A stretch of DNA of 64,000 bases from Candidatus Babeliales bacterium (GTDB lineage Bacteria > Babelota > Babeliae > Babelales > JBFXEV01). The position numbers and the translations under genes are program-made. The notes beneath the pieces are model-generated. The model worked only from the letters and a program-made list of their open reading frames with translations. It ran no database searches and was not told the origin of the DNA. The DNA lies in contig JBFXEV010000001.1 in the NCBI GenBank assembly GCA_050179755.1, positions 841,994 through 905,993 of the forward strand, in the 5' to 3' direction. Below, one piece after another: positions 1 to 64,000 of the stretch (positions are counted from its first letter, which is position 1; the number at the start of each line of letters is the position of its first letter).

Positions 1-2
1 CT

Positions 3-248
3 AGGCAAAAGGAAAATAAGTTACTTGAAGCAACTGGTAGCTACTATAAGAATTTACAAAAGGAATTGCAAGAGACTTTGCATCAACAAGAACAGGCTAA
101 AGCTGCTCAAGCTACTCAACAGGATTTGGAGCGCCTCGTCAAGGCAGAGACTGAGCGTCAGCGGCTTTTAGAGGAACAACGGCGCAAAAATGAAGCAGAA
201 AAAGAACCTGGAGCTGTTACAGAAGAAGAATGGGAATCGAGCAAATAG
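3..248 (+). CDS. 3' end of a coiled-coil protein (5'-truncated by window edge)
   Basis: Frame of ORF 66..248 is open back to position 3 (RQKENKLLEATGSYYKNLQKELQE...); E/Q/K/R-rich helical sequence. Confidence 0.7.
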   Translation, partial: RQKENKLLEATGSYYKNLQKELQETLHQQEQAKAAQATQQDLERLVKAETERQRLLEEQRRKNEAEKEPGAVTEEEWESSK

Positions 249-286
249 CCAGATTCCGCGATTTTTGAGTTTAAGTTTAATAAAAT

Positions 287-313
287 GAGCTCTTAGGCTT
301 TGTCTAAGAGCTC
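287..313. terminator. Hairpin between convergent genes, probable terminator
   Basis: gagctcttag-gctttgt-ctaagagctc, 10-bp perfect arms in A/T-rich context. Confidence 0.6.
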
Positions 314-408
314 TTAAAAAACATAGCATTAAAGCCGTTATTAGATGAGGTTAATAGCGGTTGCTTGCAAATTAAGCAAAAATTTACTTTTGTAATAACC
401 CCGGTTAA

Positions 409-1089
409 TTATTTGTTTATAGGGTTTTTATTATTGGCTTTTTTAATCACTCTTTGAGCGCTATTGATGATATAATTACGTAGCATTTCAATAGTGAAAT
501 CATTATCTTTCTGTACATCCATATAGTCCACAGCAATAGTTAATTTCCCTTTGATAAATTCTGGTATTAATTCTTTGGTGACTAGACGGCCTACATCTTT
601 TCCGAGCAGTGTTTGGCGCTTTGTTAATGAAATAGCTGCGGGTATTATATGTTGAATTTCTTGTGGGGAAACTGCGGTTATAAAGCTGGCGCGATTAAAC
701 CAGATATTATCATCATCTAGATCTGCATTAACTAGGGGCCTAGACACGATTGATAATGGAGTTTCACCTAAATTATTGCGCGCATGAATATTAGCACCAT
801 TTTCAATGAGATAAACTATAACCCTGTCCCAATTAACCGCATTGTGCTGATTAACCTTACGAGCTACCAAATGTAATGGTGTATCGCCATTCTTAAATGT
901 AAGCTTAACGTTTTTACCAATTAATTTAATAATATTATCAGCATCATCAACACGTTTAATTGCTGCAATAGCCGCTTCTAGTTCGTTGTTAAATTGTGCG
1001 AAATCTCCGCTGATCGCTTGAGTAATACAAGATGATAGCACTAATAAATTAATGAATGTAAAGAGTTTATTAAAATTACTGTTTTTCAT
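409..1089 (-). CDS. Secreted ankyrin-repeat protein with shared C-terminal helical domain
   Basis: Hydrophobic N-terminus; GDTPLHLVA, LIENGANIHARNNLGETPL; C-terminal block nearly identical to that of 1373..2281. Confidence 0.85.
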   Translation of the reverse strand: MKNSNFNKLFTFINLLVLSSCITQAISGDFAQFNNELEAAIAAIKRVDDADNIIKLIGKNVKLTFKNGDTPLHLVARKVNQHNAVNWDRVIVYLIENGANIHARNNLGETPLSIVSRPLVNADLDDDNIWFNRASFITAVSPQEIQHIIPAAISLTKRQTLLGKDVGRLVTKELIPEFIKGKLTIAVDYMDVQKDNDFTIEMLRNYIINSAQRVIKKANNKNPINK

Positions 1090-1372
1090 GAAAAATCCTT
1101 TTTTAAAGCAAGATGGTTATAGGTTCATGTCTCTATTTTATAATAGCATAATACCGGTCACTTGCACAATAGTTTTATTTCAGCCTGAAATTACCCTGAG
1201 GGATTGGTATTTCAAGTCAGTTTTATCTAAGAATTCTTTTTATATTGGAATAATATAAAAAAATAAGTGTAAAATTCGAATAGACATCAAAACTGTTGAG
1301 TTTTATTACTGTTTTGTTATATTGATAATGGGTTTATATTGCTTATTCATATTGATTTAAAGGATTTAAATT

Positions 1373-2281
1373 ATGAACAGACATTTTCTATATTATTTAT
1401 TTGTCGGGGTATTAATTGCTGGTAATTCCATGATTTACTCTATGGATCAGAGTGCCCATATTACAACTTTAAATGATGCAATTGTGAAAAAGGATAATCA
1501 ACAAGTGGCAAGACTGTTGGCCACAGGTATAAATCTTAAATCGCTACCAAAAAATGTAACTTCGCCTCTTTTTTTGGCAATCACCCAGAATTCACCAGAA
1601 ATAGTCGAGCTGCTGATTAAAGCTGGTATTGATGTGCGCGCCGATTTAGATCGTGTTTCTCCTGAGGAGTATGAAAAGAGATCTGATATTCAGATGTATG
1701 CTTCACCATTGCATTACGCAGTGAGTGAAGGGTATGTGGATATTGCAAGAGCCCTTATAGAAGCAGGTGCGGATATTCACGCGCCAATGAACTTGGTTTC
1801 AAAAGGTGAATATCAAGATGTATCAGAAAAGATTGGACAAAATTCTTTAGATATAGCAAAGAATTTTGCAAGTTCGCCGGCGAGTTCTCAATTGTTATTA
1901 AGGCACAATGAAGATGAACGTGTTGCACATTTAAGAGAAATTGCTAAGAAAAACTTGTTGGGTATGGATTTGTTACGCGTTTTATTAACTACCGTTTCAC
2001 CTCAAGAAATTCAGCATATAATACCAGCAGTTATTTCATTAACAATGCGCCAAACATTATTGGGTAAAGATGTGGGGAGATTAATTGTTGCTCAGCTTGT
2101 TCCTCAAATTGTACGTGCAAAACTTACTTTGGCAAAACAATATCCAGTAGCTGAATCAGAAGATCAGCTGCGTGTGGATATTATAACTAGTATTAATCGA
2201 GTGATTAAAAAGTCACCGCGTATTAAAGCTGCTATAAATAATCTTCAAGCCTGTTCTGCCGCAAAATCAGAAACCAACTAA
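1373..2281 (+). CDS. Secreted ankyrin-repeat protein
   Basis: Signal peptide ending IYS-MDQ; SPLFLAI, SPLHYAV, LIEAGADIHA; AAGGA RBS upstream. Confidence 0.88.
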   Translation: MNRHFLYYLFVGVLIAGNSMIYSMDQSAHITTLNDAIVKKDNQQVARLLATGINLKSLPKNVTSPLFLAITQNSPEIVELLIKAGIDVRADLDRVSPEEYEKRSDIQMYASPLHYAVSEGYVDIARALIEAGADIHAPMNLVSKGEYQDVSEKIGQNSLDIAKNFASSPASSQLLLRHNEDERVAHLREIAKKNLLGMDLLRVLLTTVSPQEIQHIIPAVISLTMRQTLLGKDVGRLIVAQLVPQIVRAKLTLAKQYPVAESEDQLRVDIITSINRVIKKSPRIKAAINNLQACSAAKSETN

Positions 2282-2335
2282 TCAGCAAAAACGATTTGCT
2301 TCAGTAAAATTACTACACCAAAGGTTATTTTTTGT

Positions 2336-2371
2336 GCTTCTACTTAAAGGGATTTAGCTTTAAGTAGAAGC
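2336..2371 (+). terminator. 14-bp perfect inverted repeat, probable terminator
   Basis: gcttctacttaaag-ggatttag-ctttaagtagaagc, 55 nt after the stop at 2281. Confidence 0.55.
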
Positions 2372-2570
2372 TTACATTCGTTTGATTTGACCAAAGTGGC
2401 ATTTTTATTCTGTAGTTAGATTGAATATTTTCTAATAAGTAGTAGGGTTGTTTTTCTGCGTAATAATTCAGATTGAGATAAAAACTATTGATTTGCAATA
2501 CACTATTTTGGTATGCTGTCTGTAGGGGATAATCCTTTAGAATACGTATTTTTAATCAGATAGGAAGCTC

Positions 2571-4193
2571 ATGAATCGTCGCATATTAATAATTTTAATT
2601 TCTTGTTTGCAACTTAGCATGCTTAGTGCTGATTATTCAGGATTAAATAAGCAGCTTTTTGAAGCGGTGACAAAAAATGATGTTGTGGAAGTTCAACGAT
2701 TAGTAGAGTTGGGCGCTGACGTTAATGCAAAAGATGAGTTTACTTCTACACCGTTACATATCGCTGTATCTAAGAACAATTTTCCATTAGTTGCATTTTT
2801 GCTTGAGAAAGGCGCAAATGTCAATGCGAAAATAAAAGATGATTTAACAACTCCGTTGCATGCTGCTGCAATTAATGGTTTTGCGGACATAGCTCGATTA
2901 CTTATTAAAGAAGGTGCACATGTTAATCTAAGAGATAAGGATGATAAAACGTCGTTGTGGTTTGGAACTTTTGAAGATCATAAAGATGTTGTTGCAGTGT
3001 TACTCGAAAATAAAGCAGACATGTATGCAGAAAATAAAGAAGGCAATACACCGTTTCTGGCAGCCCTTGCTCATAGTGAGAGTATTCTACCATTATTTAT
3101 TGCTGCCGGCGTGGATGTTAATAGGAGTCTGCATTTTCTCGACCAGGAATTAACACCACTACAATTAGCAGGCATTTGGGGTGATGCACATGCTATTTCA
3201 TTACTCACAAGAGCCGGTGGTGATGTTAATGCCAAAAATAAAAATTCAGGAGCAACTGCATTACATAATGCTGCTTGGCTCGGTCATATAAATGCTGTTA
3301 AAGAGCTTCTTAAGTTGGGCGCACATGTTGATATTCGAGATAATGAAGATGCTAATCCTTTGCATCGCGCTGTACAAGAAGGAAAACTAGATGTTGCTTA
3401 TGCCTTAATTGACAATGGGGCTGATTTGTTTACTAAAAATAAAAATGGGGTTGCACCAATAGAGCGTGCAGCCGATGACGAAGCAAAAATAGCTTTAATA
3501 GCTCATACTCCTATACAAGAAATTACACATATAATTCCGGGCATTTTAGCATTAAAAAAAGCAACACCAGAATTACCTAAAGATATGCGCAACTCTTTGC
3601 TTCTTGAAATGATTAATGGCTTGGTAAGTGCAAAAATAAAGAAAGCAAAAGAGTATTTGCCTCAGCAAACAGTGGACACACTGAAAGTCGCATTTGAAAA
3701 AGGCATTAGCAATTCTATTAAAAAGTCACCAAGAATGCAAAAGGCTCCGCCAAGCGCGGATGTATTGCCGCCATATATTGCGGTTGCTAGCGATGCAAAA
3801 CCAGCATTTACAGGGCCATTGCCGCCTTCGCCCTATGAACAACCTGCACCAACTACCAGCATTACGGCATTAGAACGTCAACAATTGCTAGCGGTTCTCA
3901 AGGATTTAAACTTAGAAGAGGAAAGTGAGATTGGTACACAAGAAGTTACGCCTGCGGCTTTTCTAAAAGATCTTAAACTTGCAATGCGAGATATTCTTAA
4001 GGGTTTTAACATGCAAACACGTAAATATATAGGATATGCAGGTAGACATGAACCTTTTCATAATCGTTTTTTAAGAGACTATGAGGCTGCATTAAAGTTA
4101 TTAAAAGCTGCAAGCCCACATGATGGAGAAATTAGTCTATTTGAAGAGTGGCAACCGTATCTTGAACAGGCGGTTGATCAATATCCACAATAG
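2571..4193 (+). CDS. Secreted ankyrin-repeat protein (~8-9 repeats) with Pro-rich linker and helical C-terminus
   Basis: TPLHIAV, TPLHAAA, TPFLAAL, TPLQLAG, TALHNAA, NPLHRAV; signal peptide; AGGA RBS. Confidence 0.92.
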   Translation: MNRRILIILISCLQLSMLSADYSGLNKQLFEAVTKNDVVEVQRLVELGADVNAKDEFTSTPLHIAVSKNNFPLVAFLLEKGANVNAKIKDDLTTPLHAAAINGFADIARLLIKEGAHVNLRDKDDKTSLWFGTFEDHKDVVAVLLENKADMYAENKEGNTPFLAALAHSESILPLFIAAGVDVNRSLHFLDQELTPLQLAGIWGDAHAISLLTRAGGDVNAKNKNSGATALHNAAWLGHINAVKELLKLGAHVDIRDNEDANPLHRAVQEGKLDVAYALIDNGADLFTKNKNGVAPIERAADDEAKIALIAHTPIQEITHIIPGILALKKATPELPKDMRNSLLLEMINGLVSAKIKKAKEYLPQQTVDTLKVAFEKGISNSIKKSPRMQKAPPSADVLPPYIAVASDAKPAFTGPLPPSPYEQPAPTTSITALERQQLLAVLKDLNLEEESEIGTQEVTPAAFLKDLKLAMRDILKGFNMQTRKYIGYAGRHEPFHNRFLRDYEAALKLLKAASPHDGEISLFEEWQPYLEQAVDQYPQ

Positions 4194-4249
4194 TTCATAC
4201 AATGATCTCTGAAAATTTCAAATAATATAATTTAAAAAATCGCTTAGAT

Positions 4250-4278
4250 TTGACCAATATGCCAGATTTCGCTATTCT
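4250..4278 (+). promoter_or_regulatory. Sigma70-type promoter for tRNA-Leu
   Basis: TTGACC-N17-TATTCT; an alternative TATAAT lies at 4284-4289. Confidence 0.5.
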
Positions 4279-4297
4279 AAAGCTATAATTTCAAGCA

Positions 4298-4385
4298 GCC
4301 GGGATGGCGGAACTGGTAGACGCACAGGACTCAAAATCCTGCGGGGCTTGCCCCCGTGTCGGTTCGATTCCGACTCCCGGCACCA
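4298..4385 (+). tRNA. tRNA-Leu (CAA)
   Basis: GCCGGGA...TCCCGGC-A-CCA acceptor, anticodon arm CAGGA-CT-CAA-AA-TCCTG, long variable arm, GTTCGA T-loop. Confidence 0.97.
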
Positions 4386-4387
4386 AC

Positions 4388-4576
4388 CTGCGCCAATCCA
4401 GCCTACGCTTATAGCTCCGGCGGACAGGGGCTCAGAGTTGGAAACCGCTCATCCTGAGTGAATCGCGAAGCGATTTGTATCGAGGGACGGTTGGCAGGCC
4501 AGTTTACTTTAATGCGTAGGTTGCGCGTCGGAGTTAGCCAAGCGAGCGTAGTGAGCCTGAATTAACGTAGGCGGGC
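4388..4576. repeat. GC-rich cluster of short palindromic (REP-like) motifs after tRNA-Leu
   Basis: ccgctcatcctgag (4445-4458) recurs inverted at 63276-63289; internal hairpin aatcgc-gaa-gcgatt; gcctacg (4401) complements cgtaggc (4566). Confidence 0.55.
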
Positions 4577-4617
4577 AGTCTTTTGGATTTTCTTAATACC
4601 TAAAAAAGATAGATTTT

Positions 4618-4956
4618 ATGAACAACTCCTGCATCTTTTGTAAAATAATCGCCAAAGAAGTTCCTTGCACGCCAGTATATGAAACAGATGACATCCTAGT
4701 CATCAAAGATTTATATCCAAAAGCACCCATTCATTATTTAATTATTCCCAAAAAACATGCAAAAGACATTCAAGATCTTGCACATGATGACATGCATCTT
4801 GGTGCATCAATGATCAAAGTTGCCAAAGAATTATCCGCTCAATTGCCAGGAACAGGTGATTTTAAGTTAGTGGTCAATAGTGGAGAAGGCTCTGGTCAAA
4901 GCATATTCCATCTTCATATGCACTTTGTTGCTGGCAAACAATTGGGTGAAATTTAA
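4618..4956 (+). CDS. hinT: Histidine triad (HIT) nucleotide-binding protein
   Basis: CIFCKII N-terminus, P-KAPIH, GQSIFHLHMH triad. Confidence 0.93.
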   Translation: MNNSCIFCKIIAKEVPCTPVYETDDILVIKDLYPKAPIHYLIIPKKHAKDIQDLAHDDMHLGASMIKVAKELSAQLPGTGDFKLVVNSGEGSGQSIFHLHMHFVAGKQLGEI

Positions 4957-4973
4957 TAAGCCAACAAAAAAGC

Positions 4974-6722
4974 TTATTGATGTTTTTCAACGAGCGGTTC
5001 TTGTGGTAAAAATGGTTGCTGTGCGCGTAATCTAATTTGTAAATTATCAAGCCGTTGCTCAAGATGATTAAGAGCAGCAGGTAACGGTAAGCGTTCTTCT
5101 CGCGGCATTGCGGCCGGCTGTTGCTGTTGCAACGCTGCTTGGCGTTGTGCTTCTTGTTCGCGTGCGCGTTGCAAGTCTTCTTGTTGCTTACGCAATGCTT
5201 CTAATCGTTTTGCTTGATCTGCTTTTAATCGCTTATCTTCTTCTTGTCTACGTGCCTTTTCTTCTTTGCGGCGTAATTGGTCTTGTTGTTTGCGCAATGC
5301 TTCAAGGCGTTTTGTCTCTTCTTCTAATCTGCGAGCTTCTTCTTTGAGACGTAATGCTTCTTGCTGCTGCAATTCTTTTGCCTTAAGGCGTTCAGCTTTT
5401 ATTCTTTGTATTTCTTGCTTATACAATTGAGCTCGATCTTGTTGCGTTTTTGTATCTGTTGCCAGTAATAGATCAGTTAAGTGATTTTTTGCCCAATCGA
5501 TAGCATTTCTTTTTAAGTTGTCTTGTAAATCCACATTGGCGCCAATTTCAAGCAACAATTGAACTAATGTAATTAAATCAAAGGTGGTTGCAAATATGAG
5601 TGCGGTTTGGCCACTTTTGTTTTGTTTGTCTACGTTAATACCATGCTCAATAAGAATTCGTGCTATTTTAAGCAGGGCTTCTTGGTCTTTATGTTTTGGA
5701 TATGCTTTGATTGCGATAATTAACGTGTTATTATCTTCTTTATCAAGACTTTCAAGATTAGCGCCTTTATCAAGTAATAATTTTACTGCGTTTGCTTGTC
5801 CAGACTGTGCTGCCAAATGCAATGGCGTTTGCCCGGTTTTATCTTTACTTTCAATTTGAGCACCATGTTCTAAAAGAAAATTAATTATTTCAATGTGGCC
5901 ATTTCTTGCTGCATGATGTAATGCTGTTAAACCATTAATATCTCTGCTATTAATGAATACGGTAGATTTCGGCATTTTTTCAAGTACTTCTTTATTACCA
6001 GCAGCAGCAGCGGCTATAAAGTCTTTAGCTGCAGTTAAAAGATCTCTAATTATTTTATTTTTTTCAGGATCAGCCAAATCTACTGCTTGTTGTTTAAACA
6101 TATTTATTAATTCAATATTAGCTCCTGCATTGAGCAATAATTTAACCACCGATTCTAGATGTGTTGCCGTTGCAAGCATAAGCGCAGTTTGCCTATTATT
6201 ATTTTGCATATCTATGTCAGCGCCTTGTTGAATGAGCATGCGTACCAGTGCTTCAATAATGGGTGATGTTTCTTTAGTGGCTTGAGCGGTAGCTTGCGCA
6301 CGAGCAGCGGCTTTTTCTTCTGCAGTAGCGGTGTCTGGATTTGGTATTATTTTTTTGTAGTGTTCATCTGCTAATTCTGCTTGTTTTCTGGAAAATGATC
6401 GCACTGCTGCAATTAAAGGAGTTTCATTTTGTTTATCAGTAATTGAGGCGTTGGCTCCTTTTTCTAATAAAAAGGCAACGATATTAGTATCTGCTGCGCT
6501 TGCGGCTCTATGTAATGCTGTTTGACCCCCCGGTCCTTTAACATTAACATCAATACCAGAGTTAAGTAACTTTTGCAAAATATCTATTTTGCCTCTGGTC
6601 GCAGCATCAATGAAATTTTGAATTTTTAATTCTTCTGCTGTGGGTGGCTTTATTTGAACTGTTACATCTTGAGCATTACTGACAGAGACGCATATAATAC
6701 ATGCAAGAATTTTTTTTATCAT
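4974..6722 (-). CDS. Secreted ankyrin-repeat protein with charged coiled-coil C-terminus
   Basis: Signal peptide (VSNA-QD); GQTALHRAA, GLTALHHAA, GQTPLHLAA; repeated KRLEALRKQQ in the tail. Confidence 0.92.
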   Translation of the reverse strand: MIKKILACIICVSVSNAQDVTVQIKPPTAEELKIQNFIDAATRGKIDILQKLLNSGIDVNVKGPGGQTALHRAASAADTNIVAFLLEKGANASITDKQNETPLIAAVRSFSRKQAELADEHYKKIIPNPDTATAEEKAAARAQATAQATKETSPIIEALVRMLIQQGADIDMQNNNRQTALMLATATHLESVVKLLLNAGANIELINMFKQQAVDLADPEKNKIIRDLLTAAKDFIAAAAAGNKEVLEKMPKSTVFINSRDINGLTALHHAARNGHIEIINFLLEHGAQIESKDKTGQTPLHLAAQSGQANAVKLLLDKGANLESLDKEDNNTLIIAIKAYPKHKDQEALLKIARILIEHGINVDKQNKSGQTALIFATTFDLITLVQLLLEIGANVDLQDNLKRNAIDWAKNHLTDLLLATDTKTQQDRAQLYKQEIQRIKAERLKAKELQQQEALRLKEEARRLEEETKRLEALRKQQDQLRRKEEKARRQEEDKRLKADQAKRLEALRKQQEDLQRAREQEAQRQAALQQQQPAAMPREERLPLPAALNHLEQRLDNLQIRLRAQQPFLPQEPLVEKHQ

Positions 6723-6794
6723 GAAGAGTCCTTTTATACAAAATCATGTTTCTGATTTTAGTATAATAGGCCCATAGTACCAATTGCTATATTT

Positions 6795-7718
6795 TTAGGA
6801 TTCTAAATTTTCAACGTTATATTCTTTAGTATCTTGCTCTTTCATTTCACCATGATAGAAAATGCCTAGGCCTGCAAAAACGAGCACGGTTGAAATATAG
6901 AAATGCCACGCAATAGATTCTTGCAAGAATAGCCAGCCATACAATGCAGCAAATATAGGTGTTAAAAAGCTTGCAAACGCCATAAAAGTTGGCGTATAAA
7001 AGCGTAATAACCAACCATACAGATTATGACCAATCACGTTACTAAAGAGAATGATGAGAGCTAATATAACCATAAATTGACCAGAATTTACAACGCATGA
7101 TTGCGATTCTACAAAAAATGATGTCACTAATGCGAGTAAGCCGCCAGTAAACATACTCATACCATTGACGAGCGCTGGTGGATAATGGTTATCCTTTATA
7201 AGTTTACGTAAAACTATCCAACCATAAGCAAGTGAAGATACTGAGGCAATAATAGAAAGTTCTGGCCAAGAAATAAATGCTATGCCGCCTGCAATCTCTT
7301 CTGAAGGTGCTGATGCCATGAGTGTTGGTAACAGGCCACAAAATCCTACAATTAAGCCAACAATTTTATGCCAGGTAACTTTTTCTTTGTAAAAGCAATA
7401 GCCAAGTAAATATGAAATGAAGGGCCCTAGATTATAAAGAAGTGAGGCTTTATATGAAGGCATATATTTAAGTCCCCAAAAGCGCAAAATATAGGGTATA
7501 TAAATAGAAAACATCACTACTTGTATATAGAGCCGAACATGTTTTTTATTAAATTGAATACGCTGTTGTGTAAAAAAATATTGATATGCAAGGAGTAAAA
7601 GTCCTGCAATAAACATGCGTAAGCCTACCAAATAAATAGGTGGGCCAAAGTTAAGCATAATTTTGCCTAAAGAAAACGTGGCTGCAAAAATTGCATATAA
7701 AAAAATAATTAAAATCAT
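6795..7718 (-). CDS. DMT/EamA family transporter
   Basis: ~10 hydrophobic segments in two repeats; P..L...R motif; FYKEK and FLQES repeat ends. Confidence 0.88.
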   Translation of the reverse strand: MILIIFLYAIFAATFSLGKIMLNFGPPIYLVGLRMFIAGLLLLAYQYFFTQQRIQFNKKHVRLYIQVVMFSIYIPYILRFWGLKYMPSYKASLLYNLGPFISYLLGYCFYKEKVTWHKIVGLIVGFCGLLPTLMASAPSEEIAGGIAFISWPELSIIASVSSLAYGWIVLRKLIKDNHYPPALVNGMSMFTGGLLALVTSFFVESQSCVVNSGQFMVILALIILFSNVIGHNLYGWLLRFYTPTFMAFASFLTPIFAALYGWLFLQESIAWHFYISTVLVFAGLGIFYHGEMKEQDTKEYNVENLES

Positions 7719-7882
7719 CAGTAACTCGATATAAAGAGCGTCAAGAGGTTGCCTAGCTATTAATTATAAGGATGGGGGGTTAACTTGTCAAAATAAAAAA
7801 CGGCCAATTCTTGCACTCTTTCTCTATTCTGGTACATTCACAGAAGGAAAAAGTCGTTCATGTTACGTAGGGGAAAAAGCCG

Positions 7883-9499
7883 ATGATTATTGCATATTTG
7901 GCTACTATTTTATTGTCTATTTTTTCAACTGCAGTATTAGGATATATTTCAATAGCAACTCCGATTGGCCCTTGGATTGCACCAACGCTTGCACTTATTT
8001 GTTTATTTGTTTCTCATGTACTGCCCGCCCGAGTTGCTCCTGATCGCACCACTATTGCTTTATGCGTTGCTGGTGGGTCTGTTGGCGGCATTTTAGCAAC
8101 GGGTGTAGGTTTTTATTTCCCCACATTTTATTTTGTAGATCCGGTAGCATTTAATGCATTAATGGCGTCACCGCTTATGTTTTGGGCATATCTTTCTGGC
8201 ATATCGCTGGTGAGTGCGCTTTTTGGCTTGCTCGTTGCAAATATATTTGAAGAACAATTACTTGATAAAGATCAATTGCCTTTTGCTATTGGTCAAATGG
8301 TACACGCCATGATTTTTGCTGGTGATCAAGTTAAAAAAGCATGGCAGTTATGTATTGGATTTGTAAGCACTTTGTTGTTTTGTATGGCGCAAGTAAGTAT
8401 CAAAGGATTTGGGCCTTTCATACCACGTGAATATATGTTATTACGAGCACAGGGGCTTTCACTATTTGCCGTGCCAAAATTAGTACTTCATTTTGATCAA
8501 TTGCCTATGCTTATTGCCATTGGGTTTATAGCAGGTCATATTATTGCAATACCATTGCTTGTTGGGTTATTAACACTTCTTTTAATTGCAGAGCCTATTA
8601 ATAGGTTATTTTTTGCCGATATTTTCTGCCATGACTTTACTATGGCATTTTGCAGCGGCATTGTGGTATTTGGCGCACTTTCAAGTATTTATAGTGTTTA
8701 TGCACGCTCACGTAAACAAAAAGCCGTGCAACAAACATCAACTTGGGCTTCGTATGTGCAGCATTGGCAGAAGATGCATACAACGTTTATACAGCACATT
8801 TTAGAATGCGTGGTCATTTTAGCTTTGCTGATTCTTATGCTTACCTATACTTATTTTTCATGGGCCGCTCAGATATTTGTGATAATTGCTACGTTTATTT
8901 CATCATATCAAATTATTGTTATTGCGGGAAAAATTGGCCTTGCTACCATGGGCCGTTTTGCTACTTTTGTAATGGTGCCAGCAGTATTATTTTTTGGCAG
9001 CGATGGCATTCAAGCGACCATTATTTCAACGCTCGTGGGCATTGCTGGTGGTGTGGGTACTGATATTTTATTTGGCAGAAAACTTACACAAATGAGTGGT
9101 ATTCCCGCTAGTAAAACGCGCAAATTTCAGCTTCTTGGAATTATAACCAGCTCAATTGCTGTGGGCATAATTGTTTGGCTTTTAGTGCATCAGTTTGGGC
9201 TGGGTTCACCAGAATTATTTGCGCAACGTGCGCAAGCACGCGCACTGCTGTTGGATTGCACGCATTTTAATTATGGTGTGCTTGCTATGGGTATGTTGTT
9301 TGGTTTGTTGCTACATCAATTTAAAATCAACGAATTATTGGTACTTGGCGGTCTGTTGATGCCAATCGATTATTCGCTTGCACTCATTATTGGTGGATTT
9401 ATTTCTTATTATCTTATTGATCAAAAAGAAGGTGAGCCGTTCTGGTCTGGCGTCTTTGCTGCAAATTCAATTTGGATGCTTATTCAAGCGCTTCTTTAA
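7883..9499 (+). CDS. OPT/YSL-like oligopeptide transporter
   Basis: 538-aa polytopic membrane protein; QLPFAIG, KFQLLG, LFAQRAQA resemble OPT family segments (recognition, no search run). Confidence 0.65.
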   Translation: MIIAYLATILLSIFSTAVLGYISIATPIGPWIAPTLALICLFVSHVLPARVAPDRTTIALCVAGGSVGGILATGVGFYFPTFYFVDPVAFNALMASPLMFWAYLSGISLVSALFGLLVANIFEEQLLDKDQLPFAIGQMVHAMIFAGDQVKKAWQLCIGFVSTLLFCMAQVSIKGFGPFIPREYMLLRAQGLSLFAVPKLVLHFDQLPMLIAIGFIAGHIIAIPLLVGLLTLLLIAEPINRLFFADIFCHDFTMAFCSGIVVFGALSSIYSVYARSRKQKAVQQTSTWASYVQHWQKMHTTFIQHILECVVILALLILMLTYTYFSWAAQIFVIIATFISSYQIIVIAGKIGLATMGRFATFVMVPAVLFFGSDGIQATIISTLVGIAGGVGTDILFGRKLTQMSGIPASKTRKFQLLGIITSSIAVGIIVWLLVHQFGLGSPELFAQRAQARALLLDCTHFNYGVLAMGMLFGLLLHQFKINELLVLGGLLMPIDYSLALIIGGFISYYLIDQKEGEPFWSGVFAANSIWMLIQALL

Positions 9500-9608
9500 T
9501 GAACATGCAGCAATCTAAGGGCGTTTAGAAAGCATTGTTTTTTTACTGAATCCCTTTATCCTAAAATTATAAAAAGTAGTGTGTAATTTGGCAAAAAAGT
9601 AGGATGCA

Positions 9609-12600
9609 ATGAAGAAGCACTTATTATATTTTATTCTTTTAGTGTCATCGTACCATGCTCATCTGTATGCAGTGATAAAAGGTTCAACAAGTCAAGTTTC
9701 AATTGAACCAATCTTTCAATTTAAAGCTGCTGATCTTGATAATAAAATACAAGGATTTGCTTGGTTTAAAGATGGATTTAGTTTAGAAAATAATGCAACA
9801 ACGTGTGATTTTGCCTCGGTCTATCCTGTTTCGGGCGTAGTTGCGTTGCATGGTGGCACGCTTAATTTACTTGAAGATCTTATTCTTAAAAATAGTACTA
9901 CGCTTGAAAGTTTTGGCACTATTGTAGGTAATCATTCTCTCTTTGAATTGTGTTCAAGTATAACCGTATTGCCTCCAGATACTGGGGTATTTGAAGATGT
10001 CTATGTGGTATTATCGAATTCGGTGGTGGTACAAGGGCAAATTAATTGCGTTGGTGCAACGGTAATCGATGGCAGGGGCAATACGCTTGATTTACAAGAA
10101 AAAGCATCATTAAAGATTGCGCCACATAGCACACTGCATTTAAAAAACATGATTGTTAAAGGCGTTGGGCTTGATAATATTTCAGGCTTAGATGATTCTG
10201 CTACGTTAATTCTTGATAACGTAACATGGGTGCAATCTGCTGATGTTATTTTTGAATCTGGCGCATTGTGTATACAAAATAAAGTAGAATTCTGCGGTAA
10301 TTATGCATTTAGGCATACAAGCTCCAAACCGGTATCTATAGCGGCACAATCAATGTGGTCGTTACTTGCAAGTATAGATTTAAAAATTGGTAAACATCTT
10401 AATGCCGGTGCCGTTGATCCATTACAATTTCAAGATAATAGTTCCATATTAAAATTATCAAATTGTTCGCTTTTTGTAACTGAAGGTGGATTGCGGTTAA
10501 CAAAAGGCAAGTTGATTTTTGATGAAGAAGTTCATATTGATATGGCATCAACTACTACCATGAACGGTATTATTATTGGTGATGGCGTTGAGAGTGATAA
10601 TGATTTTACGTTACGGTTTAATGCTGGCGTATCAGTAACGCATAAAGGGCATACAGCGTATAACAATGTCAGTCCAGATAAGATTATTGCATTGTCAAAG
10701 AATGCTACCATTATTCGAGATGAAAATTCAAATATTTTTATGGCACGCAATGCGACTATGCCGCCTATGACCTTTGAATCGCTTTCAAATGCAGTGCAGC
10801 CAATACAGCATGCACCGGGTGTGGAGATTGTATATCAAGACGATCAAATAGTATTTCCTGCGGTAGCTTTTGATATTACTGGTTGCCAGAATATGCCCAA
10901 TACCTTTTGTTTAAAGGGTTCTGATGAAATATTTTTTACTAAAGGATCATTGCCCCTTAATTTACAAGTTTCTGGTAAAAATAATTTGATGCATGGTAAT
11001 GGCGGTATCATGGGTCTGCTTTCTTTGCAAGATACTGCTGCAGAATTAATTTGCTCGGTGTTGGGGCCAATAAGTACGTCGCCTCATTTGAATGGTGGTT
11101 CTTTAATTTTAACCGGTGATTTTGCATTGGGGCCAGACATTGTGTTGTCTGGCTCTGGTACGGTGAATCTTAATTCGTTTTGTTTTACCTGTGGTTCAAA
11201 GGATGCAGTCTGGCAAGGGCAATTACTCTGGCAAGGGACTAATGGATCTTTAGAAATACAAAGTCAAGTAACATTACAAGGAACCTGGACTATTGATGGG
11301 CAAGTAACTATTGATGGCAATGGGAATACCTTGGATATTTCTGCTGGCGATATTGTGGTCAATCCTCATGCCAAGTTACTATTGAAAAATATTCGACTTA
11401 TAGGGATTAAAGGTTCAAATATACGCTGTGTTGATGATACTGGTAAGTTATCGCTTTTAAATGTAATTTGGGTGCAAACAGATGATGTGCTTTTTGATAA
11501 GGGCTCTTTACAGTTTGTTGATGAAGTTGATTTTATTGGTTCTTATACCTTTGTATATGATAGCTCAGTAACAAGTACCATAGCTGTTAAGTCTACGTTG
11601 CAAATAGGCAACGGCATGCAGTTTTCAATTGGTCGTACCCATAAAGAGGGGGCAGCACCTCTCTATTTTGAAGATCGCACGAGTACGCTCTCGCTTGAAA
11701 ATTGTGCTTTACAGGTAACGGGTTTTGGTTTGCCATTGGCGCGTGGTCGCGTGTTGTGTAGTAGAGACGTTACCATTGATATTTTGTCTACAGACACAAC
11801 AAATGGTATTGAACTTGGCACTGGCGCGCCAGATGACGACATGATTTTTGAATTTTATCCTGGTTGTGTTGTTCGTTTTGTGGGTGGTCACGTGGTTTAT
11901 AATGTTACGCGGCCTGATAGTGTTGTATCTCAATCTACTACTGCCAAATTAGTGCGCGGTGCAAAAAACGTATTTTATATGAAACGCAATATTTTGCTTT
12001 CAAATTTAACAATTGATGCTTCTATATTATCAGTTACCCACGTGCCCGATGATGTATCGTTTGACTTTGAAAATTGTGAATTTGTCTTGCCGGCAGGCAA
12101 AGTTGTGGTGAGCGGATCTCGTTACAATGCCTACACTAATGTATTGAAGAATGGTGACTCTCTTTTTATAACCTCTGGTGTAATGCCTATGGCAACTGTT
12201 GTATTGGGTAAAGGTACTAGCATAGTAGGCAATGGTAGCTTGGGAGGGCCCGTAGTGTTTGCCTCACCTGAATCAGAACTTGTTCTTGCACTAGATGGTT
12301 TGGTGAGTAAAGATATTACTCTTAACGGCGGTGTTCTTACTTTAGGCCAAGATACGCACTTTGCAAGCGGTGCTGTTATTACTGATTCAGGAACGGTTAA
12401 TGTAAGTAATTATCGTATGCAATTAACATCACAAGAAATAGTGTGGCAGGGTGATATTACGTGGCAAAGTACTAATGCAATAATTTCATTAAATGCGGAT
12501 GTTGCTCTTGCAGGTTCCTGGATTGTGCAAGGTAATTGTACGTTGCAGGGTAATGGTAATGTACTTGATTTGCGAGCGGGTGGTAGCATAGAAGTTGCGC

Positions 12601-14570
12601 CAGGCTCTGCGTTAAAATTAGTTAACGTGCGTATTATAGGCGTACATGATAGTAACGTACGTTGTGCGGATGATACAGGATCACTCATTCTTGATCAAGT
12701 GGTGTGGGTGCAAACAGGGAACGCAACGTTTGATCATGGCAGAATTCAGATTATTGACGAAGTAGACTTTTTAGGTTCGTATACTTTTTCCTATCAGAGC
12801 ACACAATCAAGTTTTATTCATAATGACTCTACGTGGCATATTACTGACTTAATGCGATTTACTCTAGGCAAGCAATCAGTGCCAGAAGCACAAAATCCAT
12901 TATTGTTTGCAGGTCAAACAGCAACGCTTTCTTTAGATAATTGTACTATTGCAATTACGGATGCCGGGTGGGATTTGCTCAAAGGATGTATTAAGTATAA
13001 GCGTAATGTTGATATAGAAGTGCTTTCTACAAGTTCGGCAGCAGGTGTATTTCTTGGCAATGGCATGCGTGAAAACGATCCGCTTGTATTTTTTGATCCT
13101 GGTTCAAATGCTCGTTTTGTAAAAGGGCATATTATTTATAATATTGTAAATCCTGCAAACTTGCATTCTGATTCCACGTCCGCGCAAATGCAGCGGCTAG
13201 CGCAAAGTCACTTTGTGATTAAGCAAGACGTATATCTTAAGAATTTTACGGTGGATGCAAGTCCCTATGCAATTACCGAGGTTGATGTGGGTAAGCGATT
13301 TGCCTATAAAAATTGTATTTTTAGTTTGCCAAATGGTCGCGCCGAAGTAACTGCCTCGCGGTATAATGAAGTTTCAAATATTCTTTTTGCAGATGACTTA
13401 TTATTGCTTAGATATGGGGCATTCCCTATGGCAACATTAGTGGCCGGGCAAAACGCTATGATTGCAGGAACGGGTGATGTGGTTGCTCCTCTAGTATTTG
13501 TCAATCCCACAGCAACGTTGTTATGTGGATTTAGTGGTTCATTAGGAGCCAACGTTATGTTAAATGGAGCACGTTTTATAGTAATGAATGACGTTCATTT
13601 TGCAGGAGATCATCAATTTATTGGGGATGGCACTGTGGTGGTAGGTGATAATCGTTTATCTTTTGGCCCAAAAGATGCCACATGGTCTGGCAATCTAGTA
13701 TGGCATGCTGACAACGGCAATATTGATATAAAGTCTAATATTTCATTAAATGGAACTTGGACGTTTAGTGGATCAAGTTGCTTGCTTGATTGTAATGGCA
13801 ATACGTTAGAGCTATTAGAAAATGGCAAACTTATTATTAATGATAATTGTACGTTACATATAAAGAATGCTCAAATAAAGGGAATACGTGGCACTAATAT
13901 TTGCGCAATAGAAGATAGCAGCAAGCTTATTCTTGAAAATGTCACGTGGGTACAACAGGACGAGTATCAATTTGAACATGGATCACTTATATGGCAACAA
14001 GATGTTGTTATGGAAGGTGGCATTTTTAATTATAGATCTAATCAAACAAGTCATGTTGCTGACCATTCTTGTGTGTGTTTGGATCAAGATTTTATTTTTA
14101 ATTATGAACCAGAAAATGGTGATACCAATTTGATAGCATTAAACGATGAGTCATCTATGCTCGAGCTTAATGGTGCAATAATACGTGCGCCCTATGGTAT
14201 TGCCTTTACTCAAGGAACGTTTATATGTAAAAAAAATGCTACGCTTATTTCTTCCCACGAGCAAGGCATTACGTTTGGAACAGGCAATGCTGATAATGAT
14301 TGTACGGTAATGATATATAGTGGCGTACAGTTGGTTGTTGCTGAAGGTGCTTTGAACTATAACAATAGGGCACGCTCCTCATGGCAGTCAGGCAATAGTT
14401 TATCAACAGTGTATTTTGCAGATACTACAACATTAAATGTATATGCTACGTTAGATCTTGGTGGCGGAGAATTTATGTTTGGTAACCATACGTTGCTTAA
14501 TCGAGCAGCTGATGCTGATATAAAAGGATCAATAACCTTACTTGGGGAGTTATCTTTTGGTACTATCTAG
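9609..14570 (+). CDS. Secreted 1653-aa repetitive beta-solenoid-like surface protein (four ~413-aa modules)
   Basis: Signal peptide HLYA-VIKGS; xDGxGNTLDL...VxWVQ block recurs at 10065, 11310, 12543, 13785. Confidence 0.85.
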   Translation: MKKHLLYFILLVSSYHAHLYAVIKGSTSQVSIEPIFQFKAADLDNKIQGFAWFKDGFSLENNATTCDFASVYPVSGVVALHGGTLNLLEDLILKNSTTLESFGTIVGNHSLFELCSSITVLPPDTGVFEDVYVVLSNSVVVQGQINCVGATVIDGRGNTLDLQEKASLKIAPHSTLHLKNMIVKGVGLDNISGLDDSATLILDNVTWVQSADVIFESGALCIQNKVEFCGNYAFRHTSSKPVSIAAQSMWSLLASIDLKIGKHLNAGAVDPLQFQDNSSILKLSNCSLFVTEGGLRLTKGKLIFDEEVHIDMASTTTMNGIIIGDGVESDNDFTLRFNAGVSVTHKGHTAYNNVSPDKIIALSKNATIIRDENSNIFMARNATMPPMTFESLSNAVQPIQHAPGVEIVYQDDQIVFPAVAFDITGCQNMPNTFCLKGSDEIFFTKGSLPLNLQVSGKNNLMHGNGGIMGLLSLQDTAAELICSVLGPISTSPHLNGGSLILTGDFALGPDIVLSGSGTVNLNSFCFTCGSKDAVWQGQLLWQGTNGSLEIQSQVTLQGTWTIDGQVTIDGNGNTLDISAGDIVVNPHAKLLLKNIRLIGIKGSNIRCVDDTGKLSLLNVIWVQTDDVLFDKGSLQFVDEVDFIGSYTFVYDSSVTSTIAVKSTLQIGNGMQFSIGRTHKEGAAPLYFEDRTSTLSLENCALQVTGFGLPLARGRVLCSRDVTIDILSTDTTNGIELGTGAPDDDMIFEFYPGCVVRFVGGHVVYNVTRPDSVVSQSTTAKLVRGAKNVFYMKRNILLSNLTIDASILSVTHVPDDVSFDFENCEFVLPAGKVVVSGSRYNAYTNVLKNGDSLFITSGVMPMATVVLGKGTSIVGNGSLGGPVVFASPESELVLALDGLVSKDITLNGGVLTLGQDTHFASGAVITDSGTVNVSNYRMQLTSQEIVWQGDITWQSTNAIISLNADVALAGSWIVQGNCTLQGNGNVLDLRAGGSIEVAPGSALKLVNVRIIGVHDSNVRCADDTGSLILDQVVWVQTGNATFDHGRIQIIDEVDFLGSYTFSYQSTQSSFIHNDSTWHITDLMRFTLGKQSVPEAQNPLLFAGQTATLSLDNCTIAITDAGWDLLKGCIKYKRNVDIEVLSTSSAAGVFLGNGMRENDPLVFFDPGSNARFVKGHIIYNIVNPANLHSDSTSAQMQRLAQSHFVIKQDVYLKNFTVDASPYAITEVDVGKRFAYKNCIFSLPNGRAEVTASRYNEVSNILFADDLLLLRYGAFPMATLVAGQNAMIAGTGDVVAPLVFVNPTATLLCGFSGSLGANVMLNGARFIVMNDVHFAGDHQFIGDGTVVVGDNRLSFGPKDATWSGNLVWHADNGNIDIKSNISLNGTWTFSGSSCLLDCNGNTLELLENGKLIINDNCTLHIKNAQIKGIRGTNICAIEDSSKLILENVTWVQQDEYQFEHGSLIWQQDVVMEGGIFNYRSNQTSHVADHSCVCLDQDFIFNYEPENGDTNLIALNDESSMLELNGAIIRAPYGIAFTQGTFICKKNATLISSHEQGITFGTGNADNDCTVMIYSGVQLVVAEGALNYNNRARSSWQSGNSLSTVYFADTTTLNVYATLDLGGGEFMFGNHTLLNRAADADIKGSITLLGELSFGTI

Positions 14571-16623
14571 GGATATATGGTTTATCTGCTCGCTGTTTAT
14601 ATTTATACCCATGCTGCATGCGGTTTCTATTGGCTCGAATACAGCATTAAGCCAGCAAGCACTTGCCAGTTTTCCTTTTTCAGATACAGATAATCAAATG
14701 CTTGGTTTTGCAGCATTTGTAAATGGTTTTACTTTGACTGGTGGCGGCAACTGTATATTTAATTCGTTGTATCCTATTGGTGGAACGGTTACTCTCAATG
14801 GCGGTACGCTTTCATTAAGCAAGGATCTTACGTTTCAAAAAAATATAACGCTTTATAAAGGCGGTATATTTAAGGGAAATGGTAAAAAGATTACTTTTCT
14901 GGATACCGATGGTTTGCAATTGCCTGCGTCTGGTACAGATCTTTTAAGTATGGCGTACCTTACACAGTATGATACGGGTGCATCAGTTATTGCATGTGAT
15001 TGGTCGCATGATAATCACACTATTGCCATTGCCAATAGCTCTTCTGCCTATATTGATGCGTTTAATTTTGTTCCTAATGCGCTTACTGCTGGAGGAATTT
15101 CATCTGCTGCCACTACTAATTTTTTGTGTGTTGCATGGCATCCTACGCTTAACTATCTGGCAACTGGTAGAAAACAAGGCTCATCAACAAAGAATATACA
15201 ATTATGGCAGTATAATCCATCACTTGATACGTTTACCTTACTTGATCAGGAAGCTCAAAATAAAGATATTACTGCTGTTGCATGGCATCCATCAGGCAAT
15301 TATCTTGCTGTAGCCACTGCAAATGGTCAAGGGATTATCATATATTCTTTAGTGAATAATGCTTTGACTTATGTGTCTGAAGTAGATCTTACACCAAGCA
15401 GAAACATTTCTAATGCACTCAGCTGGGACAGTACAGGAACGTATTTGGTTGCAGGCACTGCATCATCGGGTGCAAATAAGAGCTATGAAGTATTAGTATA
15501 TTCGTTTAATGGTTCTGTGCTTACATTAAATACCTACCTGGATCTTAATACGTTAGTTAATGCTGTAGCGTATTGCCCTACTTCAACGTATATTGCTGTT
15601 GGCCTTAATTCTGGTTCAGATAGATTTCGTATGTATGCGCACAACCCGCAAACAGGAACACTTACTAAAGTTTCATCGATTAATTTAGGCATATCACTTG
15701 CAGTGCTTGCAGCAGATTGGAGTCCAGACGGTAAGTATATTGCATTTGGTACTGCAAAAGGTTCAATTACCGAACTCAATGTGTATGCTTTTGATGCCGA
15801 TGAAGAATCGTTAACCCTTGTTGCTTCTTTTCATATGTTAGGAGCTGTTAATACGCTTAAGTGGTCGTCAGATGGCAGCTATCTTGCTGTTGGCGATAGT
15901 GTTGATAATTTATCAGTGTTTGGACTTTCGACTGCTGTTATTTTTAATGGCGTATTTTTAGAATGTAATTCAAACGTTACCTTTAACACACAAACTATAT
16001 TTCAGGGCGTTTGCATGATTGAGGGCAATAATCATACGTTGCAGTTTGCAAATCAAGGGTCATTACAAGTTGCAAGCGGGGCGTCATTAACACTTAAGAA
16101 TCTGACGCTGAGCAATATAACTGCATCTTCGTTCTATTGTGCCGATGGTACAGCAACTATTAATTTTAATAATGTTGAACTTAATTTGACTACCAATGAT
16201 TATACTTTTTCAAATGGTGCATTTAATGTAATTAATAAATTACGCATACAAGGTTCGCATACATTTAATTATCAATCAAACCAAATAAGCACCATTAAAG
16301 CTGCAGCAACATTGTTTCTTGATGGAGTAACATTGAACTATAATCCTTCTATTAGCGCAAATAATTTGCTAGCATTTGCAGATTCTACTGCATCTTTAGT
16401 CTTGCGTTCAGCAACATTTCAAATTTCAAATAAAGGCTTACAGTTAACTAAGGGGCATATTGAGATAGATGGCAAGTGTTATATTGTAAATAGCGGCACA
16501 CAAGCGGCGCAGGGCTTGTTGCTTGGTGATGGTAATTCTGCTGCAAATAATGTACTCGTGCGTATATTGCCAGAAGCGCAGTGTGTGGTAAGTTCTGGAT
16601 ATGTTGTGGATAAGAGCGTATGA
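14557..16623 (+). CDS. Secreted beta-solenoid protein with inserted WD40-like beta-propeller
   Basis: Probable TTG start at 14557 after GGAG (track start 14542); blades CDWSHD, VAWHPT, VAWHPSG, LSWDSTG, VAYCPT, ADWSPDG, LKWSSDG; flanks homologous to 16620..17696. Confidence 0.85.
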   Translation: MVLSRDIWFICSLFIFIPMLHAVSIGSNTALSQQALASFPFSDTDNQMLGFAAFVNGFTLTGGGNCIFNSLYPIGGTVTLNGGTLSLSKDLTFQKNITLYKGGIFKGNGKKITFLDTDGLQLPASGTDLLSMAYLTQYDTGASVIACDWSHDNHTIAIANSSSAYIDAFNFVPNALTAGGISSAATTNFLCVAWHPTLNYLATGRKQGSSTKNIQLWQYNPSLDTFTLLDQEAQNKDITAVAWHPSGNYLAVATANGQGIIIYSLVNNALTYVSEVDLTPSRNISNALSWDSTGTYLVAGTASSGANKSYEVLVYSFNGSVLTLNTYLDLNTLVNAVAYCPTSTYIAVGLNSGSDRFRMYAHNPQTGTLTKVSSINLGISLAVLAADWSPDGKYIAFGTAKGSITELNVYAFDADEESLTLVASFHMLGAVNTLKWSSDGSYLAVGDSVDNLSVFGLSTAVIFNGVFLECNSNVTFNTQTIFQGVCMIEGNNHTLQFANQGSLQVASGASLTLKNLTLSNITASSFYCADGTATINFNNVELNLTTNDYTFSNGAFNVINKLRIQGSHTFNYQSNQISTIKAAATLFLDGVTLNYNPSISANNLLAFADSTASLVLRSATFQISNKGLQLTKGHIEIDGKCYIVNSGTQAAQGLLLGDGNSAANNVLVRILPEAQCVVSSGYVVDKSV

Positions 16624-17696
16624 TAATGAAGTGGATCACTCCTGTTTGGGTAGTATTTTTTTTATGTTTTTCAGCTCGTGCTGTTATTTATGGTTCATTA
16701 ACAGCAGTGTCCCGTCAAGCGCTCATTACCTTACCTGCAAATGATGCAACAAATGAATTGCGTGGATTTGGTGCTTTTGAAAACGGTTTTACGCTAACGA
16801 ATGCTTCAACAGCCTGTTTATTTACTTCATTATTTCCTGTCTCGGGGCCCATTAGTTTAAATGGTGGTACGCTTACCTTAAATCAAAGTATGGTACTTGA
16901 TTCAGATGCTGATATAAAATCGGCAGGAATTATTGTAGGTAATAATTATAAGTTAGTGCTACCGGCTAAAATGAGTTCGTATACTCTACCTTCTACCACG
17001 CTTACTTGGGGCTTAACATTACATAGCGTAAAGTTATGTTTGCAATCAGATCTCGTGTTTAATGTACCGGTTATTTTTCAAGGCACGTGCGAAATTCAAG
17101 GAAATGGTTATTCGTTAACGCTTGCGCATGCAACAGGCATTAGTATTGCTAGCGGCGCATCTTTATTAATGAAAGACGTAATTGTTAAAAATGTTTCAGG
17201 CACTAAAATTGGCTTTGCAGCAACAAGTTCATTCTTAAAGATACAAGATGTGGTATGGTGCTTGAATGGTAATACCACGCTATCTACTGGCTACTTTAAT
17301 CTTATTGGTAATTGGTATATCAATGGTCCGTATTCGCTTTCCTATACCAGTGCGCAGACAAGCACAATCCTTTCTAATGGGCAGTTATGTATGGGCTTTG
17401 GCTCTACATTAAATTATGCTCCATCGGTGAGCGTGCAAAATTTACTACTATTTTCAGATGCTACTGCTAAGTTGCTTTTACATGGTGCAACGTTATCAGC
17501 TTCAACGGTTGGTATGCAGCTTACGCGTGGTTCATTAATTTGTGATGGTAAATCGTATATTACAAGTTCTGGAACTACTGCAGCGACAGGCATTAGTCTA
17601 GGTGGTGCAAGTTCTGGTGATGATGTGACCATTGAAATTTTGCCGGGCGCAAGCGTTGAGGTTGCAGGTTTTGTGGGGTATAAAAATTTTAATTAA
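16620..17696 (+). CDS. Secreted single-module beta-solenoid protein, paralog of the two upstream genes
   Basis: Signal peptide SARA-VIYGS; GFGAFENGFTL, FPVSGPISLNGGTLTL; ATGA overlap with upstream gene. Confidence 0.85.
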   Translation: MIMKWITPVWVVFFLCFSARAVIYGSLTAVSRQALITLPANDATNELRGFGAFENGFTLTNASTACLFTSLFPVSGPISLNGGTLTLNQSMVLDSDADIKSAGIIVGNNYKLVLPAKMSSYTLPSTTLTWGLTLHSVKLCLQSDLVFNVPVIFQGTCEIQGNGYSLTLAHATGISIASGASLLMKDVIVKNVSGTKIGFAATSSFLKIQDVVWCLNGNTTLSTGYFNLIGNWYINGPYSLSYTSAQTSTILSNGQLCMGFGSTLNYAPSVSVQNLLLFSDATAKLLLHGATLSASTVGMQLTRGSLICDGKSYITSSGTTAATGISLGGASSGDDVTIEILPGASVEVAGFVGYKNFN

Positions 17697-17739
17697 TTGA
17701 TATATTAAAAAAGTATAATAATCTTACCTTGAGAGTGGT

Positions 17740-20700
17740 ATGAATAAAAAAAGAGCTTGGAGCATACAGCATATCTTTGGCAGCTTTGCCGTCAATTTAC
17801 TCGTAAGTACTGTTATCTATGCGGCATCCTTTAACTGTGATAGTCCTAACTCCGCTTTAGTGCTTACTCCTGGTGCCACATTCAATATTGTAAATCCTAT
17901 TACTAATTTTAATGGTACGTTAACTATGCCAACCGAATCAACCGTTTCTGGCAGTACTATTACGTTTGCAGGCGGTTATTTACAAGGTACAGGAAATCGT
18001 GCATCGATTACCGGTCTGTATACACCAAGCACTAATCAATTGTCTATGACGGGTAATCATACGTTTAATGCAACGCCAGGCCTTTCGTGGGAACAACTTG
18101 CCGTAAGTGGTACAGGCAACTTGCTTGAAGGTCAACCCACATTTGTAAGCGATATCGTTCTTGCAAATGCAAGCACTGCACTTACTATTGCAATTCAAAA
18201 TACACTAAATGTTAATATAGCGCTTGCAGGTGGTGCGGTAACGCTTGGTAGTGATTTGCGTTTTGCAGATGGCAAAGGTTTTACGGGTAATGGTACAGTT
18301 AATTTAACAAACAATGGTTTAACATTTGGCGGTACGCCACTTGTATGGTCAAATAATATTACGTGGAATAATGCTGGTAACCTGCGTTTACATGGTAAAG
18401 TAAAAGTAACAGGAACTCATACGTTTTCTGGAGTGAGCGCGCTGAATGGAAATGGTAATATTCTTGATCTTTCGGGAGGTGGCTCACTTATTGTGCCGGC
18501 ATCATCAACACTCTATCTTTCTGATCTAGTAATCAAAGGTTTGGGTACAGGTGGTGGCACCATTTTGCTTGCGGCGCCTACTTCACAACTTCGTCTTTCT
18601 CATGTAACGCTTGAGCTCGTAGGGAACTTAACTACATCTCAAGGTTCTATATATATTGAGGGTCCGTCAACAGTTGTTGTTAATAATTTTACGTGGACGG
18701 TGAATTCATCTGGGTTATTGATAGTAGATGGTGTAACTCTTTGGACAGATTCTGTTGGCGCATCATCACCGGGAACGATTACCTTTGGCAGTCCACTTTC
18801 AACATATCTATCGCTTGTTGCAACCGGGACTATTAAGAATGCAGGTTCTGGCTCGGTAACTACTGCGGCTTTTAATGCTTTGAATGCTCGTTTAACAACA
18901 GATGAAACAAATATTACTACACTTCAAGGTCAAATGACTGCCGTAAATAGTAATGTGGCGTTAGTGCAAGGTCAAATGAGTACGGCTAATTCAAATATTA
19001 CTGCTGCTCAAAGTAATATTACAACGCTTCAAGGGCAAATGACCACCGCTACTACTAATATTACTGGAGCACAGGGTAGTATCACAGCACTGCAAAATCG
19101 TGCGGCTGTCGATGAAAGTGCGATTAGTACGTTACAGACAAATATGACAGCTGCACAAAATACTATTGCTTCTGCTCAGTCTAATATCACTGCTTTGACT
19201 ACGCGCATGACTACTGTAGAAGGTAATATAAGTACCGCACAAGATAATATTGCGTCATTGCAAACTAACGTGACGAGTGCACAAGCATCTATTGGCACGT
19301 TGCAAACAAACGCAGCAAATGATGAAAGAAATATTACGGCATTGCAAACAAGCGTTGCCGGAGCGCAAACGTCTCTAACAGGTTTAGGCACGCGTATGAC
19401 AGCTGCCGAAACAAATATTACAGGTGCTCAAGGTTCTATTGGCACATTGCAGACAAATATGAGTGCTGCACAGGGAAATATTACAGCCTTGCAAACTCGT
19501 GTAACTGCAGACGAGAATACGCTTGCCACGGTGCAATCAAATATAACGGCAGCGCAAACAAGTATCACCGGTCTTGGCTCTCGTATGACAACGGCAGAAA
19601 ATAATATTACTGCGTTGCAGTCACGAGTAACAGCTGATGAAACTTCTCTTAGTGGATTGCAAACAAGCGTTACAGCAGCTCAAAATGCCATCGCTACGAA
19701 TCAATCCAGTATTACCGCATTAACCACACGAGTTACTAGTGCAGAAAGTACTATTCATACAGCCCAATCAAATATTACAACATTACAATCAGGCATGACT
19801 AGTGCACAAAACTCGATTGGTACCTTACAAACCAAGCTAACAGCAGATGAAGCCAATATTGCTTCTTTGCAAACAAATGTTGCTGCCGTTCAAACAAGTA
19901 TTACAGGATTAGGCACTCGCGTGAATGCTGCCGAAAGTACTATCACTTCAGCACAAAGTTCACTTACTGCGTTGCAAACAAGTCTTGCATCCTCTCAGGA
20001 TGCCATAACTACATTGCAAACCAATGCAACGGCTGATGAGCAGAATATCGCAACGTTGCAAACTAACATGACGGCAGCACAAAATGATATTACTGCTCTT
20101 GGCACCCGCATGACGAGTGGTGAAAATAATATTACAAGTTTGCAAGGTTCTGTTGCCACATTACAGACAAATGTAACTAATGATGAAAGAAATATTGCCA
20201 CATTACAAACAAACATGGCAAATGCGCAAGGCACTATTACCGGGCTTACCACGCGCATGACAACAGCTGAAGGGGCGATTGTTAATTTGCAAACAAATGC
20301 AGCTTCAGATGAACGTAACATTAGCACACTACAAACAAATGTGACGGGTGCTCAAAATGCTATTACTAGTTTGCAAGGATTAGTTTCTACGTTACAGGCA
20401 AATGTAGCATCCGATGAAAGATCTATTGCAGCATTACAAACAAACATGGGGGGTGCGCAAAGCGCCATTACTACACTGCAGCGCAATGCGCTTATTAATG
20501 AAGGAAACATTCTAACATTACAAACAAATCTATTTTCAGCTCAAAATAATATTAATGTTCTCTTGCCGCGTATGACGAGCGCTGAAAATAATCTAATAAA
20601 TTTACAATTAAATATAGCAACTGCTCAAGAATCGTTGAATCTTTTACTTAGTGAATACCATAAGGTAGTGCATGTAAACGGTCATATGGTGTTTGATCAT

Positions 20701-23700
20701 GCACGAATGCTCAGAGAACATGGCGCACTCATATTTGAATTTTGTCCTGGTCGCCTAGATGATTTACCGACAATTACCTTTGTAAAAAATACACAGCTTG
20801 AAATGCCAAGGAATGCGCACCTCGTGTTTAAGGGACATGGCACCGTGATTTTAAAAGATGGTGTTCAGCTTACCTTGAACAGTGAAGTTGCAAAAAATAA
20901 ACCAACGTTAGTGTTTGATGATAATGCTACGTTGCGTGTTGCAAAAAATGGGCAAGCTGCAATAGCGGGCCGTGGTACCATTTGCTTGCAAAATGGCGGT
21001 TCATTTGAATTGACAAAGAAATCTCAATTAGTGCTTGGCACAAGCTCACGTGATGTGATTCACGTGGAAATGAAACAATTTGGTGCATTATCATTGCAGC
21101 ACCGTGATGCAGAAATTGCTTTTGCACATGGCCAGTTTGATATTCTTGCTGATTTGTGTGGTGTAATAAATATTGCGCGAGGTCGGTTATGCTTGAATGC
21201 GCGGCATCAAACTGAAGCGCCAGGGCGTATTAAACATTTTGCGTTGCGAGGTAATTCACTATTGCATATTGATCAAGGTCAGTTGGTGTTGGGTGATAAC
21301 AGTGATAATAGTAAAACATTTATTGATTGTACTTCAGGCCTGATTCAGGGTCATGGCAGAATGCGTTATCTCTCGAGCAATGCTCTTATAGACATTCAAA
21401 ATAATCCATTTATAGGCAGTTATGATATCATAACAATCTTTATGAAGCTTGGGTATATTGTGCCAGATGAAAAATCGCAGCCTTCTATTCTTGTGCATTC
21501 ATTTGATAAACTGGCAGCATTTTTGCCAGTGCGCGATGGTAGCATTGTGCGTCTTGAGCCAGGCGATCACGCAATTACTTATAGAGATGATGGTATTTTT
21601 GGATATGATCGCGATAAACGCTTATTTAGTATTAATCGTGATGGTACAAGAAATCGTATTGGCGATCTTGAACCGCTTGGCTGTTGCGATTTAATTACGC
21701 AAGCAGAATCTAACATTGCCAATTTAGAAGCGTTAACAAACCAATTATCAGGGCGTGTGGTTTCAGCTGAAAGTGGTATTTCTGTTTTGCAAACACGCGC
21801 AACTAACGATGAAGCAGCAATAACCCAGTTGCAGGTAAATGCGCAAGCAGCGCAGACAAATATTACGGGATTACAAAGCAGTATCTCCACTGTTCAACTT
21901 GGTCTTGCATCCGCGCAAAGCTCAATTGCTTCGTTGCAAACAAATGCGACAGTAGATGAAAGCCATATTACAACTTTACAAGCTAATATGGCGATAGCAC
22001 AAAATAATGTTGCGGGACTTACTACGCGCATGACTCTGGCTGAGGGTGGGTTGGGTTCAGCGCAAAGTGCTATCAGCGCATTGCAATCGCGAGCCACAAC
22101 GCACGAGAGTTTGTTGAGTGCGTTGCAATCTAATATGACTAACGCCCAAACAAATATCACGAGCCTAGGTTCTCGTATGGCCACTGCGGAAGGTGCGATT
22201 TCTTTACTGCAAAACAATATGAGTGGTTTGCAATTAAATGTTACAGGATGTCAAACAAATATTGCTGCGCTTGCTGCCAGAGCATTAATCGATGAAAGTA
22301 ATATTAGTGCGTTGCACGATGGATTTGCAACAACACAAACAGCTGTTAGTGGTCTTGGCATACGCATGGCAAGTACAGAAGGGGCTGTGACTATTTTGCA
22401 AAATAATGTGAGTACGTTGCAAGCTGATGTTATTGCCACGCAAAGCGTATGTACCGCACTTCAAACGAGTGCTCTTGCTGATGAGCATGCTATTTGGGCA
22501 TTACAAAGTAATATGACTATGGCACAAAGTAGTATTAACGTTCTTGATGCGCGTGTTACTAGTGTTGAAGAGGATTTGCAAGTTGCACAAGGGGCACTTG
22601 GTAGCCTGCAAACAAACCTTGCTCATGATGAAAGTGTTTTGTCGATTTTACAAGACAATGTTGCAGGCACACAAAGTGGCATTAGCTTACTTCAAACACG
22701 CATGGGAGTAGCAGAAAACACTTTGACGATTGCACAAGCACATATTGCCGCGTTATTGAGTAATATGCTTTCTGCCCAAGGTGCCATTAGCACGTTACAA
22801 ACAAATGCTTTAGCTGATGAGCATGCAATTGCTGTATTGCAAAATAATATCAGCAGCGCACAAACAACTATTGGCAGTTTATCAACACGGATGAATCAGG
22901 CAGAGGGAGCACTTACGGTAGCGCAAGGCAGTATTATTCATTTACAAACAACAATGACCACGGTGCAAAACTTGGTCGATACGCTTGACCTTGCACGAGA
23001 ATTAAATGAGCAAGTTATTAGAGCATTACAAACAGATGCTGTAACTAAAACAACACAGATTCAGGGATTAGAATCGCAAATTGATTCTTGTCAGTCTAAC
23101 ATTCAAGCTACTCAAACAGCTTTGAGTGCTTTGCAGCAACGAGTGACTATCGATGAAAGCAATTTAGTAAGCATAGAGTCTGGTTTGCAAAGTACCGTTA
23201 ATGCTCTTTCCGATATTACTGATCGTGTGACGATGGCAGAAGTTGATATTCAAATTACGGTAACAACGCTTGCTGCGTTGCAAACAACTATGACCATTGT
23301 TGAACATGATTTAAGTGCTGCGCACGCAAATATACTTGCATTGAACGGCCGCATGGCCAGCGCCGAGCATGAAATTGATATGTTGCAATCGGCGACGCAT
23401 CTCTTGGATACTCGATTAATTGTTGCAACACAATCCATAGATCTTATAAATGAGAGAATGGGCATAGCAGAGCAAGATATTGTGTTACTTGCAACGGCAA
23501 CGGCAGAAATTGCAAATCGCGTAATGGTTTTAGAAAATACTACCATTGCCTTTAATCAAGAACTTGATCAGTTAGTGACAGGTTCACAGTTGCAGCAAAA
23601 TTTATTGTCAATTAACTATCGGTTATATAACGCGGAAGCACACATAACCACCGCTCAAATTGATATTGCTGATGTAAAAAATCGTGTTGATAATGCTGAA

Positions 23701-26700
23701 ATGTTGCTTTCTCTTTTTGATACTACAACGCTTGCTTTTGCTAATCGCATGCTGCAGATTGAATCTGTGGATTTTGATTTCCAAAATCAGATTGATGCAC
23801 TCAACACAAGTACTTTGGTGCTTCAACAAGAAATTAATGAACTTATTCAACGTAACCAGGCAGCGGATGGTTTGCTTGAAACATATAGTCTTCAATTTGT
23901 GCAAGATGCTCTACGCCTTGCAATGCTCGAAACTGCAACGCAGTATCTAGAGGCGAGTTTAGATGTGGGGCAAAGTGATATGCAAGCCATTGTACAACGA
24001 GTTTCTGTTCTTGAATCAACTGATAATGAGCTTGTTCAAGCAGTAGATTTACTTAATGCAAGTACATACATCTTGCAGCAAGAGTTAGATGTATTGAGCG
24101 GGCAGATGATTAACGCACAAAATGGCCTTGGAGCGTTGCAAACACAGCTTAATGCTGATGAGAATGCCATTGGTGTATTGCAAACGACTCTTTCTCATGC
24201 ACAAAGTACTGTTATGGGCCTTGCTAATCGAATAAGCAGCGCTGAAACTCATATTGCGATCGATGAGCAACGCATGCTTGCTATGCAAGTTAACATGGCT
24301 GATGCACAAACTACTATTCTAACACTTACCAGTCAAATGGCAGGAGCGCAAGAAGCAATTATTGCAGCACAAGCGCACTTGTTTAGTCATGATATTGCGT
24401 TAAATCTAGTGCAAAGTGCACTGGTTGATACACAAACTGCATTGAATGTACTTCACATGCAAAATGCTCTAGATGAGCAAGCTATCGCTGCATTGCAAGT
24501 TGACATGCTTGCTACGCAAACGCATATTACGGATCTTACTATGCGTAGTGATCTTACAGAAAGTGCGTTAGCACAACAGCATGAAGCGTTAGCTGCAGTG
24601 CAACAACAGGCGTTGATTGACGAACATGCTCTTGCTGTAGTGCAATCGACTTTGAGTACTGCACAAACGGCTATTGACGTGTTATCAGGGCGCACGAGCA
24701 ACACAGAAAGTGCATTGGTTGGTGTGCAGGGTGCTTTGAGCATTGTGCAAACCAACATGCAAGTTGCGCAAAGCACTATAAGTACTTTACAAGCCAATGC
24801 ATTAACTGATGAAGCAAGTATTGTTCAATTACAAACGAATATGATCGATACGCAATTAGCTATTGCAGGTCTTGATACGCGTGTGGGCAATGCACAAGAT
24901 GATGTTACTAGTATTCAATCAGATGTGCTGGTATTACAAGTAACTATGACCAGTGTACAACATGATATTGCGCAACTGCATAATGAAAATGCTCTAGAAC
25001 AGAATATGCTTGGAACATTGCAAATGCAATTGCTTGAAAGTCAAACGCATATTATAGAGCTCACAACAGATATGCTTCAAGCAGACTTTGCCATTGGTTT
25101 GTTGCAAATGCAAAGAGCAGATGATGAGCTAGCAATAGCTGCATTGCAATCAGGTTTAGTGGCAGCACAACAGACTGAAGAGCTTTTAGATAATCGTTTA
25201 GTGCGTGCACAAAATGCTCTTGATATGTTAGATTCGGCAACGCAGGCATTAAGTTCTCGTGTAGATTCATTAGAATTAGTTGATAGAGAACACAACGAAT
25301 TATTTGAATTGGTGAGTGCAAGCACGGGTAGTTTACGTGAATTTGTTCAAGTGCTCGACCAGCAACTGAGCAGTGCGCAGGCACATATTATGCAGCTAGA
25401 AACGAGTACGCAAGCATTAGCTGCACGTGTTGGTGACATTGAAATTATCGATACTCATATGCAGCAGCAGATTGCAATGCTTATTACAAGCACGCAAGCG
25501 TTGCAACAAGAAATTACTGGATTAATGAGTGATGTATTACACCTTCAAGACAATGTAATGACATTGAGTCAGCAAACGGGAATGGCGCAGCAAGATATTA
25601 TGACGTTGCAATCTTGTTGTACGGAACATGATGCGCGTCTTATTGCGTTGGAACAAGCAGGCATTAGTTTTAATGAGGAATTGGATATGCTTGTTTCCAA
25701 CACTGAGTTTCAACAGAATTTGCGATCACTTAATTATAGGCTACAACTTGCAGAAACAAATCTGAGCGGGGCGCAAACAGACATTGAATTGCTTGATGGT
25801 CGTATGCTTATTGCGCAAGATGTACTTTCAAATTTGGTAACAGCAAGTGCTGTATTTGATACTCGTTTACTTACGTTAGAATCTGCTGATCGAAGTTTCC
25901 AAGATCAGGTTGATTTGCTCTATGCACACACAGGAGCATTACAAGTTTTAGTTGACGGCCTGAGTCAAAGAGTTGATAGTGCAGAGTCTGCAGTGCATAT
26001 GTTAGATACGGCAACCCAAGCACTTGATAGTCGTATTGCTACTATTGAAATTACAGATGCACATGTGCAAACTCAGCTTGATGCATTGCATACAAGTACG
26101 GTGCACGCACAAGTGCAATTTAATGATCTTGGCATGCATATGAATCAGGCACAAACAATGTTAACCGCACATGGCAATCGTTTAGATATGTATAGTGATA
26201 CGCTTGATCTGTTAAGTACGGCAACACACAGCCTAGATATGCGCTCGCTTACTGCACAAACAAATCTTGATGCCTTAGTTGTTCGTCTGACTGCAGATGA
26301 AACAATTGCTGCGCAATTATCACATGACGTTGAATTGCTTTCATCAAGTACTTCGTTCTTGCAAACAACATTAAATGAATTAGCGTTGCGCACAACAAGT
26401 TGTGAGATGACGCTTTCTCAATTAGCAGATGCGCAAAATCAAGATGAGGTTGCCATCGCCATATTGCAAACTGGTATGAGCGCTGCACAGGATACACTTA
26501 CAGGCCTTTCAGGTAGAACGGCACAAACAGAATTTGCACTTACTGATGCACAAGCAAGTATCGAAACGCTTGAAACGAGTGTTATTACCGCGCAGGGTGG
26601 TATTGCAATTTTGCAAAATCAAATGACGCTTGCACAATCTAATATTGCGAACTTGCAATTTAATGCGCACATTGATGAAAATATGCTGAGTGTATTGACT

Positions 26701-29700
26701 GCACATATGCAGAATGCGCAAGCTGATATTCATGATATTGAAGCGCAGGCTATATCTGTGCGTTATACGGTTTCAACCTTGCACGATGATTTGCAGCAGG
26801 TACAAACCCGCGTTACGGGCCTGAGTATGTCTATGGATATAGCGCAAGCAGACATACTAACCGCGCATGATGCAATTTCATTATTGCAAACTCAAAGAAC
26901 AGCAGATGTGAATGCGCTTACGCTCATACAAAGTAACGTATCGCTTACTCAAAATAATCTTGCAGCACTTACCGATCGCTTGCAACAAGATGAAGATAAT
27001 GCTTTTACCTTGCAAATAACAGTATCACAAGCAGAGCATAAACTTGCTACTATGCAAGATACTCTTATAACGCATAATCAAGAAATGGCTGGATTGAGCA
27101 CGAGAATATCACATGCACAGGAGGCAATTGATACGTTGGATACCACCACGGTATATTTGAAAGAACTTATTGATCTTCAAGCGGTAATTGACACTCAATT
27201 ACAGCAGCAACTTGGCATGGTTGCCACTGCAACAGCATTGCTCAGTACGCAGGTACATCTTCTTGATGGATCGTTGCAAATAGCGCTTCAGAATATGGCA
27301 GTCCTTACAGGATCGCTTGAAGATGCACAAGTTGACATTGCATTGTTAAGCAGTGATACAGGAAACTTGGCAAATAGGGTAGCAGTTCTTGAAGCAACTG
27401 ACATAGTATTTAATGATGAGATAGAGGGATTATTAACTAATACGCAGTTACAGCAAAATCTTCTTTCACTTAATTATCGTCTTAATGCAGCAGAAAGTAC
27501 ACTTACGCAGGCACAGTCAGAAATTTCTACACTTGAATATCATACGCAATCAGCACAAACTGCGTTGACATTGTTACAAACGATAACGAGTGACTTTGCC
27601 ACACGTATTGCCTTGTTAGAAGACCAGGATAATAACTTTCAAACGCAACTTGATGCGTTACATACAAGCACGCATATAGTACAACAAGAGTTAGACTCGC
27701 TTTCTGGGCGTTTACAACTTACTGAGTACACTATTACTTCATTAGAACAGACAGCTACCCTGCTAGGGCAGCAACTAAGAAGTGCACAAGATGCATTTGC
27801 AGCGTGTCAAACTCAGCAACAAGATGCTAATGAAAACATTACAGAGTTGCAAACAACAGTTGACCTTATGCAAGATGGATTATTTGTACTTAAGCTTACT
27901 CTGTCTCGCGATGAGAGTGACTTAAGAGTAGCACAGCATGATATCAGTTTGGCACAGACGAGTATAGCAGCGCTTGATGCTCGATCCTCAATCGCTTCTG
28001 CATCAATTACTGCATTAGATACAGCATTGAATGCTTTGCAAGCTAACGTATCACATGATGAAAATCTTTTGAGTACATTGCAAACAACTATGACAACAGC
28101 GCATAGTGTTCAAGCAGCTTTACACACAAGGCTTACTGCAATTGAAGGTGTTTCAGTGAGTACTCAGCAGTCTTTGTCATTATTCCAAACTCAACTACTG
28201 ACTGCGCAAAATGACATGGCAGTTGCAGAAGGTACCCTTAGTGACCTTGGTGCACGCATGGACCTTACGCAAGCTGGTATTGCTTTGTTACAAACAGCTA
28301 CATCATGGCTACAAAATGCACTGAGTACTGTTACGGATTCATGTGAGCAGCTTACGGTTTGGCAGTCTCGAGCAGATACTCTCTTTGAGAACTTGGCTAC
28401 TGTTACAAACAACTTATCTGTCTGTTGCACTGAATTAGCTTCATTTGAAGATCATGTTCTGCAAGAATTGACACTCATTAAAACAAGTACGGGCGTATTG
28501 CAAGCAGAGCTTGACGAGCTTGATATCTACATGAGTAACGCACAAAGCTTACTTACTAATTTAAGTAGCGAGGTTGTAACGTTAGATGCACGTATTGCCT
28601 TAGATGAAAATGCAGACCAAGCACTACAAACGTTGGTGCAAGATGCGCAGAGCAAGATATTAGGGCTTGATACTCGCATACTACGTGCAGAAGGCAGTAT
28701 TACTGCTCATCATGATATACTTGCAACATTACAAACACAAGTAAATACAGACGCTGCAGCACTTATTAATCTTCAAAGTACTACTGTTGCAGCACAGCAT
28801 GAAATTGCCGCCCTAGCAGATCGCATAATAACTGTGGAAGGTGCCGTACGTATGCTGCAAGAAGACGAGCAGGTTGAACAGATTAAGCTTGCAGCGGTTG
28901 AAAATAGAGTGAACGCGTTAGAAGTGCAAACACTGCGCAATGAAAATATGGTAAGCGATTTAGTGACTTCCTTATCATTAACGCACATTGCGCAAAATGA
29001 GTACGATATACGTCTTGAAAATATAGAAAATGATCTAGTAACAGTCCATACAAATATAATTTCACTGCATACTACGCAACAGCAAGATGAAGCCTTAGTT
29101 AATCAATTGCACAGTAACTATATTTCGTTACAATCTACAATGACTTTGGTTCAAGCGTTAATAGCGCCCTTTGAGGAATTGCAAAATAATTACATGCAAT
29201 TTGAATCACGAATTACTGATATTGAAAATACGCTTGTTGATGTAGTTCCATCAGTATCAAATTTACAACATGCTTTTGTTATTGCAGAAGATAGCATTGC
29301 AGTGTTGCAGGATGCATATAATGCAGATGCGCAGTATATAAGCCAGTTGCAAACTTCGGTAACCCTCATTGAGCAAGAGCAAATTGACCATGCGCTGCGA
29401 TTGAGTGTGCTTGAAGATGCAGTACGTGCAGAAAAAGCTGGTCTTGCATCTATGCAAATAACTATGAGCTTCTGTGCACAAGATGTAAGTTCTCTTATTA
29501 TCGATTGTGCAAATAATCAACTTCACATGAATACCTTGCAACAAGACATATTTGCAGTACAAGGCGCACTTCTTGGCTTAGATACGCGCATGATTAGTGC
29601 AGAACATGCACTGGAAAAAGATCAAAGTGCTATTAAAGCATTGCAAGATGAAGATGCTGTAGACGATATTTCGATTGCAACGTTAGCTTCTACATTAAGT

Positions 29701-32247
29701 AGTGCGCAAAGTGATATTACGGGTCTCAAAACAAATATGTTTACCGTGCAAGATGGGCTAAGCACGTTACAAACAGGCGTAGCTGCTTTGGGTACTGGAG
29801 TAATCGATGTTCAAAACGCTGTATCAGTTGTTGAAGCGCGGCTTACAACTGATGAAAACACGCTCACTGCTTTAGGGGCAGCAGCAATTACTACACAAGA
29901 GCTTTTGACTAACGTCGATAGTCGTGTAACAACGGTTCAAAGTGAGCTTGGCTTTGCACAAAGTGAACTTGCAGTGTTACAGAATGCACAAGCAAGCGAT
30001 GCAAACACTCTTGCATTAGTGCAACAGATAACGCAGCAGCATGAAAATGATATTACGACGTTACAGATTACTATGTCTACTGCTCAACATACGGTCAGTA
30101 ATTTGAATACGCGCATATCTCAATTAGAAAATGATGATGTGTCAATGCAAAATACGCTCATCTTAGTGCAAAATAGACTACAACATGATGAAACTGCTCT
30201 TTCATCTCTTGCGCTTACCGTGAGCAGCGTGCAAGCAGATTTGAGCGGAGTGACTGCGCGTATGGCTCTTGCTGAAAGTGCAGTTTTTGCACAGCAGCTT
30301 TTAACAACTGATTTGCAAAACCGAGAAACGGCTGTCGAAGGCGCAGTGCTTACATTACAAGCACAGGTGAATGCCCATGAAAATACTTTAGGCACTCTAC
30401 AGCATGAAATGAGTGAATTGTATACTACCGTGAGCGTAGTGAGCAGCAGAGTTGCTTTAGATGAAGCGGTTCTTGCAAGAAGCCTATCAGATATAGGTAC
30501 GTTGCAGTACACGGTGACAGCATTGCAGACTTCTATTGCTGGATTGCAAGGAGAAATAATGATTGATGATAATCATATTACTACATTGCAATCAAATATG
30601 GTGGTAGCACAATCTGATATAAAGGCACTTGATATGCGCGTTGCTAATGATGAGGCGGCGCTTGTACATGCACAAAGCAGTCTAGGTAATTTGCAAAATT
30701 CAGTGCAATTAGATAAGACAGCAATTGGTACGTTACAAATAGATGTCCAGGCTGCACAATCTGATATAACAGCGCTTGGTAGTCGAGCAATAGCGTTAGA
30801 AGATGGTCTTATGGCAACGCAGTCAACGGTATTTACACTTAAGGCACACATGCTTGCAGATGACGCTATTTTAGGATCAGTGATTTCTGGCATTACCGTG
30901 GCAAATAATGCGCTTGCGCTTCTTGATGGCAAAACAAATCTATTGGATACTGCCGTATCTCAATTAGAACGAGATTTTGGCTTGATGCAAACTTTTACAC
31001 AAACGGTGCATGCTCGTTTAACTGCAGATGAATTGCTGCTTGATAGTTTGCGTATGTGTTGTTCTAGCTACCAAACGCAAGTAGATGCATTCAATGTTCA
31101 AATAGATGCGGTTGTTGATCAAATGAATGTACTTAGGCCGACAGTTCAAGCCGCGATTGATGGAATACACGATCAAGTAGTGGCTCTTAATGCGAACACA
31201 GAGCGTATTGAGCAACAAATTGCACAATTAGGTACGCAAGTGGGTACCAGTTGTGTTGTAACTATTGATGGCACAATGATATTTAATCATCAAGATGAGT
31301 TGCAAGAAGGCGCGGCACTTATTTTCCAATTTAACTCATGTAGATCACTTGATGTACCGCAATTGATCTTTGAAAAAGATATGGTGGTCACCATACCTCA
31401 AAATTCACGGCTTATTTTCAGAGGAGAAGGTGTTATAGTGCTCGAAGATGGGGTGCAGTTTGTGTTCACCGGATCAACTGAAGTTACTGCATCGGTCATG
31501 ATTCTTGAACGAAATTGTAATATGGAGCTTGCAGATTCTGCTATGGCACATATGCATGGTCAAGGTACTTTATTTATTCGTGATGGCGGCACTATACGTT
31601 TAACTAAACCATCGCAATTATTGTTTGGCAAGCAAGCGACTGACGTATTTAATCTTAATCTTATGCGTTTTGGCACGCTCCTTGTTGAACATGATGATGC
31701 TGAAATTTCATTTAACGAGGGCATATTTGATATTATTGCCGATCCGGTTGGCATCATTACCATTAACCGTGGTAGGATATGCATGAATCCTTATAATGCA
31801 TCAGGTTATATACGGCAGCTTTCAATACTAAATAGTTCAATTTTGCAAACTGATAAAGGCTGCTTAGTATTAAATACTAATGGTGATGATCAGCTTACGC
31901 GGTTTGATACTACTGGCGGTATTATCAGAGGTAAAAACGGTATTCGTTATAAACCATCAAATACCAATATTGATTTACAGCAAAATACTATTAAAGGTGA
32001 TTTTAGTATGTTGCAAATATTTATGGAGCTTGGCTACATTTATCATGACGAACGGCCAGGTTCATGGATTTTGGTTAAATCTGGCGATGATCTTGCAGCC
32101 TTGCGTGCCGTGCGTGATGGTACAACTGTGTTGTTACAAGAAGGTGATCATGACGTATGGTATGGCAATGCAAATGATATATATGGTTATGATAAAGTGA
32201 ATAAATTGTTTAGAAACGATGCAAAAAACATAAGAACAGTTCAGTAA
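17740..32247 (+). CDS. Giant 4835-aa secreted coiled-coil fibre protein
   Basis: Signal peptide VIYA-ASF; N-terminal beta-solenoid (to ~aa 370); heptad repeats aa ~375-970 and ~1317-4500; homologous ~330-aa domains at aa ~975-1305 and ~4501-4835. Confidence 0.9.
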   Translation: MNKKRAWSIQHIFGSFAVNLLVSTVIYAASFNCDSPNSALVLTPGATFNIVNPITNFNGTLTMPTESTVSGSTITFAGGYLQGTGNRASITGLYTPSTNQLSMTGNHTFNATPGLSWEQLAVSGTGNLLEGQPTFVSDIVLANASTALTIAIQNTLNVNIALAGGAVTLGSDLRFADGKGFTGNGTVNLTNNGLTFGGTPLVWSNNITWNNAGNLRLHGKVKVTGTHTFSGVSALNGNGNILDLSGGGSLIVPASSTLYLSDLVIKGLGTGGGTILLAAPTSQLRLSHVTLELVGNLTTSQGSIYIEGPSTVVVNNFTWTVNSSGLLIVDGVTLWTDSVGASSPGTITFGSPLSTYLSLVATGTIKNAGSGSVTTAAFNALNARLTTDETNITTLQGQMTAVNSNVALVQGQMSTANSNITAAQSNITTLQGQMTTATTNITGAQGSITALQNRAAVDESAISTLQTNMTAAQNTIASAQSNITALTTRMTTVEGNISTAQDNIASLQTNVTSAQASIGTLQTNAANDERNITALQTSVAGAQTSLTGLGTRMTAAETNITGAQGSIGTLQTNMSAAQGNITALQTRVTADENTLATVQSNITAAQTSITGLGSRMTTAENNITALQSRVTADETSLSGLQTSVTAAQNAIATNQSSITALTTRVTSAESTIHTAQSNITTLQSGMTSAQNSIGTLQTKLTADEANIASLQTNVAAVQTSITGLGTRVNAAESTITSAQSSLTALQTSLASSQDAITTLQTNATADEQNIATLQTNMTAAQNDITALGTRMTSGENNITSLQGSVATLQTNVTNDERNIATLQTNMANAQGTITGLTTRMTTAEGAIVNLQTNAASDERNISTLQTNVTGAQNAITSLQGLVSTLQANVASDERSIAALQTNMGGAQSAITTLQRNALINEGNILTLQTNLFSAQNNINVLLPRMTSAENNLINLQLNIATAQESLNLLLSEYHKVVHVNGHMVFDHARMLREHGALIFEFCPGRLDDLPTITFVKNTQLEMPRNAHLVFKGHGTVILKDGVQLTLNSEVAKNKPTLVFDDNATLRVAKNGQAAIAGRGTICLQNGGSFELTKKSQLVLGTSSRDVIHVEMKQFGALSLQHRDAEIAFAHGQFDILADLCGVINIARGRLCLNARHQTEAPGRIKHFALRGNSLLHIDQGQLVLGDNSDNSKTFIDCTSGLIQGHGRMRYLSSNALIDIQNNPFIGSYDIITIFMKLGYIVPDEKSQPSILVHSFDKLAAFLPVRDGSIVRLEPGDHAITYRDDGIFGYDRDKRLFSINRDGTRNRIGDLEPLGCCDLITQAESNIANLEALTNQLSGRVVSAESGISVLQTRATNDEAAITQLQVNAQAAQTNITGLQSSISTVQLGLASAQSSIASLQTNATVDESHITTLQANMAIAQNNVAGLTTRMTLAEGGLGSAQSAISALQSRATTHESLLSALQSNMTNAQTNITSLGSRMATAEGAISLLQNNMSGLQLNVTGCQTNIAALAARALIDESNISALHDGFATTQTAVSGLGIRMASTEGAVTILQNNVSTLQADVIATQSVCTALQTSALADEHAIWALQSNMTMAQSSINVLDARVTSVEEDLQVAQGALGSLQTNLAHDESVLSILQDNVAGTQSGISLLQTRMGVAENTLTIAQAHIAALLSNMLSAQGAISTLQTNALADEHAIAVLQNNISSAQTTIGSLSTRMNQAEGALTVAQGSIIHLQTTMTTVQNLVDTLDLARELNEQVIRALQTDAVTKTTQIQGLESQIDSCQSNIQATQTALSALQQRVTIDESNLVSIESGLQSTVNALSDITDRVTMAEVDIQITVTTLAALQTTMTIVEHDLSAAHANILALNGRMASAEHEIDMLQSATHLLDTRLIVATQSIDLINERMGIAEQDIVLLATATAEIANRVMVLENTTIAFNQELDQLVTGSQLQQNLLSINYRLYNAEAHITTAQIDIADVKNRVDNAEMLLSLFDTTTLAFANRMLQIESVDFDFQNQIDALNTSTLVLQQEINELIQRNQAADGLLETYSLQFVQDALRLAMLETATQYLEASLDVGQSDMQAIVQRVSVLESTDNELVQAVDLLNASTYILQQELDVLSGQMINAQNGLGALQTQLNADENAIGVLQTTLSHAQSTVMGLANRISSAETHIAIDEQRMLAMQVNMADAQTTILTLTSQMAGAQEAIIAAQAHLFSHDIALNLVQSALVDTQTALNVLHMQNALDEQAIAALQVDMLATQTHITDLTMRSDLTESALAQQHEALAAVQQQALIDEHALAVVQSTLSTAQTAIDVLSGRTSNTESALVGVQGALSIVQTNMQVAQSTISTLQANALTDEASIVQLQTNMIDTQLAIAGLDTRVGNAQDDVTSIQSDVLVLQVTMTSVQHDIAQLHNENALEQNMLGTLQMQLLESQTHIIELTTDMLQADFAIGLLQMQRADDELAIAALQSGLVAAQQTEELLDNRLVRAQNALDMLDSATQALSSRVDSLELVDREHNELFELVSASTGSLREFVQVLDQQLSSAQAHIMQLETSTQALAARVGDIEIIDTHMQQQIAMLITSTQALQQEITGLMSDVLHLQDNVMTLSQQTGMAQQDIMTLQSCCTEHDARLIALEQAGISFNEELDMLVSNTEFQQNLRSLNYRLQLAETNLSGAQTDIELLDGRMLIAQDVLSNLVTASAVFDTRLLTLESADRSFQDQVDLLYAHTGALQVLVDGLSQRVDSAESAVHMLDTATQALDSRIATIEITDAHVQTQLDALHTSTVHAQVQFNDLGMHMNQAQTMLTAHGNRLDMYSDTLDLLSTATHSLDMRSLTAQTNLDALVVRLTADETIAAQLSHDVELLSSSTSFLQTTLNELALRTTSCEMTLSQLADAQNQDEVAIAILQTGMSAAQDTLTGLSGRTAQTEFALTDAQASIETLETSVITAQGGIAILQNQMTLAQSNIANLQFNAHIDENMLSVLTAHMQNAQADIHDIEAQAISVRYTVSTLHDDLQQVQTRVTGLSMSMDIAQADILTAHDAISLLQTQRTADVNALTLIQSNVSLTQNNLAALTDRLQQDEDNAFTLQITVSQAEHKLATMQDTLITHNQEMAGLSTRISHAQEAIDTLDTTTVYLKELIDLQAVIDTQLQQQLGMVATATALLSTQVHLLDGSLQIALQNMAVLTGSLEDAQVDIALLSSDTGNLANRVAVLEATDIVFNDEIEGLLTNTQLQQNLLSLNYRLNAAESTLTQAQSEISTLEYHTQSAQTALTLLQTITSDFATRIALLEDQDNNFQTQLDALHTSTHIVQQELDSLSGRLQLTEYTITSLEQTATLLGQQLRSAQDAFAACQTQQQDANENITELQTTVDLMQDGLFVLKLTLSRDESDLRVAQHDISLAQTSIAALDARSSIASASITALDTALNALQANVSHDENLLSTLQTTMTTAHSVQAALHTRLTAIEGVSVSTQQSLSLFQTQLLTAQNDMAVAEGTLSDLGARMDLTQAGIALLQTATSWLQNALSTVTDSCEQLTVWQSRADTLFENLATVTNNLSVCCTELASFEDHVLQELTLIKTSTGVLQAELDELDIYMSNAQSLLTNLSSEVVTLDARIALDENADQALQTLVQDAQSKILGLDTRILRAEGSITAHHDILATLQTQVNTDAAALINLQSTTVAAQHEIAALADRIITVEGAVRMLQEDEQVEQIKLAAVENRVNALEVQTLRNENMVSDLVTSLSLTHIAQNEYDIRLENIENDLVTVHTNIISLHTTQQQDEALVNQLHSNYISLQSTMTLVQALIAPFEELQNNYMQFESRITDIENTLVDVVPSVSNLQHAFVIAEDSIAVLQDAYNADAQYISQLQTSVTLIEQEQIDHALRLSVLEDAVRAEKAGLASMQITMSFCAQDVSSLIIDCANNQLHMNTLQQDIFAVQGALLGLDTRMISAEHALEKDQSAIKALQDEDAVDDISIATLASTLSSAQSDITGLKTNMFTVQDGLSTLQTGVAALGTGVIDVQNAVSVVEARLTTDENTLTALGAAAITTQELLTNVDSRVTTVQSELGFAQSELAVLQNAQASDANTLALVQQITQQHENDITTLQITMSTAQHTVSNLNTRISQLENDDVSMQNTLILVQNRLQHDETALSSLALTVSSVQADLSGVTARMALAESAVFAQQLLTTDLQNRETAVEGAVLTLQAQVNAHENTLGTLQHEMSELYTTVSVVSSRVALDEAVLARSLSDIGTLQYTVTALQTSIAGLQGEIMIDDNHITTLQSNMVVAQSDIKALDMRVANDEAALVHAQSSLGNLQNSVQLDKTAIGTLQIDVQAAQSDITALGSRAIALEDGLMATQSTVFTLKAHMLADDAILGSVISGITVANNALALLDGKTNLLDTAVSQLERDFGLMQTFTQTVHARLTADELLLDSLRMCCSSYQTQVDAFNVQIDAVVDQMNVLRPTVQAAIDGIHDQVVALNANTERIEQQIAQLGTQVGTSCVVTIDGTMIFNHQDELQEGAALIFQFNSCRSLDVPQLIFEKDMVVTIPQNSRLIFRGEGVIVLEDGVQFVFTGSTEVTASVMILERNCNMELADSAMAHMHGQGTLFIRDGGTIRLTKPSQLLFGKQATDVFNLNLMRFGTLLVEHDDAEISFNEGIFDIIADPVGIITINRGRICMNPYNASGYIRQLSILNSSILQTDKGCLVLNTNGDDQLTRFDTTGGIIRGKNGIRYKPSNTNIDLQQNTIKGDFSMLQIFMELGYIYHDERPGSWILVKSGDDLAALRAVRDGTTVLLQEGDHDVWYGNANDIYGYDKVNKLFRNDAKNIRTVQ

Positions 32248-32261
32248 AGATGGAGCATTGA

Positions 32262-33794
32262 GTGAAACTATCTACGTACCTATTTCTTGGCATGGGCATT
32301 TTAACGAGTGGTACTATTATCGCGCGTTCATGCAATCTTTCAAATATACTGCTGCAGCCTGGTGGATATTATGTTTTTCCATGTAAAGAAGAGCTTGTAG
32401 AATGTGCACAGCCATGTAATGCAACTTGGTATAAGCAGGTAACAAATGCACATGGCGTAGGAACGTATGATAATTATTATTCTTTTCTTTTTGGTGATTG
32501 TAAAAAACACTTTTTATTTCAAGCCTTTTTTTATGGGTGTTTGGCAGACAAAGGTTTTAATGATGCCAAACAAAAAGTGCCCTTGAGTACGTTGATATTT
32601 GGTAATCCTTTTACGATAGAAGATGCCAATCTTGCCTCGCGCTTGGCAGCGCAGGGTTTGCTTACATTGCCCACAAGGCCGGGAATGCCACGCCCGTATG
32701 GTTCAATTCCTGATGAGCAATATATTGCATTACTTGCACCAACTAATGTTAACGTTTCATCTGAGCAACAAGAGTTAGGATTAAATTTAACTGGTATGTA
32801 TTATGCACGTATACCGGGAACCAGAAAATTATTGGGTGTCCTTGGGCTTATGATTCCCATAATTAGTCAACGTCATCGCATGGATATAAGTTATGATAAT
32901 GGCTCATTAATTTCTCCAGCAGTGCCACCGCCCAGCGTGCCTGGTCAAACAACGTTAACACAATTTTTTTCTTATTTTGAAAGCGTAGATGATTTTTTTA
33001 CACGTGGCGTGCTTGCTCCTAAAGGGTTAACATGTAATGTGCGTCAGCGGCGGACGAGTATTGGTGATGTGGTGGCATTAACGGCTTTTGATTTTTCTGG
33101 CTGCTCAACTTGGTGTGATGCTTGTTTGCTTGGTATGCAATGGGTGTTTCCTACGGGCAATAAGCAACATGGCACACGCGTATGGCCACTAGAACTTGGC
33201 AATGGCGGATCGTATCAATTTGAACCATTTCTGAATATATATGCCACTATGTTTACATGGATTAATCCAATATTTTATATTGGCGGTAGATTTAGTACTT
33301 CATATACGGGCATACGGCGAGTTCCACAATTAAAAAGTGGTTCTTCCGGGCAAGCACTTTTAGATACGAGCGTGCTTATACCGCCAGGTTTTGAAAATTA
33401 TATTGTAACACCAGGGGAATCTTTTAGTGAGTTTGATACAACAGTTCTGCAGCTTGCCGATGCGCGCGTGCAAGCAAGAATTCATCCTGGAGCACAAATG
33501 CTTGTGCGTATGGGGAATTTTTTTGAAGAATTTTTAATTGATTGTTTAGACCTTGGCATTTTTTATGACGTTTACATGCAGAAAAAAGAAAGAATTGGGG
33601 TGCTTGATGTTGGTATATTTAATACAGAATTGTTAGAAAGGCACTCGGTAAGAACAGAGCATCTTATTAGTTGGCGTCTTGGTTATACGCATAATGATGT
33701 TCTTCAAGCGTATGTTGGCTCGCAGCACGTGGTAGCAGGTAAAAATGTAGCGCAAGATAATAAAATATATGCATCGTTAATCGCATATTTTTAA
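32262..33794 (+). CDS. Putative outer-membrane beta-barrel protein
   Basis: GTG start after GGAG; signal peptide; alternating strands; IGD...FPTGN...LGNGG motifs; C-terminal YASLIAYF (BAM-type terminal Phe). Confidence 0.65.
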   Translation: MKLSTYLFLGMGILTSGTIIARSCNLSNILLQPGGYYVFPCKEELVECAQPCNATWYKQVTNAHGVGTYDNYYSFLFGDCKKHFLFQAFFYGCLADKGFNDAKQKVPLSTLIFGNPFTIEDANLASRLAAQGLLTLPTRPGMPRPYGSIPDEQYIALLAPTNVNVSSEQQELGLNLTGMYYARIPGTRKLLGVLGLMIPIISQRHRMDISYDNGSLISPAVPPPSVPGQTTLTQFFSYFESVDDFFTRGVLAPKGLTCNVRQRRTSIGDVVALTAFDFSGCSTWCDACLLGMQWVFPTGNKQHGTRVWPLELGNGGSYQFEPFLNIYATMFTWINPIFYIGGRFSTSYTGIRRVPQLKSGSSGQALLDTSVLIPPGFENYIVTPGESFSEFDTTVLQLADARVQARIHPGAQMLVRMGNFFEEFLIDCLDLGIFYDVYMQKKERIGVLDVGIFNTELLERHSVRTEHLISWRLGYTHNDVLQAYVGSQHVVAGKNVAQDNKIYASLIAYF

Positions 33795-33818
33795 AAAATT
33801 ACAAAAAGGGAGTTATGT

Positions 33819-35255
33819 ATGAAAAAAAATATAGTGTTGTATAGCTTGGTGTTCTATGTATTTGATGTTTCCGCGTATGCGTGGATGAATTTAAAACAGC
33901 GCGCACAACATCTTGCACTGCGTAAAGAAGCATTACAAAAAGAACGGCAAGAACGTAAAGAGCAGCGGCTTGCACAATTAAGGAATTATTATGCTGAGCA
34001 GGCGCAGCTGCTTGCGCAAAAAAAGTGTGAACAAGAGCAAGCTATGCAGGAGCAAAAAATTGTGGTTGCTCACAAAGAAGCACTGCGTGTAAAAGCTGCT
34101 CAAGAGAAAGAAGCTGAGCGTATTCAAGTGTTTGCACAGCGTGAAGAAGCTCGCATAAAAGCTGCTCAAGAAAAAGAAATGCAACAACAGCAATTGCTTG
34201 CGCAGCGGCAAGTAAAGCAACAAAGAATACAGGAGCAAAACGCATTAAAATTAGCGCAGCGCCAGCAAGAGCAGCAAGCACGTGAAGCAGCAAAAGCATT
34301 ACAACTTGCTCAACGTGCGTGTGAAAAAGAAGAAGCTGCACGTCAGCAGGCGCTTATAATGGCACAAAAAGAATCTGAACGCAAGCAATTTGAAGAACAA
34401 AAAGCATTGCAACTTGCCGAACGCAAAAAAGAACAGGAACGTATTGCCCAAGAAAAAGAAACACAACGTGCAGTCGCGCTTGCAGCGCGGCGAGAAGAAC
34501 GTCAAGCACGTGCACAAGCACGAGTTGAATTATTTGCACAAAAAGAATCTGAGCGTAAGGAGCGTGATGCGCAAAGAACGCAAATTTTAGTTCAAAAAGA
34601 GCCAGAGCGTACAGTGCAACAAGAATCAGCGCCTCAACAAGTAATGCTCACGCACAACCAGGAAGTTTTACCAAATATTGTAGTGCAACAACAGGAACCA
34701 CTTGCTTCATTGGTGCAAGACATTGCAGGTACCACGCTACAAGACGATCGCTTTAATAGTCTAATGGCCTATGCTGAAAAAAAACTAGAAGTTACCAGAG
34801 AATTAGTTCATACGCAACAACGTGTAGTAGAAGCTATGCGCCAAGATCTTGCGCAATTGACAAGCCTTGCTCTGGGTACTGTAACAAGCGATCTAAAAAC
34901 TGCTTTGCCTACGCCTCAAGAATTTCAACAGGCATTTGATCAATTTGCGCACAATGCACATTTCAATGAACAATTGATAGCGTCGTTGCTGCAAGTGCTT
35001 GAGGGTGAAAGTGCTATTGTTGCAAGTCTTGAAAAAAATAATCGTGGATCTCAACTTGAAAAGGTGATTCAAGAGCGTAATGCACTACTTTTCCAAAGTC
35101 CTCTTGCGGTCCAACGATTCTATGAAGTGATTATGGAGCAGGCATTTGATGCTAGTGAGCAATTTGAAGGTAAACGCAGTGAGTATTTGAATCACATGCG
35201 TGAATCACTTTCTGCCGTAGAGCAACAAGTTAAAAAATTACAACAAACTGTTTAA
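33819..35255 (+). CDS. Secreted highly charged (E/Q/K/R/A) long-helix protein
   Basis: GGGGAG RBS; signal peptide; repeated KAAQEKE and AQKESER; helical C-terminal domain. Confidence 0.8.
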   Translation: MKKNIVLYSLVFYVFDVSAYAWMNLKQRAQHLALRKEALQKERQERKEQRLAQLRNYYAEQAQLLAQKKCEQEQAMQEQKIVVAHKEALRVKAAQEKEAERIQVFAQREEARIKAAQEKEMQQQQLLAQRQVKQQRIQEQNALKLAQRQQEQQAREAAKALQLAQRACEKEEAARQQALIMAQKESERKQFEEQKALQLAERKKEQERIAQEKETQRAVALAARREERQARAQARVELFAQKESERKERDAQRTQILVQKEPERTVQQESAPQQVMLTHNQEVLPNIVVQQQEPLASLVQDIAGTTLQDDRFNSLMAYAEKKLEVTRELVHTQQRVVEAMRQDLAQLTSLALGTVTSDLKTALPTPQEFQQAFDQFAHNAHFNEQLIASLLQVLEGESAIVASLEKNNRGSQLEKVIQERNALLFQSPLAVQRFYEVIMEQAFDASEQFEGKRSEYLNHMRESLSAVEQQVKKLQQTV

Positions 35256-35258
35256 CAG

Positions 35259-35849
35259 GTGGGTATGAACATAAAAGTTGCCTATGCATTGAGCTTGTTC
35301 ACAATTTCATTTTGTAAAAGTGAGAACATACCGTTTGGCATGTTCTTTCATTCTAGAGAAGAAGTTAACGTTGCAGATAGTGCTTCATTCAAAGCATTTG
35401 ATACACCGCATGAGCAAGAAATTATTAAGATTACTCAGCAGCAGCAACAAATACAGGAAGCACAAGAAATTGAAAAGCATGCAGCGCAGTTACGCACAAT
35501 TCTTGAAAAGAGAGAAGAAAAACGTACCGTGCGTTATGCGCATTTTCAAAATGCAATGAGTGTTCGTTCATATAAATTAAGTAATCGTGAACTGCTTGCA
35601 AAACGAGCTGCAATGCCAGAGCCTGATATAACAGCTCTCTACCGCACAACTTTGCCAGATTATACCGTTTTATGTGCGCAGCGTCAGGCAGATGAAAGAG
35701 CAAACCGTAGTGAGCGTGTACAAGCATATGCTGATCAGCAAGCTGAGGTATTATTGCAAGCAATTAATGTGCAGCATACAATAAAAGATCTATGTGCTGA
35801 TATTGAGAGATTGCAAGCTACGCGATATGCAAAAAATGTGGTAAGCTGA
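35259..35849 (+). CDS. Hypothetical secreted helical protein
   Basis: 3 nt after previous stop (GTG, or ATG at 35265); hydrophobic N-terminus; Q/E-rich helices. Confidence 0.7.
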   Translation: MGMNIKVAYALSLFTISFCKSENIPFGMFFHSREEVNVADSASFKAFDTPHEQEIIKITQQQQQIQEAQEIEKHAAQLRTILEKREEKRTVRYAHFQNAMSVRSYKLSNRELLAKRAAMPEPDITALYRTTLPDYTVLCAQRQADERANRSERVQAYADQQAEVLLQAINVQHTIKDLCADIERLQATRYAKNVVS

Positions 35850-35877
35850 ATAGAAATTTAATAAAAGAAAGCATCAT

Positions 35878-36837
35878 ATGTCCTTACTCAGTAATTTTGT
35901 GAGTCCACCCATTCTTTTTTTCTTTTTGGGTTTGCTTGCCAGTTTTTTGCGGGTTGATTTAAAGATACCTCAACCAATTCCCAAATTTCTATCATTGTAT
36001 CTTTTATTAGTTATTGGGTTTAATGGTGGTGTTGAGTTGCATGAAGCAGGTATTGATGCAACGATTGCGGTTACTTTGCTTGCTGCAATAGGTATGGCAC
36101 TTTTTGTGCCTTGTTACACTTATTTTATTGCACGTACTCGTTTGAATGTCTATGACTCTGCAGCAATGGGTGCAACTTATGGATCAGTAAGTGCTATTAC
36201 CTTTATTACTGCAACGAGTTTTTTAAATTCGCTGGGTATTGCTTTTGGTGGCTATATGGTGGCTTGTCTGGCGCTCATGGAATCACCCGCAATTATTGTG
36301 GGGCTATGGTTTGTGCAAAAATATGCGCCCGATGAAGAGGGCAGGTATCAAGAAACATCAGTGTGGCGTGAGGCACTTTTAAATAGTTCCGTATTTTTGA
36401 TTATGGGTAGTTTAATTATTGGCATGATTACCGGTGTGTCTGGGCAACAAGAACTTGCTCCATTTACCCAAGGTATTTTTAAAGGAATGCTTTGTTTATT
36501 TATGCTTGATATGGGGTTACTTGCCGCAAAGAGAATGGTAGACGTGAGATATAGTGGTCTGTTTTTAGTGGCCTGCGGTCTGGTTATACCACTTATAAAT
36601 GCGCTACTTGGTATTGGTATTTCATATATGTTAAGTTTGAGCACTGGTGACATGTTATTATTTACGGTGCTGTGTGCAGGTGCTTCTTATATTGCAGTTC
36701 CTGCTGCATTACGTTTAGCGGTACCAGAAGCAAACCCAGGATATTATTTACCTATGGCTTTAGGCATTACATTTCCGTTTAATATATTAATTGGATTGCC
36801 GTTATATTTGTATATCATTCAACTTCTAAAAGGATGA
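35878..36837 (+). CDS. sbtA: Sodium-dependent bicarbonate transporter SbtA family permease
   Basis: LSLYLLLVIGFNGG, YGSVSAITF, MESPAII, ASYIAVPAA, LGITFPFN hallmark segments. Confidence 0.93.
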   Translation: MSLLSNFVSPPILFFFLGLLASFLRVDLKIPQPIPKFLSLYLLLVIGFNGGVELHEAGIDATIAVTLLAAIGMALFVPCYTYFIARTRLNVYDSAAMGATYGSVSAITFITATSFLNSLGIAFGGYMVACLALMESPAIIVGLWFVQKYAPDEEGRYQETSVWREALLNSSVFLIMGSLIIGMITGVSGQQELAPFTQGIFKGMLCLFMLDMGLLAAKRMVDVRYSGLFLVACGLVIPLINALLGIGISYMLSLSTGDMLLFTVLCAGASYIAVPAALRLAVPEANPGYYLPMALGITFPFNILIGLPLYLYIIQLLKG

Positions 36838-37139
36838 GTGTGTTAATTCAGCAAAAAAAAGTTGAAATCATTATTGAAGTTATTAAAACACCAAAAATTA
36901 CGCGCATTATTGATGAACTTGGATTGGCAGGTTATTCAGTAATTCACGGCGTAGAAGGCCGTGGTTCAAACGGCACGTGTGACGCACAAGAAGTCACCGA
37001 CGTGCTCACTAACGATTGTGTAATGGTAATTTGCTCAGAAGATGAAGCACGCCAATTGGTGCATGACGTGCAACCGATTTTAAAAAAATTTGGTGGCATC
37101 TGTTTTATAAGTGATGCGCAACTATTACAATTAAGTTAA
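36834..37139 (+). CDS. sbtB: PII-like regulator SbtB
   Basis: KKVEIIIE, GYSVIHGVEGRGSNG, FGGICFISDA; ATGA overlap with sbtA. Confidence 0.88.
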   Translation: MSVLIQQKKVEIIIEVIKTPKITRIIDELGLAGYSVIHGVEGRGSNGTCDAQEVTDVLTNDCVMVICSEDEARQLVHDVQPILKKFGGICFISDAQLLQLS

Positions 37140-37142
37140 TTG

Positions 37143-38141
37143 CTATTCTTCTTCAATATTCGATGATGCATCTATTCCATCTAAACGATCAGTAATCATT
37201 TGATCTTGTTCATCTTGTTGTTCTGTGGTCTGCAGCGCGAGAAACAAAGAAATCCAACAACTTGCACCATTAAGTGCGGTGGTGATCGTTGGAATGTATC
37301 CTTGCCCATTATACATAAAATAATCTTTAACTAAATTAAGGCCAAATAATACACTTAATGCAGTATACATTTGTGTCTTTGCGTCAAGCGACCCATCTTC
37401 TAAAATGAGTCTTATATCAGAAGCTTGTTGTTCTTGCTCAGCAGTGAGCGTTTGCGGCGCATGCCGTTGTGTAGATGAATATCGCGTATAAGTTGGATGC
37501 GATCTATGTTCAGCAGTAAGCAATTCGGTGGTCCCTGCGCGTGGATGATCGAGCTCTCCAAGCAGTTGGATCAGCATATCTTCAAGTTCTTGTGTTCGTT
37601 TTTGAAATTGGTAAGATAAAGCCAATGCGCCCAATGGTAATAAAAAATCTACTGCTAGATTGGTGATGGTAATTGGATCTATATGGAACATTAGATCACG
37701 GTTAGCAGCAGTTAAGAAAGCACTTTTTATAAAGTTACAACTTAGCAGTACGCCAATTGTTTGACTCATTTGTGATATTGTGTGTGCTTTTCCCAGGGAG
37801 CCTATTAAATTGATGCGTTCATCACGGTGTTCTTGTGCAAGCAATAAATCTGCAATGTGAGAACGTGCAGGTACTTGAAATGCGCTATCTTCAGGAGGGG
37901 CGGAAGGCGTTACTAATGAAACCACTGTATGATGATCTTGGAATGGTAGTACTACAGGTTCAGATGCTCCGGTAGCATAGTGAGATAATTCGTTTAATGC
38001 TCCTTGTGTAGGCAAACCAGCTTGGATTACTGGTGGTTGCTGCCACATACAATATGTATATGATGCTGGCACTAGCATAAATATGATTTGTACGAGTACT
38101 AACAAATAATTACTTGTACGAAATCGTCTTATTTCTTTCAT
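37143..38141 (-). CDS. Secreted protein with two hydrophobic hairpins (Inc-like), paralog of 38155..39405
   Basis: Start MKEIRR after AAGGAG (track start 38171); DAKTQMYTALSVLFGLNLVKD matches DAKWKLYAGLAALFGANLTKD of neighbour. Confidence 0.75.
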   Translation of the reverse strand: MKEIRRFRTSNYLLVLVQIIFMLVPASYTYCMWQQPPVIQAGLPTQGALNELSHYATGASEPVVLPFQDHHTVVSLVTPSAPPEDSAFQVPARSHIADLLLAQEHRDERINLIGSLGKAHTISQMSQTIGVLLSCNFIKSAFLTAANRDLMFHIDPITITNLAVDFLLPLGALALSYQFQKRTQELEDMLIQLLGELDHPRAGTTELLTAEHRSHPTYTRYSSTQRHAPQTLTAEQEQQASDIRLILEDGSLDAKTQMYTALSVLFGLNLVKDYFMYNGQGYIPTITTALNGASCWISLFLALQTTEQQDEQDQMITDRLDGIDASSNIEEE

Positions 38142-38154
38142 GTAATTTCTCCTT

Positions 38155-39405
38155 TTATTTCTCATGTGCAATAACTTGGCGGAGTTCGTGTAAGCGTTGT
38201 GTGAGTGATTTGTTAGCTTTAGTGGAAGACCTGCAGGATCTAAAACTCAACCATCCAAATGTAAGAATGCCTGCAGTGTTTGCAAGAATGCTGCAAATTG
38301 AAGTATAGCCAAAGGCATTAGTAGTTTTTTGTTCACTCACGCAATCAACGCCACATACGGTGATGCACGGTGGCTGTATACAATCTGGTGTTCCGCAACA
38401 GCCTGCATGCCAGCATACTTGCTTGCATGGTATTATTGGTAGTGATTGATTGTGTTCAGGTAAGGGTGTGCTTGGATAGAACGTATCTTGCCCCCATAAA
38501 AGTGCGCCTATTAAATCCTTTGTTAAATTTGCTCCAAAAAGTGCTGCAAGACCTGCATATAGTTTCCATTTGGCATCTGCCGAACCAGTTGATTTAATAA
38601 GCGCTATAAGATCATTACGTTGGGTGTTAATGCTATCTTGATCAGCACGTTCCATATCATGTGCAATGTGTTTATCAAGTACATCACGAATAGCGTTATC
38701 AGAATTAGAAGGTATACTTTGAAGTTGAGGTAAACCTTCTGTTGCATCATGGAGCTTTTGTAGTAATGTCTTAAGTTTTTCTTCAGAGTTTTGGCCTTTG
38801 GTGTATGTACATGCGGCATATAAAAGACCCAATACGCAAACAAGACCATTAGCAGATAAGCTTACAAGTGCAGTAGCGCCAAGCGCATTTAATGATTGAT
38901 TATTTGCCGAGCAATCCCACGGCCCATCACAATCTATCGTGCAATCTGGCGATGCAGGAACACAATATGCGCGGCAAATACGATAACAAGGATGCAAATT
39001 CATTAAGTGATTTGGTGGAATTAAATCAGTCATTGGGTATTGTGGTACTGTTCCCCAGAGGTATAAGGCAGCGGTACTTACGCCAGCATTCAGCGCACCA
39101 AAAAGGCTTGCCAATAATGCCAATTTTGTGCGTGCGTTATTGCGGCCTATTGACTGAATAAGCGCCAGATTTTTTTTACCATTTTCTCCCTCAAAAAGTG
39201 GTTCTGCGTCCGGATTCCGTGCTTCTAAAATGCTTACAAGGCGCTGCGCGGGTGGGAAAAGAAGCATTTGTTGATACAGCGGCGCTATCTCTCTTGAGCC
39301 GGTATTTGATTCAGCAAGTTGCACTCTTTTAGTAATTGGGCAGTCCATGCACTGTGCAATCATCATTACGTTCAAGCCAACGCATACATACAAAGCAAAT
39401 TTCAT
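38155..39405 (-). CDS. Secreted protein with two hydrophobic hairpins carrying Cys-rich loops
   Basis: Signal peptide AQC-MDC; internal duplication; loops with 6 and 8 Cys. Confidence 0.8.
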   Translation of the reverse strand: MKFALYVCVGLNVMMIAQCMDCPITKRVQLAESNTGSREIAPLYQQMLLFPPAQRLVSILEARNPDAEPLFEGENGKKNLALIQSIGRNNARTKLALLASLFGALNAGVSTAALYLWGTVPQYPMTDLIPPNHLMNLHPCYRICRAYCVPASPDCTIDCDGPWDCSANNQSLNALGATALVSLSANGLVCVLGLLYAACTYTKGQNSEEKLKTLLQKLHDATEGLPQLQSIPSNSDNAIRDVLDKHIAHDMERADQDSINTQRNDLIALIKSTGSADAKWKLYAGLAALFGANLTKDLIGALLWGQDTFYPSTPLPEHNQSLPIIPCKQVCWHAGCCGTPDCIQPPCITVCGVDCVSEQKTTNAFGYTSICSILANTAGILTFGWLSFRSCRSSTKANKSLTQRLHELRQVIAHEK

Positions 39406-39515
39406 GGTGTCCTTTTTAGTCGCTCTTAAGAGTAGGTTTGATAGTATGAGAATACTTTTTTGTGCAGCATGCTGTCAACAGCTTACTGCTTTTATATTTT
39501 CATAAAGTTATGCCA

Positions 39516-39956
39516 TTATTCAACTTTTGCTTTTCTGCAGCAAGCGCGTAGCAGATGCCAACTTGTTTTGCCAGTGGCATAGAGCAGCATGGCTCCATCA
39601 ACTGCAAGTTCACTGTAATCAAATGAGTGTGGCACACTTTGTGCATACACGGTGGTATACACATCGTAGGCAGTTTTAAGACCTATAAGTAAGGTGGCTG
39701 TAGCCGGAACGGCAGCATTTTTTAAATCCCAGCGGCGATTAAGTCTGACAACCGCTTGTGCGTGGCGTAACTTTTCGGTTCTTATATCATCATCAGCTTT
39801 TTGTATTTTTGCTTGTAACTCAGCAACTTGTCTATCATGTTCTGTGCGATCGATCATTTGCACTGCGCTGCTTGATGAATCGCTGTTCGTGCTATCCATG
39901 CAAAGTGTGGTAGTGCAAGGAACTAAAAGTAATAAAGTGAGGGATAATATTTTCAT
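39516..39956 (-). CDS. Secreted coiled-coil protein with C-terminal hydrophobic hairpin
   Basis: Probable start MKILSL after AAGGA (track start 39980); TLC-MDS; heptads VAELQAKIQKADDDI. Confidence 0.72.
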   Translation of the reverse strand: MKILSLTLLLLVPCTTTLCMDSTNSDSSSSAVQMIDRTEHDRQVAELQAKIQKADDDIRTEKLRHAQAVVRLNRRWDLKNAAVPATATLLIGLKTAYDVYTTVYAQSVPHSFDYSELAVDGAMLLYATGKTSWHLLRACCRKAKVE

Positions 39957-39985
39957 TTTTTGTAGTTTCCTTGTAGCCATATAAA

Positions 39986-40498
39986 TTAATGTTCATCAGT
40001 GTTACTATCGTGCATAATTTGAGTCACGGCATAACTTTCATACGAAATTGTTCCTAAGAAGTTATTATAAAAAGGGATTAAAGACCAATACGACCAATTT
40101 GCTCCTTGTTCGGCCAAAATCTGATCTTTTATTGCGTGCGCCATAAGGCATACAAAATAAAAACTGCCTGCAATTGAGCTCACTGTTATATTTGAACGTC
40201 TATGTTCTTCTTTACGGAATCGCTTATGCCAATTAAGTTCTGCATGAAATTTGCGTGGTAGTACATCAAGTTCTTGTTCTTTTGCCTCAAGTATTTCTTG
40301 TAACCTCTTTAGTTCTAAAGAATTTTCTTGTTTGTTAGCGCTTGCTTGTGGCTGAGGAAACAAATCATGCGATAGTAACCGCAGTTCTTCTTTTAATGAA
40401 TGTGGTTGTCCGCTCTGTGCTGCAGATATTGCAAGTTTATCCATAGTATAAATAGATAGAGGCACACTCAGAAATAAAAGAGCAGGTAATTTTGTCAT
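39986..40498 (-). CDS. Secreted coiled-coil plus hydrophobic hairpin protein, paralog of 40516..41088
   Basis: IYT-MDK; LQEILEAKEQELDVLP vs LRKTLEEKKRSLKNLP; SNITVS vs SNATVS (track start 40516). Confidence 0.72.
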   Translation of the reverse strand: MTKLPALLFLSVPLSIYTMDKLAISAAQSGQPHSLKEELRLLSHDLFPQPQASANKQENSLELKRLQEILEAKEQELDVLPRKFHAELNWHKRFRKEEHRRSNITVSSIAGSFYFVCLMAHAIKDQILAEQGANWSYWSLIPFYNNFLGTISYESYAVTQIMHDSNTDEH

Positions 40499-40515
40499 AG
40501 CGTTCTTTCTACACA

Positions 40516-41088
40516 TTAGGTAACTTCATAGGTATTGCTTCTGCAGAAACATTGTGACATGCTATAACCCATGGATGCTATCCAGCCAATAATATTATAG
40601 GTAACGCCAATTGCAGATTTATTCCAACCACCATTTTCGGCTATTCGCGGATCACCACCAGCTTGTAATATCATACCGATACAAAATGCGCCAGAAGTAA
40701 TACCACTCACCGTTGCATTAGATTTAATATTTTCAAATGTGCGATCAGCTTTAAGTATTCTTAATGTTCCATCAAGATCTTTGGGAAGGTTTTTAAGGCT
40801 TCGCTTTTTTTCTTCTAGTGTTTTACGTAATTTGCCAAGCGTTTCTTCACTTTCATCTTTACTGATAAAAAGTTGCCCATATGGTGTGGGTGCAACAGGC
40901 ATAAGGGCCTGACCATCTTTTTCAAAAAAATCTTGCGCGAGCAAACTTGCTTGTTCACCTGTTTTTAAGTCATGTGAACTTGATGCAACATCAAGTAAAG
41001 GGTACAGTCTTGCATTGTTTTGCTGCATGCTGTGAATAGGCATTGTTATGCTACAACAAATACATATGATGGCAAGTAATTTTTTCAT
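40516..41088 (-). CDS. Secreted coiled-coil plus hydrophobic hairpin protein
   Basis: MKKLLAIICICC signal peptide, IHS-MQQ; AAGGA RBS. Confidence 0.78.
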   Translation of the reverse strand: MKKLLAIICICCSITMPIHSMQQNNARLYPLLDVASSSHDLKTGEQASLLAQDFFEKDGQALMPVAPTPYGQLFISKDESEETLGKLRKTLEEKKRSLKNLPKDLDGTLRILKADRTFENIKSNATVSGITSGAFCIGMILQAGGDPRIAENGGWNKSAIGVTYNIIGWIASMGYSMSQCFCRSNTYEVT

Positions 41089-41211
41089 ACAAAAGTCCTT
41101 GGAAATTGGTGTTGCAGGGTTATATCAATTACTCTTAACATAACATGTGGCATAAAAGCGTCAATATAAAAACGCATGGCACTAACATCGTATTTCTCTA
41201 TAGTTTTTGTT

Positions 41212-41862
41212 TTATCTCATGAGTTCAATGCGTTCATCAGCATATGTGCCAACTAATTCAGCATTGTGACAGACCATTACTACAAATGTGTTACTTGTGT
41301 GCGCAAGTTGTGTGAGCGCTTGCATAACTTCATGTGCATTCTTGGTATCAAGTGCTGCTGTTGGTTCATCAAGTAATAATACGCTAGGTTTCTGTTGCAA
41401 GGCCATCATTATTGCAAGCAACTGCCGCTGACCACCAGAAAGCGTATGCACCGGCGCATCAAGATCAAATGATACTTGTGCTGTAAGTTCTGCACGATTA
41501 ATTTGAGGAAGTGGCGCAAGTTTTGGGAATGCAAACATGCCCGCCAGTTGCAGATTTTCTTTAGCTGTCATGTTAGTAGCAAGCATGGTATCAATATCTT
41601 GATGTACTAAGTGAATGTGCTTGGTGAGTTCTTTTGGTAATCGATTATGCGCCGTAGTATACCGAACGCCATTAAGTATAAAGTTACCCTCAAGTTGTTC
41701 ACCAATTAATTGACCTGCAAGTAGTTTAAGTAACGTGGATTTACCTGCACCATTGTGCCCACATAAGGCAGTTAGCTTACCTTTTTGCAGCGTAATAGTT
41801 AGTTTATTAAAGAAAGGCTTTTGTTGCCCGGTAAACGTAAAGGTGAGATTTTGTAATTTCAT
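41212..41862 (-). CDS. ABC transporter ATP-binding protein (Trp/Tyr importer type, COG1101-like)
   Basis: Walker A GHNGAGKST, LSGGQRQ, LLLDEPTAALD. Confidence 0.93.
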   Translation of the reverse strand: MKLQNLTFTFTGQQKPFFNKLTITLQKGKLTALCGHNGAGKSTLLKLLAGQLIGEQLEGNFILNGVRYTTAHNRLPKELTKHIHLVHQDIDTMLATNMTAKENLQLAGMFAFPKLAPLPQINRAELTAQVSFDLDAPVHTLSGGQRQLLAIMMALQQKPSVLLLDEPTAALDTKNAHEVMQALTQLAHTSNTFVVMVCHNAELVGTYADERIELMR

Positions 41863-41864
41863 GA

Positions 41865-42752
41865 TTATACTCCTAAATGTTCAATGCGCTCGCTCGTGTG
41901 CTTGCGATAATAGAGAATCAGAATTGCAAGAACTATAAGTGCTTGTAACATAGTAAAATATTTAAGATTAAAGCCGATTTTGAGCATTAATTGTTGCAAT
42001 GCAAAATAACTAAAAATACCTATACCAGGTATCAAAAGAGTTATCGGATTTTTGGTATTCATCAATGTTTTTCCTAGAATTAATGCAGTGATGCACAAGA
42101 GCACTTTGCCTATGCCCATGTTCATCTCTGCAAAACCATTTGATTGCGCAATCAAGTAACCAGAAAGTCCTGCAAGAGCATTGGCAAGTATAATACCTGT
42201 CATGAACACAAATCCTGTTGAAATACCGTAGTTTCTAAAGAACTTGGGATTGTTGCCAAATACCGCATATGAAAATCCAAGTTGTGTTTTTAAGACATAT
42301 GCTACAGCAAGAATTACTACAGAACTTATAATAAGCAGCATTATGAATTCTGGCTGTCTTGGAAAAACAGCATAGAGTGTGAGCGGGCTATTATACCCGC
42401 TTAATGATACATAAGGGCTTATAAATAGTTGTACTAATCCATGAAAAATGCCAAACGTGATAATGCTTGAAAGCAAGTGCGGTAACTTGCCATAATGCGT
42501 TATACTACTTGATACGATGCCCACGAAAGCACCACCAAAAAGTGATGCTAGAAGTGCAATAATGAGTGCTAGCAGCAAGGGCATAGTGCAGTTTAATAGC
42601 ATTAAACTACTTGAGCATAATGCGCCACACATGAATGCTGTTTCAATACTTAAATCAGGTACTTTCATGAGCGCGATTGAAATATAGGCGCCTATGATAA
42701 GTGGCATGTGCATTAAAGCTTGTTGCGCAATAATTAAGAGTGTGCTGATCAT
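41865..42752 (-). CDS. ABC transporter permease (Trp/Tyr importer type, COG4120-like)
   Basis: VPDLSIE, LLSSII, GNNPKF, LANALAGLSG, GFAEMNMGIG. Confidence 0.88.
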   Translation of the reverse strand: MISTLLIIAQQALMHMPLIIGAYISIALMKVPDLSIETAFMCGALCSSSLMLLNCTMPLLLALIIALLASLFGGAFVGIVSSSITHYGKLPHLLSSIITFGIFHGLVQLFISPYVSLSGYNSPLTLYAVFPRQPEFIMLLIISSVVILAVAYVLKTQLGFSYAVFGNNPKFFRNYGISTGFVFMTGIILANALAGLSGYLIAQSNGFAEMNMGIGKVLLCITALILGKTLMNTKNPITLLIPGIGIFSYFALQQLMLKIGFNLKYFTMLQALIVLAILILYYRKHTSERIEHLGV

Positions 42753-43747
42753 GATGCAGCCTTAATAATAACATTTGCATCTTGTGCTAGCGCGCCAAGA
42801 TGTTCATCTGTTAACGCAAGCCCCTGTGCACGTTGAGTACTTTTATTAATGAGCATTTTATAGTTGCTTATTGGGGTTATCGCCACATCACGTGCTAACG
42901 TATAATCATCAAGAATAGTAAGCGCTTTGCGCGCACCTTCCTTGCCATGATCATATTCTTGTACGCCAAACGCAAGTGCTGCACCTTTTTCTCCCGAATT
43001 TAAATCAGAAGCATAAAGCGTTACGCCATATTGATTGCACAATTTAATAAGTGCGTCCACTCCTGAAACAAGAGTGTGGTCAGTATAAATAAGTACCGTA
43101 TCAACGTTGCTCAGCATTGGTTCTACTTTCTGTACAATCTCGTTTGTTGCAAACACTTCTGCCGTTGTGAGCACTATCTCTTTTGCACTTGCTGCACGTT
43201 CAAGTTCTTTGCGCACTTTTTCCATACCGCTGCCATGAGTAGGGTCGTATACAAATAAAATGTTCCTTGCCGTTGGCTTTACCTTATGTAGATAATCAAG
43301 CTGTGCATCAAAGTTATCAGTTATATACACGCCGGTAGCTTGATCGCCTTGTGCGCGTGATTCTGCGGTTACGCCAATTATTGCTGGGTTATCAATAGCA
43401 GAAAAAACAAGAGGTAGGTTTTGTTTGTTTTTTTGCAGTAACGTGTGCATAGTGTGTGAGCATAGTGTACCAACGGTAAACACAAGGTCATATTGAAGAT
43501 GTGCTATTTCTTCTGCTTGCGCTTTAAGGAGTGTTTTGTTGCCGCCAGCGTTAAACGTATCAAACGTATACGTTTGCTTGCCATGCGCCATAGTTTCTTT
43601 AAAGCCACGTTCAATTTCATCGATTGCTGGATGTAGTGCAGGCAATAAGATGGCAATACGGACTCCATTATTTTTTGGAACGAAAAAATATATGGTTCCG
43701 GTAGCTAAAATACTTAATGCTGTTAATGCTATAATCAGTTTATTCAT
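42749..43747 (-). CDS. ABC transporter substrate-binding protein (Trp/Tyr type, COG2984-like)
   Basis: HPAIDEIERGFKE, FNAGGN, PLVFSAIDNP, TDHT, GAALAFGV, LINK..A...GL. Confidence 0.88.
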   Translation of the reverse strand: MNKLIIALTALSILATGTIYFFVPKNNGVRIAILLPALHPAIDEIERGFKETMAHGKQTYTFDTFNAGGNKTLLKAQAEEIAHLQYDLVFTVGTLCSHTMHTLLQKNKQNLPLVFSAIDNPAIIGVTAESRAQGDQATGVYITDNFDAQLDYLHKVKPTARNILFVYDPTHGSGMEKVRKELERAASAKEIVLTTAEVFATNEIVQKVEPMLSNVDTVLIYTDHTLVSGVDALIKLCNQYGVTLYASDLNSGEKGAALAFGVQEYDHGKEGARKALTILDDYTLARDVAITPISNYKMLINKSTQRAQGLALTDEHLGALAQDANVIIKAAS

Positions 43748-44234
43748 AGTTTTCCTTTAATTGAGTTTGTCTGCCTTCGCTTTGTTCATAAGCGGCGGCG
43801 AGTGTTGATACTGTTTTAGTTTTATCAAGTGCTAATACCAATTGGCTTACTATCGTGCGCGCTTCATGATGCTGCAGTAATTGTGCAAGAAGCATTTCTT
43901 GCTTTGTTGGTGCGCGTGATGTTATTGGCAGTGCGCCATGCCATTCGCAATATTTATACTGCTCCGGGTTTAGCGTTTTAAATTCCATTAACGGAGTCCA
44001 CCCAGCGCCAATTCTTTTTAAGAATGTAGCGTTTGCTGGCATAAAACGAATTTGACTCGGTGCAATTGTGATAATGCTTGGGCTTTTTTCGTTTGCGTTA
44101 TCATAAAATGATGCATGCTCCTGTGTGGCATTATGTAAGAAAAAACCAAAGCTACTGTTTGATTGTTCTTGCATTGCATGTACAGCAATATACAACGTTG
44201 TGCTCATTGCTAAAAGTAGCATATGCATACGCAT
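43740..44234 (-). CDS. Hypothetical secreted protein overlapping the SBP start
   Basis: Start MRMHMLL after AAGGA (track start 44267); VHA-MQE; 8-nt overlap with SBP gene. Confidence 0.7.
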   Translation of the reverse strand: MRMHMLLLAMSTTLYIAVHAMQEQSNSSFGFFLHNATQEHASFYDNANEKSPSIITIAPSQIRFMPANATFLKRIGAGWTPLMEFKTLNPEQYKYCEWHGALPITSRAPTKQEMLLAQLLQHHEARTIVSQLVLALDKTKTVSTLAAAYEQSEGRQTQLKENYE

Positions 44235-44362
44235 AGATATTTTCCTTGAGAGATAAAATTTGAGCAAAGTATTTTAAGGTATATTAAACCTTAAGCACCA
44301 TGCACAAGGTGATTACATTAAAAATAAAATCAAAAATGGGTAATAAAAGAGAATGTGCTAGT

Positions 44363-44455
44363 TTAGCACCAAGATAAGCCACGCCAAGAAAGGGCAGCAA
44401 AAGAAGAATGAGAAGTTAAAGATTGATTGTTAAGGTTTATGCGCCTGATTTCCAT
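44363..44455 (-). CDS. Putative Trp-sensing leader peptide, 30 aa: MEIRRINLNNQSLTSHSSFAALSWRGLSWC
   Basis: AGGAG 8 nt before ATG; TGG at codons 24 and 29; hairpin over the stop codon; upstream of Trp/Tyr-type ABC operon; absent from the ORF track (<60 aa). Confidence 0.7.
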   Translation of the reverse strand: MEIRRINLNNQSLTSHSSFAALSWRGLSWC

Positions 44456-44493
44456 GGCGGCTACTCCTATAATGTTAAAATATAACTACTAAT

Positions 44494-44522
44494 AGCATAG
44501 CATAGAAATTACTCATTGTAAA
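44494..44522 (-). promoter_or_regulatory. Sigma70-type promoter for leader/ABC operon
   Basis: Minus strand TTTACA-N17-TATGCT with extended TGn. Confidence 0.6.
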
Positions 44523-44570
44523 TAAAAATTGATTGAAGGTTTGAAAGTTTAGGGCTTTATAGATTATGCA

Positions 44571-45458
44571 TTGGCTTTATACTTTCAAAAAACATTAGAG
44601 AGACTTGTGCAAGATGTCTATGATATAAAGAGCGGCAAAGTAACCAGATGGGATCTTGTGCAGCGTGATTTAGGGCAACTAAAAGCACAATGGGGTCAAT
44701 CAAATGCAAGAGCATATACACTTCTTAAGTATGCTTACTCTAATTTAAATAAAGAAGCCGCACTGTATGGAGTAGAAAAAATTACTGAAGTTGGCACAGA
44801 GATGTTTTTAACCAATCAAGCAATCAGTGGTTTTGGTCACTTGATTGGCAATGGCGCGCGCGCTTTAGATGATATAATACAAGCTGGTAATGGTATTGAT
44901 AAATTTAATAACTTGCCATTGAATGGCCAAACGCTGCAAGCCTTTATTGGCTATGAAGCTGTTCTTGCAGAAGGACGAGCTGCAGTAGCTCAAGCAATAG
45001 GTGTTGCAGGAGCTGTCGCGGAAGAAACGCTTGATGGCGCTTCAAAAGTGCTTCCGGCAGTTTTTGCAATGAATAATGGTGGCCCAGGCGGTAATGATCC
45101 AAAGAATCTAGTTAGTGCGGGAAAGATTCAGAAATATTTGAAACATCCATATCAAGCTAAATACAAAGTCAACATAAAAAGCGTTGAAAGAATAGCTAAG
45201 AAGGTTGCGAGACTTGATTTCAATAAACGACGACATATACTTCAAGTAAAGCATGCTTGGGATAGATTAGTTGTTGATCCCAATGATTGGGATGCTGTAG
45301 CTAGAATAATCACAAAAGTGATGAAAGAAGGTAGAGTGGAAAAGAAATTTAATCATTTTATAAAATATGCGGAAATTTTTGGAGAGAGAGTTGAAGTTCA
45401 GTATATTGTAAAGCATAATAAAACGATGATAAGTGACGCATGGATAAGAACGATATAA
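44571..45458 (+). CDS. Polymorphic toxin C-terminal part, Ntox35-like predicted RNase; probably 5'-truncated
   Basis: HILQVKHAWDRLV...W..V..II..VM..G...V.V...ISDAW after a G/A-rich linker (MNNGGPGG); TTG start without RBS or signal peptide; in-frame TAG at 44550. Confidence 0.65.
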   Translation: MALYFQKTLERLVQDVYDIKSGKVTRWDLVQRDLGQLKAQWGQSNARAYTLLKYAYSNLNKEAALYGVEKITEVGTEMFLTNQAISGFGHLIGNGARALDDIIQAGNGIDKFNNLPLNGQTLQAFIGYEAVLAEGRAAVAQAIGVAGAVAEETLDGASKVLPAVFAMNNGGPGGNDPKNLVSAGKIQKYLKHPYQAKYKVNIKSVERIAKKVARLDFNKRRHILQVKHAWDRLVVDPNDWDAVARIITKVMKEGRVEKKFNHFIKYAEIFGERVEVQYIVKHNKTMISDAWIRTI

Positions 45459-45898
45459 GAGAATTTAAGAATTCTTTATTGCAAGGTGATTTTGATAAGG
45501 CTAAGTTATATATAAAAGATCTCGATAATGAAAAAATTTATGATTTAATTGTAGAAATAAATTTTAATGATGAATCAATGGTAAGTTATTGCTTTTTGGC
45601 TAGTTTATTGCATGATAATGAAACAGCGGAGCTGCATATCAATGCTGCAAGTTTTTTAACATTTTTTCTATTTCATATACAAGGGGCATATAATTCGGCT
45701 TTATATCATTTGCGTCAGGCTATTAAATTAGATCCAGATAATATTGAATATCAAGAGCTCCTATTGCATTTTAATGAAATACCGGATCGTTTAGTTAGTC
45801 AGGACGAGGCAATAGCAGTTGCCAAAAATATTCTAAAAGATAAATCAGATAGCTCTGTAGCTTTGAGAATATTAAGTGACTATAAAATAAATAATTAA
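45440..45898 (+). CDS. Probable cognate immunity protein (TPR-like helical)
   Basis: Overlaps toxin 3' end; acidic, low GC; GAYNSALYHLRQAIKLDPDN. Confidence 0.7.
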   Translation: MDKNDIREFKNSLLQGDFDKAKLYIKDLDNEKIYDLIVEINFNDESMVSYCFLASLLHDNETAELHINAASFLTFFLFHIQGAYNSALYHLRQAIKLDPDNIEYQELLLHFNEIPDRLVSQDEAIAVAKNILKDKSDSSVALRILSDYKINN

Positions 45899-45917
45899 TT
45901 AAAACAGTTATAATTCC

Positions 45918-46352
45918 ATGAACGAAGTTATTAAAGAATTAATTTTAAGAGGCTCGTTTGAAGAAGCAAATTACTTACTAATTTCATTTGGAGAACAGGA
46001 AATAGAAAGCTTTTTAGTAAATTTAGCATGTGAGTCTCAAAGTATAACGGCATATGGCTTTATAATTAATAATTTAATACAGCAGGAAACAATATATTGG
46101 CATAAAATGGCAGCAGTTTTGTTCTTAGCGCCTTTAAGTCGTGTTATAGGAGCTTATCCTTTAGGCCTTTATCATACAAGGAGAGCAATGGCGCTAGATT
46201 CTAATGATGTTGGTGCAAAGTCATTGTTGTTGTCTTATCATAATTCTCCTGCTCCTACAGTAACAAAAGAAGAGGCAATTGAAGTCGCAAAAGAAATTGT
46301 TATTACCCAATATAATGATGAATTTACTATCACTGATCGGTTAAACGCATAA
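45918..46352 (+). CDS. Second immunity-like paralog
   Basis: GAYPLGLYHTRRAMALDSND and EEAIEVAKEI align with the preceding gene. Confidence 0.7.
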   Translation: MNEVIKELILRGSFEEANYLLISFGEQEIESFLVNLACESQSITAYGFIINNLIQQETIYWHKMAAVLFLAPLSRVIGAYPLGLYHTRRAMALDSNDVGAKSLLLSYHNSPAPTVTKEEAIEVAKEIVITQYNDEFTITDRLNA

Positions 46353-46392
46353 ATGCTAATTTATTAAAGATGACCTGAATACTCATGATCTT

Positions 46393-46468
46393 TTTTTTCT
46401 ATTTTATAAAGGAGGCGTATGGGTGAGCTTTATATCATTTGCGACGGGCTATTCAATTAGATCCGGAA
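46393..46468 (+). pseudogene. Fragment of a third immunity copy
   Basis: FFLFYK/EAYG*ALYHLRRAIQLDPE vs FFLFHIQGAYNSALYHLRQAIKLDPD; frameshift plus TGA. Confidence 0.7.
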
Positions 46469-46501
46469 AAGCCTACTCAAAATTATCTACTCATGCGTTT
46501 A

Positions 46502-46698
46502 TCTAGTATCGAAAAAAAGGATGGCTTTATTTTAATGGTTTAAAATTGGGCGATAAGGACACAGGTGCTCAATATAAAATATCTATTGAAAATTTTGTCA
46601 GTCTTCTTGAAAAATGGAAAAAATTAAATGAAGAGGGCGTGCGCGAAATTGTCATAAGACAAGAAGATAGTTCAGTAATTATCAGTGGTAATTATTAA
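46502..46698 (+). pseudogene. Frameshifted, 5'-truncated paralog of 46699..47070
   Basis: YKISIENFVSLLEKWKKLNEEGVREIVIRQEDSSVIISGNY* aligns with FSTSIDNLIKLYKEIKRLEDLGVNKINISLDNDELLILGE; SSIEKKDGFILM lies in another frame. Confidence 0.6.
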
Positions 46699-47070
46699 AT
46701 GGCTATGCAACAATATATGACTTTTCTCCAAGAAAAACTGTTTCATTATAAATTAGATAAATATAGCGATGATACGATGTTTACTGTGTACATGTGCTTA
46801 ACTGATGGATTAGGAATGGAGTCTTACGTAAATTTTTTAGAAAATACTGAAAGAGTTAGATTAGGTGGTAATATTTGTAGTATAGTTAAATTAGGTAAGA
46901 TGGTTTCTTTGTCTATACATGAAGAAATAATACCTGATTTGCCTGTATTTAGCACGAGTATAGATAATTTGATCAAACTATATAAGGAAATTAAAAGATT
47001 AGAAGATCTTGGAGTTAATAAAATTAATATTTCCTTGGATAATGATGAGCTATTGATTCTTGGGGAATAA
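46699..47070 (+). CDS. Small acidic protein, possible orphan immunity protein
   Basis: 123 aa, low GC, last gene of toxin cassette, has an adjacent decayed paralog. Confidence 0.55.
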   Translation: MAMQQYMTFLQEKLFHYKLDKYSDDTMFTVYMCLTDGLGMESYVNFLENTERVRLGGNICSIVKLGKMVSLSIHEEIIPDLPVFSTSIDNLIKLYKEIKRLEDLGVNKINISLDNDELLILGE

Positions 47071-47119
47071 ATAAAGAGATTTCAACCTTAAATTTTTTGT
47101 TCTATGGGAATAACCGTTG

Positions 47120-48202
47120 CTACTTCGCTGCGTTTACTAAATAACCTTCAATAAATTGCATTAAATCCCCATCAAGCACTAAATCAGGTTGCGGCGATTC
47201 AATATCAGTGCGGTGGTCTTTAACCATCTTATAAGGGTGCAACACATACGAGCGAATTTGTGAACCCCATTCAATTTTCTTTTTTTCTATTTTATTTAGT
47301 TCTGCTTGTTGCTCTTCCCGCTGCTTTTGCGCTAATTTTGCCATGAGCATTTTCATGGCAGTTTCACGGTTTTGAATTTGAGATCGTTCACTTTGGCATT
47401 GCACCACTATATTAGTGGGAATATGGGTAATGCGCACGGCAGAATCTGTTTTATTCACGTGCTGGCCGCCCGCACCACTTGCGCGGTAGGTGTCTACACG
47501 AAGATCTTTAGGTTCTATGGCAATTTCTACTTCTTCCACTTCAGGAGTTACATGCACGCCAGCAAAAGAGGTGTGGCGGCGCTTTGCAGCATCAAAAGGT
47601 GAAATGCGCACTAATCTATGAATGCCGTGCTCACTTTTGAGTATGCCATACGGATTTTTACCCTTAATATAGAGTGTGGCCGATTTAATGCCTGCTTCTT
47701 CGCCTGGTTGCATATCTATAATGGTGGCTTTCAAGCCATAATTCTCGCAAAAGCGCACATACATGCGCAATATCATTTGAGCCCAATCTTGGGATTCCGT
47801 GCCACCTGCACCGGCATTAATGCTAAAAAAGCACGCTGCTTTATCAGATGGTTCATGCAAAAGAAGCTCAATTTTAAATGTACGTAGCTCTTTAATGAGC
47901 TTATGGATATCAGGTTCTAGGTTTGCAAGCTCTGCTTCATCAGTAGCAAAAAGGTCAATAAGCTCCTGAAGCTCCTCATGGCAGGTGATAATATTCATAT
48001 ACTGCTCACGTTGGGTGCGAACAGCTTGCAGTTCTTTGGAGATAGTATCGCGGTCGGGGTTTTGCCAAAAATTTTCTTGCTTGACCTCGTTTGAAAGCCG
48101 TTCATAGGCTTGCTCCAAGCCACTATTGCTCCAATAGGCTTTTATGGTGGCAAGATCAGGGGCAGCTATTTTTAAGGTTTCTTTAAGGTAATCGGCAAGC
48201 AT
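47120..48202 (-). CDS. prfB: Peptide chain release factor 2
   Basis: GAGGTESQDWA, RISPFD (SPF), GAGGQHVNKTDSAVR, WGSQIRSY. Confidence 0.97.
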   Translation of the reverse strand: MLADYLKETLKIAAPDLATIKAYWSNSGLEQAYERLSNEVKQENFWQNPDRDTISKELQAVRTQREQYMNIITCHEELQELIDLFATDEAELANLEPDIHKLIKELRTFKIELLLHEPSDKAACFFSINAGAGGTESQDWAQMILRMYVRFCENYGLKATIIDMQPGEEAGIKSATLYIKGKNPYGILKSEHGIHRLVRISPFDAAKRRHTSFAGVHVTPEVEEVEIAIEPKDLRVDTYRASGAGGQHVNKTDSAVRITHIPTNIVVQCQSERSQIQNRETAMKMLMAKLAQKQREEQQAELNKIEKKKIEWGSQIRSYVLHPYKMVKDHRTDIESPQPDLVLDGDLMQFIEGYLVNAAK

Positions 48203-48393
48203 GGGTTCCTTTTAAAGTAAGATTTCTTACTGTAGTATAGCATGCAGTAAGAATACTTGGCAATTAATGAATATTTACTACTTGCAAAATATAAAAATGG
48301 TGCTACGCTATTAATACCTATAGAGGGTATGAAGCAATCGTCAACTTTTCGTCAATTTTCCCTCTTTTTGTAATTTCTTAACTAAAAAAATAT

Positions 48394-49002
48394 ATGACTC
48401 CAGGAAAACTATTTGTTGTTTCGGCTCCCTCAGGGGCAGGTAAAACTAGTTTGGTTCTCAAGGCACTTGAACAGCTTAATGGCAGGTGCTTGGTAGAAAG
48501 AGTAGTTTCGTATACCTCAAAAACGCCTCGACCTGGGGATGTTCATGGGTTTGACTACTTTTTTATACCAAAAGAAGAATTTTTGGTAAAGATTGAAGAA
48601 GGGTTTTTTATAGAATATAGTACCGCCTATGGCAATTATTATGGTACTCCTGCTCATATAGTAGATAATGTGGCTCAGGGAAATTCCTATATTTTGGTTA
48701 TTGACCGAGCGGGAGCCAAGCAGATTGCCCAGAAAACTGAACATGCTGTACTGATCTGGATAGATATTCCTGATATTGAAACGCTTGAAAAACGACTCGT
48801 TCTTAGAAAAACAGAAGATGAAGATCAGCTAAGAACTCGGCTTTTACTTGCTCAAAAGGAGCTTTTGGAAGAAAAACAAGAAAATTTTTATCATTATCAT
48901 ATCTGTAACGATATCTTTGAAAACGCCCTAGGAGAGCTGTTATCCGTAATAGTGGCAAATCTGGAAGGCGGCAGGAAGCCTACAGATTTAAAAAAAAAGT
49001 AA
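48394..49002 (+). CDS. gmk: Guanylate kinase
   Basis: SAPSGAGKTS, SYTSKTPRPG, GNYYGT. Confidence 0.95.
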   Translation: MTPGKLFVVSAPSGAGKTSLVLKALEQLNGRCLVERVVSYTSKTPRPGDVHGFDYFFIPKEEFLVKIEEGFFIEYSTAYGNYYGTPAHIVDNVAQGNSYILVIDRAGAKQIAQKTEHAVLIWIDIPDIETLEKRLVLRKTEDEDQLRTRLLLAQKELLEEKQENFYHYHICNDIFENALGELLSVIVANLEGGRKPTDLKKK

Positions 49003-49020
49003 AAAAAGTGTAAAAAAATG

Positions 49021-49049
49021 TTGACGTTGCGCGTTTGGCAACATATACT
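49021..49049 (+). promoter_or_regulatory. rrn promoter P1
   Basis: TTGACG-N17-TATACT with upstream A-tracts. Confidence 0.7.
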
Positions 49050-49132
49050 TATTGAGCATTGAAAACGAAACGACCGAAAAAAACAGGTTTGAAATTTGCA
49101 AAGTGAACCGAAAAAAAAGTTTACAAAAACAG

Positions 49133-49160
49133 TTGACACGAGGTTAAAGTCTTGTATAAT
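49133..49160 (+). promoter_or_regulatory. rrn promoter P2
   Basis: TTGACA-N16-TATAAT with upstream A-tracts. Confidence 0.8.
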
Positions 49161-49229
49161 TGTTCTTAGTAACCAAACATCGATCACCTATCAAATGGCC
49201 TTCGAATCGTTACTTTTATAAAAATTAAG

Positions 49230-49242
49230 TATTCTTTGAAAT
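49230..49242 (+). promoter_or_regulatory. boxA-like antitermination site in rrn leader (second copy 51346-51358)
   Basis: tattctttgaaat before 16S and tgttctttgaaat before 23S. Confidence 0.6.
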
Positions 49243-49306
49243 ACACGAAAATCCTAAATAAATTTCGCTTGTCGTTAATAATGACAATTTAATTCATCCA
49301 AATTTT

Positions 49307-50847
<1,541 letters not shown>

Positions 50848-50970
50848 CGAGGGAGATTTGCCTGATAAATACCTCACTTTAAGTGAGTTGTAATTTATCT
50901 ACTATATATAAGGTGTAAATAAACAAATTGCCATTATGGCGACAAGCGATTAGAAATTAAATAAAGGTTG

Positions 50971-51047
50971 GGGCCTATAGCTCAGTTGGTTAGAGCGCCC
51001 TGTTGATAACGGGGAGGTCAACTGTTCGAGTCAGTTTAGGCCCACCA
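50971..51047 (+). tRNA. tRNA-Ile (GAT)
   Basis: GGGCCTA...TAGGCCC-A-CCA; anticodon loop TT-GAT-AA. Confidence 0.97.
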
Positions 51048-51106
51048 GTGCAAATGTACTGATGTGGGCTGAATCTTTCGGTTATCGGCTTATGCTTACC
51101 ATTTTT

Positions 51107-51182
51107 GGGGGTGTAGCTCAGTTGGTAGAGCGTCCGTTTTGCACGCGGAAGGCCAGCGGTTCGAATCCGCTCATCTCCACCA
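51107..51182 (+). tRNA. tRNA-Ala (TGC)
   Basis: GGGGGTG...CATCTCC-A-CCA with G3:U70; anticodon TT-TGC-AC. Confidence 0.97.
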
Positions 51183-51418
51183 TACTTCGCCAAGGCTTCG
51201 TATGGCACGGCCATTCTTTTCGAGAAAATGAACTTAATAAGTAAGTTTTCTTTCTGGAGAGCGATGACTGACAAGTAATTCCTTAAAAGTAATCAAAATT
51301 TCTAAATTCCCAAACGGATTTCGTGTAATAAGAACAAAAAATTCATGTTCTTTGAAATATATGTGATAGACAAATATTAATTAAATATAATGACGTCTTT
51401 TCTTTAGCTCATAAATTT

Positions 51419-54439
<3,021 letters not shown>

Positions 54440-54541
54440 TTACAAAAAATTTGAAAAGACTAGACGTTTTTAATAAATTTGTATATCATATATATTTCAG
54501 AGACATGAGATAAATTTGTTCTTATGCATGAACTAAAAATT

Positions 54542-54657
54542 TCCTGGTGGAAATAGTTGTAGGGCAACACCCGTTCCCATTTCGAATACGGAAGTTAAGT
54601 TTACAACGCTGATGATACTTGGCTGGTAACGGCCTGGAAAAGCAAGTACTGCCGGGA
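54542..54657 (+). rRNA. rrf: 5S rRNA
   Basis: tcctggtg...ctgccggga terminal helix; CACCCGTTCCCATTTCGAATACGGAAGTTAAG. Confidence 0.96.
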
Positions 54658-54664
54658 TTAAATT

Positions 54665-54700
54665 AAAAACCTCGAAGAGAAATCTTCGGGGTTTTTTTTT
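54665..54700 (+). terminator. rrn intrinsic terminator
   Basis: aaaaacctcgaaga-gaaa-tcttcggggttttttttt. Confidence 0.9.
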
Positions 54701-54783
54701 GACTAAAAACAACATTACTAGTGAATATGCATTATAGTTTTGATAAACTAATAATAATAAGAAACTATCTATAAGGATAAACT

Positions 54784-55080
54784 ATGAACCAGCGATTACT
54801 ATTTTTGGGATTGTGGCTAATGAGCGTTTCTGCAGTTTATGCAATGGATAAAGAGCAAGAACAAAAAAGCATGGAAAGGCAATGCAAAGAAGAGCATCCA
54901 TTACCGGTAAGTAATCGTCAACGCATGCTAGATCGGGCAGTGATTGAAATAACACATATCGATGATCTTGCAGAACGAATGGCTATTGTGAGAAAGTATG
55001 AGCTACAAGGGCTAACTCTAGACGAAATGTTTGAACGAAATGAACAAATATTGCGTGAGCATGCCAGAACTACTGGTTAG
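54784..55080 (+). CDS. Small secreted hypothetical protein
   Basis: AAGGA RBS; signal peptide LLFLGLWLMSVSAVYA-MDK. Confidence 0.75.
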   Translation: MNQRLLFLGLWLMSVSAVYAMDKEQEQKSMERQCKEEHPLPVSNRQRMLDRAVIEITHIDDLAERMAIVRKYELQGLTLDEMFERNEQILREHARTTG

Positions 55081-55145
55081 TGACCAATGTGGCGCAGCGA
55101 GCATCTATAGTAAATTTTAGTATAGAAGATGAACGAGGAAATTAT

Positions 55146-55910
55146 ATGTACATGCGCGTGTTGTTTCTGGGATTGTGGTTAATGAGCAATGCGATAACTT
55201 GTGCAATGGAAGAAAATACTCTTGCTCTTTATAGAGGAACTCCTTTGCAACAAGCTCAAAGAAATATTGCTTCACAAAAGTTATGTACCGCTATTTCTCA
55301 AGCACGGTTTGATGACGTGGAAAAAATTATTTTAGATGATCCACTTATTGTAAGATATTCTCCAGACGCGTTATTTGTTTCAAGAGCGGTAGCAATTGCT
55401 GATTATGATCAACGGATATTAAGCCTTGTACTAAGAGCTGGTGGAAATCCAAATGAAGTTAACCCTAAAGATGGTAATACACCCGCGCATATTGCCGCTT
55501 GCCTATTACATAGCGAGGCATTATTGTGTTTGCATGCCAGAAATGCAGACTTAACTGCAAGAAATCATGCGGGCAAAGCACCAGCTGACCACATTCTTAA
55601 TGGTGGCAATATTAATGAGAAGAAGAGAGTTGAGATTGCAGACTGGTTTCGTAGACATGGAATACCTGTTAGGATTCACATGCGTGCACACGTGCCTTCA
55701 GACGCACAAGCGCAATATGAGCAGAGAATTCGCTTAATAGATGCGGCATTGACAGTTATGGGATCTACTGCCGATTCAGAACAACAGAATGCTATTTTGA
55801 GCTTGCTTACGAAACAAGGGATAAATATAGAAGAAATACAGCAGCGCACACAATTACCTATGAATAGAAAAAATCTACGTGGGCTTATAAGGCAGGTGAA
55901 CAAATATTAA
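55146..55910 (+). CDS. Secreted ankyrin-repeat protein
   Basis: Probable ATG 55146 after GAGGA (track start 55080); TCA-MEE; DGNTPAHIAA, ARNHAGKAPAD. Confidence 0.82.
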   Translation: MYMRVLFLGLWLMSNAITCAMEENTLALYRGTPLQQAQRNIASQKLCTAISQARFDDVEKIILDDPLIVRYSPDALFVSRAVAIADYDQRILSLVLRAGGNPNEVNPKDGNTPAHIAACLLHSEALLCLHARNADLTARNHAGKAPADHILNGGNINEKKRVEIADWFRRHGIPVRIHMRAHVPSDAQAQYEQRIRLIDAALTVMGSTADSEQQNAILSLLTKQGINIEEIQQRTQLPMNRKNLRGLIRQVNKY

Positions 55911-56088
55911 TAGAAATTTCATGCTGTGTTTTTTATATTACGTTTTTTGTCTTTTTGATTCAAGATAGAATAAGTAACTCAATACGGTTAGAATGGCAAT
56001 AGAGTGTGATAGCGTTTCTATGGTAACAGTTTAAGGCTCATGAAAAAGTAACAACATTCCAATATGGTAATTAATGAGAGGGAGCAAC

Positions 56089-56559
56089 ATGCAAACGAAT
56101 AAAAAAGTACAGTTATTTACATCGCAAGAATTTAAAAAATATATTAAAAATAAACAAATTTATAAACAGGTGGTTTCAACTCCTGCAGGGTTATTAGAAG
56201 TTCAGGCAACTAAGGATGGCGTCTTTCAAGCAGCATTTGTAGATCAAACTACTCTGCACATTGAAGCCATGCTTAAATGTGATACAGTTTTGCTTGTGGG
56301 AACGCCATTTCAACAACACGTTTGGCAAGAAGCGCTGGCAATTTCTGCAGGAACTACCTTAAGTTATCATGATCTTGCGCATAAGATAGGAAAGCCGTCA
56401 GCGTTCCGCGCGGTAGCCAATGCATTGGGTGCAAATAACATATCATACATTGTGCCATGCCATAGAATTAAGCGCAAAAATGGTGATCTTGGCGGTTATG
56501 CGTGGGGCCTAGACCGCAAACAGGCTTTGCTTGCTTATGAGGCGGTAAAGACTACATGA
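56089..56559 (+). CDS. ogt: Methylated-DNA--protein-cysteine methyltransferase
   Basis: GTPFQQHVW, RAVANALGAN, VPCHR, GGYAWG; ATG after GGGAG (track start 56074). Confidence 0.93.
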   Translation: MQTNKKVQLFTSQEFKKYIKNKQIYKQVVSTPAGLLEVQATKDGVFQAAFVDQTTLHIEAMLKCDTVLLVGTPFQQHVWQEALAISAGTTLSYHDLAHKIGKPSAFRAVANALGANNISYIVPCHRIKRKNGDLGGYAWGLDRKQALLAYEAVKTT

Positions 56560-57335
56560 TTAATGCAGTGCAGCTTGGTGGCTACTTACTAAAAAACTCA
56601 CTTTATTTTTATATAGCATTGTTTACGCATCCTGCAATACAGATTATACAAGAATCTGATGTTCTCTATGTAACGTCATCAATACGTGATGAAACGTACA
56701 ACAATGTTTGGAAGACAAACTTTTCTGTTGAAACGCTCGATCAACGCATCAACGGTATTAAAAATATTTTTGGTGAACAACCATTCATTTGGTGGGTTGA
56801 TCCTTCTGATACACCTACTGATCTTACTAAATATCTTGAGCAGCATAAGTTCACCTTCGTGGAGCAAACAACAATTATGTATCATGCACAAAAGGAACTG
56901 TTGCCTTCTTGTACAGGCAATATTCAGGTGCGCAGGGTTTCGACTGCGCAGGAACTAGATGATTTTTGTACGGTTAAAGGAGGCACGCCAGAACAGATTG
57001 CGCTTAATAAGCAATTATTTGCTACATGTTGTGAGCAACAAAGATATCCGATTGAATTATTTGTCGCTTATCATGATCACGATCCGGTGTGTATTGCGGT
57101 TACCGTGCAACAAGATGGTATCGGCAGTATTCACTCTTTTGCTACCAAGCAAGAAGCACAAGGTAAAGGATACGGCACGCGTATGCTTAATTACGCGCTT
57201 GAGCGATTGTATAGCGCAGGATGCTCAATTGTTTTGCTTGATTCTAGAGCGCAAGCAATTAATTTTTATGAAAAAAATGGCTTTAAAGCAACCGAACTTA
57301 TTATTAAAGCGTATAGATCTCCATTATGCGCGTGA
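56556..57335 (+). CDS. GNAT family N-acetyltransferase
   Basis: QGKGYG acetyl-CoA motif and AINFYEKNGF; ATGA overlap with ogt. Confidence 0.88.
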   Translation: MINAVQLGGYLLKNSLYFYIALFTHPAIQIIQESDVLYVTSSIRDETYNNVWKTNFSVETLDQRINGIKNIFGEQPFIWWVDPSDTPTDLTKYLEQHKFTFVEQTTIMYHAQKELLPSCTGNIQVRRVSTAQELDDFCTVKGGTPEQIALNKQLFATCCEQQRYPIELFVAYHDHDPVCIAVTVQQDGIGSIHSFATKQEAQGKGYGTRMLNYALERLYSAGCSIVLLDSRAQAINFYEKNGFKATELIIKAYRSPLCA

Positions 57336-60300
57336 GGGGCGCAGTGCTTGTATAAAAAAGGCTGCAAGCGCACAGCAAAGAACTATGGTCAATAAGGTAC
57401 CAAGCCATATACCAGGGTAAGCGTTAAGTAATGCATCTTGCACTGCATCAATGCTCAAGTGTGTAGCAATAAGTATTGGTACAATGCAATAATTAAAGCG
57501 TAGAGCAACATAGTATACCGCAAATAATATCATGCCAATGCCCCAGCCAACAAGTAACCATACAAGCAATGATGACGATGGTTCAAAGCCTGCAAAAGCA
57601 ATGCCAAGGAGTATGCACACCAGGGTAAGATAACCATAGTTTTTGCGCCCGTAATCACTGAGCATATTAAGGCCATGAAGTATAAAAAGACTTATAAGTG
57701 TTGAGGCAATCATAGTGGTAGCCGTTCGTAACCCCATACTCAGCCACGGTAAATAAGCACCGGCATTACTAATATCAAGCCAGAGCGGTTTGCGTTGAGG
57801 CAGTGCCCAACTTGCAAAAGCGGTAGCGCCTGAAATCAACAAAGCAATACTTATACCCTGTAGCAATGTTTGTACAAGAGATTTAGAGCATCGGCCTTTA
57901 AGTAGGCCAATCGTATACCCTGCAAGCCATCCAAGAAACACCGTAATACCAACAGTTTGAATGAAAGTCATTGCAATTAGCATGCCCACTTGCCGCAGAT
58001 ACGGCGCGCTGGTGGCAAAGTCTATAGTGAGTACTGGCCAGAGGTTCCATAATTGTATGCAGGTTTTAAGCACCAGCAGCAAGACTGTAATAAGTGCAAA
58101 ACGCACGGCAAAAGGGTGAATTGGCCGTCTTCGTATAATAAGACCTGCCAGTAGCATCATCAGCGCCACCAAAAGAATAAGCGAACCATTTTTGACAAGT
58201 TGTTCTAATTTTGTTTCAAATTCATACGCACGCTCCCATGTTTCGGGAATATGCAGTACGCGGTCATGACTGGTAATTTGGTCACCGCCAAGAGTGATGC
58301 GTATACGCAGTTGACCTTCACCCAGATCAGGGCCTTGTTTGAGGCGATAGATAAATTCCCAATCTTTTCGATTAGGTTGTTTTTCTTCGCGAGCTGAAAC
58401 TTCTACTACGTCGTCAGGGGTTACATTGTAACGCGTTTTTAGAACTTCATGCGTCATTGCGCGTGCTTGGTCTTGTGTTAGAGTTGCACCTTCTTGTTCT
58501 TTTGGTAGTACGTGTTGATATTCCACAACAGAACCATCATGGCCCACGTATATATCATATTCTTCGGCACTTTTTGCAATATCCGGTGCATCAAATTCTG
58601 CGCTTCTTACTTTCCAATGAGGTGCCATTATAAACTTGCCATCTAGTTCATTATAAATTTCTTTGCCCTTGGTGCGCCATACAAAGAGGTTATCTTTGGT
58701 GAGTTTGCCCCCCACATTTGAAAGTACGCTTAGTTCTTTTGGTATAGTAAGATTAAACTCCTGAGCTGATTGATGTGCACGTTCTACTGCTTGTTCGCGT
58801 GTTATGCTCAGTGGTTTTACGTCTTGGGCTTTATGTCTGAGCAGGCCCCATGTAGTCAATCCAAGTAAGCCTATAAAAAGAATAGGTAGGCGATAGAGTG
58901 AAGGTTGTATTGGTTCTTTATGCATTGGGTCTTCCTTTGCCGCAGCGCCTTGCATAGGGGATTGCCATAATCCGTTGTACCAACGTTCTGATAACGTGTG
59001 GAATCTGCCTTTTACAATGCGTGCGTACAGCAATACCATTAGCGGCACAAGACCGCATAAAATAACTATTGCTTTATTTACTATGCTACCCGGTGCATCA
59101 GAAATAAAAATGGGTAACGCCATGAGAATAAGATCATATATGACGTGTGATATAATGGCAGGAATCAAGCCAAAAGCAAGGTACAATCCGCCAAATACAA
59201 ACGATGGAATAATAAGTTCTACCAAACGAGCATACGCAGGCTGTGCAGGGTAACTTGCATGCGCTCCTGCAAAAATGATAGCTTGTAAAATCATGGCGCC
59301 ACCAAGCCACAAATATTTTTTGCCAAACCGTTTTGCAAGAAGCATTGCGCTTGCAAGGGGTACGGCGCGGAATAAGCATTCTTCCCAGAACCCTGCACGT
59401 AATGCAGTAATAACTGATGAAAACCAAGGTGCGTAACTTGCAAGCACGTTGGGGTCAATCAATGTATCGGCAGGTGACCACCAACCAAGATATTTAAAGG
59501 AAAGTAAATAAAATAAGGTGACAAAAATAAAATCAAATCCAACCATAAGATAGCCGCCGATTGTTCTGCCCACAATCTGCCATGATGAAGCTACTTCAGG
59601 GTCTGCAGATGGCCATAATTGTACTTGATTAGGGAACGCCTTGCGTGTTAAGTTTTCTGCTGCCATAAAGCTGAGGTAGAGCATTAAAAACGTAGACCCA
59701 AATGACATTAATATCGATTGTACGATGCTGAGTATAAACGTAAGTGTGGAAGTAGTAGTTTGGTAATACATCCACCAGAGTGAATAGTTATTAACCATAC
59801 TGAGCGCCATACCAAGCGCAATAAATAATGCCCAATAAAACGGAGCTCGTGAGATTAACCAATGACGGTTTGATCGTACTAAAAGAATAAGCCCCAAAAT
59901 GCAACCAAGTAAAATATACAGCAAAAACATTGCAGCGCTGGACCACGTGGCAATACTATTATTGGCAGAACGCATACAGGCATAGCGGCGCTCAAAAGAT
60001 TCTGGAATTTTTAAATCAACCATTGTTTTGGTTGGTTTGTTACCCGAGATTCGAATTGTTACGCGATACGGCGCATCAGCAATTTTTGCATCGGTGCGTT
60101 CATAGACAAGCGTATGGTCAATGCGGCCGTTTGGCTTTTCTTCTGTAGAATGTTCTACGAGCATATGTTTGCTAAAATCAATAAACCAGTTGGTGCTTGC
60201 AGATTCCTGTGCAAGTTGCTCAGCTTGCGCTTTATCAAGATTAGGCAGTTCCATGCTATCAGGTAGTAATTCTCTAAAGCCGTATGGTCTGCCATCAGGC

Positions 60301-60671
60301 ATAAAAAATATCATGGCTTCATGTTTTTCCATTGGTTTAAAATGGCGCACTTGCCAGTAATAGGGCGCAAAATATTCTTCTTTAATGACGTCGCGGAATT
60401 TCTCTACACCGCCAGCCTCAAGCTGAATATATATTTTTGCTTTATCATCACTTGCAAATATGATCGCTTGGCGATGTTCTTGTGGCCCAATGTTATGAGC
60501 TGTGGTAATTTCTTGCGCTCTGGCAAGAGCAGATGATCTATCCATAGTAAGATCAATAGAGACTATGGGAAACGCTATCGGAAAGAGTTGAAACGCAGCA
60601 TAAGCCAAACTAAACGAGATTGCTGTTGCCAGTACCCAGAACCATGATTTATTAAAGATAGTTGCTTGCAT
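57324..60671 (-). CDS. Large CPBP (CAAX/Abi) family intramembrane metalloprotease with duplicated extracytoplasmic domain
   Basis: WEECLFR, FAGAHA, HVIYD motifs; two similar soluble domains (KIPESFERRY / HIPETWERAY). Confidence 0.85.
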   Translation of the reverse strand: MQATIFNKSWFWVLATAISFSLAYAAFQLFPIAFPIVSIDLTMDRSSALARAQEITTAHNIGPQEHRQAIIFASDDKAKIYIQLEAGGVEKFRDVIKEEYFAPYYWQVRHFKPMEKHEAMIFFMPDGRPYGFRELLPDSMELPNLDKAQAEQLAQESASTNWFIDFSKHMLVEHSTEEKPNGRIDHTLVYERTDAKIADAPYRVTIRISGNKPTKTMVDLKIPESFERRYACMRSANNSIATWSSAAMFLLYILLGCILGLILLVRSNRHWLISRAPFYWALFIALGMALSMVNNYSLWWMYYQTTTSTLTFILSIVQSILMSFGSTFLMLYLSFMAAENLTRKAFPNQVQLWPSADPEVASSWQIVGRTIGGYLMVGFDFIFVTLFYLLSFKYLGWWSPADTLIDPNVLASYAPWFSSVITALRAGFWEECLFRAVPLASAMLLAKRFGKKYLWLGGAMILQAIIFAGAHASYPAQPAYARLVELIIPSFVFGGLYLAFGLIPAIISHVIYDLILMALPIFISDAPGSIVNKAIVILCGLVPLMVLLYARIVKGRFHTLSERWYNGLWQSPMQGAAAKEDPMHKEPIQPSLYRLPILFIGLLGLTTWGLLRHKAQDVKPLSITREQAVERAHQSAQEFNLTIPKELSVLSNVGGKLTKDNLFVWRTKGKEIYNELDGKFIMAPHWKVRSAEFDAPDIAKSAEEYDIYVGHDGSVVEYQHVLPKEQEGATLTQDQARAMTHEVLKTRYNVTPDDVVEVSAREEKQPNRKDWEFIYRLKQGPDLGEGQLRIRITLGGDQITSHDRVLHIPETWERAYEFETKLEQLVKNGSLILLVALMMLLAGLIIRRRPIHPFAVRFALITVLLLVLKTCIQLWNLWPVLTIDFATSAPYLRQVGMLIAMTFIQTVGITVFLGWLAGYTIGLLKGRCSKSLVQTLLQGISIALLISGATAFASWALPQRKPLWLDISNAGAYLPWLSMGLRTATTMIASTLISLFILHGLNMLSDYGRKNYGYLTLVCILLGIAFAGFEPSSSLLVWLLVGWGIGMILFAVYYVALRFNYCIVPILIATHLSIDAVQDALLNAYPGIWLGTLLTIVLCCALAAFFIQALRPSRA

Positions 60672-60745
60672 TAATGACCCTTTAATTCATAAAAAGAATT
60701 TCTATTTCTTCTTTAAGGATAGTTGGGCCAAAAAAAATAAGCAAT

Positions 60746-60778
60746 AAAAGAGCGAGTGTTATGGTGTAACACTCGCTC
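60746..60778 (-). terminator. Intrinsic terminator after 60813..61379
   Basis: gagcgagtgtta-tggtg-taacactcgctc, followed by TTTT on the minus strand. Confidence 0.75.
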
Positions 60779-60812
60779 ATAAAGTTATGTGGTCAGATTT
60801 ATATGTTGAGAA

Positions 60813-61379
60813 TTAGTCAGCGTTCAAGTTCATGCCGTCAAGAACCATTGCAATGAGTTCTTCGTTTTCTTCATCATCTGGGCTAGAATTTTCAGGAACT
60901 GCAGGAGCTACAGGCGCTGCAAGTACCAAGGGCGCTCGTAAAGCCTCTGCCCACTGAGTGAGTTGATTAAACGAGCGTTTTTGTTTTATCAGATGAGTAG
61001 GAATCGCGCTTTTACAACGTGCAAGAGCAACAAAGTAGACAGGAGGTAAAAAGCCATCTTCTTCATACGCTTGTCTGTATTCTTGGTAAAACTGCTGATA
61101 AAGCGCCTTGTAATGATTTATGGCTGCTTGATGTGTCTGCTTTTCATCGAGAGCTTCAGCGCAAGCAGTAAGTTCTACCCCAATAGGTTTTGGTAAAGAA
61201 TTATGCTTATTTTCATTTTTTCTTGAATTTCGTTTAGACTTTGTTGCTCGTTCAATCTGTTCTTTTTTTGGTGCACGGCGATCGGTAAGATCCCGCGAAT
61301 TGCTGCGTTTCATAGCATTTATTTGAAAGCAAACAGTAATAATGGCACTAAGAGTTATGAGTAAGTTTTTGTTTTTCAT
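60813..61379 (-). CDS. Secreted hypothetical protein with basic N-terminus and acidic tail
   Basis: INA-MKR; K/R-rich stretch; core shared with 61389..61763. Confidence 0.75.
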   Translation of the reverse strand: MKNKNLLITLSAIITVCFQINAMKRSNSRDLTDRRAPKKEQIERATKSKRNSRKNENKHNSLPKPIGVELTACAEALDEKQTHQAAINHYKALYQQFYQEYRQAYEEDGFLPPVYFVALARCKSAIPTHLIKQKRSFNQLTQWAEALRAPLVLAAPVAPAVPENSSPDDEENEELIAMVLDGMNLNAD

Positions 61380-61388
61380 GTGGATATC

Positions 61389-61763
61389 CTATAACGATAC
61401 TTCGTCAAAAATTTCATCGGTGCTGAGAGACTCATTCGTTTTTGGTTTGTTTTGAGGCGCTTTCAGCATTTTAGTGACAATTTTTAAATTACCAAATTTA
61501 CCTTTAAGGCGTAGTTGATCTTGCGGCACTTGGTTGTAATACTTTTCAAGTTCCTGATAAAAATAGCCTGGTAAGTAAGCACGGCATTGTTGTGCCGCTC
61601 GGTACTGTGAATTAAGAAGATAAAACGCTTCTTGTAGCTGATTTTCTTGTGCAGGAGACCAAGTAAGCTGAGTTGTTTGTTTTGGTGCTTTTTCCATAGC
61701 CATTGATTCCGCTGATAAGGCAGTGAAAGCTAAAAATAATAGAATACGTGATATATGTTTCAT
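61389..61763 (-). CDS. Secreted hypothetical protein, paralog of 60813..61379
   Basis: AGGAG RBS; SMA-MEK; YRAA....YLP...Y..L......P......F..L core. Confidence 0.75.
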   Translation of the reverse strand: MKHISRILLFLAFTALSAESMAMEKAPKQTTQLTWSPAQENQLQEAFYLLNSQYRAAQQCRAYLPGYFYQELEKYYNQVPQDQLRLKGKFGNLKIVTKMLKAPQNKPKTNESLSTDEIFDEVSL

Positions 61764-61864
61764 GCTAGTCTCCTAGTATTAAAAGAGATGAATATTAATA
61801 AATCTTGGTATAGGAATAGTGTATCAGAAATTGCCAAATAGTCAAGTTTTGCATAAGGCTTTAG

Positions 61865-63202
61865 TTATTCTGAAAATAGCTCTAAAAGCTCGTAAACAGA
61901 GCTAAATTGGCGTAATTTTACACTGCTTTTCATGCCCTTTGCTTTGGCAGTAAAAAGTGTTTCTATGCCAAATTTTTCGGCTTCGTTCATATGGAGTTGC
62001 ATGCGATTAGTTGGTTTTATGTCACCGGTTAGGCTCATTTCACCAAGCACTAAAGATTTATGCGCAAGCGGCTTTTGATAGTAGCTTGAAAGGAGTGCCA
62101 TGGCGATTGCAAGATCTGCCGCACTTTCCTTAATTTTAAAGCCGCCACTCACTTTAAAAAAGATATCTTGTTCAGATAGTTTAATGCGTAAATATTTTTC
62201 CAAGATGGCAGCAATAAGCACTACTTGTTTGTGATCAATACCAGAGATCACGCGTTGTGGTATGCCAAATTTACTTGGCACGGTAAGCGCTTGCAATTCA
62301 AGCATCAAAGGGCGTGAGCCTTCAAGAGTGCTTGTGAGCACTGAGCCTGGCGCAAACGTGGCTTGTTCAAGCAATATTTGATTAATGTTGGGAACTTCTT
62401 GCAGGCCTTGTTCTTCCATTTGAAAAAAACCAAGTTCATGTATGGGGCCAAAACGGTTTTTAACAGAACGTAAAATACGTATGTGGTATTGATCTTCACC
62501 TTGCAAATAAAATACGCCATCTACCATATGTTCAAGCATCTTAGGTCCTGCAATATGGCCTTCTTTGGTTATGTGTCCTGTTAAAATAGTTGCAATGTTA
62601 TGTTCTTTTGCAAGCCGCATTAAATGGAACGCAGATTCGCGCAATTGCCCAACGCTACCAGGTATTGTATGCGTGTCGCCAGAAAAGCAATTTTGAATTG
62701 AATCAACTACAATAAGCGTGGGTTTTTGTTGCTCGCATGTTGCAATAATAGATCCCAAGTTTGCTTGATCAGAAAATAATATGTTGTTATTCAAGCAATT
62801 AAGGCGTTGGGCTCTCCCGCGCACTTGTTCAAGAGATTCTTCAGATGAAAAATAAAGTACGTGGTGATCTTGCGCCAATTGATGTACCACTTGCAAAAGA
62901 AGCGTTGATTTACCAATGCCCGGATCACCCGTTAGAATAAGGAGAGAGCCTGGCACAATGCCGCCGCCCATTACGCGATCCCATTCGCCAATATGTGAAA
63001 GTATGCGCGTATGCGTAAGCGGGCTTACCTCTTGCAAATTTGTTAATGCTAACGCTCCACTGGTAGAGCCCACTTTAGAAGAAAGCGTGGGTTGCAATTC
63101 GGTAATGCTGCCCCATTCATTGCATTCTGAGCAACAGCCAATCCATTTTGGTGGGCGGTAATCGCAATTGGTGCAGTAAAATTTAATTGTTTGTTTGGCC
63201 AT
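61865..63202 (-). CDS. radA: DNA repair protein RadA/Sms
   Basis: C4 zinc finger, GDPGIGKST, IAGPKMLEHMVD, KNRFG; start MAKQ (track start 63238). Confidence 0.97.
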   Translation of the reverse strand: MAKQTIKFYCTNCDYRPPKWIGCCSECNEWGSITELQPTLSSKVGSTSGALALTNLQEVSPLTHTRILSHIGEWDRVMGGGIVPGSLLILTGDPGIGKSTLLLQVVHQLAQDHHVLYFSSEESLEQVRGRAQRLNCLNNNILFSDQANLGSIIATCEQQKPTLIVVDSIQNCFSGDTHTIPGSVGQLRESAFHLMRLAKEHNIATILTGHITKEGHIAGPKMLEHMVDGVFYLQGEDQYHIRILRSVKNRFGPIHELGFFQMEEQGLQEVPNINQILLEQATFAPGSVLTSTLEGSRPLMLELQALTVPSKFGIPQRVISGIDHKQVVLIAAILEKYLRIKLSEQDIFFKVSGGFKIKESAADLAIAMALLSSYYQKPLAHKSLVLGEMSLTGDIKPTNRMQLHMNEAEKFGIETLFTAKAKGMKSSVKLRQFSSVYELLELFSE

Positions 63203-63256
63203 TCTACTTGGCCTCAATGTGGAAACCATTAAGAGCAACGTTCATGGCCAGTTGTG

Positions 63257-63290
63257 CCCTTCGTCCTTCGACAAGCTCAGGATGAGCGGA
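63257..63290. repeat. REP-like palindromic element
   Basis: cccttcgtccttcgacaagctcaggatgagcgga; inverted match to 4445-4458. Confidence 0.6.
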
Positions 63291-63355
63291 TTTTAGCCAA
63301 GTAGGGTTAAGGCTACGAAGAATTACGCGCAATAGTACAGTCGTGGTGCGCTTCA

Positions 63356-63952
63356 TTATAGCTGTGGCATTTCGTCAATTTGATGGCACGATCTGCAACG
63401 AGCTTGGTATTGTTCTTCAGCGCCGATCACAATGAGTGGATCATCATGGCGTGCTGGTTTTCCATTAACAAGACGTTGGGTAAAGTGTGCATTTTTGCCG
63501 CAGTGGATGCAGATTGCTTGTAACTTTGTTACGTTATCTGCGATAGCCATAAGCGTGGGAATACAACCAAATGGTTTGCCACGAAAATCAAGATCCAATC
63601 CCGCAACAAGCACGCGTTTTCCTCGGTTTACTAAATCGCATATTACTTGTATTATCGACATATCAAAAAATTGTACTTCATCAATACCAACTACCGTGAC
63701 ATTGCTGGTGGTAAGTTCAAGTATGTCTTGAGGTTTTTCAAGTGGAATTGCTTTTAACTTACTGCCGCAATGCGATACAACATATTCAATAGTAGAGCGA
63801 TTATCAAGGCTATGTTTAAAAACAAGAACATTTTGTTTTGCAAGTTCTGCCCGCTTGAGTCTGCGAATTAACTCTTCAGATTTTCCAGAGAACATTGATC
63901 CGCAAATAATTTCTAAACTTCCTTTTTGTACTTCTTCATGCATGGCCGTCAT
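63356..63952 (-). CDS. tdk: Thymidine kinase
   Basis: GSMFSGKSEELIRR, IDEVQFF, GLDLDFRGKPFG, CxxC pairs, YQARCR. Confidence 0.97.
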   Translation of the reverse strand: MTAMHEEVQKGSLEIICGSMFSGKSEELIRRLKRAELAKQNVLVFKHSLDNRSTIEYVVSHCGSKLKAIPLEKPQDILELTTSNVTVVGIDEVQFFDMSIIQVICDLVNRGKRVLVAGLDLDFRGKPFGCIPTLMAIADNVTKLQAICIHCGKNAHFTQRLVNGKPARHDDPLIVIGAEEQYQARCRSCHQIDEMPQL

Positions 63953-64000
63953 AAATATCCTTTAGTATTTTTTTGCTTTTCGTTGTGTAAGAGTTCGTGC

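Follow-up and report, generated by a model that had tools for sequence, protein, structure and literature searches.

Why do so many exported proteins of a presumed intracellular bacterium carry a methionine exactly where their signal peptides are predicted to be cut? The question is raised by a window of 64,000 nucleotides (the whole stretch of DNA analysed here) from a Babeliales bacterium (phylum Dependentiae) of the amoeba-parasite type.

The eleven genes and their start codons

The first-pass annotation had listed 11 N-termini in which a signal peptide is followed by Met at position +1. All of them translate as it described, with start codons, signal-peptide spans and inner ATG codons checked by coordinate (Table 1; genes are named below by their first coordinate).

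Table 1. Genes whose predicted signal peptide ends directly before a Met codon (↓, predicted cut)
Gene	Strand	Product	Signal peptide	Met codon	Site
1373..2281	+	ankyrin-repeat protein, 302 aa	1373-1441	1442-1444	IYS↓MDQ
37143..38141	-	orphan, hydrophobic segments, 332 aa	38049-38141	38046-38048	TYC↓MWQ
38155..39405	-	Cys-rich orphan, 416 aa	39349-39405	39346-39348	AQC↓MDC
39516..39956	-	orphan, 146 aa counted from second ATG	39900-39956	39897-39899	TLC↓MDS
39986..40498	-	orphan, C-terminal hydrophobic segment, 170 aa	40445-40498	40442-40444	IYT↓MDK
40516..41088	-	orphan, C-terminal hydrophobic segment, 190 aa	41029-41088	41026-41028	IHS↓MQQ
43740..44234	-	orphan, 164 aa, upstream of ABC transporter operon	44175-44234	44172-44174	VHA↓MQE
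54784..55080	+	orphan, 98 aa, adjoins rRNA operon	54784-54843	54844-54846	VYA↓MDK
55146..55910	+	orphan, 254 aa	55146-55205	55206-55208	TCA↓MEE
60813..61379	-	basic orphan, 188 aa	61314-61379	61311-61313	INA↓MKR
61389..61763	-	orphan, 124 aa	61698-61763	61695-61697	SMA↓MEK

The carriers had been called unrelated, which does not hold: blastp groups them into about seven families, pairing 37143 with 38155, 39986 with 40516 and, across the signal peptide, 54784 with 55146; 60813 and 61389 have a motif in common, as judged by eye. No shared DNA cassette was found, the 5′ ends having in common only 20 nt (54784 and 55146, at 95% identity, together with a 9-residue signal-peptide stretch) and 14 nt (two neighbouring genes at the locus of the nearest relative). 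A six-frame scan of the window recovered 10 of the 11 known carriers, missing 43740-44234, which falls under the hydrophobicity cut, and yielded no further open reading frame with a signal peptide and Met; its remaining matches are internal membrane segments or spurious frames.

The annotation had also asked whether the inner Met might simply be an alternative start. AAGGA or AGGAG, with a predicted duplex of -4 kcal/mol or lower, precedes 10 of the 11 outer ATGs, whereas none of the 11 inner ATGs reaches -4 kcal/mol (range -3.5 to +1.6); at the same cut-off, a Shine-Dalgarno sequence is found at 13 of 24 other gene starts and at 18% of 301 internal ATGs. The outer signal is weakest in 39986 (-1.6 kcal/mol), and the strongest among the minus-strand genes is the AGGAG of 61389 (-7.3), whose inner ATG has the least weak of the 11 inner scores (-3.5). 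In 1373, AAGGA precedes the outer ATG and the inner one has no such signal. This pattern rules against the inner Met being merely an alternative start. An internal translation start producing a second cytoplasmic isoform, or mis-called starts of proteins without a signal peptide, would fit the invariable use of an ATG codon and one public gene call, P0099 (166 aa), which is the sequence of 60813-61379 read from its inner ATG. We nevertheless regard such starts as very unlikely, given that the inner ATGs score worse than the internal-ATG background and that the upstream segments are built like signal peptides, with n-, h- and c-regions whose character is retained among homologues.

Enrichment of Met and the proteins that carry it

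Enrichment was scored with a crude, hand-made signal-peptide predictor combining hydrophobicity and the -3/-1 rule, over a sample of about 64 kb plus 15 loci. Met at +1 exceeds background in the window: it follows the best -3/-1 site in 9 of 20 signal-peptide-like proteins and some allowed site in 11 of 20, compared with a Met frequency of 1.5% elsewhere in those proteins (binomial P = 6.6e-12). At the level of families, at least 7 of 16 have it (P = 2e-9 to 7.5e-8). The locus of the nearest relative, a Babeliales MAG (L001), contains 12 more cases, with Met at 9 of 13 top sites; counted as unrelated proteins, L001 adds at least five with the same signal-peptide/Met pattern. Window and L001 together thus give 18/33, against 1/38 in a control set of signal-peptide-like ankyrin proteins drawn mostly from elsewhere (Fisher P = 4.6e-7). 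The rate is low in distant Babeliales loci, with Met at 8 of 81 top sites, two of them in pseudopilins; in Chromulinavorax, signal peptides are reported for 44% of CDS (PMC6561590). Chance, paralogy or a predictor artefact would find some footing in the small number of families and the home-made predictor, but the family-level P of at most 7.5e-8, the additional L001 proteins and the control set leave it a negligible probability.

The top-scoring site differs from the Met site in 55146 and in 1373, where LIA↓GN scores slightly over IYS↓MD. The predictor drops VPA↓S in 37143, five residues upstream of the Met site, for its Pro at -2, and AIS↓A in 39986 lies outside its scan range; plausible alternatives also exist in three L001 proteins (12231, 12678 and 14701). 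If these alternative sites were cut, Met could lie at +3 to +6 in these proteins.

No Pfam domain is found in ten of the 11 window carriers, the other being an ankyrin protein; in relatives, the carriers either lack domains or contain TPR, NUDIX, WD40 or ankyrin repeats, with one weak GNAT match. In the distant loci, Met was found in 7 of 51 orphan or eukaryote-like proteins versus 0 of 28 housekeeping proteins (P = 0.04). As noted in the first-pass annotation, +1 Met is absent from the fibre-locus proteins (9609, 14542, 16620, 17740, 32262, 33819 and 35259), although 33819 has Met at +2. The proposal that Met marks the effector set is only partly upheld. The residue is found on orphan proteins and those with eukaryote-like domains and not on fibre-locus or housekeeping envelope proteins, yet it is absent from three window ankyrin proteins with signal peptides (409, 2571 and 4974), so the effector-like set is not wholly marked. 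Two of these, 409-1089 and 2571-4193, are paralogues of 1373.

Site geometry and conservation of the Met

We compiled 42 Met-bearing sites, about half of which belong to two families and are therefore not independent. Predicted signal peptides are mostly 19-24 residues long. Position -1 is A in 18, C in 13, S in 5, G in 4, and T and P in one each, position -3 is L, I, A, V, S, T or C, and these two tallies are partly circular because the sites were picked for Met after an allowed -1/-3 pair. Position -2 is bulky, mostly Y, Q, H or L. The single Pro at -1, in P0094, makes a poor SPase I site. The geometry supports the view that Met occupies the predicted signal peptidase I cut position.

Position +2 is constrained as well. 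The earlier count of D, E or Q in 9 of the 11 window carriers was reproduced (D 5, E 2, Q 2; the remaining two are W and K), and over the 42 sites D or E occurs at 25, compared with a background of 10% (P = 7.6e-15). A small residue occurs at only one, against a baseline of 29-38% (P = 8e-6 to 4e-8). Met-aminopeptidase needs a small +2, and M-D, M-E, M-N and M-Q are the NatB-type N-termini; 31 of the 42 sites begin in one of these four ways and five with M-Y, M-W or M-L. Since +2 is so rarely small, removal of the Met would be blocked, and since +3 is often R or K, the signature is a dipeptide tied to its position rather than part of an acidic patch.

The Met is among 6 invariant columns of 472 in one family alignment (A1), 4 of 205 in a second (A2) and 3 of 510 in a third (A3; 15 sequences at 19-37% identity). 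The family of 37143, in which the Met is invariant, is represented in A1 and A3 and includes 38155; all 14 of its profile hits in 1.84 billion representatives have a signal peptide and then Met. Within families the Met is unchanged while -1 alternates between C, A, S and T. That the residue is invariant at 19-37% identity indicates that selection keeps it. It is likewise kept in the nearest homologues of 1373 (P0002 and P0003, 33-35% identity), in a homologue of 60813 (P0100, 49% identity, ANA↓MKR), in the L001 homologue of 40516-41088 (11633-12184, LQC↓MEH) and in the L001 orthologue of 39516 (12231-12674, 52% identity), which starts at the equivalent ATG and reads LIC↓ME. By contrast, 55146 matched only itself among 5.8 billion proteins in the length range 139-445 aa, and an Atlas search with 38155, which has 21 Cys and three internal hydrophobic segments, gave no fold or feature look-alike.

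This conservation bears on the idea that the Met is a fossil, a functionless old initiator left at the junction when signal peptides were added upstream of once cytosolic or host-derived ORFs. Normally cytosolic domains (Ank, TPR, WD40, NUDIX) do occur among the carriers, and the first ankyrin repeat of 1373 begins about nine residues past the Met, as in ankyrin proteins without signal peptides. A neutral Met, however, would not be retained by all 15 members (19-37% identity) of an alignment with just 3 invariant columns in 510, or by all 14 profile hits. Nor were remnants of a Shine-Dalgarno sequence seen, and among the homologues found none is a natural signal-peptide-less protein starting at the Met, P0099 being the same sequence called from its inner ATG. 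D or E at +2 in 60% of sites also compares poorly with 1 of 23 native starts with D or E second (a by-eye count). We therefore consider a fossil start improbable.

Possible readers of the exposed N-terminus

The Met could be read by the host, the Met-Asp/Glu end mimicking a eukaryotic N-terminus with its initiator Met, of NatB type, and being stable or acetylated like a host protein. The prevalence of NatB-type sites (31/42) is consistent with this, as are a +2 residue that blocks Met removal in 41 of 42, a specificity limited to positions 1-2 with a frequently basic +3, like that of an N-terminal acetyltransferase pocket, and carriers with no Pfam domain or with eukaryote-like ones. It is set against these that NatB works mainly on nascent chains, that Met is followed by Y, W or L at five of the 42 sites, such a hydrophobic residue at +2 being reported to destabilise proteins that are unacetylated, and that ankyrins 2571 and 4974 expose the destabilising residues D and Q and yet persist. 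Ala or Ser at +1 would stabilise equally under the N-end rule. Indeed, the usual +1 residues Ala, Ser, Gly, Thr and Val are described as stabilising too (PMC3755998), so stability alone does not account for Met. The same source offers a parallel in anthrax edema factor, which is Sec-exported, acts in the host cytosol, starts with Met in its native form and has a host-cell activity set by the residue exposed after cleavage; unlike the present case, it is described as a single Gram-positive toxin with a dedicated translocon and not as a proteome-wide pattern. On balance, we judge a tag read by the host possible, though rather unlikely.

Another possibility is a stability rule within the envelope, in which +1 Met would be a substrate for a periplasmic or extracellular enzyme that modifies it, or a shield against one such as an aminopeptidase, and have no sorting role. 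The precedent is the Bacteroidetes Q-rule, in which Gln at +1 of SPase I substrates is cyclised to pyroglutamate (PMC5837995; PMC10653852). There too, according to these sources, a lineage-restricted and strongly preferred residue just after the Sec/SPase I site becomes the first residue of many mature, mutually unrelated proteins; it is not presented as a generic sorting signal (PMC5837995) and is reported to raise the stability of extracytoplasmic proteins (PMC10653852). Met is similarly lineage-restricted, at 18/33 in the window and L001 versus 8/81 in distant loci. As the Q-rule is described in these sources, however, the residue is Gln and is found on most SPase I substrates, whereas here +2 is constrained too and Met marks only part of the signal-peptide proteins, being absent from the fibre locus, three ankyrins and distant housekeeping envelope proteins (0/28). 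Phylum and lifestyle differ as well, the organism being a member of the Dependentiae and an intracellular parasite of protists, and no modifying enzyme for Met is known, nor was a candidate identified. We hold such a rule to be unlikely.

In the lipoprotein +2 rule (Lol avoidance) and the Bacteroidetes lipoprotein export signal, a few cleavage-adjacent residues, often acidic, sort proteins within the envelope. The present motif resembles these in where its residues lie, but they depend on SPase II and a Cys at +1, whereas here a lipobox is absent and Cys, if any, is at -1. An ASAFAP motif is described for the bipartite plastid presequences of diatoms (PMC4329603). In these presequences the +1 aromatic residue, Phe in particular, that signal-peptide cleavage exposes decides the next membrane passage, a sorting rule of one residue, although there the route is eukaryotic, from ER to plastid, and Phe, Trp, Tyr or Leu at +1 is followed by a transit peptide. 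Matured PEXEL proteins of Plasmodium offer a further likeness, in that an intracellular parasite exposes, by cutting a leader, a short N-terminus with an acidic or amide second residue; PEXEL is, however, described as eukaryotic, cut by an ER aspartic protease at RxL↓xE/Q/D, with a variable first residue (10.1101/2023.07.12.548774).

Our best reading is that cleavage by signal peptidase I leaves a Met-acidic N-terminus which is under selection and would be read afterwards. Translation begins at the outer ATG, as the Shine-Dalgarno pattern shows; signal peptidase I would cut after a small residue, directly before the Met, to judge by the -3/-1 pattern and its variation among homologues; and the Met would be retained as mature residue 1, with +2 mostly Asp or Glu and almost never small. 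Its conservation shows it to be under selection across many unrelated, fast-evolving families of no-Pfam or eukaryote-like proteins. We consider these four steps together quite probable. In a fifth, the exposed Met, usually with an acidic residue after it, may serve as a destination tag. That its reader is a second export step of the bacterium's own is a tentative suggestion, and the host is nearly as likely a reader. T2SS substrates are not known to have a linear signal, and one or two residues hold little information, both of which count against the scheme; as a whole, genuine Sec signal peptides plus a tag read after cleavage, we place it a little short of an even chance. We found no description of a +1 Met tag after signal peptides in the literature searched. 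In many secreted, host-directed proteins of this bacterium, then, the predicted signal peptide stops right before a strictly conserved Met, which looks like a previously undescribed tag on the mature protein.

Signal type of the eleven N-termini

Translation of the window reproduced all eleven N-termini in which the first-pass annotation had placed Met directly after the predicted signal-peptidase cut (position +1), and confirmed the coordinates of their start codons, signal peptides and inner Met codons. A six-frame scan of the 64 kb found no additional signal peptide followed by Met. The eleven had been described as unrelated, which is not so, since blastp pairings (37143/38155, 39986/40516 and 54784/55146, named by the left ends of their genes) reduce them to about seven families. 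In addition, blastp links the ankyrin protein 1373 to two paralogues, also ankyrin proteins, whose signal peptides are not followed by Met.

For a Sec/signal peptidase I (SPase I) signal, our criteria were a short basic n-region, an h-region of about 8-15 hydrophobic residues and a total length of about 18-30. All eleven proteins passed the hydrophobicity and uncharged-run test, with signal peptides of 18-23 residues and one of 31. Under the von Heijne rule the residue at -1 is small and uncharged, that at -3 is small or aliphatic, and Pro is barred from -1 and +1. All eleven window proteins conform to it, as do 41 of 42 sites overall (of the 42, the window contributes 11, distant loci 7, database proteins 12 and L001, the locus in the nearest relative, 12), these sites being non-independent and chosen for Met following allowed -1/-3 residues; the exception, P0094, has Pro at -1. 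Within families, -1 was Cys, Ala, Ser or Thr, -3 was small or aliphatic and -2 was bulky, and because this combination matches the SPase I site pattern, the Met is placed at +1 of the predicted cut. The top site of our predictor for 1373 and 55146 is not the Met site, and plausible alternative cut sites are also present in 37143, 39986 and three L001 proteins. Cys at -1 was unusually frequent (13/42 sites), limited to three families of the island described below, where it alternates with Ala, Ser and Thr.

Three other signal types were considered and rejected. The lipobox of SPase II substrates reads [LVI][ASTVI][GAS]C with Cys at +1, whereas only three of the eleven have Cys near the site, preceded by YTY, IAQ and TTL, so that Tyr, Gln or Leu stands where the lipobox has Gly, Ala or Ser; the alternation of the Cys with Ala, Ser and Thr in homologues also runs counter to a lipobox. 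A Tat signal has a twin-arginine motif in its n-region; RR occurs only in 37143-38141 and is missing from its L001 homologue, and the other ten proteins lack it. A type IV prepilin or pseudopilin leader would be short and end in Gly, followed by Phe or Met, a hydrophobic helix after the cut and Glu at +5; in the eleven, the hydrophobic stretch precedes the Met and polar sequence follows it. The true pseudopilins (PF07963, PF08334) of L005 and L014, two distant Babeliales loci, are unlike them. Their genes belong to type II secretion (T2SSG, N_methyl) and are a few kb away from the ABC transporter; no type II secretion genes were found within the 64-kb window.

The Met carriers are proteins without a Pfam domain or with eukaryote-like ones, and housekeeping envelope proteins lack the Met, as do three ankyrin proteins with signal peptides. 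As the first-pass annotation had stated, none of the fibre-locus proteins, which form a run of signal-peptide proteins, has Met at +1. Repeat modules at the N-terminus are common to four proteins of this locus, of 1653, 693, 358 and 4835 aa. WD40 blades occur in the one of 693 aa, and profiles of ATG16 and tropomyosin type match coiled-coil regions of the 4835-aa giant.

Besides an rRNA operon, the window contains genes for ankyrin-repeat proteins, for giant proteins of the WD40 and coiled-coil kinds, and for transporters. One protein has an Ntox35 toxin domain at its C-terminus, and its gene is followed by two small paralogues that are 32% identical, the first of which alone is matched by TPR profiles; the arrangement is similar to that of polymorphic toxins and their immunity genes. 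Elsewhere, a gene for an SbtA-type sodium/bicarbonate transporter overlaps that of a P-II-like regulator, a pairing best known from cyanobacteria and unexpected in a host-dependent parasite. A further 1115-aa protein has hydrophobic N-terminal segments and no Pfam match.

Coordinates of features in the window and in related Babeliales loci
Feature	Sequence	Coordinates	Strand
Fibre locus	window	9609-35849	+
SbtA-type transporter and P-II-like regulator genes	window	35878-37139	+
Island of Met-bearing proteins	window	37143-41088	-
Syntenic island	L001	11633-20885	+
ABC permease	window	41865-42752	
Ntox35 gene and small paralogues	window	44571-46352	+
Ntox35-domain protein	window	44571-45458	+
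First small paralogue	window	45440-45898	+
Second small paralogue	window	45918-46352	+
16S rRNA	window	49307-50847	
23S rRNA	window	51420-54440	
5S rRNA	window	54543-54657	
1115-aa protein	window	57324-60671	-
Pseudopilin genes	L005	17342-20874	
Pseudopilin genes	L014	14081-15487	
Ankyrin protein with tandem cleavage motif	L014	4375-5448	-

Enrichment and conservation of the +1 Met

The sample for the enrichment test was the 64-kb window and 15 loci, each 21 kb at most. Our home-made predictor is blind to +1; it seeks a hydrophobic stretch free of charged residues and, after it, residues allowed at -3 and -1. Among the 20 signal-peptide-like proteins of the window, from which polytopic membrane proteins and one spurious ORF inside rRNA were left out, Met followed the best site in 9 and one or another allowed site in 11, against a Met frequency of 1.5% elsewhere in the same proteins (P = 6.6e-12); Gln stood at the top-site +1 in one of the 20, compared with nine for Met. 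When counted by family, the figure was at least 7 of 16 (P between 2e-9 and 7.5e-8). As a control we took 79 generic ankyrin matches (P0005-P0083), mostly from other lineages, of which 38 were signal-peptide-like and one had a top-site Met; this 1/38 differs from the 18/33 of the window and L001 combined (Fisher P = 4.6e-7).

In the distant loci (n=13), top-site Met was found in 8/81 proteins, far below the rate in the window and L001, and two of the eight, being pseudopilins and so not cleaved by SPase I, are set apart. The seven genuine distant cases are all orphans or carriers of NUDIX, WD40 or ankyrin domains, with one weak GNAT match. Met was present there in 7/51 orphan or eukaryote-like proteins and in 0/28 proteins with housekeeping Pfam domains, a weakly significant difference (P = 0.04). 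In the L014 ankyrin protein the cleavage motif occurs twice in tandem (TLTQAQA-M ... TLTQAQA-M), as though the c-region and the Met had undergone a short duplication.

The nearest relative of the ABC permease (77% identity) lies in the complete 'Candidatus Babeliales' MAG chromosome that contains L001, and fourteen further permease relatives (44-51% identity) come from Babeliales, Dependentiae/TM6 or unclassified MAGs, which assigns the organism to the Dependentiae. In L001, 12 of 15 signal-peptide-like ORFs have Met straight after an allowed site (11/13 after the membrane-protein filter), and for five or more of these (112, 2052, 12678, 13714 and 16140) blastp gave no match among the window proteins. 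The +1 Met was among the 6 invariant columns of 472 in an alignment of 37143 and 38155 with five L001 paralogues, and among the 4 invariant columns of 205 in an alignment of 39516, 39986 and 40516 with two L001 members. A search of 1.84 billion representatives with the profile of the first alignment returned 14 proteins, and in all 14 the signal peptide is followed directly by Met. Adding one more L001 member gave an alignment of 15 sequences, which are 19-37% identical to the first of them; no more than 3 of its 510 columns were invariant, namely the Met of the start codon, the Met at +1 and a Gly. The Met is likewise kept in the two nearest homologues of 1373 (33-35% identity) and in the sole homologue of 60813 (49% identity), and a homologue search for 55146 among 5.8 billion proteins (139-445 aa) returned only 55146 itself, so the conservation evidence does not extend to that family.

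The island adjoins the ABC transporter and is syntenic with its L001 counterpart, with 5 genes in the window and 10 in L001. It consists of two lineage-specific families, whose hydrophobic segments are internal or C-terminal and some of whose members have Cys-rich blocks, and its proteins may be membrane-inserting. A search for look-alikes of 38155-39405 in the Atlas gave no usable feature match, and the structural matches all had TM <= 0.33.

The inner ATG and the residue after the Met

The first-pass annotation had raised the possibility that a ribosome-binding site precedes the inner ATG, the codon of the +1 Met. Taking a site 5-10 nt upstream as the criterion for an alternative start, we found that none of the eleven inner ATGs reached -4 kcal/mol (range -3.5 to +1.6), whereas 10/11 outer ATGs have a properly spaced AAGGA or AGGAG with a duplex of <= -4 kcal/mol, and an internal start was rejected on these Shine-Dalgarno scores. 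The same threshold is reached by 13/24 other gene starts and by 18% of 301 internal ATGs, and the 16S rRNA 3' tail is the usual CCUCC. P0099, one public gene call for the 60813-61379 sequence (166 aa), does begin at the inner ATG and thereby loses the signal peptide, which we read as an annotation choice. Gene callers can thus pick the inner ATG and drop the signal peptide, and proteome surveys based on public annotation could under-count the motif.

A shared 5' DNA cassette, in which promoter and signal peptide were spread together by recombination, was also rejected. When the 5' ends (170 nt) of every signal-peptide gene in the window and in L001 were compared by blastn, the matches were short: 20 nt between 54784 and 55146, 14 nt between two L001 neighbours and 14 nt between 33819 and 35259, both of which lack the Met; a fourth match was the orthologous permease pair. 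A neutral fossil of an earlier start codon is unlikely. No signal-peptide-less homologue beginning at the Met was found among the homologues of 1373 and 60813 and the profile matches, and +2 is rich in Asp and Glu, unlike native starts in the window, whose second residue is mostly Lys, Asn, Ile or Ser (counted by eye).

Across the 42 non-independent sites, +2 was Asp or Glu in 25, against a background of 10% (P = 7.6e-15), and small in only one, against a baseline of 29-38% (P = 8e-6 to 4e-8). The earlier observation of Asp, Glu or Gln at +2 in nine of the eleven window proteins holds. By the Met-aminopeptidase rule, a large or charged +2 residue prevents removal of the Met, and Met with Asp, Glu, Asn or Gln at +2 is a NatB-type N-terminus, a sequence present in 9/11 window proteins and 31/42 sites overall. 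This position-specific pattern supports the alternative that the Met-Asp/Glu end is read by the host and would control stability in host cells, for which edema factor provides a precedent of N-terminal control (PMC3755998). However, Ala or Ser would stabilise equally and five sites read Met-Tyr, Met-Trp or Met-Leu, and we hold this reading at low confidence, though only slightly below the one favoured in the next section.

Possible roles of the exposed Met

Translation from the outer ATG yields a canonical signal peptide. SPase I would then expose the conserved Met at the predicted cut, the large or charged +2 residue would keep it from removal, and the Met at the new N-terminus, in most cases with an acidic neighbour, would be read by some further factor. 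The Dependentiae are a widespread phylum of protist parasites, most of them uncultured. According to published descriptions, their genomes are rich in signal-peptide proteins and ankyrins, with a type II secretion system as the only one found (PMC6561590, PMC4378268, PMC4776705) and with signal peptides in up to 44% of genes (PMC6561590, PMC4378268). We tentatively favour a bacterial second export step as the reader of the Met, because many unrelated cargoes share it and envelope residents do not, and because only one secretion system is known in a phylum whose signal-peptide proteome is huge. With somewhat less confidence, the SPase-exposed residue may act as a linear sorting signal in one Dependentiae clade, a 'Met rule' for release and host delivery through the type II system or vesicles.

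Rules that turn on one residue beside a cleavage site include the lipoprotein +2 rule and the +1 Phe of diatoms. The diatom ASAFAP motif is treated in PMC4329603, and the matured PEXEL N-terminus bears a functional likeness to a Met rule (10.1101/2023.07.12.548774). Of the known systems, the Bacteroidetes Q-rule comes closest; in it most SPase I substrates have Gln at +1 and, as here, a lineage-specific +1 residue is involved (PMC5837995). The residue (Met rather than Gln), the phylum and the limitation to a subset of proteins all differ, and the relation is one of analogy and not of membership. A stability role similar to that of the Q-rule is a third option for the +1 Met, with the Bacteroidetes precedent in its favour (PMC5837995, PMC10653852). 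No description of +1 Met in Dependentiae was found in the literature covered, which lay outside subscription journals and supplements, or in term look-ups within PMC6561590, PMC4378268, PMC4776705 and PMC5837995.

A Met rule would be the second lineage-specific +1 rule at an SPase site, beside the Q-rule, and substitution of Met by Ala offers a concrete mutation with which to probe sorting or stability. A conserved Met, usually with Asp or Glu behind it, directly after the signal peptide would be a sequence-only marker of the host-directed set in this clade. Should a second export step indeed read it, that step would have its first simple linear signal in the Met, and the effector repertoire could be defined from sequence alone.

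What the first reader, a model, noticed from the sequence alone, without database searches (positions are those of the whole stretch)
17740..32247. Fibre architecture: head - 600-aa stalk - domain X - 3200-aa stalk - domain X
Seen: aa ~975-1305 (20660-21660) and ~4501-4835 (31240-32247) align end to end: ALIFEF/ALIFQF, LVFKGHGTVILKDGVQ/LIFRGEGVIVLEDGVQ, DAEIAFAHGQFDILAD/DAEISFNEGIFDIIAD, IFMKLGYI/IFMELGYI, VRDGSIVRLEPGDH/VRDGTTVLLQEGDH. The first copy is richer in H/R/K, the second in D/E. About 3780 heptad residues at ~0.15 nm per residue give ~0.55 micron, comparable to a small cell. Inference: domain X was originally a C-terminal trimerisation, anchor or export domain, and the gene arose by fusing a second stalk+X unit behind a complete 1300-aa fibre. 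The internal X could be a knob or processing point.
Basis: partly seen in the sequence, partly recalled or inferred. Interest (0 to 1): 0.78.

Follow-up and report, generated by a model that had tools for sequence, protein, structure and literature searches.

The report
Giant bacterial fibre with duplicated end-domain
A small-genome, probably host-dependent bacterium encodes a half-micron coiled-coil fibre that carries two copies of a beta-helix end-domain which, in its relatives, always sits once at the protein's end, just before the gene for an outer-membrane barrel.

Summary
Window 17740-32247 (+) is one 4835-aa ORF. It reads: signal peptide, beta-helix head, 589-aa heptad stalk, domain X1 (aa 975-1317), 3184-aa heptad stalk, domain X2 (aa 4502-4835). 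X1 and X2 are 40% identical (E 6e-87). Three metagenome assemblies carry the whole stretch without a single difference.

X is predicted with high confidence (pLDDT 94) to be a right-handed parallel beta-helix with a roughly 95-residue cap. It matches no Pfam or NCBIfam family. A profile finds 171 relatives among 1.84 billion proteins. In the 150 listed, X occurs once and at the C-terminus; only this protein has two copies.

New here: the 510-aa gene 14 bases downstream (32262-33794) looks like an outer-membrane barrel. Its homologues lie directly downstream of X-ending genes at 76 of 108 places across the phylum sample. The sister genome's 5362-aa ortholog has neither X nor this barrel.

Best reading: a surface fibre, probably trimeric, coupled by X to a dedicated barrel. 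X1 is a retained duplicate. The coupling rests on gene order only; the binding prediction gave no answer.

The parts
17740..32247 (+). Whole gene: 4835-aa fibre protein (mature form about 514 kDa)
   Evidence: Single ORF. Three contigs cover it with 0 differences. Mass.
17740..17823 (+). Signal peptide, aa 1-28 (KKR, a hydrophobic run, then ...IYA|AS)
   Evidence: Read by eye; no predictor was run. Relatives begin in the same way.
17824..18894 (+). Head, aa 29-385: Gly/Asn/Thr-rich beta-solenoid-like module
   Evidence: No Pfam or NCBIfam family. A full-length N-terminal match is found in 54 of 150 X-family relatives (phmmer). Profile-profile comparison with X gives probability 91%, E 1e-6 over 148 columns. 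The G001 ortholog has three copies.
18895..20661 (+). Stalk 1, aa 386-974: 589 residues in one unbroken heptad register, built of 175-residue (25-heptad) repeats
   Evidence: Core positions: a = I/M/V/L 90%, d = L/A 77%, e = Q/E 85%.
20662..21690 (+). X1, aa 975-1317: internal full copy of domain X
   Evidence: It keeps all 11 residues that are invariant or nearly invariant in the 28-row family alignment.
21691..31242 (+). Stalk 2, aa 1318-4501: 3184 heptad residues in 9 register segments. It contains three super-modules 40-47% identical (about aa 1876-2100, 2551-2800, 3151-3300) and Cys-Cys doublets at aa 1315, 2626, 3562 and 4440.
   Evidence: No proline in most 150-aa bins.
31243..32244 (+). 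X2, aa 4502-4835: terminal copy of domain X. It is a right-handed parallel beta-helix plus a cap of about 95 aa, ending in a conserved F-x-I...R motif.
   Evidence: AF2 model with pLDDT 94.2 and pTM 0.90. VIA-align: the top 50 hits are all beta-helices, the best at Z 15.1. Conserved columns.
32262..33794 (+). Partner gene: 510-aa exported protein, a probable outer-membrane beta-barrel, 14 bases behind the fibre gene
   Evidence: Its N-terminus looks like a signal peptide and it ends ...YASLIAYF. 20 of 22 family members end in F. Atlas structural neighbours are PF13557 barrels, TM 0.67/0.81 over 380 aa. Its homologues lie next to X genes.
9609..17696 (+). Three upstream paralog genes (1653 aa, 693 aa with WD40, 358 aa) that share the head module
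   Evidence: The shared N-terminal motifs are visible in the translations. WD40 match. The G000 head matches the syntenic 1670-aa frame of G001 at E 1e-12 to 7e-23. Synteny with G001.
33819..35849 (+). Two downstream exported Q/E/K/A-rich proteins (478 and 196 aa). Both are conserved behind the G001 ortholog, so they belong to the locus and not to X.
   Evidence: No Pfam family.

Best explanation
This is one real gene for a Sec-exported fibrous surface protein of about 514 kDa. The organism is a small-genome bacterium, Babeliales/Dependentiae according to earlier notes of this scan.

Shown:
- The layout is an N-terminal beta-solenoid head, two canonical heptad coiled-coil stalks (589 and 3184 residues, about 0.56 micron if extended), and two copies of domain X.
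- X is predicted as a right-handed parallel beta-helix with a conserved C-terminal cap.
- X defines an undescribed family confined, as far as searched, to this phylum. In every other member X is single and terminal.
- The gene that ends in X is followed on the same strand by a gene of one barrel-like family.

Inferred:
- After Sec export, X, and most likely its cap and extreme C-terminal motif, is what the dedicated outer-membrane barrel recognises. The barrel then passes the protein across the outer membrane, holds it there, or both.
- X2 therefore sits at the cell-proximal end and the head at the tip. X1 forms a knob about 90 nm below the head.
- The stalk is a parallel homo-oligomer, probably a trimer. 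The evidence is 44 in-register R-h-x-x-h-E motifs and Cys-Cys doublets, each with one Cys in a core position, which could staple the chains.
- X1 arose by duplication of 'stalk end + X' within this lineage. It is maintained as a folded domain rather than decaying.
For: - Single ORF with identical assemblies.
- X duplication: 40% identity, E 6e-87.
- X fold: pLDDT 94.2. All 50 listed VIA-align matches are beta-helix proteins: 5nxk_A SRRP Z 15.1, rmsd 3.8 over 230 aa; Vag8 13.6; polygalacturonase 13.6.
- Family size: 171 proteins at E<=1e-3 among 1.84 billion. X found in 76 of 261 genomes of the phylum sample.
- Position: X is terminal in 143 of 150 relatives and doubled only here. No other genome of the 261 has two full X in one frame.
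- Partner: homologues in 79 of 201 genomes. A partner lies within 5 kb downstream on the same strand at 60 of 78 X places and at 76 of 108 places with the X-only profile. Twelve of the 32 misses are at contig ends. Of 200 genomes, 64 have both, 4 have X only and 14 have the partner only.
- Barrel character of the partner: terminal F in 20 of 22 members. Atlas neighbours are PF13557 barrels, a family of outer-membrane channels (PMC9581022, passages).
- The same-genus genome lacks both X and a full-length partner, having only a distant paralog at E 5e-8 over the last 80 positions.
- Stalk. Motif count is 44, with R at position g in 44 of 44, against about 0.9 expected from shuffles. The motif is called a trimerisation motif in PMC6173795 (passages).
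- X1 keeps all 11 conserved family residues.
- Quick tree: (P0003,(X1,(X2,P0002))) with SH-aLRT 83/83/99.
- P0002, a fragment from another organism, aligns over stalk end, Cys-Cys and X at 51% identity.
Against: - No physical evidence links X and the barrel; the link is gene order and co-occurrence among related genomes, which are not independent.
- The same-genus ortholog is an equally long fibre with neither X nor the partner. X plus barrel therefore cannot be indispensable for making or exporting such a fibre.
- The beta-helix fold of X is the fold of adhesin binding regions and glycan-cleaving enzymes. That fits a ligand-binding tip as well as a docking module.
- The barrel call rests on a mediocre Atlas model (pTM 0.66, pLDDT 0.59), on the C-terminal signature, and on no sequence family.
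- 14 of 200 genomes have a partner match without X.
- The oligomeric state rests on a motif only.
- The tree is a quick one with support of 83 at the key forks, and the careful search did not finish.
- The signal peptide was judged by eye.
Confidence: 0.55

Rival explanations
1. X is the distal, ligand-binding (or glycan-cleaving) end of the fibre. The two copies give two specificities, and the N-terminal head is the cell-proximal part. The downstream barrel is only a co-expressed exporter or channel and does not bind X.
For: The best structural matches of X are adhesin binding regions and polysaccharide lyases or hydrolases: SRRP Z 15.1, PL6 13.5, PfbA 12.6, tailspikes 11-13. X1 and X2 differ in charge, pI 7.8 against 4.9, as expected for diverged binding surfaces. 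PF13557-type barrels are described as uptake channels for hydrophobic molecules (PMC9581022, passages).
Against: The head is itself a beta-solenoid of the same superfamily. It is the module that is multiplied in the neighbouring genes and in G001, as expected of the variable outward part. The strict order 'X end, then barrel gene', and the joint absence of both from G001, tie the barrel to X specifically. The columns conserved across the family are mostly Gly, Asn and Phe, which are structural residues; no catalytic set was identified.
Confidence: 0.25
2. The protein is not anchored. It is released into the host cell or vacuole, where the long coiled coil tethers or scaffolds host structures. 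The barrel serves only as its exit pore.
For: Relatives of this phylum export very many signal-peptide proteins as presumed effectors, and one replicates wrapped by the host mitochondrion (PMC6561590, passages). The window also carries four ankyrin-repeat genes and a WD40 gene. The G001 ortholog has no X and no barrel.
Against: Head-stalk-head layouts with unbroken heptads over hundreds of residues are typical of surface fibres such as trimeric autotransporters (AtaA, 3630 aa; abstract in the search listing). Cys-Cys doublets in core positions fit an oxidising, extracellular or periplasmic setting. There is no host-targeting motif or eukaryote-like domain in the protein.
Confidence: 0.15
3. 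The internal X marks a processing site. The precursor is cut just behind X1 (about aa 1310-1317) into a standard-size fibre (head-stalk-X) and a second stalk-X rod, each ending in the family's terminal motif.
For: X1 keeps the complete terminal motif that in relatives lies 0-15 aa from the C-terminus (44 of 150 relatives have a full X to the end). The 1317-aa N-terminal part has family-typical size and layout. A Pro/Gly-containing linker and a Cys-Cys doublet follow X1 directly.
Against: No protease or self-cleaving family was found in X or nearby. The heptad stalk resumes within about 10 residues. The G001 ortholog has internal heads with no sign of being split.
Confidence: 0.1
4. Artefact: two genes or repeats were wrongly joined by assembly, or a hidden stop splits the ORF.
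For: The gene is highly repetitive, and repeats are prone to collapse or misjoin.
Against: Three separate contig assemblies hold all 17,001 bases with 0 differences and 0 gaps, although they may include the source sample. The ORF is open throughout. The syntenic ortholog in G001 is also one ORF, of 5362 aa.
Confidence: 0.02

Closest known systems
Trimeric autotransporter adhesins (type Vc), e.g. AtaA of Acinetobacter sp. Tol 5, a homotrimer of 3630-aa chains (abstract seen in the search listing; the rest is recalled)
   Same: A signal peptide, an N-terminal head, very long coiled-coil stalks interrupted by further head-like knobs, and a C-terminal end presumed to be at the outer membrane. The size is of the same order.
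   Different: There is no YadA-type anchor in the polypeptide (0 Pfam families in the last 365 aa). The terminal domain is a single-chain-type right-handed beta-helix. The barrel is a separate gene of another family. The trimeric state was not tested.
Two-partner secretion (type Vb): TpsA/TpsB, e.g. FHA/FhaC and HMW1/HMW1B (PMC5422565, passages)
   Same: A large Sec-exported beta-helix-containing exoprotein is encoded next to a dedicated outer-membrane barrel. A beta-helical domain is the presumed recognition and folding module. TPS domains of HMW1 and EtpA are among the fold matches of X (Z 11.8 and 11.5).
   Different: The TPS domain is N-terminal, whereas X is C-terminal. TpsB is a 16-strand Omp85 barrel with two POTRA domains, and 0 of 22 partner members match those Pfam families. 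The TPS matches score no better than dozens of other beta-helices.
Serine-rich-repeat protein binding region of Limosilactobacillus reuteri (PDB 5nxk) and autotransporter passengers (Vag8, UpaB, Fap2)
   Same: These are the best fold matches of X: Z 15.1, 13.6, 13.1 and 12.4 over 219-238 aligned residues. All are surface adhesin modules built as right-handed beta-solenoids.
   Different: Sequence identity is 6-11%. No sequence family is shared. The similarity is at fold level only and says nothing about function.
Type IX secretion C-terminal domain with the FadL-like barrel PorV
   Same: The analogy is that a conserved C-terminal domain acts as the sorting tag that an outer-membrane barrel of the small-channel type binds.
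   Different: It is a different fold (a small beta-sandwich against a 335-aa beta-helix plus cap), a different phylum and a many-component machine. Nothing here tests it.

Membership tests
Domain X family (unnamed; defined in this report) | A domain of about 335 aa that matches the X profile | tested here: met
   X1 scores 3e-205 and X2 scores 3e-199 against the two-copy profile; this is circular because the profile was built from them. Both also match the independent 10-row profile at about 1e-127.
Domain X family (unnamed; defined in this report) | Single copy at the extreme C-terminus | tested here: not met
   X2 meets it. X1 is internal, with 3518 residues behind it. 143 of 150 relatives have at most 40 aa behind X, and none has two copies.
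Domain X family (unnamed; defined in this report) | Gene followed on the same strand by a gene of the 510-aa barrel-like family | tested here: met
   The gap here is 14 bases. Elsewhere the pairing holds at 76 of 108 places.
Right-handed parallel beta-helix fold (pectate-lyase-like) | Stacked three-sided coils of short strands; fold-level match to solved beta-helices | tested here: met
   The model has pLDDT 94.2. There are 152 chains with Z>=8, and all top 50 are beta-helix proteins. Foldseek gave no match at E<=1e-3.
Trimeric autotransporter adhesin (type Vc) | C-terminal YadA-like membrane anchor in the same chain | tested here: not met
   No Pfam or NCBIfam family in the last 365 aa. That region folds as a beta-helix.
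Trimeric autotransporter adhesin (type Vc) | Trimeric coiled-coil stalk | tested here: inconclusive
   Heptads are clear. There are 44 in-register R-h-x-x-h-E motifs. No test of oligomeric state was run.
Two-partner secretion (type Vb) | N-terminal TPS domain in the exported protein | tested here: not met
   No Pfam family in aa 1-420. The barrel-linked conserved domain is C-terminal.
Two-partner secretion (type Vb) | Omp85-type transporter with POTRA domains | tested here: not met
   0 of 22 partner-family members match POTRA or ShlB-type families at E<=1. A profile search against PDB sequences gave nothing below E 0.49.
Classical autotransporter (type Va) | 12-strand barrel domain fused at the C-terminus of the passenger | tested here: not met
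   No such Pfam hit. The barrel-like protein is a separate ORF.
COG4313 / PF13557 outer-membrane channels (for the 510-aa partner) | Match to the Pfam model; 12-strand barrel fold | tested here: inconclusive
   By sequence, 1 of 22 members matches, at E 0.15. By predicted structure, the neighbours are PF13557 clusters, TM 0.67/0.81 over 380 aa, but the Atlas model has pLDDT 0.59.

The most novel reading that the evidence does not exclude
Domain X and the downstream barrel form a previously undescribed outer-membrane export-and-anchor pair of Dependentiae. It works like type V secretion but matches none of its classes: a C-terminal beta-helix-plus-cap domain is recognised by a small non-Omp85 barrel encoded right behind it. 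In this genome the pair carries a disulfide-stapled trimeric coiled coil longer than the cell, with a second X as a mid-fibre knob or second docking point.
Probability: 0.35. Interest if true: 0.8.

Novelty: new variant of a known kind. Interest (0 to 1): 0.62.

Why it matters
Dependentiae are widespread parasites of protists, and how they attach to and enter hosts is essentially unknown. One cultured member has cells of only 350-400 nm (PMC6561590, passages).

A conserved two-gene module, a beta-helix protein ending in X plus a barrel, is present in roughly a third of the sampled genomes. That gives a concrete, testable candidate for their surface-display route. The 4835-aa version would project about 0.56 micron, further than that cell is wide.

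The family also shows how fibres grow: heptad blocks and whole end-domains are duplicated in frame. Two sister species differ in which knob is multiplied, X here and the head there.

Tried and rejected
- Word-indexed homologue searches with either X region found nothing.
- The search for related loci with the 28-row alignment was not accepted because it had no conserved stretch. With the two-copy alignment it found nothing.
- A 30-base 16S pattern in genome contigs found nothing. I could therefore not name the organism myself.
- The first AF2 model, from 2 rows, was poor in the last 100 residues. I replaced it.
- Foldseek against PDB gave no match at E<=1e-3 with either model.
- Complex prediction with the barrel (aa 24-510) and X2 gave no answer, score 0.00. 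This is neither support nor evidence against binding.
- The Atlas search with X2 gave nothing usable, best score 0.79.
- A PDB profile search with the partner family gave nothing below E 0.49.
- No RNA holder was listed among the sequencing runs.
- Whole-protein self-BLAST returned only the diagonal. I replaced it with 150-aa windows.
- N-x-S/T sequons are not enriched in stalk 1: 22 against 17.0 +/- 3.4, and 44 of 500 shuffles reach that count.
- The careful tree search did not finish, so the quick tree was used.
- Pfam on the 'middle' genes of other loci and on the two downstream genes gave nothing above the cut-offs.
- NCBIfam hits of the stalk (SMC, Rad50 and others) are all below their curated cut-offs, except the coiled-coil PgrA domain (96.8 against 70). 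I read them as compositional coiled-coil matches.
Full report
**Observation**

Window 17740-32247 (+) is a single open frame of 4835 codons. A profile made from the two reported copies places X1 at aa 975-1317 and X2 at aa 4502-4835. BLASTP between them gives 129 of 322 identical residues, E 6e-87, with four gap positions. The similarity starts about 45-70 residues upstream, in the last part of each stalk.

The two stalks have a dominant 3.5-residue hydrophobic period; the head and X do not. Stalk 1 (aa 386-973) keeps one heptad register throughout, and stalk 2 has nine register segments. Core positions are canonical: a = I/M/V/L, d = L/A with some D, e = Q/E, g = N/S/R.

Its length estimate also holds, at 560 nm for 3773 stalk residues.

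Logan contigs of three runs from one study each carry window 17000-34000 in one piece, without a difference or a gap. These runs may include the source sample, so they speak against a misjoin but are not independent proof.

**What X is**

Pfam and NCBIfam name nothing in the head, X1 or X2. With a 28-row alignment, AlphaFold2 models X2 at pLDDT 94.2 and pTM 0.90. A first model from two rows was poor in its last third.

Foldseek finds nothing at E<=1e-3. The exhaustive VIA-align search gives 152 chains at Z>=8. All 50 listed are right-handed parallel beta-helix proteins:
- the binding region of a Limosilactobacillus reuteri serine-rich-repeat adhesin (Z 15.1, rmsd 3.8 over 230 residues)
- the Vag8 passenger (Z 13.6)
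- polygalacturonase (Z 13.6)
- PL6 lyases, UpaB, Fap2, tailspikes and the TPS domains of HMW1 and EtpA (Z 11.5-13.5)

X is therefore a beta-helix of about 240 residues with a cap of about 95 residues. No single functional class stands out. A profile-profile comparison links the beta-helix core of X to the N-terminal head at probability 91%, E 1e-6 over 148 columns. The protein's knobs are thus diverged versions of one solenoid module.

**The family**

The two-copy profile finds 171 proteins at E<=1e-3 (81 at 1e-10, 13 at 1e-30) among 1.84 billion representatives. In the 150 listed:
- X occurs once.
- At most 40 residues follow it in 143 proteins, after allowing for unmatched profile positions. 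In six the tail is 41-56 residues, and one weak hit has 220.
- 44 have a full X that runs to within 15 residues of the end.
- Only the window's protein has two copies.

Fifty-four of the 150 also begin with a full-length head. Many members of about 1200 aa are all-beta. A subset has a coiled-coil stalk between head and X: for example 1020 aa with about 280 stalk residues, 1601 aa with about 875, and 2472 aa with about 1600.

In whole genomes, an X-only profile matches 76 of 261 genomes of the phylum sample. X-ending frames reach 3084, 2548 and 2305 aa, and none has two full X in one frame. The window's protein is the extreme of a continuum and the only one with an internal X.

**The neighbour**

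Fourteen bases behind the stop lies a 510-aa ORF with a signal-peptide-like start that ends ...YASLIAYF. Its homologues occur in 79 of 201 genomes of the order. Setting their coordinates against those of X gives:
- 60 of 78 X places have one within 5 kb downstream on the same strand (profile A2).
- 76 of 108 places do so with the X-only profile, and 12 of the 32 misses lie at a contig end, where the downstream DNA is missing.
- Of 200 genomes, 64 have both, 4 have only X and 14 have only the partner (seven X places in genomes not searched for the partner were dropped).

Related genomes are not independent, so these are counts and not a test.

In 18 fetched loci the pair is seen gene by gene, sometimes with one extra unnamed gene between. 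Twenty of 22 partner ORFs end in F after alternating hydrophobic residues, which I recall as the usual outer-membrane beta-signal. The family has no Pfam match and no PDB sequence relative. The ESM Atlas holds a model of this very protein (pTM 0.66, pLDDT 0.59). Its structural neighbours are PF13557 clusters, TM 0.67/0.81 over 380 residues, and PF13557 is a family of outer-membrane channels (PMC9581022, passages). I read the partner as a probable outer-membrane barrel of an unnamed family. Its fold still needs a proper model.

**The sister genome**

The same-genus genome G001 has the same gene order: OPT transporter, a protein of about 1660 aa with several heads, a WD40 protein, a head-only protein of about 356 aa, then a giant ORF.

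Its giant is 5362 aa. It reads head - short stalk - head - short stalk - head - stalk of about 4000 aa, and it ends in coiled coil with no X. It is followed directly by the Q/E/K/A-rich genes that in the window come after the barrel. G001 has no full-length partner homologue, only a distant paralog that the window's genome also has.

Three things follow:
- Internal beta-helix knobs in the first quarter of the fibre are a feature of the genus and not an accident of one gene.
- X and the barrel go together, in presence and in absence.
- X plus barrel cannot be essential for making such a fibre. This is the main argument against a pure export role.

**Origin of the two copies**

Stalk 1 is built of 175-residue repeats that are 56-60% identical. 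The start of stalk 2 is 41-47% identical to stalk 1. Stalk 2 holds three super-modules at offsets of 706 and 580 residues. The same modules are visible in G001, so the long stalk predates the split of the two species.

A quick maximum-likelihood tree of 34 X domains gives (P0003,(X1,(X2,P0002))) with SH-aLRT 83, 83 and 99 (the careful search did not finish). P0002 is a 478-aa fragment from another organism. It aligns with the window's stalk end, Cys-Cys doublet and X2 at 51% identity over 486 columns.

The duplication that gave X1 and X2 is therefore lineage-specific but older than the split from P0002's organism. The data do not decide between two routes:
- a head-stalk-X gene fused to a stalk-X unit
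- a duplication of stalk end plus X inside one gene

They also do not decide whether G001 lost X2 and the barrel in one deletion or never had them. X1 retains all 11 residues that are invariant or nearly invariant in the family alignment, including the terminal F...R motif. That argues that X1 is still a folded, selected domain.

**Oligomeric state**

The motif R-h-x-x-h-E occurs 44 times in the stalks, always with R at heptad position g. Shuffles of the same segments give about 0.9 in total. PMC6173795 (passages) calls this a conserved trimerisation motif, citing Kammerer et al. 2005 (cited there; not read).

Four Cys-Cys doublets (aa 1315, 2626, 3562, 4440) each place one Cys at an a or d position. 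I worked this out by hand from the Cys positions and register phases. The doublet before X2 is conserved in P0002. Both observations fit a parallel, in-register, probably trimeric and disulfide-stapled rod. This is inference only.

**Mechanism proposed**

After Sec export, the dedicated barrel recognises X, most plausibly its cap and extreme C-terminal motif. The barrel lets the protein cross the outer membrane, holds it there, or both. The stalk then projects the head about 0.56 micron outward, with X1 as a knob about 90 nm below the tip.

Shown are the anatomy, the predicted fold, the terminal position of X in the family and the gene pairing. Inferred are the barrel fold, the contact, the orientation and the oligomer.

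The rivals are:
- X as the distal binding tip
- a released host-directed tether
- cleavage behind X1
- an assembly artefact

They are weighed in their own sections.

**Comparison with known systems**

The protein works most like a trimeric autotransporter adhesin or a two-partner-secretion exoprotein, but it fails the defining features of both:
- no YadA-type anchor and no fused barrel
- no N-terminal TPS domain
- a partner that is not an Omp85/POTRA protein (0 of 22 members; TPS features from PMC5422565, passages)

I found no description of such a module in Dependentiae. The searches were for Dependentiae with coiled-coil or giant protein, with outer membrane, adhesin or Babeliales, and with autotransporter, two-partner secretion, beta-helix or fibrous. 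The passages found for my search terms in the Chromulinavorax paper mention only a Sec system and many signal-peptide proteins.

**Organism**

I could not name the organism with my own calls. Earlier notes of this scan call it Babeliales, phylum Dependentiae. The evidence is consistent with that:
- a 1.525-Mb single-contig genome
- relatives of about 1 Mb
- four ankyrin-repeat genes and a WD40 gene in the window

The same notes describe another barrel-plus-partner operon and another long fibre gene in this genome. I found that a distant paralog of the partner barrel (599 aa, E 2e-11) lies between two large exported ORFs near genome position 13-15 kb. That fits a wider habit of pairing barrels with large exported proteins.

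Noticed in passing
L029:2272-18360 (-), genome G001: The same-genus ortholog is 5362 aa. It has three head copies separated by short stalks and no X. N-x-S/T sequons are enriched: 190 against 126 +/- 9.7 in shuffles, and 0 of 500 shuffles reach that count.
   Followed up: partly
window 21682-21687, 25615-25620, 28423-28428, 31057-31062 (aa 1315, 2626, 3562, 4440): There are four Cys-Cys doublets in or at the ends of stalk 2, each with one Cys in a heptad core position. The last is conserved in the fragment P0002. They may be inter-chain disulfide staples.
   Followed up: partly
window 44571-45458 (+): A 295-aa ORF ends in a Bacterial toxin 35 domain (PF15534, E 3.7e-12, above the cut-off). It is followed by small ORFs, one with a TPR repeat. 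This may be a polymorphic toxin with its immunity genes.
   Followed up: no
window 409-6722: There are four ankyrin-repeat genes in a row, on both strands. This is typical of host-associated bacteria.
   Followed up: no
L056:6928-14013 (+) = G000:C1:1328927-1336013: Four tandem ORFs of 503-584 aa have signal-peptide-like starts. Three of them match a 60-residue stretch of the partner-barrel profile (E 1e-8 to 1e-5). The four end in aromatic or hydrophobic residues. They may be a wider outer-membrane protein family.
   Followed up: partly
L055:3898-13626 (-) = G000:C1:9897-19625: A 599-aa distant paralog of the partner barrel (E 2e-11, ending ...GFGMFF) lies between a 1445-aa and a 1160-aa ORF. 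Neither has a head or an X by my profiles.
   Followed up: partly
L046:2495-3703, L047:2190-3395, L050:2044-3099, L051:1395-2552: In several families of the order, an extra gene of 250-400 aa sits between the X-ending gene and the barrel gene. It has no Pfam family above the cut-off. The window lacks it.
   Followed up: partly
P0018 aa about 1331-1470; P0035 aa about 456-1050: Some X-family relatives carry Gly/Pro-rich stretches, up to 43 of 70 residues, inside or in place of the coiled-coil stalk. These may be collagen-like spacers.
   Followed up: no
window 57324-60671 (-): A 1115-aa ORF has no Pfam family at E<=1e-5.
   Followed up: no
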